Shown in pieces: positions 1 to 64,000 of a DNA stretch of 64,000 nt. Numbering within the stretch: position 1 is the first letter of the stretch; each line of letters starts with the position of its first letter. Under the pieces are notes generated by a model that was not told the DNA's origin, did no database searches, and was given only the letters and a program-made list of their open reading frames with translations. Made by a program: the position numbers and the translations under genes. Source of the DNA: Adineta vaga (taxonomy: Eukaryota; Animalia; Rotifera); assembly GCA_021613535.1 (NCBI GenBank), contig CP075493.1:8122001-8186000 (forward strand), in the 5' to 3' direction.

Positions 1-1881
1 CATCACCCTAGTGTCAATAACCATTTATTTCTACAGGACAAAGAAAAAGAACGAGAAGAGGCAACAAACTCAAGATCAGTGCATGTTTTCTAGTACTCAA
101 CTATGATTCACTGGAATAAAAAGAGACGGATAAAAGACAAGAAGAAGAAGACGAAGAAGGAAGAGAGAGAGAAAATACAAACTAACAAACAATCCTTGAA
201 CTGTAAAAAAATTAATAGCTGGGACATTTTTCTTGACTTCAACGATTTTTTAATATATATATTCGGAAACATATTATAATTAGTTACATGTTGACAATGC
301 TAAGCAAAATAAAGAAAAGAATGCAGAAGAAAAATATTGATTGAAGTTTTCTCTTTTGTCATTCATTAGATATTCTCATGTAGCAATTAACAATGTGGAC
401 TAATTCTAACAACGATTGTATTATACAAACGATGATTTGATGCACTTAAATACGAAAAAAAGCTATAAAGTTAAATAGATCGTAACTGTCATGGGAGACA
501 TTCGCTTATTAGTAATTGAACGAGAAAAAGATCTTTAGGGAATTGACTATGGTTGACGATTAAGTGAAAAAGAATAGTGACAAAAAAAAGTCGATTAAAT
601 CATATATCTATCGACGAAACAATAGACAACAGTTAATCTTTTTACAATCCTTTTCAGAAACTAATCATACAAGCGATCGTATATTTTCTAAGATATATAA
701 ACATGTGATCAAGCGTATGATCATCAATAACACATATATATTATCATGATTAGTGCACTTGTGGAAATCTAATTTCGTTTTTTTTGTATCTATTGCTTTT
801 TGTTAGTCAAGGCAATTGATGTTAGTCTTTTTGAAAAAGAAAAGCTCAGATTAGTCGAACACAATCACATAAGTAAATCTTAACTCATAATTGATAAGTA
901 GGAATTAATTGCAAAGAAAGTCTTCTTAATACCAGAAAACAGTATCGAAAGGAAAAATGAGCGATTCTTTTCCAATATTACAATATTCCTGAGATAATTA
1001 ATAGATATATGGGATATTGTTATGACATTGAGTCTTTTTTCTGTTTCTGGACAATGTCATCAACAGACTGATTTTAATCTAGCAAGGGAATGCTTGCCGA
1101 GATGTCTCCATTCTTTTTTTTATGTGTCTCACAATGAGATACTATCACACGATCGTCAATGCTGTATTCATGTAAAGTATAGAAATCCTCATTGTATGCA
1201 TGCCATCGGTTGTATGGCGATAATAATCAAATAATCGATGACAAAATGTATTGGAAAGAAAAAGCGAATTAAATCGATGTCTAGTCAATGCTTTCACAAG
1301 TAAGTAAGTAAGTAATCGGCCAAGAAAGTCACATTATTTAGTCTGGTTGATAGCTTTCATTCATTGATGTAACTAAAAACGATTTCCTTATCATAAGAAC
1401 GAAGAAGAAGAAGAAGAAAAAGAAGAAGCCACAAGTAACAATATACACGCAGATACATATATATATCTATATTAAAATCATTAATATGTCCTTAAACACA
1501 TCTGGCTTTATGAAAAAAAAAAGAATTTTCTTATAAACAAAGAGACAAGAGACAAAAGAAAAAAAGAAATACAACAGGATGCAAATCTGTATTGACAACT
1601 GATATTTGAGCTTTGCTCATTGATGAAACAGCATTTATTGAGATGAAATTCTTCTCAAAGAAACTCAATGTAAAATTAACAGTCACTCGAATGATTCGAA
1701 GATTTGTGTAATAAATTTGAACGTATATATCTCGGTTTATCATAATGAGATTGTTTCTCTTGAGCAAGAATAAATGTATTCTTTAAACGTTCAACATTGG
1801 ATTTTAATGCTTGTGATACATCATTATAATTATATTTATTTTCTACCAATTGATTGATTTCTTCAACAGGTTTTATATTAC

Positions 1882-3731
1882 TTAATCAGTATCATCTTCA
1901 CTTGATGTTGTATGTGTTCGAGATGATGGTGGTGGTGCTGGTGATTTATGACGATTTCGTATCGATTTAACGAATATTGGTGGCTTGTGTCGATTTTGCA
2001 TTGACTTCAAAGATGATGGAAGGAATGATGATGGTGGTGGTGGTGGCGGTGGCGGTGGCGGCGGGGGTAATGATGGTGATAATGAAATTTCTTCTTCAAC
2101 TATTTCTGTTGGTTTACTACTGATTTGAATAGCAGTAACACCATCATCATTATTTGATATTGCTGTATTAATGCAAGATAAATTTTCTAATGATAATCGA
2201 TTGAAATGACTTGATTGAATTGGTACTGATTGTTTTGTATTGATGGTAACAGTTGTCCAAAGATCATCTTCATTATTTCGAAATGAAACATTTCTTTGTA
2301 GATCATTGTCAATAATCGGATCTGACTTTTTTTCTTGTTCTTGTTCTTGTTCTTCTTTTTGTACAATAATTGGAATTAATTGAGTTTTAGGTGGTATAGA
2401 TGTTGTTTCATCTTCGAATCGAACTGAACTTCGACGTCGTCCTATGAAAGGCAATTCATTTGTTTGTTCAATACTTTGTCGTGGAGAATTTAAATTTGTT
2501 TGAGTTTGTTGTTCGACAGGATGATGAATTGAATGATGATAACATAAATTCGGTGAAATACTACCATTCTGTTTCAAATGATCTAATCGATGGTAATATT
2601 CTTCAGGAACTACGTAAGGTGGTCGATAAGATTCATAAAATGAACGATGATGCTGAAGTTGACGATGACGAGACGTACGACGAAAACATGGACAACAAAA
2701 ACGTTGAAAACATGATCGTTTTTCAATTTTTCGGTATTGAGGAATCGAAGGATAATAATAAGGATAAAGTTCGTGTTCGTAAATATGTTCATTTGAAGGT
2801 CGACGATTAGGTGTTTGCGAACGAACTCTATCCCGAGATGATCGTGAAATTTGAGAACCATATTCACTCGATTCTTTTTCAATTTTATTTTGTTGTTTTT
2901 GTGCCATTAATTGAGCAAGAAGAACTTTCAATGTTTCAGGTGATTTTTTTGGTTTAGCAAAAAGTTGAAAAGCACGAGCAATTGTATTTAATAAAATTGA
3001 TAAAGTTGTTAACCATCCACCTGAAAAGATTTCTGAGTTTGATTTTTACGAAAGTACATTTCCAAATCTTACCAGCAGGTAAACTGAAGATTTTCCATCG
3101 TGATCGACTGAATATATGATTAGCATCGGATGAACAAACAATCGATTGACTATTTAAACAAAGTTTAATAACACCATCAGTGACAATAATTGTCGCTGAA
3201 ATTGTCAGAAAAGTAAATAAGATAGTTATTACTTCAATAGGAAAACGAAGTAAACGTTCAGTTCGTATGACACGTCGAAAAACAACATGAAGCCAAAGTG
3301 AAATAAATGAAAGAACAAATGCAGATAGATAAGCAATTGATGCAAATTCACATGTATAAACACTACCCCATACAGTTTGTCGATCGATTGTTTCGGTAGA
3401 GAAATGTGTTGCATTATCGCGAAGATAAAGTTTAGCATATAATGGACATCTAATGAAGCAAAAGTATACATCGATACATGAATAAAGAGATTTATAAGGA
3501 AACCTTGAATATGTGAGCTTACTGTTCAGAGAATTCATTTCGTAATATGGCAACAATAATCGCTGTGTATAATGAAAATATCATGACGATTAAATCTAAA
3601 AAATCTATTGCACGCCAAAGCCGTTTATCTAACTGATGAACTGGTAGTTTATTTGTTGCTGCAGAAGCTGCTGATGATGATGATGATGAAGCACTAAGCA
3701 ATTCAAAATTTGATTGATTTGAACTAACCAT
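1882..3731 (-). CDS. TMEM179-family four-TM membrane protein with long Pro/Ser/Arg-rich C-terminal tail (3 exons, about 574 aa)
   Basis: Exons 3731-3523, 3449-3073 and 3020-1882 join in frame via GTAAG..AG introns. The spliced product reads NEFSEQCPLYAKL...VWGSVYTCEF...IVTDGVIKLC...VCS, matching the TMEM179/179B pattern (FxxxCPLY, WG...CxF, G...LC...C). Four hydrophobic segments are followed by a tail of about 350 aa with FCCPC and poly-Pro. Confidence 0.7.
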
Positions 3732-4385
3732 CGTCTTTTCTTTTTTTGTTTTGAATTAAAAAAGTTCTCACGAAAAGAAGAAAATGTAACTCCAAAAACT
3801 TTGTTTCTTTCTTTTTGAATGAGTGATACACTTGTTCCTTCTTTCGTTTTGATTTAAGTTAATGAACTAGTATGTGTAGGACGTCCACAATTTTATCTCA
3901 TATATTCAAGGTCATTTTGTAGGATGAAATAATTGTACAATAATGAAAACATCGATGTACATATATGCAAAAAAGGATCAGAGAATAAACTCATAAATGT
4001 CAAGGTTTGCATGAGAACGATTTCGTTGAAATACAATTCATTATTACAGAAATAATTATTATCATTTAATTTTTTATGAACTATTACACCATACATCCAC
4101 CCACGCAATTATTTGTTACGAAAGTTCTATACTGTTTATCTCTTTTTTTTGCTTTTGCATAAGATATTTCATCATTACTTCCTTTCGATGTTTAGTAATT
4201 TCATAATAACAACCAATTCTTTTTTTTTCTTCTATCGTTGAGCAATAAACCAATCGTACGTTTCGATCAATGTAGAAAAAAAAAGTTTCTATTTTTTTTG
4301 CTTGATGTCGATATCCTTCGTACATAAAAGAATCACGAAAAACCGAGAAATGAAAGAGAAAAAATGCTTTCTTTTGCTTTTCTTC

Positions 4386-4477
4386 ATGACTCATGTTATT
4401 GTGTAATGACGTGTTATTGCGTTTCACGCTCTCTCTTCTTGCAGCCCGCTATGCTCCATTGCACTCGCGTATATAAA
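4386..4477 (+). promoter_or_regulatory. Putative promoter of the bZIP gene: clustered bZIP-type sites and TATA box
   Basis: ATGACTCAT (AP-1) at 4386-4394, ATTGTGTAAT (C/EBP/PAR-like) at 4398-4407, TGACGTG (CRE/UPRE-like) at 4407-4413, TATATAAA at 4470-4477. A GTAAGT donor at 4664 suggests a 5'UTR exon. Confidence 0.5.
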
Positions 4478-5108
4478 TACAGGAGAATTTCTAGTTTTTC
4501 TTTTATTTTATACATCAATGACAGAGTGAATCTAACTTTCGAATAATCCTTACATCGTTTTCATTTCAAAATTATTATGCCTCGTAAACTAGACTAAATC
4601 TTCTACAAAATTTACAAGATCAACTACACACAACATTCATCTAACGGCAATTTGATTTTATTGGTAAGTTTTTTCTTTTTCCTCATCCCATTGATAATAT
4701 TTAAGGAATTTTCCGCTTGTTGACAGTCTAGGAATATTCACTCATACCCTAACATTCTTCTTTGTGAACAAGTAAAGATTAATAGTCACGAAAAAACCTT
4801 TACAGTGAGTCAGCATTGGGAAAAAGATGGTGCAATAACACTGCATGTAATTGCGAAATATTTTTGTGAGAAGGAAGAGGGAGAAAGTGTCTGCATAAAA
4901 AGACAAAAAACTTTCCACATTAACATCATTTCTATCAACACAGACGCGCCTAGACACATTCGTTCACTTTTTACTCTTCATCAGATACAGTGTCAGTTCA
5001 TATTCTCTGTCATAATCGTATTTTTGAAGCCACACTTACTGTGTCTGATCAACAAAGATACGATAAACATTCTACTGCTTTTCTTTCATCTATTGATAAT
5101 CCAACAAC

Positions 5109-6019
5109 ATGTCCCACATTGAGTATACCAACCAGCTTACACAGCCAGGAAAATTAATCCTTCCGGCAAAATTACCAGCAGTTTCTCCATCGGTAAGAGT
5201 GATCATACTTATGCTAAAATCAAACCTGAACCTATAGAAAAATTAGAGAATGATATTCATGATAGTCAGCAAGCAGATGATAAATTATCATCAACGGCAG
5301 CAGCTCATGCAGCCATTATGAAAATCAAGTCTGAGTTAAAATACTTCTGTTCACTTCAGGTACAAAATCCCAACGAATCACAAACAAGTGTTCTTAATAC
5401 CGACGTTGATCCTTTCTTATCAACTGACTATACAACTCTTGAACCTTCTTTTGACTTATCCTTGAACGATAATTGGCCTACGGATTTTGATCTTGATTCA
5501 TTTGATCAATTATTTTCTCCAGAATTGGATATGACTTATAAAGAATATTCCGATATGTCTATGGAACAAGACAACAACTATTTTCCACATGTTGGCATGA
5601 CTACCGACATATCTACAACATCATCAAATCATGATGAAAATACAGCTTCTTCAGCTAGTTCTACATCTGATGACAACGAACGTGATGATATCAATCGACG
5701 TGGCTTGAAGAAAAGTGGTGGTCCTTTACGAAAACTAGCTCGATTTGGTAACAAACAAGTCGTGAAATATTCCAATGAATATCATGATCGACGAGTAAAA
5801 AATAATGAAGCTGTTAAGAAAAGTCGAATGAAAGCCAAGGAAAAACAAAAAGATACAGAATCGAAAATGACACAATTATCAAATGAAAATCGTACATTAA
5901 CTGATCGTGTTGATCTGTTGATGAAGGAATTGCAAGTGTTAAAATCACTTTACAAAGAACTCAATCAAGATTTACCAACATCAGCTGTTAAAGCACTTGA
6001 ACGCGTTAATGTACGTTAA
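5109..6019 (+). CDS. C/EBP-family bZIP transcription factor
   Basis: C-terminal KYSNEYHDRRVKNNEAVKKSRMKAK basic region plus leucine zipper, typical of C/EBP. Likely exons are 5109-5192 and 5360-6019 (TCG|gtaag...ttcag|GTA, phase 0). Confidence 0.85.
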
Positions 6020-7087
6020 ATGAATCGCATAGTCAATAATACTATGAAGTTTAATTTTTAGTATTATCAAACCAAGAGAATAGACTCTCATTTCTAGTTT
6101 AGAACTTTTGATTTGTAATATAATCAAGAGCTATTTCTGTATCATGTATTGTTGTTCTTGTATTTATAGATAAAAAACGAAACAACTTTAAATCCTCTCT
6201 GTAATATTGTTATTTTGATTTTATTGGTATGTTTGTTTTCTGTATATTTTATTTTTCAAAATTACATAATAAAATCAAAAAATAAAATCAAATTCTTTTC
6301 AATTTATTTAATCAAGAACAGAATTTGATTGATGAAAACCTTGCTTTAGAAATGATATACTGAATTTGTTATAAAAATAGCTAACCTCTAGGAGAGCAAT
6401 GAATACAGGCAATCGTGTGAATCGTAGTATTGATCTAGAGATTAATATATGAAATTTCAAGTCGTTTTACAAATAATCAAAGTAAGTATGTATTGAATTT
6501 TTATCCAATAGAATTAATACTATTTATCACTATGGTATCATAGTTACACAAACAATTCGACGTATCCATTGAGAAAACGAGTAAGGATCTGATTTTAGTC
6601 TTTTCGATAGTACAAATGCTTATTTGATTGGCAGCTGACTTAAATTTCACAGATTAGTGAGAGAAAAGAATAGTCCAACATGATATGAAATTACAAAGTA
6701 CAATTTATTAATATTGACTTTTGCACTTCTTTTCGTTTCGTTTTATCTTTCAATAGATAGGATGCATATTTCTTTTTCTTTTCTTGTCACCTATGAAATA
6801 CACGGTTGATATGTGTGTAAGCAACGTGATATCGAATGTAATACTCTAGATGATATTTCTATACAATCTTTTTCGTTTCTAATAGATGAAAAGAGAAATG
6901 TTGCACAAATATTTTTCACACTTTGCATTCCTTATCTAATTGATAAGTTATATAAACTAAACGAAAATAACCATCTTCTTTCCTCATTTAAATCATCCGC
7001 AATTTATAGACAACTTTATCTGACAATCTACGAAACATCTTCATTTCGTCAAACGTTCACAATTGTTTCTCAATACATTCAGAAAGA

Positions 7088-9317
7088 ATGTTTGTTGTAA
7101 TAATCACGGCAATAGTCGTAGTCATTAGTATTTTACTTCAATATTGTTTTTCACTATTTGAAATTCTATTTAAAAAACCATTACCACCAAAAGGTGCTGT
7201 TGAAATTGATCCAAACGAACATATCTATGCACATCCAGATTACGCTGATAAATTACAAGATCCAAAAACATTCGAAGTACAAACAATATATGAAGGTTAT
7301 TTACATGGTGTTCAAATAGGTGGCGATCTTCCTCACTTCTCATATCGACAATCATCTGATCAACAATTTAAATCGTATTCATATAAGTAAGTGAGAGATT
7401 AGATCGAAAGAATGAAATATCTTTGTTATCGATAGACAAGTATTCGAAATTATTAAAGAGATTGGTAGTGGTGTTGTTTATACTGGCCTTGAACCATCGA
7501 ATAAAACCTTTTTTGGTATCTATGGCTCATGTACAGTTAATTATGCATTATGTCTTTATTCAGCTTGGCCATATTCAATGGTACCAATTGGTATTTATGA
7601 TTCACTTGGCCGTGATGGTGTCAGATTTATAATCAAACAAAGTGAGGTACAATTGATTTTTGCTGATGATCTTCAGCGTGTAAAGAATTTAATCGAATGG
7701 AAAGACGATGCATCAGCATTGAAAACAATCGTTTCTTTTCTTCAAACTACAGATGAATTAATTCAACAAGCAAAAGAAAAAAGTTTGACTCTTATTACTT
7801 TTGAGCAACTTAGAGAAAATGGTAGAAATAACCTTATTGATGTTGTACCACCGAAACCAAGTGATACAGCAATGATTATGTATACAAGTGGAAGTACTGG
7901 AGAACCTAAAGGTAAAATTATCCGACCATATTTACAACATGACTATTCTATGATCTCGAAATATATAGGTTGTATTGTTACACATGAAAATTTTGTTTAT
8001 GCTATGTATGGCATTGCATCAGCTCTTAATGTATTGCAAACAAAAGAAATTCCACGTGTATTAAATTATTTACCATTAGCACATCTGTTTGGTTGTGGAA
8101 CCCTCATTTGTATTACTTATTTAGGTATTATTTAACTTTTTATTTCTATCACAAATATCTATTTTGAATCTTTAGGAGGAGAAATTGGTTTTTGGCAAGG
8201 TAAAGTAGATAAATTAGTTGACGATTTTCATGATTTTCAACCAACCCTTATTACGATGGTGCCTCGTCTATTAAACAAGCTCTATGACAAAGTTCGATCT
8301 GAACTACGGAAGAAGGGTCTTATTGGACGTATTCTTTTTCGAATGGCTGTTCGAATTAAACTAGAATTAATTCGACGAGGAAATTTTTCACAAGATACCA
8401 TTTGGGATAAACTTATCTTCAATAAAATTCGTCAATCTTTTGGTGGTAAAGTAAATCGAGTTATTTCGTCCAGTGCACCCCTATCTCCTGATGTATGTCG
8501 ATTTTCTCGTGCTGCTTTTTCTTGCTTTTTTGTTGAAAGTTATGGTCAAACAGAATGCGTTATTGGTTGTTCACAGACTGTTCATGATATAGAATCAGGT
8601 GAAACAGGTATTCCAACATCACTAAATCATGTTAAATTAGTTGATGTACCGGAAAAAAATTATTATGCAAAAGATGGTGTGGGTGAAATTTGCATTCGAA
8701 GCAAAGCTGTATTTAAAGGTTATTTGAAAGATGAAGCTAAAACGCGTGAAGCAATTGATGAACAAGGATGGCTACATACTGGTGATATTGGTCGGTGGAC
8801 ACCACATCGAACAATGCGAATTGTTGATCGGAAGAAAAATATGTATAAAGTTAGTATTCAACATCTTTATTAGTTTCGAATTAAAATCTCGTTCTCAATT
8901 TTCCAGTTGAGTCAAGGTGAATATGTGGCACCAGAAAAGATCGAAGATGTCTATGCACGAAGTCGATTTATTTCGCAGCTCTTCGTCTATGGTGATTCAT
9001 TTCAAAGCTTTCTCGTTGCTGTTGTTCTTCTCAATGATGATTTTGTCAAGAAATGGACAGAAACTGAAGGCAACAATTTACCATCATCTGAATTCGACAA
9101 CAAACTCAAACAAGTCGTTCTTGATGACATGATTCGCGAAGGTAAAAAACGTGGTCTCATGTCATATGAACAAGTCAAAGCAATCGACTTTATCAAAGAA
9201 CCATTCACGATCGAAAATGGTCTTCTCACACCAACATTCAAAGCACGAAGATATGCAGTCGAAAAGAAATACAAAGATCTTTTCGAGAAGATCTACAAGA
9301 GGGTGAACAATGCTTGA
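7088..9317 (+). CDS. ACSL: Long-chain fatty acyl-CoA synthetase (ACSL1/5/6-like), copy 1, 5 exons
   Basis: N-terminal TM helix; motifs YTSGSTGEPKG, YLPLAH, YGQTE, GWLHTGDIG, DRKKN, SQGEYVAPEKIE and NGLLTPTFK. Confidence 0.95.
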
Positions 9318-9415
9318 AATATCGTTGTAATTTACTGTGTTTTTTTTTTAAATTTTTTTTTGTTCAATTTGAAATAATGTGATTATGAATGGAGGATAAG
9401 AATAGAAGTCACTAA
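8640..9415 (+). repeat. Near-identical duplicated block of the ACSL pair (partner about 13390-14165), including an intron and 3'UTR
   Basis: Direct comparison: the last exon differs at only a few nt, and the last intron and about 100 nt of 3'UTR are also shared. Confidence 0.9.
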
Positions 9416-11826
9416 GTAAAAAAGCATTATTATACTGATCAAGACATATGATAGAGGCTCAGATTTGTTTGAATCTATGAACGTAATCTATAGAATAGTA
9501 TCTAATTGTATCTTACGATGAAAACGGCTGTTTTTTTTTGAATGAAGCAGTTATTATGAAATCAAAGTCGTAATAATGCAATAATATCAAGTAACGAATG
9601 AACAGAAATATGAAATTGACTGTTCATTTTGTAGCGCATCCAAAACCTTAGTACTCAATTTATTTATTTTTGTATAAATAGTAATATAATTATAATATAA
9701 GTGTTTCTATAAATTCAAAGGTGACTAACAAACATTCTAAAATTAGATATTGAGTATGTGATATTTTCTCATTTTTATTAACGAACTACTGGTATAGTTT
9801 TAGACATGTCAGCATCTACCTTGGGAACTTGAAATAAAGATTGAAATTGTTCTGTAACCTATCTTTATTTCGACGCTATCGTGTCTCAAAGATGTATTTC
9901 ACATTGTCTGGAATGTTACTTACAATAAAAAGAATTCCACAATTTCAAATTATAAACAAACACGTGTCGATGCTGATTAAAAGAGTTGACTGATCTCATT
10001 CTTTTTTCTCCGTCTTAATTATACTATATACCGTCTATTAAACTAAAATATATGTTATTTAGTTGAAATCAGCATCGATCTAATTCAAACACATTGATGT
10101 GTATGATGAAAAAGAACAGAATAACTTGATATTTGCTTTCTTTATATTAAAAACTTTCTCGGATTTTTAACTCGACATCCAATAAAAAACATATTCCAGA
10201 CTTTACCTTATTTTATCAACATTTCGAATAGCAGACATACCAAACAGAAATAAAATGTATGAAAAACATGGTTTAATTAACATACGTACAAGACGTAAGG
10301 ACCACCATAGATCAATATCATCTACTTCAAACGTACAATTAATATTCGACCGTAATACAAAAGAAAAAGAAAAAATGTATCTTTCATCAGAATGGTTAGA
10401 AGAAACATCTCCATAGTTTACAGTTTTATCAGATTGTTTGATTTCAAAAACTAATCATCATACTATAATTATCGATATATCAGTTATGCTTTAAGTACAT
10501 TTTCTTTGAATTAGATTTAAATATAGATAAGATTATTTTTTTTCTCTCATTTCATTTAATATCCTCTATACAATAATACAAGTTTTTCAGCACCGTCTCT
10601 TTCGAGTGAAAAATAAGTAAGGCCTTTTCTCAAATCTAAGTTGTATTATAGACAGAAAGAGAAACTAAGACGATAAATCTTCAGCAGTTACTACTAAAAG
10701 TCAGAACAGAATGAAAAACAGAACAGAAAAAAACGAGCTCAAGGTCGTCATATCCATTACTAGTCATGTGATTGTATTTCTCTCTCCCTCTCTGTCTGTC
10801 TGTCGCAGTTGTAGAATCATAGTAGATACTTTACATTCTTTTAACACGTATACAAAAACATATATTAATACAATCCCGATTAAACATAAACATATTCGAT
10901 ACTTCTGTAAGTCACATGACACTTGATAATGTTTTTATATCTATCTTTTGTTATAAACATATATTGAGAGAATCAAAATTGTATTGATTATCTTATAAAC
11001 TAAATATAACGTCAAAATTCGAACATATTCGTTTGATGATTATTAGTATTATTATTCCGTTAATCAGAAAATCAATCTATTTATCTAGATGATTTGTAGT
11101 AAACATAAGTTATACAAAAGAATGAAAGCTATAATTAACCTTGTTATCAAGAATTGTTGATATGATATTATAGTACCAAAGACGACTAGATCTTTTCGTT
11201 CGAAGCATGTGCTATGACAAAAGTTTAAGATTGTTTTATCTCTTATCATTTGTGTCTATTCAATTTATATTCAAATGTAAATAATAGTAAAGGAGGATTT
11301 TTTCTCAAACAAATATTTTACATGATAAAAACTAACAAATTCTTTTAAATTTTGAAAAATATTCGAATAGAAAATAAAATAAATCATTTGATACGGTTAA
11401 CATAGAAGATATATATTTGAAAGGTAGATTTTCTTTTGTGTTCTTATGCTGATGACCTATATTATTTCGATTTTACTCTAAAGCACAGAGACAGCTGCAT
11501 ACGTTCGTTTTCTCTTTTACAGTGTATTTTTATTGATGAATAGATGCGTACAAAAGCGCAAGAACAATCACGTCATATTGTACGATAAATGGAAAACATT
11601 TCAAGATTTTTTTTTCTATAAGAGACAAGTTTGTTTTTAAATTTTTCTAGTATGTATATTTATTATCTACCTGAAAGAATATATTGTTTAGATAAAAACC
11701 ATTCATGTCTCTTATTTTTTTTCTCTTCTAGTATATCGATACAATAAGTAAGTCGTCTCAAATTCTTTATCCAAGTAAGTAAATCATATTTTTGTGTTGT
11801 ATTTTACAGTAAAAACAACGCCAGTT

Positions 11827-14066
11827 ATGTGCATCGCTATTACTACTGCTTTGGTGGTAATAATTACTGTTTTGATTGAATATGTATTTTCATTTTTACA
11901 AATTCTTTTGAAAAAACCGTTACCACCGACCGGTGCTGTTGAGATAGATGCTGAAGAACATATCTATGCACATCCACAATGTACTCATCAATTACGAGAA
12001 GTAAAATCATTTGGTGTAGAAACATTATATGATGTTCTTCAACATGGTATTAAAATTTCTGGTGATCGACCGTTGTTTTCGTTTCGTGAAGGATCAAATC
12101 AACCATTTAAATCTTATACTCATAAGTAAGTAATAGAATAACTACAAATGACGAAAATTATCCCTTATCGTATTAGACAAGTACATGACATTATTAAAGA
12201 GATTGGTAGTGGTGCTATTGGAACTGGTCTTGAACCATCTAATGAAACATTTACAGGTGTTTATGGTTCAGCATCAGTCAATTATGCATTATGTCTTTAT
12301 TCTGCTTGGCCATATTCGATGGTACCGGTTGGTATTTATGATTCACTTGGCCGTGATGGTGTCAGATTTATTATAAAACAAACAGAAGTGAAGTTAATCT
12401 TTGCTGATGATCTTCAGCGTGTAAAAAATTTAATCGAATGGAAAGATGATGCATTAGCATTGAAAACAATCGTTTCTTTTCTTCAACCCACAGATGAATT
12501 AATTCAACAAGCAAAAGAAAAGAATTTAACTCTAGTCACACTTGACGAATTGAGAGCAATGGGTCGAAGTAAACCTGTTGAATTCGTTTTACCGAAACCA
12601 ACTGATACAGCTGTAATTATGTATACAAGTGGAAGTACTGGAGAACCTAAAGGTAAAGTAATTTATCAAGAGTTCTTAGGAGACCATTTTGTGATATTTA
12701 GGTTGTGTTATTACACATGAAGGTTTCCTCAATGCTTTATTTGGAATCGTCACAGCTGTTGATATTCTCGATACACTTAAAACAAAAGAAGTTCCACGTG
12801 CATTAAATTATCTACCATTAGCACATATGTTTGGTTGTGGAACAATTGTAGCTATAACATATCTAGGTAGGTATTCAGTGCCCTTTGTAATGTTACGAAA
12901 CAAAATACTTTCGTTTACTTATAGGAGGAGAAATTGGTTTTTGGCAAGGTAAAGTAGATAAATTAGTCGACGATTTTCATGATTTTCGACCAACTATTCT
13001 TACGATGGTGCCTCGTCTATTAAACAAGCTCTATGACAAAGTTCGATCTGAACTACGGAAAAAAGGTCTTATTGGACGTATTCTTTTTCGAATGGCTGTT
13101 CGAATTAAACTAGAATTAATTCGACGAGGAAATTTTTCACAAGATACCATTTGGGATAAACTAATCTTCAATAAAATTCGTCAATCTTTTGGTGGTAAAG
13201 TAAATCGAGTCGTTTCAACAAGTGCTCCGCTTTCAGCAGAAGTTTGTGGATTTTCTCGTGCTGCTTTTTCATGTATGTTTATCGAATGTTATGGTCAAAC
13301 AGAATGTGTGATAGGTTGTTCGCAAACACCAAATGATGTTAAACCAGGTGAAACAGGTATTCCCACAACAATGAATTATATTAAATTAGTTGATGTATCG
13401 GAAAAAGATTATTATGCAAAAGATGGTGTGGGTGAAATTTGCATTCGAAGCAAAGCTGTATTTAAAGGTTATTTGAAAGATGAAGCTAAAACGCGTGAAG
13501 CAATTGATGAACAAGGATGGCTACATACTGGTGATATTGGTCGATGGACTCCACATCGAACAATGCGAATTGTTGATCGAAAGAAAAATATGTATAAAGT
13601 TAGTGTTCACGATTTTTATTAGTTTCGAATTAAAATCTCGTTCTCAATTTTCTAGTTGAGTCAAGGTGAATATGTGGCACCGGAAAAGATCGAAGATGTC
13701 TATGCACGAAGTCGATTTATTTCGCAGCTCTTCGTCTATGGTGATTCATTCGAAAGTTTTCTCGTTGCTGTTGTTCTTCTCAATGATGATTTTGTCAAGA
13801 AATGGACAGAAACTGAAGGCAACAATTTACCATCATCTGAATTCGACAACAAACTTAAACAAGTCGTTCTTGATGACATGATTCGCGAAGGTAAAAAACG
13901 TGGTCTCATGTCATATGAACAAGTCAAAGCAATCGACTTTATCAAAGAACCATTCACGATCGAAAATGGTCTTCTCACACCAACATTCAAAGCACGAAGA
14001 TATGCAGTTGAAAAGAAATACAAAGATCTTTTCGAGAAGATCTACAAGAGGGTGAACAATGCTTGA
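11827..14066 (+). CDS. ACSL: Long-chain fatty acyl-CoA synthetase (ACSL1/5/6-like), copy 2 (tandem duplicate)
   Basis: Same motifs and intron positions as copy 1. ATG at 11827 (MCIAITTALVVII). Confidence 0.95.
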
Positions 14067-15238
14067 AATATCATTGTAATTTACTGTGTTTTGTTTTTAA
14101 ATTTTTTTTTGTTCAATTTGAAATAATGTGATTATGAATGGAGGATAAGAATAGAAATCAATAAGTGATAAAGCACTAGAGTTCATTGATGAGGAAATAG
14201 AATTGAATACGATAGATTTATTGGCACGCGGAAGAACATATGGAATAGGTGATAGTATGATGTTACTATGTACTTTGATAAGTGGTATAATATAGTAACA
14301 TATTTATTATGTACAATATGATGGATGGAGTTGATCGGAATGAAGGTCAAGACTTTGTTTTCGTATAACTAAGATAAGAAATGTGAGAAGATAAATCATT
14401 TTGTTACTGAGATGGATAAGAAGAGAAAAATATGTTTATCTCATATCTCATTGTGTTATGATTGTTTGATAGAAAATCTTAATCACTAATGGAAACTTTT
14501 GTTAGAATAATTTTAGCATTTTCGTAGACTTCTTTAAGGATCGATCAAAGAAGTTACACGAATTAAGAAAGATGTGTTGTTTCCCGATTTGCTCAAGTAA
14601 TAGTCTATGGAAATAATGCTTTAATATAATGTATTTAATCAATCATACAGACAGTCAGAAGGTGAATGAAGTTTCAAGACATTGAGTATACTTGACTAAT
14701 ATAGTAAACATCTAGTTATTGAAAGAAATATTACGGTACTCAACTTCGCATTTCTTTCTGAAGTGATCACAGTGGCAGTCCGTGTGGGTAATAGTACTTA
14801 TCATGACTATCACGACTTTCAAGCAATTTTATATCGAGTGGCATTCGTAATCAGTATGTGTCACAAGATTTGAGTTATTTTCTCTCGGCGTGGGATGTAT
14901 AATACGTTCACTTAGTTTTCAAATCAATTGTATATTGGCATAATACTCGTTTTTATTTGTAATATGGAATTTTCTTTCATTCTCTCTCTTTCTCTCTTTC
15001 TTCTCTGTCATTGGAGTAAACAAAATATATATACATATATGTAATCCATCTGAAACAGTTATAAATCAATCAATAAACAAACATTCATTCAGAAATCCAT
15101 ATATATATATATGTATATATTGATAGACAACATCCGTAAAAGACGGAGAGAAAGAGAAGAAAATGAAGTTAAGATGAAATGATTTTATTTTATTTATTTA
15201 CGAGACCAATAATCTAAGAAATAGAGAGAAAGAGATGA

Positions 15239-16446
15239 TTAGATTTGAAAATTGTCTGATAATAACTTACTTCCGAGTTGAATGCCATCGATTGTATCCA
15301 TATGATTAGATCCTTGTAGTTGTTCAGATGATTGTTGTTGACTCATTGATTTCAACATTTCTTGAAATTCTTCTGTATCCAACATACGAAAACGTTTCAG
15401 ACGATCATCTAACATTGAGTGAATACGTTTAGGAGATCGATGATTTTTTTGACGTGTACCTGTCGATTGAACAAGATGTGCAGGATTGGTTAATTTATTT
15501 GGATGAAATTTTTTTCGAAAAATTCGTTGACGTGGACGAGGACGAACAGGTCCATTCTCAACTAATGATCCGACATCGACTACTAAATTCGATGAATCTT
15601 TGATTGAATGAACATTTTTCTGGTCAGTAGGCATTAACAAATGAGTAGCTTCGTCATTTAATGTAGCCAATTTCTTGTCAGTTGCCAAGATCTATGAGAA
15701 AAATAAACTATTACATTGCTAACATCTGTCTATCGTGCAGAAAATCATATTAACAGTTCGACAGATATTATTGGTAGACAGTGAAATCTGAGTCTAAATC
15801 GATAAATTTTCTGCATTTTAAAAATCATGTAAACATTTTTTTTACTTAACGATTGGAAAAGAATATTCAAGAGGTTATTGTGTCGCCCCCATAATTCATG
15901 ATTTGAATAACAAGACTAAATATCATATATAGTAAATGTATTGTCATTCGATTCTATTTTAATCAAATGTAACAAAGAACATAAAACCGTTATTAATTGT
16001 TCTTATTATTTTTCCTTATTCTATAAAATTTTAAGTGAGCTTTTTCTTCTTATTCATAAAAGCATAAAAAAATCTACGAAAGAACTAAAAGAGTGTTTAA
16101 TCATCTTATATTTGAATTTTTTCTCGACTCGCGTTTTCATTTCAAGAAATCAGTAAATAATTATTAACCATTTCACAATCGATGACCTGTTTTCGTCATC
16201 ATTGACATTTCTTTTCTTCCTATAGAAAGTAGCAATATTATAGTTTTATTGAGAATACGATCATATTTTCATAATGAGAACAATAAAACGACTATTATTA
16301 GTTGCTCCGTAGTTCAATATCCGGCAATAATTTACCAGTCAAATACTTACGGATGAAGCGTCGGCGATTGCTACTTGCCATAGAAGTGTAACGAATATGA
16401 AGACAACATGAAGGAATAAAGTTAATTTAAGAAATCCACCAAGCAT
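15239..16446 (-). CDS. Secreted prohormone/neuropeptide-precursor-like protein (2 exons, about 182 aa)
   Basis: Exon 16446-16351 encodes signal peptide MLGGFLKLTLFLHVVFIFVTLLWQVAIADASS with a gtaagt donor. It splices in phase 0 to 15691-15239 (acceptor tctcatag). Basic sites RKK, KR and KR. Confidence 0.6.
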
Positions 16447-17929
16447 ATTTCGAGATTTTACGAAGTCTTTTGCTTAATCTAAAATCAAAAAAGAAAATGA
16501 GAGAAAATTCTTTTTCTTCCTTTATAGTCGAATGGGAATAATATATTCATGATAAAAAGTTCTCTTTCTCTTGCACATACATACATAGGTCGACTGTAAG
16601 AAGAAGAAAAAATTGATTTTTCTTTGTTGTATCTAATATAAAGGGGAAAAGAAACAGAAATCATATATCTGCTACGTAAATAACATTTCTGACTTTTGCT
16701 TGTTAGCATGAATTAAAAAGATTAACTATAAAATGCATGCGTGCGTTTGATCTTCAGTTAGAAACTACGCATAACTTAATGAATTTCAGTACAAAACATA
16801 AAGCTCAAGAGAAATGTAACAGAAAACCAGAAGTAATAAAGAGTAGAAATCAAATCGATTGGAAAGAACTGGGTTTTTTTCTATTAGGAAAAATCAATAT
16901 GAACGTTATTCAATGATTAAACTCGAATAAAATAACAAGAACGCTTATTTTCCCTCACATAATATTTCATATTCTATGTTTGATTGCCTATCATCTTATC
17001 GTCATCGTTTCTTTCTCTTTAGTATGACAAAAAGAAAACAGAATACAACATTACGTTGTAAGGAGAAATTATTCTCTATTTTCTTCTCATTGATCGAATG
17101 TTGAAGCGCTGAAAAACAAAAGACAAATAAAGAAAAGTTGTTTTCTATTCTTTTAATTAATTTCTTCTCGTTCAATTTCTTCAATAAAATGACAGCAATT
17201 AATTCATCTATCTCTACGATTCTTCCGACAGGATCAGTTGAATTTCCGGATAGATTATCTTCGAAAGTCAGATCAATTTCTACAAATAATTTATAATAAC
17301 AAGCGGAAATAAATCAGAAAACATCCGAAATATTAATTAGAATAAAAACTAAAATAACTTTAACATGCAAAATAAACCTTTTCTTTATATTCATTACGAA
17401 TCAATTCTTTTTCTTATAATTTTAATGAGAATACTACTTTCATCCTAATGTTCTTTTTTGCGTTCATAATTTGATGATAATAAGTATTTATCTATGATTT
17501 TTATACTTAAAAGAAAAGATACTTCTATCATTTCGTTGTTAGAATCGACTTTTCTTTTCTTCAATAAGGTACAAACATAATCGAAAACATATTTAGAAGA
17601 GCTTGAGTACTTTCATTGCTTCGATGTTTATGAACATCTGTTTCGGATATGTAGAAATCAAGAACGAAGAGTAATCATATTGAGCATAGTCTGGTATACA
17701 TCCAGTAATCATCAAAGGTCTTAATCTATGAACGCCGTTGATTTCATTTAATGAGATCAGTCAAGAAGATATTTGATAATTGTCACGCATTGATCATTAT
17801 TTTTTTTCATATACTATTTCGTCATGTTGATTTCAAAAGAAATGTACGATTAAAATTGTCTTAGAAACAAAAATATATTTCGTTTGAATAAATAATTAAC
17901 AAAAACAAAATGATAAAAAATATCACTGA

Positions 17930-19316
17930 TTAAATTTGATTCGATGTTTTTGCCGTTTTATAAATATCTAAAAGCCATTTGAATGCTTCAAATGATCGTT
18001 CATAACTAATTTCATGTTCACCATAAATTGTATTTAAAAATTCAGTGATATGAGTTTTATGTTGATGAATATTTTTGACTAATTGTTGATCGAGTGTTCG
18101 ATTATACACTGAAGGAAATAAAAATCCTTGCCAATCAAATTTACGACGAGGATTATACATTAAATAAGCATGCTGATTTAACCAACGATAGCGTTGTAAT
18201 TGATGATACAGGAAATGAGATGTATCACGATTGATTTCAGGAATGCGATCATGAAACGTTGTTGATGTTAATTGTACTGGTTCAATAGGTAAAGTAATAC
18301 ATGGAATCTTTTGTTCAATAAAGATCTGTTTTGATACATTAATTCGTTGTTCAGAAGCAAATTCAATATCACGTAACATCTAAATAAAATCAGTCATTGA
18401 AAATTATTATCAAAAGAAATTCCATTCGATATGTAGTGTATTATTATACGTACATGTATCCATGCTGTTGCTGGATAACTTCTATTTTGGACATATGTAT
18501 ATAAGATTTCAGGGAGAATGATTGAAGTGAATATAATCTGTCCTTGAATAGGATATTGCTGATTAATGGCAAGTATACTTGAAAATATTCCACCACTCGA
18601 TGAACCAAATGTAAAACGTGGTAATAGTACTTTAGAGAGAAAAAAAGCAAAGTAATTCTTATGAGAAGTAATGAATGAATTTGTCTTACTTAATTCTGGA
18701 TGATCTTTGAAGAAACCTTCTAATCCTTTCGTAAACATATGTACATCTTTATTTTGATAGATATCAGCTTCATTGGACCAACAATTTGTTAGTTTATCTG
18801 TTGCTTGAAACACTAAACATGTAAAACCAAGATCAATTGCAGCACCAATAATTCGTTGTCGTTCAGTAGTATGAAACCATTCATAAGCTGAATGTCGACA
18901 ACTATGAAATATCAATAACAAAGCTACGACTGATGTTTTCGTGGAAATCGATATAGAATTTCTGTACTATTCATGTACGTTCGATTTTCATATGTCAATG
19001 TTTCTGATTTGAGAAAATTGAAATCATTATATGTAATATAATAATCATAATTTAATGAAATTTTCTTTCCATAAAAATCTCTTGGTTGATAATATTTCAT
19101 GTCATCCTTAGATGAGATATATACTAAACGTTTACTAGATTGTGATACAAAAATAGATGATAGACCATCGAAGATGAATTCTGATGTAGCATAGAATGTT
19201 ATTAGAAAAGTTATTGATGATGATAAAGCTCCCAGGATTACTAAAGATAAATAACGTATTACTCGTCTACGACGATTTTTAGAACGACTTCGCTTTGGTA
19301 CGTCTTGATCAATCAT
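17930..19316 (-). CDS. Type II membrane-anchored alpha/beta-hydrolase-fold protein (one apparent 1-nt frameshift at about 18936)
   Basis: Basic N-terminus plus TM (VIRYLSLVILGALSSSITFLITF), nucleophile elbow GSSSGG, candidate acid in HMLRD and His in YGEHEI. Introns near 18690-18630 and 18450-18380. Confidence 0.75.
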
Positions 19317-19740
19317 AGCACTGAATAAGAAAGGAATGATTTAGCATTTTTTAATGTACATTATCAACAAGAGTTTCCTTTTGCATGCTTCACTGCTCAA
19401 CTGATTTTCGAAAGACATAACATACATACATGTATGTATGTATATATATTCGAATAAAGTTTCGCTGGATGTAGAAATACACCAATATAAAATAAAATAG
19501 ATGTCGTTAGAATTGATTTTTCGGGGTAATAAATGGATAGACGTCTGATGATGTTTATTTGTTGACTATTTGTCCCTTTTCTATTTTCTATGACTATGAT
19601 ATGACATTGTCAGAAATGAAATTATATAACCAAATATACTAGTTTTCTATTTAGATGTATCGATGATTATCGATATTTTCGAACAAATATTCTATTTGAT
19701 AGATTGATATCATTTAAAAGAGAAAAAAAAACTTAAAAAA
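19317..19740. promoter_or_regulatory. Likely bidirectional promoter between the hydrolase and ZNRF
   Basis: Head-to-head ATGs with 424 bp between them. Contains a 22-bp palindrome (19420-19441) and DRE-like TATCGATG/TATCGATA (19658-19675). Confidence 0.5.
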
Positions 19741-20932
19741 ATGGGTGCACGATTAACTACTCCACCCTCTTCAACTTCTTCATCATCGACAACAGCACAT
19801 CGAAATACTGGTACTGGTACTGATTCAACAACAAATCTAGCTCATCCACGTACACATTCAAATAGTTCAAATCATCATTCTCGTCATCGTTCAAGTAGTG
19901 GACATCATAATTCTCACGGATTATTTCCAAGTAATTCTTCAAATCATAATCGACATCGTACTACATCAACAAATATTGATCCGGTGTCTGCGGCAGCATT
20001 TAATTTTAATCTATTACGTTATGTTGGACTTGAACATGATTCTGATGATCAAAGTTCCGATGATGAATCACCACAAGCTCGACGACGATTACAACGTTTT
20101 TTAATTGCACTTCATGATGTTCCATGTCCTGTATGTAATAAAACAATTCCACGAGATACATTTGATAAACATATTGTGCAATGTTTATCAAAACCTCGAA
20201 TAGATTATAATGGTTTGGGTTTTTTTTCTAATTTAGAAATCAAACATGAATTTTGTTTTATGTAGAGGATACGTTAACAGAAGACAAAGGTGAATGTGTT
20301 ATATGTCTTGATGATCTACTAGAGGGACAAAAAATTGCTCGATTGCCATGTCTTTGCATTTATCACAAAAGGTAAATTCAGATATATCAACTAAGTAGAT
20401 TTATGTTTTCCATATTGATTCTTATTTCTATTCGCAAAAACGAGACTACAAACGTCATTTAAGATAAGTTACTGTGTAGACATAAGATAAATCTTTTATA
20501 TGACCTCTACTTGAAGGGTAACAGTGCATCAAATCATTTTTTGATATTGAAAAAAATCAAGTCAATGTTGATTTCTGATACTATTACAAATGTTTATCTT
20601 ACAATTTATCTTTCGAACAGCAGCGTGTGCTTGATCTACAATGATAAATATTTACTCGCTATAGTGTTAAATAATCCTCAATGATCTGATTTCAATATCA
20701 AACGTAGTTTAGTTTCATTTGAAAACTGTATGATCTAGAATGTTATTGAAGTAGTCAGACAAACTTTCCTATACAAAAATTAGATATAGTATCGAAATGA
20801 TAAACATCTGTTTTTGCAATGAATTAAAGAATTCTCTTTTGAAAATTGATGATATACTTTTTCTATGTTTTCAGTTGCATCGACAATTGGTTTCGTATTA
20901 ATCGATCATGTCCTGAACATCCCGGCGATTGA
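19741..20932 (+). CDS. ZNRF: E3 ubiquitin ligase ZNRF1/2-like (myristoylated, C2HC zinc finger + RING-H2), 3 exons
   Basis: MGARLT N-terminus; CPVCNK...HIVQC; exons 20266-20371 and 20875-20932 give GECVICLDDL...IARLPCLCIYHKSCIDNWFRINRSCPEHPGD*. Confidence 0.93.
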
Positions 20933-21871
20933 ATCTAAGTACATACATGATTTGTTTCTTTTTGATTTATTATATTTGTTGCGTGTATAGTTATTAACAC
21001 GCATTTTATTCTTTCGTTTTTCTTCTCAATCAAACTTCTTTGCCCTATTCTTGATGTATTCGGCGTTTAAAAACGCATCCACTATCATCATCATCATCAT
21101 CATGGTTTTCGTTTGTTTGCTGTAATAGAGAACCATCAGAATATTTCCTATGAGTACCTAAAACACACTGATTGATGCAAACACGCGAACGAATTCATTC
21201 CGTCCGTGTGCAAACATTTCTTTCTTTTCTATTCCTTAAAAAAAATCGATGTTTATAGTGAAAAAAAAAACCAAGACAAACATCAGTACCGTTTCCTTGC
21301 TTATTTTTGTATTATGAAATCTTTAAACAAAGAACTTTGATTTTGTATAAATGTGTCTTTCAAAAAATCAATTATTGTCTTTGCACCATAAGAGTTATCT
21401 ATATAGACGTGAATATGAAAGTATTATACATAGAAAAAAAAGTATCCCCAATTGTAAGGATCGATCTACATATATACATATATATATTTTTTCTCTCTTT
21501 TGTCATGTTTCCAGTGCACAGTTATCTTTTTTTCTTGTTAGCAAAGAAAAAGAAAAAAGTTGCTAGCATTTGTATTTGATCCTTTTTTTTCTGCTCCTCT
21601 CTCACTTTTCTTTTACTTATTGTTGTTGCTGTTGTGTTTGTTCCCTTTATGATTATTAACTATATGTACATTATTGGTCGCTTGTCTTTTCTTCTTTTTC
21701 TTGTCTTTTTCTCAATTATTATTTCTTTATTTGGCTTTTTTACGGAAATAAAGTCTAATTGACCGATAAACGAATCGAAATTAATAACTTAATAATATAC
21801 ACGTGCATACTTTTCTCGTTTCGAAATTTATTTCATATTCTTTCTTTCTTGTTTAAATATAAATAATGAAT

Positions 21872-24032
21872 TTAATCTTCATCATGAAGATTATTTGTAT
21901 CAGTTGTTAATCGTGCACATTGATCCGATGCTTTTTCTTTTCTATTTTCAAGTTTAGCAATTCTCGAACCAAATTGTATTGCACGTTTTGGATATTTTGA
22001 TGATTGTAAAAGAGATAAATAATGGCAAGCAACATATCGTAGAAGATATTTCTCACCAATACCACGTCCTAATCGTAAATCTGTTTTGTACCAAATAGGA
22101 ATTGAATAAAGATATTCAACAAATTGTTCGTCAAGAAATGGAAAGCGAACTTCTTTACCCAAACTACTAATGACGCTGAAAGATTAACAAAAAGACATAA
22201 ATTACGATATGACTATGAAAGAAACACTTCAAATACCGATCATCTCGTCCTAGATTTCGTTTAGAAATTCGATTGATTTCCATGTCAAGTTCATCCTCAA
22301 GTCCTTTCCAACCATGTGTTTGAAATGTTGTTCGATGTCGAGAATAACCAGCTAATTGTTCATCAGCACCTAGACCCGACAATAATACCTGGTAAATGAG
22401 AACAATTACAAAGAAAACTAGATTTATTTTAATGAACGTTGTTTATTACTTCTGCTGGACTTTCATAGGATGTATTATCAGAATGAAGTTTTCCATTACC
22501 ACGTGCAGCAAACCAAAGAGCACTACCAATACTATCATCTAAGACGGTTGAACATGGATAGATAACAGTTTTGATAATATTTTCACGATAATATCGTAAT
22601 TCATTCAAATCAATATCAATCTACATCAAAATTAATTAGTCAGAATAGAATGAATATACGAAAAAGGAAATATTTACTTTAACAAAATTCCATTGTCGAG
22701 CTGGATTGAGTTCAGTTAGAGCTTGTAAACCTAAATAAGTATATCATTCGTTTTACTTCTCAATCTTGAATTCTCTTTTTCCAGCATATAAATATTCAAT
22801 TTTAGCATTACCTGTCTGTCGATCGGCGGGTGGTGCTGAAACATCTGAGAAGAAGGCCACATTAAGCAGATCAATAGGTTCATTAATTGGCAAAATTCGA
22901 TCAGCTAATGCTGTTAATACAGTCGAATCGATTCCACCGGAAAAAAGAATTGCTAATTTTGCATGTTGACATCCATCGATTGGACGAAGAATTCTATTTG
23001 TTGATCGTTTACATTGTCGACAGAGAGATGGAAGATTTGAAATACGTCGTTGAACAGCTGTTTGTAATTGATTAAGAAATGTTGTCGAAATATTTTGAAA
23101 TATTGCATCATTTTCAAGTTCAGTTATTAAAGCATTCGGTGGTTCCGTAGAAATTCTATCTATTGAATGTTTCATATACGGAATAGTATCAATTTGAAAT
23201 GTATTATCCGGTAATTTGATTGATAGTTTATGAAGAATATTTGATTCAAGTTCTGTATATGACTAGAAAGAAATCAATGATTTATAAATAAAGATAGAAA
23301 GAAGATATTTTACGAATTGATGAAGTCGAACAGAACTTAAGATCATTTTTAAATTTGATTGATTATCATTGATGATTGAATACATCAAACTTCGTCGTCC
23401 TAATCGATCTCGTCCATAATATAAACAATTGTTTTGCTTCTAAACTAAACAAAATGATTATCAATGAAGTAGATAGAATAACAAAGAAATTGAATAGTTC
23501 ATACTTGATAGTAGATAAAAGCAAAGCATCCTTCTAACTGTGATATTAATTGACAAATCTCCAAATCAGTTGAACACTGTTTTAAATGTTGAGATAGAAG
23601 TAATCCATCATTATCATCGGCTTTGATCTATCAAAATCAGAGCAAATCGATCGAATCTTGTGAAAAGAATTACTAATCACAAACTTGAAATGGTGCTTCA
23701 TAAATTTCTCCATTATATAAGAGTATATTTCCATTATCATCAATAAATGGTTGTTCTTGTTTGAAACCTCGAAGAGAAAGAACACTAACTGCAAATGTTA
23801 CATATAAATCGGTTGCTAAAGCAATGGGTCCATATTTTTTTTGAAAATCAGGACCACGTGCATTTAATGGAGTATAATCGATCGAAATCGGTGGTAACTA
23901 AAATAGAAAATATTTTAGATAATAGAATAATAATGAACACTGATATAATCCAAAACTAGTGTAATGAATACATTATAATAGTATGATTAATCATTTTACC
24001 TGTGTATGCAGACAAAAGCAGATACCACACAT
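21872..24032 (-). CDS. ASNSD1: Asparagine synthetase domain-containing protein 1, multi-exon
   Basis: Start MCGIC; motifs [74 protein letters not shown] and [13 protein letters not shown]. Confidence 0.93.
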
Positions 24033-24907
24033 AATGAGAATAATAAATCTAGAAATATGAAAGATGAATATTGTTTACAATAAGATATTATTTCATCATA
24101 TATGTTTCGACAGAAATGATTCATATGTTATAAACGCGATGGATAGAAATCAAAAGTAGAAGAACCAATAGTAGTTTTTTTTATTCGATAGATGATGTTG
24201 TTTTCAAAGAATAAATAAATAAGTAAGTCTAATTGATTCAAAAACGACTAAAAAGAATTGTTTATTGAATCTAATCTTATTGGTGTATAAAAAACAAAGA
24301 TTTTCGTATCTATTCCAGATAGATCGATGATGATAAACTTCTATTCAAGATATTGAATTAAGGAACATCATTTTTTTTTATTGACGTTTTCTATTTTCAT
24401 CTGAGAAGTATAAAAGGAAGTTAGTAAAATTATGTTTTGATTGTCATCGGGTTGCTATGCTGTGTCAACTATTAGAAGAAATAATCATTTATCATAGAGA
24501 TAAGAAATAATATAAAATGATACGATTTATATAAAACGATGTCATTTAAAATCATTGATAAAACATTTCATAAAATATTGCAGTATAAATAATTGAAAGT
24601 TAAAGGTATGTGGAATATTTTAATTGTATGATAATTAATATAGAAATCGAAAATGATTGTCTGTAATTAATGCTGATAATAAATGTGATCGTATATTTGA
24701 ATATAATAAAACACTTTATGAAATGTAATCTGTAGCTTTTATAACATCACTTAAGCTTTCTCCTTAAAACGAAAGAAATGTAAGAATTGATTTCATCATT
24801 TAAACGCCAACACATTTCGTGTTTTTATAATGAATTGTAATTGAACTTAATACTACGTTTTGCATTATTTTATAATTCTTCATAGAAAACAAATCATATT
24901 AACGAAC

Positions 24908-27120
24908 ATGTATTACAAGAATGCATTTACTTCATTTCATGGTTTATATCTAATCTTTCTTTTCATATGTATCTTAAGTAAAAGAATCGATTTTTTTCTT
25001 ATTTAAAAGTAAATACAACTGTTATTATAGTCTTTAGCATTGTTCAAACAGCATCAGCACAATCTTGGTCGAATCATATACGAGATTTATCACCAAAAAC
25101 ATATATATCTCATTCTGACAATAACTCGATCGATCAATATCCAGTAAACGAGGAATTCATGCTACTCAGAGATAAGCATAAAAATCATCCATTGACAAAA
25201 TTCAAGTCATACAATACATCATCAACAACCTGTACAACTGTAACCAAGACGAAATCAATAACTAATATATCTTCTCCAGTTATCAATCACTCAATTGGTC
25301 ATCTTGGTAGACGATTATTGAATGAGCCAAGTTATGACACGGATCTCGATATTTCATCTCCACAAGCATTACTTCAAGATGATAATGAAATCGGAGATTT
25401 CCTTCAAGTTAACGAAGAAGATATGCACAAAGCATTTGTTACCTTCGAAATCACAACTGATGGAAGTGGTGAGAGTATGTATAAATGTATAGCAATTAAG
25501 ATCAAATGCAGTCATTTTCTTTTTTTTTTGTTCTGATTATCTAGCAACGGATTATACAACAGAATACAGTACTGGTGAGTTATCACATTCGTTTTCTTTT
25601 ACTAACATATTTTACTACGAATGTATTTGTAATAAACATTATTCCAACATTAACCACAGATACGTCTTCGACAATAACTGTATCATTTATAACAACCGAC
25701 AAATCGACAGCTTTAACTACGTTTCAAACATCTTCGGGTGCGATTACAACAACAGTCAAAGTACCTGAAAACATAGGTGAATCTTTGGTATAACATGACT
25801 GAGATGATAATTATAAATTTTCTTTTAGTTCTTTCAAATATAACTACATTTGAAATCAATGTCAACTGTATAGATCCCAACACTACATTAATAAACGTAT
25901 TACTTTGTTAAAATACTTTTCTGTTGTACAATTTTCTTCAATTCAGATAATAACTCAATTTAATGTATATTTCTACTATACCTATAATGTGTCATATCAA
26001 ATTTCAAATACACCAAAGTATGTAGAAACAAATACAGATAATGTGAACTAGTTTTTTTTCATTCAGTTGCCCGAAGTCGTCGACAGCGAAAGCAACATTA
26101 ACATTTTATACCAGTAATAATACAACAATATTGAATGATCTTTACAGAATTCTGAAAAATATAACAGGATACATGAACATTGACTTGTATAGTATCAATC
26201 TATGTGGATATAATATTGAACCAAGTAAGTAACAAAATATTACAGTTCCTTAAGTATGTGTTTTGTAGTTGAATATGGAAGATGTAGCTCTTGTACCAGT
26301 ATACTAGATTAAGTTCTCTTATTTAGTCTTGGTAACGAATGTAACATCCTGTTTTCTTATCGATCAATGTAGTTTATGTGGTAGAAATAAATCACGTGGA
26401 ACCTGTGATCCAAAACAAAATTTAAGTAAATGTCGATGTTATATAAATGATGATGATCCGACAAGACCGTATGAGGGTGATCTTTGCGCCGAACCAGGTC
26501 CAACAACGATCAAACCTACTGCTTCAATATCTCGTTGGATTCCAATTGTTGTTGGTATTCTAGCTGGTTTAACTGCTCTGTTTTGTATAATTACAAGTTA
26601 TCTTTTGATTATGGCAATTTCACATCGTCGACATCGTTCTCGAGAACGAGTCATTCATAGTTCGTAAGTTTCAATGCATCTTATAAATTGTTTCGACTAC
26701 TTTACTTGAAATAGAGCACAAAAACAATTTAACGGTTCATGGTATTTACCACGAGCTCGAATACCAACATCCGTAACTGCAGAAAACGTTTATAATTACT
26801 TGCAAAATGATGTTTCTACGTCGAGTATTCATCGAACAAATTCTAATCATACAGAATTTAATTCAATGGATGATAAATTTTTGCAAAGACTTGATCAACA
26901 AATAAATCCACAATCAAATACAACAACATCGGAATCCATGCATAGTATTAGGGCATATAATATAGAGTCCGATACTATATCATCATTGCATAGTTATGAT
27001 CCTATCTATGAACTTGATGCCATTATCGATAGTGGAAATTTGCACATGGATTTTCATGATTCATCAAATGAGCTCTATAGAAACATTAGAGAACATGAAG
27101 TGATCTATTCATATCTTTAA
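24908..27120 (+). CDS. Type I membrane glycoprotein A (signal peptide, DGSG site, short S/T stalk, SEA-like, EGF-like, TM, Tyr-motif tail)
   Basis: ATG 24908 plus exon from 25031 give signal peptide ...LIFLFICILIFSIVQTASA. Also TDGSGE, EGF-like QCSLC...GTC...KCRC...YEGDLC, TM WIPIVVGILAGL..., and tail WYLPRARIPT...YDPIYELDAIID...VIYSYL*. Confidence 0.75.
25210..25612 (+). repeat. About 400-bp near-identical block shared with gene B (partner about 29167-29573)
   Basis: The exon end, intron, 30-nt micro-exon and start of the next intron match almost base for base between the two genes. Confidence 0.9.
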
Positions 27121-28800
27121 CAAATCAGACGGCATGTTAATAGTTGAATATTTTCTTATCATATACTTGTGTATAGTTTTGTTTTCTCTAATATTAGAAT
27201 TAATTCTTATACTGTGTATTTTGTTGAATTAAATGATATTGACAATTGATACATACTAAGAGATAAGTAGAATCGCCATTGGAAGAATAATGGTGCGGTC
27301 ATGAATCGACCAATATGGACGCGCTTCTTCATACAAAATCATTTGAGAGAAGATACACAATCGTGTACTTACAATCGTTTTCATAGTTTGTTGTTAAAAG
27401 GTAATGCAATCACTTGTTTTGATCAATTGTACTCATCGACGAAAGTATAAAAATGCTGACAAAGAATCGTGCCTAGCTTTTGCTCGTTCGCTAACTCTAA
27501 TCTCTATATATAATTCATTGTCGAGCTTTTGCAGCATACGTAGATACTACTTCATTTCATTATCCGAAGATGAAAGATATCAAATTTCCTTTCTTGTCAC
27601 ACATGACATCAGATGAATAGGATCAGAAATCTAAAATAATTCTCATACAGCGAAAGAAGTGATGTTTTTTTTTCATTATAATGGAATCAACTTTCTATGT
27701 GCACATATCGTTATTTTGAAATATCATGACTAATTTAATATTTTTCTCTCGACTTCTGCTAAATGAATTCTACCTGATTGCATCAATAAATACTCAAATG
27801 AAAAAATATTTGAATAAGAAAAACCGTTGAATTTATTAAAAAAATCTTTTCTTTTCGACTATCTCCCATTCAAATAACATCAATTGACAGCATAATCAAG
27901 ATCGACGACGTCTCATGTATATATCCTTCGAGCTTCTGCTAATGTCGTTGATATTGATGTTGAAGATATCGTATTACGGCAAGGAAAAGGACAGGTAGAA
28001 AAAAATGGTATCGATTTCGTAATCAATTAAACTACCTACGCATCATTTCAGATGACTTCAGCAGTTTTCGAGCATAATTAAGTAGGCGATTATGAAGCAA
28101 TTTATGTATAGAAACATGAAATTTTCTTGCAAATTATGCAATAAACATTCATTTCAACATTTAGAAGCTTAATCACACAGAAAGTAAATAGTTACACTAC
28201 AGAAAACGAAAAAGAAAAAGAATTTTTCGCACGACTGTGTGTAATTGGATATCTGTTGTTAAAGAGATTATGCTAAAAAAGACGTTTGGAGGTGGAAATG
28301 CATAAGAAGATCTCCTAGTTGTGAAAGAACGAAAAGAAAAAGAGAAAATAATATATTTAATTTTCTCTTTTGATTATTCATGATAAAATATAACTTGTCA
28401 TTCGAAGAGTTGACTTGAATATTTGTCTACCAGTAGCGATTCTTTCAGAGCAATCGATTCATTTTCTTAGCTACACATCTATCTTCTGATGTCTTTCAAA
28501 ATCTAGTTTTCTGTTCGTTTGTAGTAAAGTGCAAATCTTTCTTTTTATTTGCGAGAATATTTTTTTATTTTTCTCTTCATAACGAAATAAATATTATTAG
28601 TAATAACGTAGATATAGGATAGATGATAATCCTACTCTCAAACATCTGAATATATTTTTTACTGATATAGTTTATCAACCTTGTCAATTTACTTAATCGA
28701 AAACAGAAGTTTTCAAAATAAAGAGTATTTATCGAAATAAACTACGTCCATTCGATATTCTAAATTACTCTAGAACAAAGGTATTGTGGATTGATTTCCA

Positions 28801-28821
28801 TATATATATATATATATATAT
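28801..28821 (+). repeat. (TA)n microsatellite
   Basis: (TA)10 just upstream of the gene B start. Confidence 0.9.
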
Positions 28822-28863
28822 CAATACAGTATATTTATTCAATTGCACCAACAATATTTAGAA

Positions 28864-31522
28864 ATGTTTATTACATATCTCTTAGGTAATTTATATATAA
28901 CTTTGTAAGTTTTACAAATAATTCATACTATTTTAGTCTTCAAATCAATCGCGACCATATCTGGTGAATTAACTGCTACGCAAACATTATCGAGTGAAAT
29001 TCAAGACTTGTCATCGAATAAACATAACTCACAGTTGAAAAGTAAAATTATTGAAACTCATCCATTCGACGAAGGCTTCATACTTCTTTCTGCAAATCAT
29101 GATAAACCGTTAGCAAGCGAACAAAAATCGAATATATCGCTAAGACATCCTCCAAGTTCTACAGTATATAACACATCATCAACAACCTGTATAACTGTAA
29201 CCAAGACGAAATCAATAACTAATATATCTTCTCCAATTATTAATCACTCAATTGGTCATCTTGGTAGACGATTATTGAATGAGCCAAGTTATGATACGGA
29301 TCTCGATATTTCCTCTCCACAAGCATTACTTCAAGATGATAATGAAATCGGAGATTTCCTTCAGGTTAACGAAGAAGATATGCACAAAGCATTTGTTACC
29401 TTCGAAGTCACAGCTGATGGAAGTGGTGAGAGTATGTATAAATAAATGTATAGTGATTAAGATCAAATACAGTCATTTTCTTTCTTTTTTGTTCTGATTA
29501 TCTAGCAACGGATTATACAACAGAATACAGTACTGGTGAGTTATCACATTCGTTTTCTTTTACTAACATATTTGAAAAAGATGGTAAAAGTAAATGTGAA
29601 ATGTAAAGAGATGTCGTTATTGATCTAGTTGATTCTATCTATGTAAAGCTTACGAGTATTCTCCTGATAATATGATTTAGAAGTAGCATCGACATCAATA
29701 GAAATAACAGCAACGCAGACGACATCATCTGCAACAATTTCTTTGATCACCACAACAATTACCCAAGCAGATACAACCGAAGCAATTACAGATATTCCGG
29801 AAATAACAACGATTAAAACACCAGATACTGCTGCACCTACTACATTATTAACTGAGGCAGCAACTACGGATGCATCTACTACTATATTGACGGATGTCTT
29901 AAGCACAAGTATAGATACAACGATCTCCGAAGTACCAACTACGAGTGTATCTGAAACTACAGTCGTTACAGGAATAACCACCGATGCCACTTCGATAATA
30001 ACTACTTCAATTACAACAATCGATAAATCGACAGTCTCATTTACGTTTCAAACATCCTCACAGTTAACTACAACAACAACGACAATTACCATACCTGATG
30101 ACATAAGTAGATCTTTTATAAATTATCTATAAACAAATAATCACAGGTTCTCTTTTAGTTCTACCAAATAAAACGACATTTTATATCAAATTCAACTGTA
30201 CAAATGCTAATGATACACTAATGGATGTATGTATTTTGTTAGAATACTTCTGCAACGTAGAATAATTTTTATTTTTAGATATTGGCAGATCTGAAAAATC
30301 CTTTGTATGAAATTATGTATACTTATGACAAACCATTGCCGTAAGTAGACCAATATGTTGTCACAAAAAAAATTTAGCTTCATAAAATTTCAGATGCTCC
30401 GAATCTGAAAAAGTTACTGCTACGTTGATTGTACAAACTCCAGATAGTAATGTTACAACATTGAACAATTTATATGAAACCTTAGAAAATTTAACTAGAC
30501 ATCGAGGCTTGGAATTGCTTATTGTTAACAGATGTGGTAGAGGTGATAGTATAGGTAAATCATTATTTTGTAGAAAATTGAAAAGAAAGTCTTCCTCTTC
30601 AAAATAAATATTATGTTTTCTTCTGTAGATGTGGTGAAGAATACAACATCATGTTATCTCATAGATCAATGTGGATTATGTGGGATAGATCCAGTACGTG
30701 GTATATGCGATCCGAAGAACAGAACAGTCAAATGTCGATGTTTTACCAATGATCAAGATCTATCAGCACCGTATGAGGGTGATTTTTGTTCAATACCAAG
30801 TCCTAAACCCATAAAATCGACGTTCTCACCATCCCGTTGGACACCTATTATTGTCGGTGTTTTAGCTGGTTTAGCTGCTCTATTTTGTGCGATAACATGC
30901 TGTCTTTGGTTAGTAGCTGCCTGGCGCCGTCGACATCATAATGCACAGTAAATTATTCTTAATAACAAATTGATTCCATTTTCTTTTCTCTTTATCTTTC
31001 AATAGAGATGAACTACTTATTCGTCGTATATGGCATTTACCACGAGCTGAAGTTCCAACGACTGTAACAGCTGAAAATGTTCCAACGTATTTAGGAACAA
31101 CTAATTCAACCATAAGTACTCAAGGAACAGATTCTGTTCATACAAGAGGTAGTACTACGAATAGTACATTTTTCAAAGAATTAGATCAAAAGATGGGTGA
31201 AAAATTACGTGCAACAATCACAAGACCAAATACGAGTGGTATGCTAGCAAGTTTACCTTCTGATACAGCATCAACATTGAGCAGTTATGATCCTATTGAT
31301 GAACTTGATGCTATTATTGATAATGAAGATATGAATGCTACATTTCATGATCCATTAGATGAACTCTATGAAGATAATGAAATGCTTGAAGTAATGAATC
31401 CAAATTTGAAATTACCAAGACCTAATGTTGACTCCAAACCAACTGGTCTATTTTCGGTAAAGATCGCTAATTGAGTTATTAACATTTAAATTTTCGTTTC
31501 TTTTCCTTTTTAGTTTTTCTAA
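28864..31522 (+). CDS. Type I membrane glycoprotein B (paralogue of A with Thr-rich mucin stalk)
   Basis: MFITYLL|VFKSIATISG signal, ADGSGE, Thr-rich exon at about 29681-30106, EGF-like QCGLC...GIC...KCRC...YEGDFC, TM WTPIIVGVLAGL..., tail WHLPRAEVPT...YDPIDELDAIID...NPNLKLPRP, and terminal micro-exon 31514-31522 (FF*). Confidence 0.8.
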
Positions 31523-33069
31523 ACAAGGTTTCCATTCATCTATTTTATTCAGTGCTGGTCGCTTTTTATCATTTATTTTCTGGTGATTATGATGTCTATA
31601 TTTTTTTGTTTCAATGATCCTATCCCAATCTATATTCATATTCTTGTGTCGCTTCGTCTATTTCTGTGAACCTTGATGTTTTTGGTCACAATAAATTTCC
31701 AATTCTTTTCAATAATTTACTGATCAAAAATAACAAAAGAATTCACCATATTTCAATAGTAAAAATTAATATGTTTATTACATCTAGAAGAAAAATCCAA
31801 TTTTCTCACGGGTTTTCACGTGAATTCTACCGCAAATACAAACATAAATAAACAATTAGGAGTAGTTCAGTAAAACTGAATGAAAAGAATCGCAATTATT
31901 TCACACCCTACATTTATGTAGTGAGTTTAAGGCTAATGTTCGAGTATCATAAATCAGGCGTTTTCAGACGAACGAAAAAAACCTCTGTTTCATTGCAACT
32001 TTATTATGCATGATTTTCATCATTTTTTCTTTCGAAATCATATTCATCAGTAATGTTTTTATCCTGAATTGAAGTAAAATAGTGAGTCATTTATAATCAG
32101 CAGAGACGTAAACAATAGTTCGAATGTTTTCTAAGACAGTTAGTTGTTAGTACAACAATACATTATGAATGCATTATTGTTTCAAAGTTTAATACTGATG
32201 ATTGTTTTTTCTTCTCTTTTATTCCATGAAAGAATCAGTACATGAGTATTCAGCGAAATATTCCAGTACATATCTCTCGAGACCACTTTTTTTTATTGAA
32301 ATTCCAAAATTTTTTTCGATGTGTTTTTTCACTTAAATGTTTGATCGATCGATGTTTTCTTTTCGTAGACACTTTTACATTGTATCGTAAAATAAGATGA
32401 AGACACGTAAAATTACAAGTGTGAAAAAAATTGTTATCGAAAATATTTTTCTGAAAAATCCAAAACGGATCTCTATCCTAATGAAATATTTCGTCGTTCT
32501 ATTCCAAATTGTTAATAGTTAAAAAAAAAGAAATTCTATTTGACATATATAATTATGTAAATTATGCATAATTATTCAATTTTCCTTTTCATTATTTCAT
32601 GTGAAAACTATATCCTTATTCGTAAAGAATCCTTTCTTTTTCAGTAAATTCAATTTTACCCGTTGGCGACATTTGATGTCGCATGCCAAAAAAACACAGC
32701 AAGAAAAATTGTTTTTAATGTATCCTGCAGTAGGCACTTGAAAATAATGAAACCTACAGAGTTCTATTCAAATCGAAACTTCTTATAGACAATAGATAGT
32801 TTATCATTGTTTTCATTCTAAACTTTGATCAGATTCTTATGAAGGTCAAATTATTCGACTATCATCGTTCATAGTTAATATACAATTTCATGTAATGTTA
32901 CAATAGATTATTCTTGTCAAAAATGTATACTTTGTACTTTGTCAATTTCATCTCATGTTACTATTCGATATGTGTACATGTATAATTTAGTTCTAGACGA
33001 AAGCAAGATATGAAAATGTCTTGAAGAAATCGAATTTTTTTCCTTTACATTAATATTGTTATTTTTGTA

Positions 33070-33091
33070 GTTGTTGTTGTTGTTGTTGTTG
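33070..33091 (+). repeat. (GTT)n microsatellite
   Basis: 7 units. Confidence 0.9.
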
Positions 33092-33668
33092 ATCTTGAAT
33101 GTATTCATTTGGAATCATTTGTGTTGATTAGGTTTTTTTTCTCATTCGCTTCCTGCAATGGACCGTTTTATTTTTCGTCGTAGAAAAATTTCGTTTTAAC
33201 GACAAGAATCACAAGAAAAAACGTTTTATAATGATTCGTATGTACTTTTGACGTATTACTTGTAAATGTTTATTAAAATGATGCAAGCAAAAACAATCGA
33301 TGCTGATCGGTAGTTATGTGCGACTGATTCACACTTTTCTTTACATACAGATTGGATTAGGTGAAAACATCTCAATGGTTTGATTTACTGTGTCGCATTC
33401 ACTCTCCACGATCGTGCCGTTTGAGGCATTAGAGGTGCTCAAGGTTATAGCGTGACTGTACATTGATTTCATATTCATGAAGATTTCATCTAGAGAGTTT
33501 GGACAGAAATAAAAAAATGAAGAATTCAATTATTGATCATTGAAAAATCTATTTTGTAATTTCAAAATATTTTCTTTGTTTTCATTAAAATGCGTTCGTA
33601 AATTGTATTGAATGAATAAAGTTCCATAACAATTCTTTTCTTATGTCTTATTATGCAAATTAAAGTTT

Positions 33669-33705
33669 TTCTTCTTCTTCTTCTTCTTCTTCTTCTTCTT
33701 CTTCT
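33669..33705 (+). repeat. (TTC)n microsatellite
   Basis: About 12 perfect units. Confidence 0.95.
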
Positions 33706-34979
33706 CCAATGAACTTGTCAACAATTTAACGTAAATTCAAACGTACTGAAAGACAAGTACATGTAATAAAAGTTGAAGAACAGAAGAAAAGAGTGATCGA
33801 TGATTGTTCAATCGACTTTGAAAGACTGCGAGAGAGAGAGAGAATAACTAAATAATCTTCAGTACTTTTTTGACTTCTCTTTTGCTCCGATAATGATGTT
33901 CAATACAGGGAAAGAGTTGAAATTAGGCTTCCATCAAAAAAAAGTATTTATATATTCAAAACATGATGAAAACTACTAAATAAACTTTCAGTATGCCTGT
34001 TCGTTCATTAGACGTCGTTTGATATATTTCGAAAGAAAAAAAAACGAGAATGTACTTAACGTAAAGAACCATTCATTTTATTATTTTAATTTCTATTCTT
34101 TGGCATGATTTTTCATTGAAAAACTTATTTTAAATTGTCTTAGTCATTCAATGTTTTGTTGTATTAAGAAATGAAAATAGAAATTTAGTCAATTTATCAA
34201 TAACAAACTATGGATACAAAAATTGTTCTTTATAAATCATATGACTAAATCGAAATTATAGTTATTATATACGGCTTGTTTGAAGTGAAGTATAAAAAAC
34301 AACATATTAGTAAGTTTTACTTTTGTATCAATGTAAGTGTCAAGAGATGCCATGTCTGTCTTTCTCTCTCTCACTTGCCTATTCTCATACTTTCTTCTGC
34401 TCTCTCTCTCTCTCTCTCTGTTTCCTTCGCTCCTTCCCCCTCTATAAAACATTTATTCGAGGATCATATATTGAAGAGGAAGAGATGCATGCATTCGTTT
34501 ATTTGAATAGTAGAACAAGTTTTCTAGAAGCTTATTTGACTTAAAACTGCATAAACATTACAATGAGGAACAACTTAAATGTGTAGGTGTTATAGTCTCC
34601 ATACACACACTTCTTTCATTCAAAATCAAAACTATGTTCTTGTGTACAAATCAGTAAGACAAGAGTAACATTATTCACTGAATGACGAAATTTTTTCCTT
34701 CGTCTTTTTTTCTCTTTCAACTTCATTTCACCAGTCATTTCATGGATTCAGGTTCTGTTTACTTGCGCTCTCCCCTCTCTCTCTCTCTCTCTTTTTCTCT
34801 CGTTCGATTCTCTTCCTTTTTCTTTTCTGTTCATTTTCGTATTGTTCTTTTGATTTCTTTCAAAATTTTCCTTCTAGCAAACATACAGAGAACTCATTTT
34901 CGTTTTTTTTCTTCTTTGACGATCATCAAATCGTTTTTCTCATACATAATCGTCATTTGTTTTAGATAGTTGTCAGATC

Positions 34980-37900
34980 ATGAACGTACAAAATACAATA
35001 CGACTGTTATCAGTCGCATATCTCATATCTTTAATGGCGATTACATCCGTTTTAAGTACTGATACAGGTAAAACAAAGTTTAGTATTTTATAAGTATAGA
35101 GGTATACAATAAGAGGTTATAAACTTTTCAAATTACATACATATATGATTATATACACAAAGAACTCAAGCTTACTTTCACAGCAGTTCTATTGATGATA
35201 AATTGTATGAATAAAGTCATCTAAAAACGTAATACAAATCTATCAGTAGTAGACATATATTTTCGTAGTAAAATCCTCAGATAAATTGATGTCGTTTTTT
35301 TCGTCAAATCAAAGAAAAACAATGAATTAACTTTTGATATAATACTAATGCAAATCATAAGTATTTATGTATATATCTGTCTCATGTTACATAGGATCTA
35401 ATACGAAACGGAATGATTGGCTAAATATGTATAATCAACAGCTTTACTCAGATTTATCGGGAACAATACAAGAATTAACATCGAATGATGATAACGATGA
35501 TATGGATACACGTTTTCAACCACCATTGGATAAGGATAATCAAAACTTGCCACCAATTGTTGAAGGTTATCGTTTAGCAAATACGGAAGTTATTGGTCCA
35601 GCATTATCAGTATTAATTAACAGTGAAACATCTTATGGTCGTCATAAACGTGATACTCTTTTGGATAATTCATCTATATCATCTCGCTCATTACAACCGA
35701 TCTTATCGAATAAATTGTCTAACGATGATGATGATGATACATTGTTCAATAATGCTAATGCTTGGGCGCTTAGCTTATCTTTAGTTTCATCAGCTGTTGA
35801 TGGTAGTGGAAGCGAATTTGACAGTAAGTTATACTATTACTTATCAGTTTCAAGTAAAATCAACTTCTCATATCGTATTTGTTTTACTCGAATAAAACTC
35901 GGAGAATTATCGATTATTATGTCTTATTAAATGAAAATCTTCGTCTTTCACTTGAAAACGAAAGAAATTCTTCAACCCTTTATGTAGTAAAGTACAATAC
36001 AAACATTGTTCGATGACATTGATCTGACTAAAAGACTTTCAAGGAAAGGTATTATTTTTTTTTGTTTGATTATTTTAGCGACATCCGAGACAGCGATAAC
36101 AGATGTTACATCAGCTAGCACAATTATTCAATTGACGACAATTAATCCCACCGAACAATCAACTCTCTATTCTGTCACAAATAATATGTCAGAAACAGTT
36201 ACTAATGCGTCAATTACAACAACATCATCGGAAGGTACAGAGACAGTTCGTGGTGAGTTCTCGTCCTTAAATCATGCGTTAAACTAATTTATTTTTAATA
36301 TGATACTAAGTGGAAAATATTTACAGAGTGAAAACATCTTGTTCATTTCATTCTTTTTTTCATAGACACTACATTCATCAGTGAAACACAAATATCTACT
36401 ACAACTGTAACAAATCCTACAGTTTCATCTGGAACTATTACAAATAGTCAAACTGACACCAGTGAAATCGTTTCAACTGTATCAACTAGTGATGAACAAT
36501 CAACTTCAGAACGTAAGAAAGTTTTTTTTTGCGATAGTTTCATTTAACATTATCTTTAACAAAAAAAATAGTAACGAATGCATCATCAACTCAAAGTTCG
36601 ATGACAACAGCATCGTTCTCTGATACCAGCTCTGCACAAATAATCACTGAATTATCGACAGAAATAACTGAAGTCACAGGTAATCTTCTATATTGTGGAT
36701 ATTGAAAATAGATGAATAAAGTTATTATTAACCTGTTCCTTTTTTCTTACATTATTTTAGAAGCGATATCTGAAACAGAATCAACTATTGCACCAACTAC
36801 AAATGTCGGAGAAACAGGAATAACATCAGCATCTGTATTGACAATTACTACGACTCAAACTACCGATTATATTTCGCTATCAAGTGAAGTTACGTCTGAA
36901 ATTTCTTCTACCACTCCACCGACTTCACTATCATCTTCATTCAGTTCTGAAAATACAACAGAAATTCTAACGACTACTGACGAAACTGAAATTCTTTCAA
37001 CATTATCATCTCAGACGAACATTGAAACTAGTAGTTCAACTCAATCAACAATGACAACAAGTTATATTGAAACATCGACTCAAAATTTACAACAAGCAAT
37101 AACAAACTTCTTTCTCTATTTTACACCTTTATCACGTAGTTCACGTAAAGCTCGATCAATTCCTATCAGTTCTCCACAATCATCTACTATTGAAAATGAA
37201 GTATGCTATCTTTTTTTTTGAAATAGTATTTCTATATTTATACTCATCTAATTGGCAACTTATTTCTTATAGGTATCAAAAATTCTGTATGGAATGAATA
37301 TCACGTGCAATGATACGTGTATTCAAGTAAATCAAACTAGGTAATTTCTCAGAGATTTTCATACGATTTTCTATAATAATTTTGTATTTGATTACTATAG
37401 TGTCAGTCCACCTGATGTCGAATATATGATTACATTAAATGCATCACTCACTATTGCACAACGTATAGAATTAGTAAACGGTCTTCTCATGAACAATGTT
37501 AGTTTAAATGATAGTTATCAGTTGATTGTAAGAATAATAATGAATCCAACTACTTCAGACATTTGTAAGTTTTCACCTTTAGTATTTCTCGAAGGTTAAC
37601 AAAAGTACTCGATTGTTTTCTTTTGTAGTGAATTTCACATATGTAACACCAGCTTGTAAAGAATGTGAATATGCTTTTACAGGAAATTGTACCAGTGATA
37701 ATAATTCATGTGTATGTTATCCCAATTATCAAGGACAGTTTTGTCGCGATCTTGCTCAATTAACAACGGGCAGTTTATCAACTACAATCAGTAGTACTAC
37801 TTCAACGTCGACTACATCGTCATCATCGACTACTACTACTACCACTACTATAATCACCTCGACAGTAACATTAGAGGTTACTACAGAATCAATTACTACC

Positions 37901-40900
37901 GATTTGCATACATCTCAAACAGAAACATCTTTTCAAGGAACGTTGCAAGATATTACAACAGAAGCAGTAAATACTACGAGCGTACCATCCAGTGGAACTC
38001 AGACAACAACATCAGAAATAAACTCAACACAAAGTGCAACACTAGCAGTTACTACGGAAACAGAAGAAACTACGTTATCATCATCATTACAAACGATAGA
38101 ATCAACAGGTTTTACTACAGTGACATCACATATCAGTGATACAAGCACTTCGAATTTGACTACAAGTACTTTATCAACAGTAGACACAGGAACAACAAAT
38201 GATATTACTACATTTCCAAATCCTACTACCAGCTCTAACGTAACATCAGTTGAAGCAACAACAGAAGCAAATATTATGTCTTCAACAGCCACTATTCAAA
38301 CGACAAACTCGATAACTTCTCAAACAGGTGCCACTGACGTTACAAGTATGTATGATTCAACTATTTCAACGGCAACGAAAGTAACTGCAACTACGAGCGA
38401 AACAGCTACGATAACAGACTACACAGACGTAACAATTTTACCGATTACAGTTGCAAATAGTTCAACAACAGAAACCTCTCAATTTACTACAATCATAATT
38501 GGTACAACAGTACCATCTGAAACTATAACATCCATTCTTCGACATCTACAATGATGAATGAAACAACGGAAGAAACCGCAACAGTACACTTGCCAACCTC
38601 AAGAATCACTACAGCAGCAACAGGGGATACATCGACAATGACTATTCCCACAGGTATAACTAGTTCCGTCAACACAACAACAATTGTTGGAACATCAGTA
38701 ACAGAGACAGATGCGTTTTCCACAGCATCTTCTACTTCAGGTTCAACTAGTGCTCCATATACGAATACGATTATTGGAACAACAACAACATTAACAGAAA
38801 CAAGTGAAACGCATACATCTGTCAGCAATTCGGCTGCAACTAGTTCAAGTAATACAGTGACAACGGAGTCTTCGACTTCCAACAGTTCGTCTATTATACC
38901 CACGACGTCAGGAGAATATTCTACATCCTCCACTACGTCGAGTACTACTAATTTCAACAACACCGCTACATCCGTAGGAATTTCACTCACAGACATATCT
39001 TCAACATCAACCAGCACCTTTTACACAAGCAGTGTAACTGAAACAACCGCAACAAATTCGACCAGTACAACTACAATCACCCAAACGTAACATCAAGACC
39101 ACCTACTATTTCGGATTCTACTACTCAGACTGGTTCAACAACAACTAGTGGAACCGGTACATCAGCTTCATCTTCGATTACAGGTGTATCCAGTTCACTC
39201 AACACAGCTACAGTAACTGGAGCCGCAACATCAGGACCAGCCACTATTTCGGATTCTACTACTCAGACTGGTTCCACAACAACAACTACTGGAACCGGTA
39301 CATCACCTTCATCTTCGATTACAGGTGTATCCAGTTCGATCAACACAGCTACAGTAACTGGAGCCGCAACATCAGGACCAGCTACTACTCCGGATTCTAC
39401 TACTCAGACTAGCTCCACAACAACAACTACTGGGACCGGTGTATCATCCACAGTAACACACGATACATCAGCATCACCTTCGATTACAGGTGTATCCAGT
39501 TCGATCAACACGGCTGCAGTTACTGGAGCTGCAACATCAGGACCAGCTACTGTTTCGGATTCTACTACTCAGACTAGCTCCACAACAGCAACTACTGGGA
39601 CCGGTACATCACCTTCATCTTCGATTACAGGTGTATCCAGTTCGATCAACACGGCTGCAGTTACTGGAGCTGCAACATCAGGACCAGCTACTGTTTCGGA
39701 TTCTACTACTCAGACTAGCTCCACAACAACAACTACTGGGACCGGTACATCAGCCACAGTAACACACGATACATCAGCATCACCTTCGATTACAGGTGTA
39801 TCCAGTTCGATCAACACGGCTGCAGTTACTGGAGCTGCAACATCAGGACCAGCTACTGTTTCGGATTCTACTACTCAGACTAGCTCCACAACAGCAACTA
39901 CTGGGACCAGTGTATCATCCACAGTAACACACGATACATCAGCTTCATCTTCGATTACAGGTGTATCCAGTTCGATCAACACAGCTACAGTAACTGGAGC
40001 CGCAACATCAGGACCAGCTACTATTTCGGATTCTACTACTCAGACTGGTTCTACAACAACAGCTACTGTAACCGGTGTATCAGCCACAGTAACACACGAT
40101 ACATCAGCATCACCTTCGATTACAGGTGTATCCAGTTCACTCAACACAGCTACAGTAACTGGAGCCGCAACATCAGGACCAGCTACTATTTCAGATTCTA
40201 CTACTCAGACTGGTTCAACAACAACTACTGGAACCGGTACATCAGCATCATCTTCGATTACAGGTGTATCCAGTTCGATCAACACAGCTACAGTAACTGG
40301 AGCCGCAACATCAGGACCAGCTACTATTTCAGATTCTACTACTCAGACCAGTTCCACAACAACTATTGGAACCGGTACATCAGCATCATCTTCGATTACA
40401 GGTGTATCCAGTTCGATCAACACAGCTACAGTAACTGGAGCCGCAACATCAGGACCAGCTACTATTTCAGATTCTACTACTCAGACCAGTTCCACAACAA
40501 CTATTGGAACCGGTACATCAGCATCATCTTCGATTACAGGTGTATCCAGTTCACTCAACACAGCTACAGTAACTGGAGCCGCAACATCAGGACCAGCTAC
40601 TATTCCGGATTCTACTACTCACACTGGTTCCACAACAACAGCTACTGGAACCGGTGTATCTGCAACAGTAACACACGATACATCATCATCATCTTTGATT
40701 ACAGGTGTATCCAGTTCACTCAATACAGCTACAGTTACTGGAACCGGTACATCAGCATCATCTTCGATTACAGGTGTATCCAGTTCAATCAACACAGCTA
40801 CAGTAACTGGAGCCGCAACATCAGGACCAGCTACTATTCCGGATTCTACTACTCACACTGGTTCCACAACAACAGCTACTGGAACCGGTGTATCGGCAAC

Positions 40901-43900
40901 AGTAACCCAGGATACATCAGCTTCAATACCAAGTGTATCCAGTTCAACTAACACGACTACAATCACTGGAACAATGCCATCAATAACCGCTACTATTTCT
41001 GGTTCAACTAGCACAGCAAATCCAACATCAATCATAGGAATTAGCGCAACAGTACCAGTAACACACGAAACGTCAGCATCAAATTCAGAAACAAGTGTTT
41101 CCAGTTCAACAAGCACAATCACAGCCACCGGAATCGTCCCGTCAGCAACTTCTGACTCTATTACTTCGGGCCAGTCCTACAACAATGAGTGACACCACTG
41201 GAACAGCAGCAACACAAACCATCGCAGGTGCCGTTAGTTCAACGAGTACAACTGGAACGATTGGATCGACATCATCAACAATAACTGCTACTTCGGGTTC
41301 ACCTAATCCAATAGTTAGCACATTAATGACTGGATCAGCTGCAACGGTAACACATGAAACGTCAACATCTGGAGTCACCACAAGTGTAACTAGTTCTTTG
41401 AATACAGCTTCAGCTACTGCAACCGTATCATCAGCCACATCTGCTAATTCGACCGCTATTAATCCAGTGAGTATAACAACAATCGCTAGAACCAACGCAA
41501 CAGCAACACACGACACATCGGCCTCGACTTCGAGCACAGGTGTAACTAGTTCGCTTAATACAGCTGCAGTTACTGGAACGGTGCCATCAGTAACATCCAC
41601 TACTTCAGGCGCTACCAGTAGTTCGACTAATCCAGTATCAATTACCGAAGGAATTTCGACAGCATCGGAAGCTATCACAAGTGGAACTAGCACATTAAGT
41701 ACAGCTGCTGTCACCGGAACAGTGCCATCAGTAACATCCACTACTTCAGGCGCTACTATTAGTTCGACTAATCCAGTATCAATTACCGAAGGAATTTCGA
41801 CAGCATCGGAAGCTATCACAAGTGGAACTAGCACATTGAGTACAGATGCTGTCACCGGAACAGTGCCATCAGTAACATCCACTACTGCAGGCGCTACTGT
41901 TGCAATTAGTACAACAACCGTCACAGGAACAGTGCCAATGTCCTCGAGTGAATCTTCAATCTCAGGTTCTACTAGTTCAGTCACTGGCGTTACTATTACG
42001 GGAACAATAGGAACGGTGACACTTGTTACTTCGAGTACAGACAGTTTGATCAATTCAACGACAATTACGGAAACAACTACTTCGATGAACACAACTTCAA
42101 TCACACCTACGAATTCAGATTCAACCGGCTCTGCAGATACATCTTCTCATACTGGAACAGAGGCAACATTGACTGTTGAATCTTCTACATTAACAGGTGC
42201 TCTGAATACAACTGGGTCTGTTAGTACAAGTGGTACGATAACCGATCAATCTTCAATTTCGACTACTCTAATTACAATTACAGAAACAATACCATCGGTA
42301 ACAAATGCTACTGCGAACTCTACTATTCCGACTAGTACAGTTACGGTGACAGAAGCAGCAACGACATTGACTGGAACTTTCCACACTGATCAATCTTCAA
42401 CTTTGTCCGCTACTGCTAGTTTAACGAATACAACTTCAAGCACAGGAATAGTACCAACGATGACATCTGAATCTTTGACATTGGTGGTGACCGCGGATAC
42501 GACTAGTTCTAGCAACGCAACTATGTCATCTGGTATCTCAGTTACGACTGTTTCGAGTAATACAACGGTACATATTAGTACAGCAGCAATTGTGACTGAT
42601 GGTGCTTCTACAACAGGAAGTTCAATTAATTTGACTGTTACAACACAAATACCAACCATTGAAATCTCAACGATTTCGGGAACCAACACATCAGTTCCCG
42701 AAACATCTACTTCATCGATAGGAACTGATACGACTATGTCAAGTAGCACCGCAGCACCAATAACAACTAGCACAACACAACTTTCGACGACAACGACAAC
42801 GATAACAACAACAACAAGTTCATCTACAACGACGGTTACTACCACAACAACAACAATTACTGTAACTGCTATTACGCAAAGTAACAAGCTTATTTATCGA
42901 TTTTGTCAACTAGTATTATTTATCTCATCTCTTTCTAGACTGTATATGGTCAAATTGGATTCCACTTACTAATTGTACGCCTTCCTGCGGTATAGCATAT
43001 CGACAATTGAGTCGATCGTGTATTGACTCTATTTCTGGTCAAAGTTGTAATACTAACGATTGTAGTAGTGGTAATGCTACACAAAATGAATTATGTACTA
43101 CCTCTCCACCTTGTGAAAGTAAGTTATACTATTTATCAATTCAGACTCATTGAACATTCTCTTTATTTCTCTTTCCCTTAATCATATATAGCGCTTACTG
43201 TTACACTATTGCCAAATACACGTGATCCAAACTTACGAATTTCTTCTTATGTATTACCAGATGCAATGTATTTTTTTGAAGAAACTTATCGTCGTATTTG
43301 GGTATGACTATTATTACTTCTTTTACTTTGATTTACATAAAAAGATCATATCTGTTCATTTGATAGATTACAAATAAAGGTTATATTACTTTCGATACAC
43401 CTTATTATGGTCAAACAATGACTCGATCGACTTTTCCACAACTTTCTAACCAAGCAGTTGCAGCTCCATTTTGGACTAATTTAACTTATGATTATGTAAG
43501 TTTAATCACATTATCTTCTTTTTGCAAACTTTAATCACCATATATTTATAGACAAATTCAAATATAACAATTAATTGGTTTAATTCAATTAATGCTAGTC
43601 AAAGTGAAATAAATGCTTATTATCCTATTATTCAACAAACGATAAGTGAAGCATGTCCAACACAATCTTGTTCATTGAACCTAGCAGCAAGTCGAGCTGT
43701 TCGAATCGAATGGAAAAATCTCACCTATCAATTACCAGATAATAATCAATTTATAGTAATTAGTTTTTCATTGATCACGTCTTCTATTAAAGCTTTTCTT
43801 TTAGAATGTCACATTTGCTGCTTATTTGATTAACACCTATGATACTTCATCGTCATCATATCCAATTCTTCGATCTTATCTTGCATTTGATTATAGTAAC

Positions 43901-46900
43901 CTAATACAAAATCTCGGTTCACTTCGACCATTTGTGGGTATGTACCATCAAATATTTATATCTTAATCGATTCAAATGAATGAAAATCATTTAGGTTACC
44001 GTGGAAGATATTCTCTGTTACAAATTCTTAATGATCCATCATATAATCAAAATGCTAGATTTCTAAGTACATTTGATCAAATTATCAATTTTTTCAAGAA
44101 AAAAGAACTTTTTCGATTTCTAGGACAATCTTCACATAAAAGTTTTTATATTGGTGGTCGATTCTTAACTCAATGTGAAGTTTCCTATTTACAGGAAACA
44201 GCATTCAATGCTTTAAATCCTTCTGAAAATCTCAATGATATTGTGTATGTTACTATTCTTTTCTATTTCAGATCGAAATTTTATACTATTCGTTTGTTTA
44301 GAAACAATCCAAGATTTCCATGTCCATGTACACTTGGTCAAGCACGAGCAGATCGTCGTTTTAGTCGATTATCTAGTGAAACATTCTATGAATCGTCACA
44401 AAATGTCGTCTGTTACGGACCCATGATTCTCAATTGGGTTCGTTGGAAATCGTCTTTTAAAAATCTTCGTCCACAAGTAAAGAAATTCTTTCGAGAAATT
44501 AAAAAGAAAAATCATTATTTTCCTTTGTTAGACATGTTGCTACAAACAAAATAATGGTGGTTTATTAACATATGGTAGTTTTGCTGGTTCAGTTCTATCG
44601 AATGCGTTGAATATCTTTCAACTATTTCCTTGGCAAAGACGAATATCATTTCAGTATGTTTCATTTATTTAAATTATATCAGAAACTTATCATTCTTTTG
44701 CTTTCAGTGATCAATGTTGTTCACCAGTATTTTTTCGTGGACCATCAGTCGATAATCCTTGTCGTCTTTATTATCAAGTTCATCCAGCAAGTACTTGCAA
44801 TGGATATCAAGCAACTGAAATAGGTAAAACAAAACTTGAGTTTTCATATTTCTATTCTAATTCTGGGAAAATAATTTATCTTATAGTCACAAATGTTGGC
44901 GATCCGCACATCGATACTATTGATAATGGTCGTTATACATGTCATATTCAAGGTCTATTCGTATTTGCACAAACTACTGCTAATGCTAATCAAACTGCTC
45001 TATATAATTTAAATAATGTTAATGTTTCTGATACTAATTTGATCTATCCAGAAGATTTATTCTATATATACGTTCGTTCTGCTTCCATATCACCAGCATT
45101 ACCTTATGTTGAACGAATGCAAGGCTATGCATCGATATTTTCGACTTTTATCATTGGTGCTGGAAATTATACATTTACTATTAGTAATGTTAATGGGAAA
45201 TTTGGTAAGATGAATATATTGAATAAGAGAAATATTATGAATATTTGTTTCTATTCACAGGCTTTACGGCAAGTAATAATTTAGAAAATGTATCATTGAC
45301 AAATACTTTAGCTAATAATTTAAATTATGATTCAATCAATCTCACTAATTTAAATGATAGATATATGTATCGAGTAAAACAAATCAGTATATCTATTTCA
45401 AATACAACAGTTCCTCAATTAACACTTGCTCTTTGGTCTGGTCTTTCAATACAATGTCAAATTATGGTGGACAATCTAGAATGCATTGTATCGTTACCAC
45501 AAAAATATCGTACCCATATCGAAGGTTTAGCGGGTAATTTCAATGGACTTTATAGTGACGATTTAATTAATCGTCAAACGAATCAAACTGTTTCGATTTT
45601 GCCATCGGACAATCAAACAGCTGTCGTAAATGATATGGATATTCTCAATGCTTGTCTTTCATGTAAGTTTCTTCTTTTATTTGTCACACAGACTTGATTG
45701 AAGATTTGTTTGTTGCTTTTTTTTGTTACATAGGGAGAGTATCGAGTGATACAACAGCAAATATAACGAAACCAATCATGCCATCGACTTTAGTCGATTG
45801 GTATTATAATAGTGCTTCAAGTATACTTACAAGTTTGAATTCACGTCTAAATCAAAGTCAAGTCAATCAAACATGTTCATCAAGTATAGAATGTGTTCAG
45901 GATTATATCGTTCGAGTAAATCCAATTGCTAGCGGTGCAACAGCTTTACTATTAAATTCATATCGAGAAGCACGAACATTATTAGGTAAGATTTCTGTTT
46001 CTCTATTCATCTCGTTTCGATTCAATGTTCGTTCATTTCTATAGCTGAAAAGCCACCGATAATCAATGTTTCGTCAACCGTTCAAATACCGTTATCATAT
46101 AATGTAACTGATCGTAATTATTCATTACCTATAAGTATTAGTGGAGCAAGTAATACAATAGTTTCCATTTCTACAAATGGTACAGTGAATGCAAGTACTT
46201 TTCAAGGTTCATCTATCAACATTCCAATACCAAATAATACTTATACCTATGTTGATGTTTCGTAAGTGATTTTTAATTGAATAGTTTATATAATTTTTGT
46301 GTTTTTTTTATAGTCTAACAATTGTATATGGCACAAATTCGACATTAATAAACTATTTGAAAATTATCGCTTGTCTATGTATAGATAGTCTCTATTGCGA
46401 TTATGCAGAAACAACAATTTTATCTGAGAATTATGAACTTGCATCGTGTAATTGTCCTGATCAATATGATGGTATATAATAGAATGAAAAGAATTTAGAT
46501 TCATTATTGAATAACTTTCTTTGTGCTGCATAGGAATATTTTGTCAACTTTCATATGATGGTTGCAATTCGAGTAGTGCTTGTCGAATAAATTGGAATAA
46601 CGGTACTGGATGTGTTCCATTAAGTCCAACTGACCAAATGGCACAAAATCATTCGTATATTTGTAATGGAACATGTTCAAAAGGATACAGTTCACAGAAT
46701 CAATATACTTGTGAAGGTAAGAAGTCTGTCGAATGTTTAAAAGATGATTTATAGTTTATTATTTAGATGAAAATGAATGTCAAAACAATCCATTGCAATG
46801 CGGCAATGGTACATGTATTAATCTGATTGGATCATTCACATGTAATTGTACGGATGGTTATCGATTTGAAAATGATACATGTATACGTAAGTTGTTTTTG

Positions 46901-49891
46901 TTCTGATAGAAATCTTAGAATAAAAATATATATTTTTCTATCTTTGTTCACAGCGATCAACAAATGTGCAGAACCGAATATTGATGGCAGTTTCACATCT
47001 TTCTGTAATGAATCGCAAGAATGTGAATATGTAAATGGTAGTTTTACATGTGCATGTAGTCCTGTTTTTAATTCTACGGGAACTTGTGCTTGTATGTATA
47101 CTATCGTAGAATATTCTTAACTAAATATCTCTCTAAATAGATAATTCAAGTCTTTGTGTTAATGATACTTGTACTAGCAGTACTGATAACAATACCATCT
47201 CATGTTTACATGGTACCATTAAACAAAATAACAGTTGCATTCGTAAGATTAATTTTGAAAAAATAAATAGAACTATTATTCGTTTTTAGCTTGGTGTCAA
47301 TCATCATGTCCAAACTTTTGTGAACGTGTAAATGGATTTTATCAATGTAATTGTATGAAACAACCTGGATTTCAACATTCTGATGATGGCAAACAATGCT
47401 TACGTATGAATCGATTCGCTTGACAGTATGTTCTTGATGAATTATTCTTTTTCATTGTAGCATGTGGAAATTTAAATTATGGTTACGGTTGTAATGAAAC
47501 TTGTCAATGTGGTTTTGGTACTTGTAACGCTAATGCAACCAGTATTAATGAAAGTTGTACTTGTGATTCTGGATATGAACGACCACTTTGTAATAAACGA
47601 ATAGATATCTGTGGTACGAATTTGAATGCTCATTTTATATACACCCATTATTATTTCACTACGTTTCTTTTGTTTTTTAGCTACGGGCTCATATTACAAG
47701 AATGTCTAACAGATCCTAGTACTGGAAATGCTATTTTGATTTGTATGCCTGGTTATGAAATGAATTCAACAACTGGTAATTGTACAGGTAAGAATAATTA
47801 TGATGAAATACAATCTTAAGATTTATTAATATTTATGTATAGATGTGAATGAATGTGCAAATGATCAAGATCATTGTAATGTTGATGTTTCATCATGTGT
47901 GAATACAATTGGAAGTTATCGTTGTGATTGTTTAACTGGTTATCGGGTTAGAAACGAATAATTTGCATTTTTCTTTTCTTTATTGATTCATTGAATTCAC
48001 TAGTCTATTAATGGTTCTTGCGTTGATATTAATGAATGTGAAGAAAATTCATCAACTTGTTTAGTCTATGATAATACATATTGTGCAAATATTCAAGGTT
48101 CATATGAATGTCGATGTAATTACAATTATTCATTAGGAGGTATAGAAATGTTGATTATTTAATACAGTAAAACAAAGTTCTTCTGTTCTTGTTTCCATAG
48201 GAGATTATACTCAACAATTCGAAAATGCTCGTAATTCAAATCAGACATGTTTACCAATAAATTATTCTGCATATTGTCAAAATCAATGTCAAGCACCAGC
48301 AAGTTGTAGTGCAACAACAGGTCGATGTGAATGTCCATCATCAAGCTATACACTTGTTGAATATGCATTAAATCAAACTCTGGAAACATGTCAATGTCCG
48401 GGTCATCCATTTATTTATTTTAATGGATCGAGTTGTATCAATGCGACTGGTAAACAGAAGAAAACGATTTTCTTTTGATGTTAATATTAGTCTTTTATAG
48501 GTGAAACATGGTTTCTACTTGATTTTCAATTTAAATCACGTACTCGCGTTATATCTATTAATACACCAGGTTCAGTTGCGGTACAAAATGATGTATGATT
48601 CCATTATACATTTTTTCAATCTTGATTTTAATATTTGATACGTTTTTGTTTTTACAGATAACAAATATTTTATTGGATATGAATATAACATGCAATGGAT
48701 CATGTATAAAATTGTTTAATACAGAGTAAGTTGAATGAATTCATTTTCATACAAATATTGATGTAATATAATCTACTAGGGATTTAACACCTCCTGATCT
48801 TCAACTTATGGTAACATTAGATGTTATTCTCAATGTTACAGAACGAATAATATTGGTCAATCGTTTACTTAATGATAGTGTTACTTATAATGATAGTTAT
48901 ATTTTATCAATGATACGAATTATTATGAATCCATCAACAAATATCTTGAGTAAGAATGAATGAAAAAGACAAATGTTTGATTAAATGTATTGTTCTCTTC
49001 TTTCTAGTTAATATTTCAACTGTTCAACCGGCTTGTCAAGAATGTGTCTATATGGATGCAGGTGTTTGTTGGACAAATCGTAGCAGTTGTACTTGCTTTG
49101 CTGGTCATGAAGGATACCTTTGTCGACTTGCTTCTTCAACACCATCACTTTCATCTCAATCACCAGAAACAAATTGGACTGTCATTGTGGCTGTTGTTAG
49201 TGCCATTGCTGGCCTTTTATTTATCATTTCAATTGCTATGTGTGTATTCTATTGTGTTAAAAAACGGCAACCATCTGAAACAGAAATGAAAACACCAGTA
49301 CAACGTCCACAATTTGTCTTACCACGTGTTCATATTCCAACCATGGGTACTGGTAGTCGAGCTTTAAATGCTTGGGATGGTTTTAGTCTTGATAATACTT
49401 ATGATGAACAATATGTCGATGCATCCGATTCATTTCCATCAAGTTCATCGACAACGTATAATACGACTTATCATACGAATGGTCAACATCCCGAAGCCGA
49501 TTTTGGTATATTTGATGAATTAGAAAATCGTATACCCATGTCGAAAGGCCATATACCGCGACCACAAATGGTCAATATTCTTGGAACATTAAATAGTTTA
49601 CCGAGTCAAGAAAGATTTGATGAACCATCAGGAGATGAAAATACAATTTCAGATTTTCGTGATATTGATGATATTGAATTAGTCACCGATATGTTAGATG
49701 ACATGACCAAAGATGATGACGTGGACGATGAATTTGTTGAAGCCTTAAATCCAAATTTATCTATACCAAGATTAGCTCTACACCCGGAAACACAACCATC
49801 AGGATGGTTTCCAGTATGTTTAAAACAATGAAAATCTTGTTCTTCTTACATTGTCTTTCTTTTTCTATTTTAGTTCTTTCGAAATTCGTAG
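34980..49891 (+). CDS. Giant MUC4-like membrane mucin C: signal, DGSG, S/T, SEA-like+EGF, S/T tandem repeats, TSP1, NIDO, AMOP, VWD, EGF/cbEGF, SEA-like+EGF, TM, tail (three apparent frameshifts in the repeat exon)
   Basis: Signal MNVQNTIRLLSVAYLISLMAITSVLS; RHKR; VDGSGS; TSP1 WSNW...CTPSCG...RQLSRSC at about 42940; NIDO-like ITNKGIITF...AVAAPFWTNL; AMOP CPCTLGQARADRRF; VWD GDPH at 44898 and IEGLAGNFNG; cbEGF DENEC/DVNEC/DINEC; TM WTVIVAVVSAIAGLLF; last micro-exon 49874-49891 (FFRNS*). Confidence 0.85.
39089..40930 (+). repeat. Coding mucin tandem repeat, about 12 units, mostly about 138-165 nt
   Basis: Unit approximately TSGPATISDSTTQTGSTTTTGTGTSASSSITGVSSSINTATVTGAA, with an optional ..ATVTHDT insertion. 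The anchor ACATCAGGACCAG recurs throughout. Confidence 0.92.
41560..41890 (+). repeat. Second coding repeat, 141-nt unit x about 2.3
   Basis: TAAVTGTVPSVTSTTSGAT.SSTNPVSITEGISTASEAITSGTSTLS starts at 41560, 41701 and 41842. Confidence 0.9.
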
Positions 49892-50596
49892 ATAAACATA
49901 TTCAATATGTAATATCAAATCGATTTTATTATTCATGCGACTGCTGGTTCAGTCTAATTCATATCGTTTTCATATATATATAACTACATGTTCTTCAATT
50001 TTTTTTCATTCATAACATCTTCTTCTTTTTCTTTACTTGTTCATTTTGTTTTCATACGTTATCATCCCGAGTGATTTCTCATATGAGAAAGCTCAGCATT
50101 CAGTGATGTTCATACAGATGATAGAAAATAAGAAAAATAGTGAAGACTTGGTTTTCTTTATTTACCTGATTATCTTCTACATATATATATATATTCTTAT
50201 TTTTTTTTGGCTCGATTGTTGTTTGTACAAATAAAATAATATATTATACATTTGGAGGGAGATTATTCAATAATAATATTTCGATTCCGAATACGCATTG
50301 TACTATTCATCGAATAGAATCATTCAAACCTCGAGTAGTTCAATTTGTTATAGGTAATATTAGAATTCATTGATTTGATTTAATGACCATATATTACATA
50401 GATTTATTTGTAAACGGGAATAATAATAGTAATAACAACAAAGATAAGTCTCGAACAAAAAAAAATATGACTAGTGAAGAACATCTATTACGAGAAGAAA
50501 AAAAGTAGAGTAATGTTTTGTTATTTGTATGATTTGATGAGATACGTGAAAGATTTAGTGTTCTTTGTTTTCTTGTACACTAAATTGATTGAATTC

Positions 50597-53500
50597 TTAT
50601 CTGAGAACATCGGAAATAAATGGAAATTTTCTTGAGTTCAAAGGCGCATTTGTTGATGTCTCATCTGCATCTGTTGTTGTTGAATAATCACCAAAAACAA
50701 AGCGAAAACTAAAGATATAAAAGAAAAACGAAACAAATTCACAACAAATCAAATATTGAACATAAATAAGCATAACATAATCAGACGAAATAAATTAAAT
50801 AGAAAAATATTTATACAAAAATTGGAAATAATTTTTCATCTTATTTTTTATTGAGTTGAGGGTGGCGAGAGTATGGGAAGAATTGATCGAGATGTTTTTC
50901 GATTATTATTAAAAAAACCATCGATAGAGAATCGTTTTGATAATGAACCATTTGATTGAACTGATGGTGACGAGAAGATCGAAGAAGATCGACTAATTGT
51001 TGTTGTCGGTGTCGATGATTGTATGGGAGTATTTTGTCCAGATATTGGAGATGATTTGTTAGATGGAAAAATTGCACGAAGACTGGAAACAAACAAAACA
51101 ATACAAAACAACATTGAAAATTAGACAAAAAGCAATTGTTAGTAAAATAGAACGTATGTTTTTAATCTCTCACACGTCACCTATCGGTTCTTTTATTAAC
51201 AGAGAATAATCTGTAATAGCACAGCATGCATATTCACTGAGAATCATAATCAACAAGCGCATCATATGCACTCAATTCATGCAAGATGAGAAGAAAAAAA
51301 TTAATCAACATATTTATATGTGGAGAAAATTGTTGCTTGCAAGCATGCCAAAAGCTTACCAAAAACATAGAATTGTAAAGCAAGCAATAGTAGGGAAAAG
51401 TAGACAAATTTTCATACTGAAAGTAAATGGAATATAAAGAAAAAAAAGAGGGACATGTTACGTAAGCAATGGGTTAGACGATGACTATTCGAAACAACAA
51501 GAAAACATTAAACTTACAACTGACGAATTTTTGATTCATCTTGTTTTTGTTCATATAGCTTTTCTTCGGGTTCTAATGGAATAGGACCTTCGACAGCGCC
51601 ATTATTATCATCATCATTGTCTTCACTAGAAAAAAATGAGCGAAGCAAATAAATAGTGATATGAATAGAGATTGAATGTTCTTCATACTGATCTTTAAAC
51701 AATCGTAATTCTTCTTCAACTTCCATTAATTTCGTCTTTAAATCATTTCGTTCCCATAATACTTGACGTAATTCTTGTAAAGAAAATCGTGGTTGATTCG
51801 CTTCATAGGTTGAAAAATCACTTATGGGATTCTATCAAATAGAAAACGCAAAATTTTCTTTTAAATGAATGTTTACTTTACTTACTGTTGGTGAAACTGG
51901 AGTAGTCAAGTCATCTGTTACACGATCTTTCATATGCGTAATGAAATTTTCTTTTTCTTTTAATTGAACTTCTAAATCAAATTTTTCCACCATTAATCGT
52001 TGACTTTGACTAGCAGAAAATGTATTCTTTTGCCGTAATGTACAATTTAATTTACAAACACGTTCAAGTTGACCTTGAATCTACAAAGATACGCGCACAG
52101 AAAATCAGAACTTCGATCATCGCAAGACCAGAGGCGTTTTTAGAATACTTATGTACTTCAGAAATCTCTTACTAGCATTGTCTATTTACTCAACATTATG
52201 CGAATCAATAGAACGTACTTATCGACAATCAAAGATGATGCTTTCGAATACACTCGAAAAGAACTTTTTAACAAAACGAATAATATTCATGGATTTCTTT
52301 TCTTTGAAAAACTTCATTATTCTACTGATACTAAACAATTTATTCCATGAATATCTCAAAAATGGATGTACATTTGTTGTTCTAATTAAGTTATGATAAC
52401 TTACAGCTTCTACATCAAGTGTTTTTTGTGTTAAATCTTTCTCTTTTATTTTTAACATTTTCTTTAATTTCATATTTTCATCGGTTAAATTTTTAATACA
52501 TTGAAGTTCTTCCCGTGTAAGGCCTATACAAAAAATAATCATTTCATTTTAGTTTAAGAAATCAAACTTTCATACTAATGGTTTCTTTTGTATTGGCTGA
52601 TTCGATTTTCTCATTTAAATCATTTTTATGTTGAAGTTCATCACGTAATCTTCGATTTTCATCTTCTAATTTCGACACAAGTGCCATCAAGTTATCTGCC
52701 TATTGTATAATAAAACAGAGAAATTAATTTAAGAAAAGATAAAACTGTATTTCATTGAACTTACCTCTTTTCGCCATTGTTCTTCAATAACTTCAAGTTC
52801 TTGATCAAATTTATCACGTAATTCACGTGTTTCACTCTTTTCAATTTCTAATCGTTCAATACGTGTTTTCATTTCCATTAATTCATCACTTTCTTTTTCA
52901 TTTTTTGCCGCTTGAAGTTCAAGTAATTCAAGTATACGTATAACTTTTGGCACAAGATCACGAATTGTTTCCGTTCCATAAGCTATATAATAATAAGCAT
53001 ACGTAGGAGAAAAACAACAACAAAGTAATTCTAACAGAAATTACCTTCGATAATACGTTCAAAATCTTTGCCAATTAAAGCCGCTTCATCATAAACATCA
53101 AGAACAGTTAAATTAGCATATTCTTGTCGTAACGGGGAAGAACACGTCATTTTTCGTATTACATCAATTGACGTACGGGAATCATGCTGTTGAGAAGTTG
53201 TTAATGATAGTGGCGAAGTGTCAGAATTGAGATTTGTTTGTGAAACAATATCAGGTAAATGTTCAAATGAAGATGGTGAAGGCAGATCTAATTAATAGGA
53301 AAGAAAGGAAAATGAAATGAGTATCATCGAATAAATATTGAAGATAAATCAAGATTTATCTTAAGTGGCTTCTTTGAAATTACAAGTTTCATTATTGATC
53401 GTTTTATGACTTTCTTTGATCGTTTCTTGTTCAATGATCAAATCGACTGATAAGCGACATCCTAAACCTTTACTAATATTGACATACAAATTACTACATA

Positions 53501-53930
53501 ACTCAAACGACCGAGAAGGTGAATCAAATATATACATATATATATATATACACAATAGGGACGTGATACTCGTATTTTTTTTATCAATGTTAACCTACAA
53601 GCTAACGACTAATTCAATATTGCTACTCAATCATAAAACATTAGTGAACAACGCACTGATAGTGCAAGAGAAAGAGAGAGAAAAAAAACGAAGGACAAAT
53701 TTCCATTGTAGAATAGGCATACAGTTTACAGAGCCTGATATAATATTGTGTAAAGTGGTAACAGTATTTCATTCTTCAGTAAAAAAAACCTAGTCGAAAT
53801 GAAAGAACGAAAAAGAAAAATATATGGAAATGAATCATACGATTCTAACAAAGAAAATAAAATTTTTCGTTCGTTCTGTTTGACATAAAACTTGATTTGT
53901 ATTCTTACCATTCTTGGATTTTGTTGTCAT
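50597..53930 (-). CDS. RILPL: RILP-like protein (RH1 + coiled coil + RH2) with alternative 3' exons
   Basis: RH1: LTVLDVYDEAALIGKDFERIIEAYG...LVPKVIRILELLE. RH2: QPRFSLQELRQVIMERNDLKTKL. Also VEGPIPLEPEEKLY...SKIRQ. First exon 53930-53909; terminal exons end at 50848 or 50597. Confidence 0.88.
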
Positions 53931-54267
53931 TGTTCTTGACTAATAAACAAACAATGTTCGAACAAAGGAAAGATAATGAAACTCAACCATGAGTTAACTT
54001 GCTGATGATTCATTGTTTTATTAGACATCTATTGACATCTATTTGAATTGATATTAAGTTACTTTAAATTAAAACTAAATCCGAATTAGAAGACAAGTTT
54101 TTTCTTCTTAATTCGATTGTTTCATAGTTAATACAGTGACATCTTTTGAACTGTCAGTTGCTGCTTCATCATTCGACTTTCATATCGTCTTTTCTCATTC
54201 AATACAAAAGGAGAAAAGGTAACCAGCAAAATCTTGCGACATAACTTTTCATTTCCTTTAATTTCGT
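53931..54267. promoter_or_regulatory. Likely bidirectional promoter between RILPL and FAF2
   Basis: The two start codons are head-to-head with only 337 bp between them. Confidence 0.55.
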
Positions 54268-56121
54268 ATGGACAGTGACAATCTTACAGAAGAACAGAGC
54301 AATGCTCTAGTTCGTTTTCAGGTTTAATGAACGAATTGCATCATATTGAATTATATAATCATTTCTTTTGTAGGAATTTACACGAATTGATTCATATGAG
54401 ACCAGTCGTCAATATCTTTCTATGCATGATTGGGATGTTGAACGTGCTGTTAATACTGTTTTAATGTTAAATACAGATCTTCCTACAAACAATACTCCAC
54501 CGGTGACAACTGAACAGCCAATACCACCTGTTAGATCAGTTGCAGTTCGGTATATGCCAAACTATGTATTGTATGTTAAAATGAAGAAAAATCAATTCGA
54601 AATTGTGTTCATCTAATTTTAGACGATTATTTCGTGCACCGTTATCATTTTTATACACTTTTTATTTAAAACTTCAACCATTTTTACCTTGGAGATTTGT
54701 TCGTGATGCTTTCTCATTTAGTAATTTAAAAAAAAATGACTGTACTTTTCAAATATGATTTTCTTTTGTTCTAGTTCGCTCGTTATTCTGGATTCAACCA
54801 CAACGAGATTCACTTGCTGAAATCCAAGATTATTGTACGTATTTCAATACCAAATTCGGTACAAATCATCCAACATTTTATCAAGGAAAATTATCTCAAG
54901 TAAACGATGAATTTTGTCTTACTCTGAAGTTTTTTCAAATGCAATTTTAGGCACTTCGAGATGCACAACGTGAAGTTCGTCTATTATTCATCTATATATA
55001 TGATAAAAATTCAGTATTATGCGATCGATTTTCTCAGTAAGCTCTACTGATTAGTATTCTTCGAATATATTTCTGTTCTTTTTTCTTTCAAGTGAAATTA
55101 TATGTGGAGAAGCTTTTCGATCGATATTACATAATAATCTCTTTTGGAGTACCAGTCGAGATACCCAAGAAGGAATTGCTGGTGAGTTTTTATTCTCTCG
55201 AGACGTTTCTTCATACGTTTGTCTTAACAAAATCATCATTTAGCTAGTCGTTTACTAATGGCAAATGTCTTTCCCTGTTTTTGTATTATTGCACATCATG
55301 GTTCACAACAAACAGTTCAATTCAAGCTAGGTCAATATGCAGGTAAATGAATTGTATATGTATGAAGTAATTCGGCATTGTTTTTCTTTCTATTCTATCA
55401 TGAAGATTCCAACCAATGTTTAGCAGAAATTTTCGGTGCTGTTGAAAATGCTCATCAAACCCTTGAACATATTCGGTAAATGATCATGTAATAGAAATGT
55501 ATTCATTATTAAACGTTATTTTAAATAGACAACGAAGAACGGAAAGTATCTCTAGAGATCGACTTCTAGAAGAACAAAATGCAGCGTATTTAGATTCCGT
55601 TCGAATTGATAAAGAAAAAGTTCGTAAAAAACATTTCTCTTTTTATTTCGTTATTTAATCTCTCCTAATTAATCAAGGCTGAACAACGTGAACGAGAAGA
55701 AAGTGAACGACAAAGATTGGAAGAAGAAGAACAAAGAAAACTTCAAGTAATCTATTCATACTCAGAGCAAAAAAACCTATCAAACTCTTCTTTTGTTTTT
55801 AAGAAATTCGCTGACTTTCGTGATCAATTAAAGCAAACACTTTCTCCAGAACCATCATCAACAGAAAATGATACTATTCAAGTATCAATACGTTTACCAA
55901 CCGGTGAATCTATTCGTCGTCGTTTTCGTCGAAATGAATCGGCCAAAAGCTTATTTGAATTTGCATGGACAAATTCCAACGTACCCAATCAATTTGAACT
56001 ACTATGGGGTTATCCTCGTAAACGCTATCAGTACGAACAGATCAGTAATGAAACTATAGGTGATCTCATGGAGAGAAATACTGAAACCTGTTTTCTCGAA
56101 CAGATTGATGAAGATAAATAA
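54268..56121 (+). CDS. FAF2: FAF2/UBXD8-like p97 adaptor (UBA-like, hydrophobic hairpin, UAS, coiled coil, UBX)
   Basis: NLTEEQSNALVRFQEFTRID...HDWDVERAV; KFGTNHPTFYQGKLSQALRDAQREVRLLFIY; LLEEQNAAYLDS; UBX PEPS...IQVSIRLPTGESIRRRF...GYPRK. Confidence 0.9.
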
Positions 56122-57866
56122 TTTGTTTTTGTTTTTTTTTAAATATAAAAAGAAAAAAAGTATCAATTAATTCAGATATGAAACAAAAATTTTGAATAAA
56201 ACGTTCACGAAACTCATCAGTATAGTATAAAAATCTACAGCACCATGTCAGATCAATCAAGAATAACATACTGTATTCTAGGTAAGCTCAACGACTAGTA
56301 GACAAGACTTAGAGAAAAAAAAATTCCAGCTTCTAGTGTCATCTGTGATTTAGGATAAACCAACCAATTCGGAAAACAGCTGTAGTGATTTGTTTATTAT
56401 TATGGGAAACAGAATGAATGCGAGCGAGGAAAAAGAAAAGAAAACAATATAGAATAGAACATCTCGTTCTCGTAATATGTTTAGTGTATCTTTTTTGATT
56501 ATCTCAGATACTTCTTAAAAAGATAAATACGAATGAAAATCTTTCTGATTGATTCTGTTGACAATCTCTTATCTCTCCTCTATATATGTATATATAAATA
56601 TTAACTGCATCCGTTTTTTTTTCAAGTTTGTTTATTTAGATTTGTAGTTCTTTTTCATGTAAACATTCGCATCGACACTTCGCTTACTGATGTGCAATCA
56701 TTCTATGTCTGTCTAGTCTAATGGATTGCGTGTACAGAAGCCTTTCTTTCTTCTATCTCATCGGTGAATTGCTTGGTAGATTAGTTAGTACCATTTCCTT
56801 TTCTCTTACGAACAACATGATTTTAGTTTTGTTTATTTCTTTTTGATTAATTTTTCATAAAAAGAAAACTTCAGTTATATTTCCTTGATAATTAATCATG
56901 TTGCCCTTTTTTTCTCTCATACTGATACATACGTATCTATCTGACACAATATCTTCTGATAATCGATACTTTTCTGTCGAAAAGAGTAACTGATGATATA
57001 ACTGTCTTTGCTTGTTATCTAGATCATCAGTATTTTTCTTGTAGATCTTTTTTTGCTCTCTTAGTAATTGTTATTTGATCTAAGTTTTTTTCTTCTCTTG
57101 CCTTGAAATAATAAAGAAAAAGAAGACATGGATGTCAAGTGGCAGTCATTCAAATAGATCGGATAGATTTGAATGAATCGATATTTAATCGATCCTCCTC
57201 CCATTGTGTATGTACAAAGTTCATTTGTAAAAATAAACATAGAATACAACATTTTCAAGCGTAGACTAGAAGAAGAAAAAAAAGAAGAGACTACTTGTCA
57301 TCGTGAAGAACAATTAAATAGGAGAAGACTAATCACTTGAGTACACACATTTGTACTATTCTCTGTCTTATTATTCTATTTCTATGTGGGCACGAGTATT
57401 TCTTTCCGTTGAACACGTCGTCAATGTCGGATCGGATGAAAGAAGAAGAAAGATAAGTATAAACTATTAGAGAAAAGACACACATATATATACATCGTGT
57501 TTCTTTCTTCTTCGTTTTCTTAGTTGGTTGTCGATGAAAAAAAATTTAATTATTTATTTCCTAACGACACTAATCTCTTTTCCGTTATCTTACACCGTGA
57601 AATCTGATCTTTCTACACCGAAAAAATCGATTTAATCGTGACATTTCTTTTTCTCATTATTATATCTATTTTCAACGTTCAAACGAGAGTAATCGATAAA
57701 CTTATTACGTCTATCGGTCAATGTTTGCACAATTGTCGATGAACCTTGTAATGAACAGAAGTGTCATTTCTCTCCGCCTATGCCTCTTCTATATCCATTC
57801 TTGTTTCATTAATTAATAAAGCACTGTCGTTCTATTTCAGATGCAAAATTTCTGAATGATCTAATC

Positions 57867-60612
57867 ATGGGAAATAATTCATCAATATCATCCAAAAAGA
57901 AATCATCTCGAAAGAAACCAAATTCTTTTTGTTGTCCATGTTTATTAACAAAATTTCCCTCCTCATCATCATCATTATCGAGTGATGAAAACTATTTTCC
58001 AACATTTGATCGTATAAAATCAAATGAAAAAACGTCGCATTCGCCTCCACTTCTTATTAATCCAATTCCATCAACTTCCATCAACACTCAAGATGAAATT
58101 GATAAAAATCTATCATCAACTAAAAATCGTCGGTCTGTCTCTTTACATAATGTTATTTCGACTTTACCAGACAATTTCAATGAAAATCAAGGAGACAAAC
58201 AACTACAATCAAGACCTCCATTACCTCCAGGAAAATCTCGAACTGTTTCAAAATTACCTTCAACAGGTCGTTCATTTCGTGGTACACTTGCTGAAACTAA
58301 ACGATCTTATTATTCTCAATCCATTGAACATGCTAAATTATCCATTGAAGATCTCGAAAAATCTCTTCATGGTGCATCAAGTATTGATCAATGGATCGAT
58401 TCTTTACGTATACTTGGTACACCATCATTAAATCGAAATAAAGCAACACGAACAGTAGTTTCAACAAATAATAATAAAAAAATCAAACGAAGTTTAACCA
58501 TAGGTGATGAATATGATGATGAAAATATCCTCAATGGTTCATATAGACAAGTAAATAAAATTTGTTTGTTTGGAAAAAGAAAACTTCTTTATCTTTATTT
58601 AGGAAAATGAAATATCTGTTAGAAAGGAACCGATGCCTTCCAAACCGGATTTTCCTCATGTTTTAACATTGAAAATTAATCGTGATTTTTTCAATCTAGC
58701 AAAATCGATTGAATTGAATATTTATCTCAGAGATTTTCTTATTCGAATTACAAATTCAAAAACCAAACAAACATTTAAAAATCATTTTTCGTTAGCAAAT
58801 ATTATCTATCCATTTGCTGGTGTTGATCAAACTTTAGCAGATGATCTTAATCTCTTTCTTATCACGCCATTCGAATCTATCTTACCTAATTTATCATCAA
58901 ATACACACAGTCTTTATAAAACTTGTGAACAAATTCGTTCCAAATGTTATTTTATTCCAATAACAGATTATAAAATTGAAATTGATGATGATGAATATCG
59001 AAAAAAACGTATTGAACTTGATCGAACACATGTTGTTATAACACTAGAAAATAAAACCAAAGAACAAGATGATTCGACAACAACAACATCATCATCATCG
59101 AAAAAAGCACCTATTGAACAAGATTCACCGTATATATTTACATCGAATAATTCATTTCAAACAGGATTTATACGTATTGAACGAGAGAAAATTCCTAAAC
59201 ATTTATTATCATTTATTTTTCATTCATCTGAAGATAATCTTTATTATTTATCATCAAATTTAATTCAACAATGGTTTAATACATTGATTTTAGTCAATCA
59301 AACATGTGCCATTTCAAAACGATTTCTAACTGGAGATGGAAGTCATATAACATGTTTAATTAAACAACAAATCAATCATAAGAAGTAAATATTTCATATT
59401 AAATTTTATATTTCTAACATTTTATTTTAGTTCATTAACTTCGGATAATAATTTTACATTTGCTGCATTACGTTTACCACCATGTCTATCATTAAGTGAT
59501 TCCTTACAGAGCAATCTTGAAGATGAAGATAAACCACATGTGATCGATGCATTTTCTTCGACATTTTTATCTGATAATAAGAAAACATCAGCTGATACAA
59601 TTCATATCGATTATGAACAATATTCATTTGCCTTTTTTCTTCAACGTTGGCCAAAATCTTTACTCGAAAATTACTATACTCAAACGAAACGTAATTCTCA
59701 ACGTAAATGGCCATCAAAATATCATCTGAATATAATTATTAAAAAACCACTTCTATTGATACCAAATGAAAGTCCTCATCAATGGGAAATAAATTTTGAT
59801 CCAATCGAACAAAGTCTATTCGAATTAATGAATGAATCAACCATCTGTTTTTATGCTTTATGTCAACAATTACTTTGTCAAACAATTGAACAGCGTACAT
59901 GTATAAAACATTGCTTTTTAAATTATTGTGAAAAATATGGTTTACCTTTTTCGACGTAAGTTATATAGAGATTCTTTTCTGTGATCACAAAAGCCATTTT
60001 GCTCTTTCTAGTAATCGTGAACATACAACTGATAATATATATGAACTGATGTTACACTTTTCAAAAGATATTCATTCACAATTAACAAGTCAATATATTC
60101 CAAATTATTTTAATCATGAAATCAATCTCTATGAAAGTAGTGAAGAATACAATCAATGGTTTGATTATATCAATAGATGTATAAATGATCGTATATATAT
60201 ACCATCTTCTTCGTCCTCAATAACCACTATATCAAATCGTTCAGTTATTGTCGAATTTTTATTTCATTTTATTGATCAACTTTATCAAACATTTCATATA
60301 AAACGATCACAATTTCATTTAAATGAAAATGTTCTTTTGGATTTACATAAACAATTATGTGAAAAACTTTCGAATGATACCAATAATAATAGTACATCAT
60401 TGCAAAAATTTATCAATCATTTGCTAAATAATCAAACATTACTCGAACAAATTCAAATGAATTTAACATATGATTTTGAAACGAATGCCGAATTAGTACA
60501 TACATGTTTAAATCAAGTACGAAAAGCAGATTCATCATTGATATTTCATTATACATGGACTATTTATATACAATATTTACATACCTATTACAATGTTCTA
60601 TGGAATATTTAA
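57867..60612 (+). CDS. Mab-21/cGAS-like (nucleotidyltransferase-fold) protein, degenerate, with N-terminal lipidation signals (4 exons, about 863 aa)
   Basis: Exons 57867-58550, 58603-59384, 59431-59955 and 60012-60612 join in frame. Ordered Mab-21 motifs: GFIRI, YLSS...WF, AF..QRWP...R..RKWP...LLLIP, WEINF..IEQ.L, IKHCFLNYCE, IPNYF.HEINL. N-terminus MGNNSS + KKK + FCCPC. Confidence 0.7.
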
Positions 60613-60835
60613 ACATAGAGAAACGAAGAACATGATCTTGTCAGATAGCAGTCTTTTTTTTATACGATTCTCCCCCGGTGATCATTGAAATCTCTGCCTT
60701 TTTTTGTTTGTGTCTATGCTTTATCACGTCTGTCTATTTACTCGTGTTTTTTGTGTTTTATTTTATTCGCGTGTAAATTCAAGAAAACGCATGAGAATGT
60801 CGAACTGGCTCTATGAATAGATAGATTTCTTTCTT

Positions 60836-60864
60836 TTCTTCTTCTTCTTCTTCTTCTTCTTCTT
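60836..60864 (+). repeat. (TTC)n microsatellite
   Basis: About 9 units downstream of the Mab-21-like gene. Confidence 0.9.
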
Positions 60865-61373
60865 GTTTTTCGTTGTTTCTTGATCTTACATACTTATCTG
60901 TTCAACTTTGAACAATGATAAATAAATAAGAAGGATTTGAATTTTATTTGTAGACATTTTGAAAAAAGTTGTGTAAGAGTCAACAATATGATCTTTTCGA
61001 TCAGATGAATAATGACAATATAATGTTTAGGAAATCTTTCGAATCCACTAGACAAGAATTTATTATTGGAATTGATCTACGATGATGTATAAACAAATTG
61101 TATATCACGAAATGCTTTGCATTGTGGGAACAAATAGATAGGCCATCGTTTTTCGATCGCAATAATAGGAAAAAAACGAAATGAAACACAGTAGGAAAAC
61201 GAAATAGAAAAAAAAAACGAAAATGATTTTAAAAAAAAACGAAAAGAGTTTGAAAAATGAAAGAAAGACATTGGAGTGAGATGAAATAATTAAATAGAAA
61301 AAAAAGCAAACAATTCGTTTTTGATCATTTTTTAAATGATACGTGTTCAATTTCTTGCTTTTCTTTACTCCAA

Positions 61374-63005
61374 TTAACCATTAACACCATACTGAGGCAT
61401 TTGTTGATATTGTACATTTTGTACGAAACCATTACCTTGTTGTCCTTGTTGTTCAAAACCTTGTTGTTGGTCTACAAAAACAAAATATAAAAGAAAGATT
61501 GAGACAACGATTCAATCGAATGTTTTAAATAACATACCAGCATATTGTTGTCCTTCAACAGTGCTACCATTCGAATATGCACTTTGTTGATAAATATATC
61601 CACCTTGATCACCAGCAACTTGACCAGCACCATTTCCAGGTCCACCATATGTTGCATATTGAACATTTTCTTGAAGAAAACTAGCTTGATTAGCACCCGA
61701 TAATGAACCGTTTGATGCACTAGAAAGAAGACCTGGTTCACCAACATTTTCAAAGCCACCGATTGGACCAGCAGCACCAGCTAACAAGGCTGGATCAATT
61801 TGATCAGGATTAGCACCAGCTGTCTAAAAACAATTAAAGGAAAAAGTTTTTTAGTTTTATTATCATTGAAATCAATTGAAATTCTTCTTCATACATATTC
61901 AGGACCAAGATTAGGTGTTGGTAAACCTTTAACAAAATCTGGTAAACCTTGTGTAGTTCGTAATTGTGGTCCATATTGTTGTACATAAGTATTTGGATCA
62001 GCTTTGATAATACCCAAATTACGAAATTCCTTGACGACACGAGCTTGTGTACCTTCCCATTGAATAATAAGATTTTTTTGAGGTGCTGGTGGTTGAACAG
62101 GTGGTGCTTTTTGATAGATGACACGTCGTTTTTGTTGTTTGTAAGGAAGCCAACGTTCAACAATAATACTGAACAGAAAGAAAGAAAAGAAAGTAAAATA
62201 TAATATAGAAAGAAAATAACATTAATAACAAACCTTTGAGGTTTAGGTGGTAATGGTGGCATACGTTCAATGATGACACGTCGTGGGGGTGGTGGGGGTG
62301 GTGGTAATGGCTTGGTAATTAATTTAGGTGCAAGTTGAGCTGGTGGTTGAGGTGGTCGTTCTCGAATAATGAGTGGAGGTGGTGTAGCTGGTCGAGGTGG
62401 TCGTTGACGAATGACAATAGGTGGAGCTGGTGGTAATGCAGGATTACGAACCTTAAAAGAAAAGATAGAGAAAATTTTTATTTCTCAAAATTTTACTAGA
62501 ATCAAACCTCTTTGATAATCAAAGGACCAGGTGGTGGTGGTGTTGGCGGACGTAGATATCGTACGGCAACTTCTTGTTTATAGGTAACAGCATCATTCGC
62601 ATGTTTACGAATAATTTGTGGATTAGGATCAAAATTGATTTTATAACCATTTTGACCTTGTTGTTGAGCAAGTTGACCAGCAGCACCGGCATATTGTTGA
62701 ACAATACCAGCATTACTTTGTTCAGCAAAACTACCACTACTGACTTGTTGTTCATTAGCAAGTTCAGCTCCACTACGTGTATATTGTGCATAGTTTACTT
62801 CTTGACCCTGATGAATAGCTCCTTGTTGATCACCATTTTCTTGAACTACTTGTTGTTGTTCAACACCATTTGCTGAACTATAATACTGATGTCCACCTGG
62901 ACTTGGTGCTTGTGTTTGATAAGCATATTGATGTTGAACATATTGTTGATCTGGATTTCCAGGTGATGTCGATTGTGGATAGGATGCAGTCACACTATCA
63001 GCCAT
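61374..63005 (-). CDS. Gln/Gly/Pro-rich rotifer-type protein with DPNPQIIRK / VRYLRPPTPPPPGPLIIKE module (5 exons)
   Basis: ORF 62502-63005 plus downstream exons: PPAPPIVIRQRPPRPATPPPLIIRERPP..., IERWLPYKQQKRRVIYQKA, KNLIIQWE...VVKEFRNLGIIKADPNTYVQQYG. Stop TAA at 61376-61374. Confidence 0.75.
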
Positions 63006-64000
63006 AGTTCAAATGTTTGCTCGTCTTCTTTTTATTTTAGTTGTTGATCAAATTAACCCGAGTATATGTGTATATTGATATGCCTCTGTATCACACGTTC
63101 AACAATGAGAAGAGAGAGATATAAGGATGGTCACCGAGGAGAAAAAAAAGAAAAAAGAAGACTCTTTATTTCGTTGTATTTCGTGTGATTAGTGATGCGC
63201 AACATAATTTCCATCGGTCACGATCACTACATAGACTTTTTCTTTTATTCTCTTACTGTATTTCACGCGTTCGTCTTGCTTGACTTACTTTTACAATGAG
63301 TAGGCGAGTGAATGTGTATGTCCACATTTCTTATTGAACATGCTCATTTCACCATTCATCGATCGATCATTTAGACACTAATCGCCCATCCGTAAACTCT
63401 CTTTTGCCATTGGTGGTGACATGAAAAGGACATGATATATATAAATATATACATTGATGTATATAGAAAAAGTATCTTTTCGCTTTCTTTTCTTTTCGAT
63501 ATACGCCCAATATATTTTTCTTATTGCTCATTGATAGAAATAAATAGTCATTCTTATTAGATATTTTAGTGAATTTGATTTGTTGTTCTTGTCATATTTA
63601 TCATAATACAATAGGAAAGAAAACGAAGAATAGATATCTGTGTGTGTATATCAACGAACATTCCAATATGTATATATATAAGAGATAGATTCGATTGAAT
63701 TTTCAGTCATTTTTTTATTGGAAAATTTTCTCGCCTTTTCTCTTTCGTTTTGTTCAACATAATGATCATATGATGTATGTAATTTTTAAATGATATTCAT
63801 CGTTGTTGTTGATGATGATATTCGTCCATATTTTGTTCTTGCTCCTGTAGTTGTTTCCAAGCTGGTACATCTTTGAGTGAACGATATTTTGTTAAAGGTT
63901 CACACAAACCAGTTAATACATTATGATTGGGTCGACAAAACCATTTAGGCAAACTACGAAATCGAAAATGAACATAACAACAATTGCCTTCTCCACATTC

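Follow-up and report, generated by a model that had tools for sequence, protein, structure and literature searches.

A tandem cluster of membrane-tethered mucin-like genes with a common cytoplasmic tail and widely differing stalk lengths in the bdelloid rotifer Adineta vaga

Three co-oriented genes, A, B and C, lie within the analyzed window, a stretch of 64,000 nucleotides from Adineta vaga, and by their sequences they are paralogues of one family, whose mucin-like, membrane-tethered products have a common tail and stalks of widely differing length (Table 1). We give a probability of roughly 0.7 to the reading that they are paralogous type I transmembrane mucins forming a glycocalyx of mixed height, that the family is so far limited to bdelloids, and that the short A and B are derived. 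Each product opens with a signal peptide, followed by a dibasic site, an acidic stretch that terminates in DGSG and a Ser/Thr stalk; beyond these come a putatively N-glycosylated, Cys-bearing domain of ~100 aa, a six-Cys EGF, a transmembrane segment starting with W-x-x-I-[IV] and a related tail. A phase-1 GT-AG intron immediately follows DGSGE in A and B; in C it lies four codons further on, behind DGSGSEFD. The gene positions given in a first-pass annotation of the sequence were borne out, with gene ends agreeing to the base, as were its stalk lengths, measuring ~50, ~150 and ~2000 aa. The common architecture that it proposed holds for the order of motifs and domains in all three genes; the C head resembles those of A and B only weakly. 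The analysis provides names and a domain map for bdelloid proteins annotated as 'hypothetical' or 'EGF-like domain-containing'.

Table 1. Positions of the genes and their features, counted from the first letter of the window.
Feature	Position	Strand	Basis or remark
Gene A	24908..27120	+	I4U23_002603, 561 aa; 100% identical to NCBI UJR15669.1 in each exon; P0057 maps exon by exon, 97-100% identity
A head exon	GRRLL 25306-25320; DGSG 25459-25470	+	motif positions
A micro-exon	25547-25573	+	
A Ser/Thr stalk, ~50 aa	25653-25775	+	
A SEA-like domain exons	~25830-26225	+	fold prediction
A EGF+TM exon	26326-26664; TM 26536-26619	+	
A tail exon	26716-27120	+	without distal NPNL/FF part
Tract common to A and B	25209..25612 (A), 29166-29573 (B)	+	blastn A vs B
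Gene B	28864..31522	+	I4U23_002604, 680 aa; P0101 maps at 98-100% identity
B head exon	28930-29433; GRRLL 29263-29277, DGSG 29416-29427	+	
B Ser/Thr stalk, ~150 aa	29671-30105	+	
B SEA-like exons	~30155-30553	+	
B EGF+TM exon	30622-30948; TM 30838-30924	+	
B tail exon	31004-31456; NPNL 31397-31408	+	
B terminal FF micro-exon	31514-31522	+	
Gene C	34980 (signal peptide) to stop 49891	+	3' part = NCBI I4U23_002606
C signal-peptide exon	34980-35057	+	
C signal-peptide and head exons	34980..35826	+	furin-type RHKR 35640-35651, DGSG 35799-35810, then phase-1 intron
C first Ser/Thr stalk (PTS1), ~330 aa, several exons	36080..37100	+	stop-free Ser/Thr-rich segments
C internal SEA-like domain + EGF	37273..37744	+	six-Cys EGF 37655-37744; copy of juxtamembrane module
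C main mucin region (PTS2), ~1700 aa	37745..42882	+	46-59% Ser+Thr; tandem repeats of 138-306 bp at 39089-40824 and 141 bp at 41555-41898
C TSP1-like repeat	42938..43120	+	WxxW...CxxxCG pattern; sub-threshold for Pfam
C NIDO-like region	43194..43939	+	alignment with orthologues, 41-64% identity
C AMOP domain	44303..44822	+	PF03782, 32.0 bits vs cut-off 25 (P0127:790-1010)
C VWD domain	44898..45661	+	PF00094, 25.7-27.2 bits vs cut-off 22.9; GDPH at its start (44898-44909)
C array of ~10 EGF-like domains	46312..48454	+	PF07645; calcium-binding EGFs at ~46766-46885, 47842-47949, 48025-48132
C juxtamembrane SEA-like domain + EGF	48500..49123	+	SEA-like 48500-48948; EGF 49034-49123
C TM	49175-49258	+	
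C cytoplasmic tail	49259-49813	+	[LI]PR x3 at 49319, 49553, 49763; NPNL 49748-49759
C terminal FFRNS micro-exon	49874-49891	+	

Homology between the tails is significant for A and B (E 7e-32) and for B and C (E 9e-10), and is collinear along the entire tail. Reading from the membrane, the motif order is [LI]PR..PT, acidic runs, NPNLx[LI]PR and, at the C-terminus, G[WL]F-FF; it is complete in B and C, which also have a common phase-0 intron ahead of the terminal FF micro-exon. A tail HMM built from C-type tails only recovered all six B-type tails tested, scoring them 19.6-32.7 bits where 1600 shuffles reached no more than 6.4 bits; A-type tails were not found by this HMM. The A tail represents the proximal two-thirds, without the distal NPNL..PR..GLF-FF part, and is tied to C only via B, so the related tail claimed for all three genes stands with this qualification. 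The first-pass annotation had named a C tail unlike those of A and B, or a tail from an already characterized family, as grounds for abandoning the grouping. The B-C similarity runs counter to the first of these, and a profile search covering 1.84 billion representative proteins returned 46 matches, among which there was no characterized family and all named ones were uncharacterized bdelloid proteins (Rotaria, Adineta, Didymodactylos). The tail profile thus matches no characterized family, and the tail is so far known only from bdelloid rotifers. The description of the proteins as receptors that signal is not supported: the tail is predicted to be disordered (pTM 0.12) and has no Pfam domain. 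The analysis defines a conserved, lineage-restricted tail of predicted disorder, for which binding partners could be sought.

The heads give a less uniform picture. Those of A and B are near-identical because of a 404-bp tract with 95.6% DNA identity, including an intron and a micro-exon, compared to 66-70% elsewhere (blastn), which is probably a product of gene conversion. The C head is also present in the Rotaria and A. ricciae orthologues, with the furin-type RHKR conserved, but its similarity to the A/B head is low (blastp E 0.024; hhalign E 0.002, probability 13%), and a kinship between the two, resting mainly on motif order, is weak. DGSG is invariant in every A/B- and C-type head examined, while the heads are otherwise poorly conserved; it is carried as well by the heads of genes B' and C', which lie in a duplicated (ohnologous) block with collinear flanks on contig C4. 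It is possible, if unlikely, that the motif is a xylosyltransferase site with a glycosaminoglycan chain, and that the family consists mainly of cell-surface proteoglycans, syndecan-like co-receptors instead of or besides mucins. The acidic-G-S-G-acidic context fits the published xylosyltransferase consensus. What A, B and C have in common with syndecans and other part-time proteoglycans is a type I membrane topology, an acidic Ser-Gly site close to the N-terminus, a site that is dibasic or sensitive to proteases, and a cytoplasmic tail conserved among the paralogues. They differ from these in having a single SG site per protein, mucin stalks and EGF and SEA-like modules. The syndecan C1-V-C2 tail ending in EFYA was not found in A, B or C, where B and C end in FF and FFRNS, and there is no Pfam syndecan match. 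DGSG could equally be an S-x-E-type kinase site or a structural turn, and a six-frame genome search for the xylosyltransferase C-terminal domain gave no match, with an equally uninformative control.

The juxtamembrane domain is predicted to have a SEA-like topology: its AlphaFold2 model shows a beta-alpha-beta-beta-alpha-beta order with core pLDDT of 70-88. Its many fold matches are of a generic ferredoxin-like kind, and Gpr126, in its SEA-bearing part, is just one among them (Z 7.5). Even with E relaxed to 1-5, Pfam SEA (PF01390) gave no match to the modules of A, B, C or Rotaria, and the G/SVVV autoproteolysis motif is absent from the module alignment, where the nearest candidate, NGSCI of the C-type modules, is not conserved. 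The EGF profile of the module matches Notch EGFs (E 0.003). Among named language-model clusters, those closest to the B juxtamembrane region are the SEA-containing mucin-12 and mucin-13 (score 0.77-0.78), which is a lead only. C has the SEA-like+EGF module twice, a duplication overlooked in the earlier reading, and the frame of the internal copy continues uninterrupted into the large mucin exon. The succession of PTS stalk, juxtamembrane alpha/beta domain, EGF, transmembrane segment and conserved tail is likewise found in human MUC3A, MUC3B, MUC12 and MUC17 of the 7q22 cluster (also in MUC13 and MUC1), and the 7q22 genes are tandem and co-oriented as well. PTS lengths vary widely between paralogues of the human MUC3 tandem cluster (PMC9578598). 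Unlike these SEA-type mucins, A, B and C have no Pfam SEA match, no G/SVVV and no class I PDZ ending, and their tail is unrelated and much longer. CD34, podocalyxin and endoglycan are another small set of paralogues built from a mucin stalk, a globular juxtamembrane domain with Cys, a transmembrane segment and a conserved tail; no relationship to them was detected in sequence or domains, making this an analogy only.

Into the common plan, gene C inserts a tandem-repeat mucin domain of ~1700 aa and a MUC4-type cassette made up of TSP1-like, NIDO-like, AMOP, VWD (GDPH) and ~10 EGF units. An AMOP-VWD(GDPH)-EGF core of the MUC4 type is supported by sequence profiles: AMOP (also scoring 27.7 bits in the Rotaria orthologue), VWD and the EGF array (34-47 bits per exon and 68 bits overall with the EGF_CA profile) pass the Pfam cut-offs, and GDPH is kept in each of the 12 C-type orthologues spanning the region. 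The remainder of the proposed TSP1-NIDO-AMOP-VWD-EGF series is sub-threshold. The TSP1-like repeat reaches 13.6-14.3 bits with PF00090 against a cut-off of 21.6, and the NIDO-like region has no Pfam match on C's own protein (P0127:575-830), with one of seven orthologues matching PF06119 (E 4e-6). C and MUC4, including the invertebrate mucin-4-like proteins, have in common a signal peptide, a very large Ser/Thr domain of tandem repeats, NIDO-like, AMOP, VWD with GDPH, EGFs and a single transmembrane segment, a likeness in domain plan with NIDO below threshold. C differs by a TSP1-like repeat ahead of the NIDO-like region, ~10 EGFs instead of three, two SEA-like+EGF modules, one of them just before the transmembrane segment, a conserved N-terminal head with furin site and DGSG, and a conserved, unrelated tail of ~210 aa, where the MUC4 tail has ~22 aa. 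The cluster is a lineage-specific version of a well-known class, the transmembrane mucins, and not a new kind of system; to call it undescribed was an overstatement, as the ectodomain plan is that of known MUC4-type and SEA-EGF-TM-type mucins. Cnidarian MUC4-like proteins can have an extra SEA domain near the membrane, and descent of MUC4 from an ancestor with SEA has been discussed (PMC9080433). The presence of the AMOP-VWD(GDPH) core alongside a SEA-like+EGF module in a spiralian lineage bears on this idea.

As assembled, the mucin exon of C has three switches of its Ser/Thr-rich frame (near 38535, 39085 and 41170), none of which is bridged by a canonical-looking AT-rich intron. An annotation or assembly problem is probable, and we flag the gene for it. 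That the three frame changes are real and C is not one functional gene in this strain seems unlikely to us; C would then comprise a truncated secreted N-terminal mucin (stop 38552-38554) and a headless 3' remnant. The unbridged switches favor such a split, and the NCBI model I4U23_002606 (P0127), limited to the 3' part of C, agrees with it in starting at an internal Met (41326). The mucin exon of B' is an unbroken frame of 2009 codons in the same assembly, and therefore long mucin exons can assemble cleanly. The three breaks in C, however, lie within or next to the 5 kb richest in repeats (tandem repeats 85-97% identical), at least two of them at short homopolymer runs, as is typical of indel errors in long reads. 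Downstream, ~7 kb with more than 20 exons are stop-free and match the annotated protein at 95-100%, and the orthologues of C are single genes of 2786-3542 aa with the same head and tail.

By comparison with MUC4 and the SEA mucins, the products of A, B and C would be O-glycosylated and form, on an apical surface, a glycocalyx that varies in height. C would be autocleaved at GD/PH, as in MUC4, leaving a mucin subunit non-covalently held on the membrane subunit and hence sheddable, and a furin-type protease may trim the C head at RHKR. The common tail could act in sorting, ER export or cortical anchoring via partner proteins. We regard as decidedly unlikely a merely transient anchoring, in which GDPH and furin cleavage release mucin subunits to act outside the cell as structural or adhesive material (in a surface coat, a pedal-gland secretion or an egg envelope), with the tail serving precursor trafficking only. 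The GDPH and dibasic sites are conserved, and the C-terminal di-phenylalanine of the tail resembles ER-export signals, but A and B, short-stalked and without GDPH, retain the tail, and the ~170 residues over which the C tail of the window is 46-78% identical to other C-type tails, including those of other bdelloid genera, exceed the needs of a trafficking signal. Yeast transmembrane mucins Msb2 and Hkr1 act as osmosensors; an analogous role for the disordered tail, as a bdelloid-specific signaling or anchoring module that couples the mechanical or hydration state of a mucin coat of several heights to the cell interior, is highly improbable, and if true would make the cluster part of how desiccation-tolerant bdelloids sense surface drying.

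Transmembrane mucins of this family most likely descend from tandem MUC4-like ancestors, to judge by the ohnologous block. There, B' is a giant MUC4-like gene with A/B-type head and tail, and its cassette is only 33-46% identical to that of C. The short A and B are therefore probably trimmed derivatives that lack the long mucin exon and the cassette. The series of graded reach seen in the first-pass annotation is real as to its three stalk lengths, but looks like a product of domain loss, given that the A/B ohnologue on C4 is a giant. The cluster nevertheless offers a natural series on mucin length at the cell surface, with the same head and tail, stalks of ~50, 150 and 2000 aa, and giant ohnologues. 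Short B-type genes also occur in Rotaria, a point against reading the contrast as loss in A and B, as opposed to gain in B'.

Three co-oriented membrane-mucin genes, A, B and C, lie within low-GC, eukaryotic DNA that corresponds to C1:8122001-8186000 of the Adineta vaga assembly (100.8 Mb in six contigs, of which C1 is one). The first-pass annotation had placed the ends of all three genes exactly to the base. The analysis relied on stored NCBI proteins for A, B and the 3' end of C, whereas 34980-41325 of C was read exon by exon. The three genes display a common order of elements: a signal peptide, a dibasic site, an acidic stretch leading to DGSG, a phase-1 GT-AG intron and a Ser/Thr stalk, followed by a roughly 100-aa domain rich in N-glycosylation sites, a six-cysteine EGF, a transmembrane segment (TM) starting W-x-x-I-[IV] and a cytoplasmic tail. 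In line with the gradation originally described, the stalk of A measures about 50 aa and that of B about 150 aa, while C has two stretches of about 330 and about 1700 aa. The intron had been described as following DGSG in all three genes; in A and B it comes after DGSGE, and in C it lies four codons further on. Upstream, gene A is adjoined by asparagine-synthetase-domain-like exons with SGGIDS and LGADEQ, identified by eye only.

Coordinates of genes and features (window positions, or positions on contig C4 of the same assembly where stated)
Feature	Position	Strand	Remarks
Asparagine-synthetase-domain-like exons	21872-23175	-	adjoin gene A upstream
Gene A	24908-27120	+	UJR15669.1 hypothetical protein I4U23_002603 (P0057, 561 aa), exon-by-exon match over 24908-27117 at 97-100% identity
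Near-identical tract, A copy	25209-25612		
Gene B	28864-31522	+	I4U23_002604 (P0101, 680 aa)
Near-identical tract, B copy	29166-29573		
Head exon of C	35361-35826		
C module, internal copy	37273-37744	+	between two mucin stretches
Ser/Thr-rich frames of C	37583-42969		order f1, f0, f2, f0; switches near 38535, 39085, 41170
Frame-switch intervals of C	38521-38554, 39042-39090, 41062-41192	+	without a canonical-looking intron
Tandem-repeat array of C	39089-40824		flanked by two of the switches
Gene C, 3' part	from 41326	+	I4U23_002606 (P0127, 2263 aa), model begins at an internal Met within the mucin exon
GDPH motif of C	44898-44909	+	in 12 of 12 C-type orthologues covering the region
C module, juxtamembrane copy	48500-49123	+	ahead of the TM
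C' (ohnologue of C)	C4, ~4422050-4438800	-	C-type head, two full cassettes, then TM and tail
B' (ohnologue of A/B)	C4, ~4443100-4457900	-	A/B-type head with dibasic site RRNRR and DGSG

The cytoplasmic tails are homologous: A matches B at E 7e-32, and B matches C at E 9e-10, collinearly over the whole tail. A profile HMM built from 17 C-type tails only recovers all six B-type tails at 19.6-32.7 bits, whereas the best of 1600 shuffles reaches 6.4; this control rules out chance or low complexity behind the likeness. The two A-type tails did not score above shuffled tails with the same profile, and A is therefore linked to C solely via B. Profile similarity between the C tail and the A/B tails, whose absence was to count against the proposal, is present for the B type. 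The distal NPNLx[LI]PR...G[LW]F-FF part is missing from the A tail and from that of its A. ricciae orthologue; B and C have in common a phase-0 intron exactly ahead of a terminal micro-exon starting FF. AlphaFold2 (AF2) predicts a disordered tail with one short helix and no fold (pTM 0.12), yet the C tail of the window is 46-78% identical to other aligned C-type tails, including those of other bdelloid genera. This combination suggests that the tail is a string of short binding motifs, and it may serve in sorting, export or cortical anchoring.

Searched against 1.84 billion representative proteins, a tail-only profile hit neither a Pfam family nor any protein already characterised. It retrieved 46 matches, of which 38 reach E <=1e-10; those with names all come from Rotaria, Adineta and Didymodactylos, and the others are unnamed metagenome fragments. 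Pfam searches of tails, heads and SEA-like modules returned nothing meaningful, and nothing usable came from querying the ESM Atlas by features of the C tail. Small proteins joining a C-type head to a C-type tail occur in other bdelloids too, such as P0052 with 450 aa. This and three more proteins of Rotaria sp. Silwood2 (P0045, P0085 and P0092; 446-1034 aa across the four) carry a C-type tail that stops early at NPN[VI]IIPR, and thus represent further size variants of the family in other bdelloids.

The head had likewise been described as shared. Its motif order is indeed common, namely W-x-N ... DL ... EG[FY]xL, the dibasic site, the acidic run and DGSG, and the likeness between the C type and the A/B type rests on this order, whereas sequence likeness between the types is weak (blastp E 0.024; hhalign E 0.002, probability 13%) and not significant in a pairwise blastp of the C and B heads. 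DGSG is unchanged in every head examined, of either type and including B' and C', and may carry glycosaminoglycan. The dibasic site reads GRRLL in A and B and RHKR in C; its furin-type R-x-K-R form is conserved among C orthologues, but the B-type proteins of Rotaria do not conserve the site. A cut there would remove or loosen the N-terminal head of about 100 aa. The heads of A and B are near-identical because a tract of 404 bp, intron and micro-exon included, retains 95.6% identity, compared with 66-70% outside it. Judged from its sequence, the tract looks like gene conversion.

For the juxtamembrane domain, we modelled the module of A (domain plus EGF) with AF2 from 13 aligned family members. 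The model has a mean pLDDT of 63.5, with 70-88 in the core, and the predicted fold runs strand-helix-strand-strand-helix-strand, with the EGF behind it poorly modelled; its topology is SEA/ferredoxin-like. When the A module was searched with Foldseek (PDB), VIA-align wide and the atlas, all matches were generic ferredoxin-like folds and none identified the domain as SEA, the SEA-bearing part of Gpr126 being one of many fold matches at Z 7.5. Pfam SEA had zero matches on any module tried, and the G|SVVV motif is absent from the modules in the family alignment. The nearest named language-model clusters of the B module are the SEA-containing mucin-12 and mucin-13 (0.77-0.78), which is a lead only. 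A module profile matched PDB sequences by its EGF part alone (Notch EGFs, E 0.003), which supports the EGF assignment, and a pairwise blastp of the C and B modules was not significant. On the strength of its modelled topology and its position we therefore call the domain SEA-like, but do not assign it to the SEA family.

Gene C carries two copies of the module, a fact overlooked by the first-pass annotation, and a cassette that had been read as TSP1-NIDO-AMOP-VWD-EGF. In its own protein AMOP (32.0 bits against a cut-off of 25), VWD (25.7-27.2 against 22.9) and three EGF_CA domains (68 bits combined) are confirmed, whereas TSP1 stays sub-threshold at 13.6-14.3 bits, with a WxxW...CxxxCG pattern in place, and NIDO has no match. 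Across the NIDO region the orthologues are 41-64% identical, and one of the seven aligned matches NIDO at E 4e-6. The conserved GDPH is the motif at which MUC4-type VWD domains autocleave (PMC8660890). By analogy, autocleavage at GD|PH would split C, B' and C' each into a membrane subunit and a mucin subunit that can be shed. A. vaga has many AMOP-bearing genes: at least 10 other AMOP exons on contigs C1-C5 score 41.6-61.3 bits and outscore the intron-split AMOP of C.

The Ser/Thr-rich frame of C switches three times. An exhaustive GT-AG search across the switches found only chance combinations within coding-like sequence; the other introns of C have GTAAGT or GTATGT donors and T-rich acceptors ending in TAG, and no bridging candidate resembles them. 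The sequence at the switches resembles continuing coding, and at least two of them fall at short homopolymers. Long-read assembly indel errors are the likeliest explanation, so that the problem probably lies in the assembly or the annotation. The frameshifts may instead be real, as the mucin exon of B' forms one clean frame in the same assembly; however, the 7 kb of C downstream of the breaks are without defect, and the orthologues of C are single genes in Rotaria magnacalcarata (P0037, 2786 aa), R. sordida (3512 aa) and A. ricciae (3542 aa), all three keeping both head and tail.

The cluster is a variant of an already known mucin class. Its closest known systems are MUC4 and the 'mucin-4-like' proteins, which in cnidarians can have an added SEA domain (PMC9080433). 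In genome organisation, the closest parallel is the human 7q22 tandem cluster of SEA-type membrane mucins, whose paralogues have common C-terminal modules and Ser/Thr mucin (PTS) stretches of unequal length (PMC9578598). SEA-type membrane mucins have been placed as vertebrate in origin (PMC9578598), and Lang and colleagues, as cited in PMC4948705, reported that, among animals having a Muc4-like protein, Xenopus branches deepest; well-supported invertebrate examples therefore add something. A literature search on bdelloids and mucins found nothing relevant. New is the combination of a MUC4-type core, SEA-like+EGF modules, a dibasic/DGSG head and a long, lineage-restricted tail, predicted to be disordered, that is common to short and giant paralogues. 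The sequences show the domain content, the motifs, their conservation and the paralogy, whereas glycosylation, cleavage, localisation and any part in signalling are inferred: if they resemble MUC4 and the SEA mucins in this, the proteins would be O-glycosylated, membrane-tethered mucins on an apical surface.

Of the five copies of the tail in the genome, three belong to A, B and C and the other two lie on C4, in a region that the suggested check of synteny found to be collinear with the window to either side. After its head, B' continues with an unbroken Ser/Thr exon of 2009 codons, TSP1-like, NIDO, AMOP, VWD (GGDPH) and EGF domains, and ends in a SEA-like domain, EGF, TM and B-type tail; this cassette shares only 33-46% identity with that of C. 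The two cassettes of C', each TSP1-NIDO-AMOP-VWD-EGF-SEA-like with GDPH, are 47-71% identical to C's. As B' and C' are both giant, each head/tail type has giant MUC4-like members. On the simplest reading of these sequences, tandem MUC4-like ancestors would predate the bdelloid genome duplication, and A and B would be trimmed derivatives. The trimming, if real, is old, since short B-type genes are also found in Rotaria.
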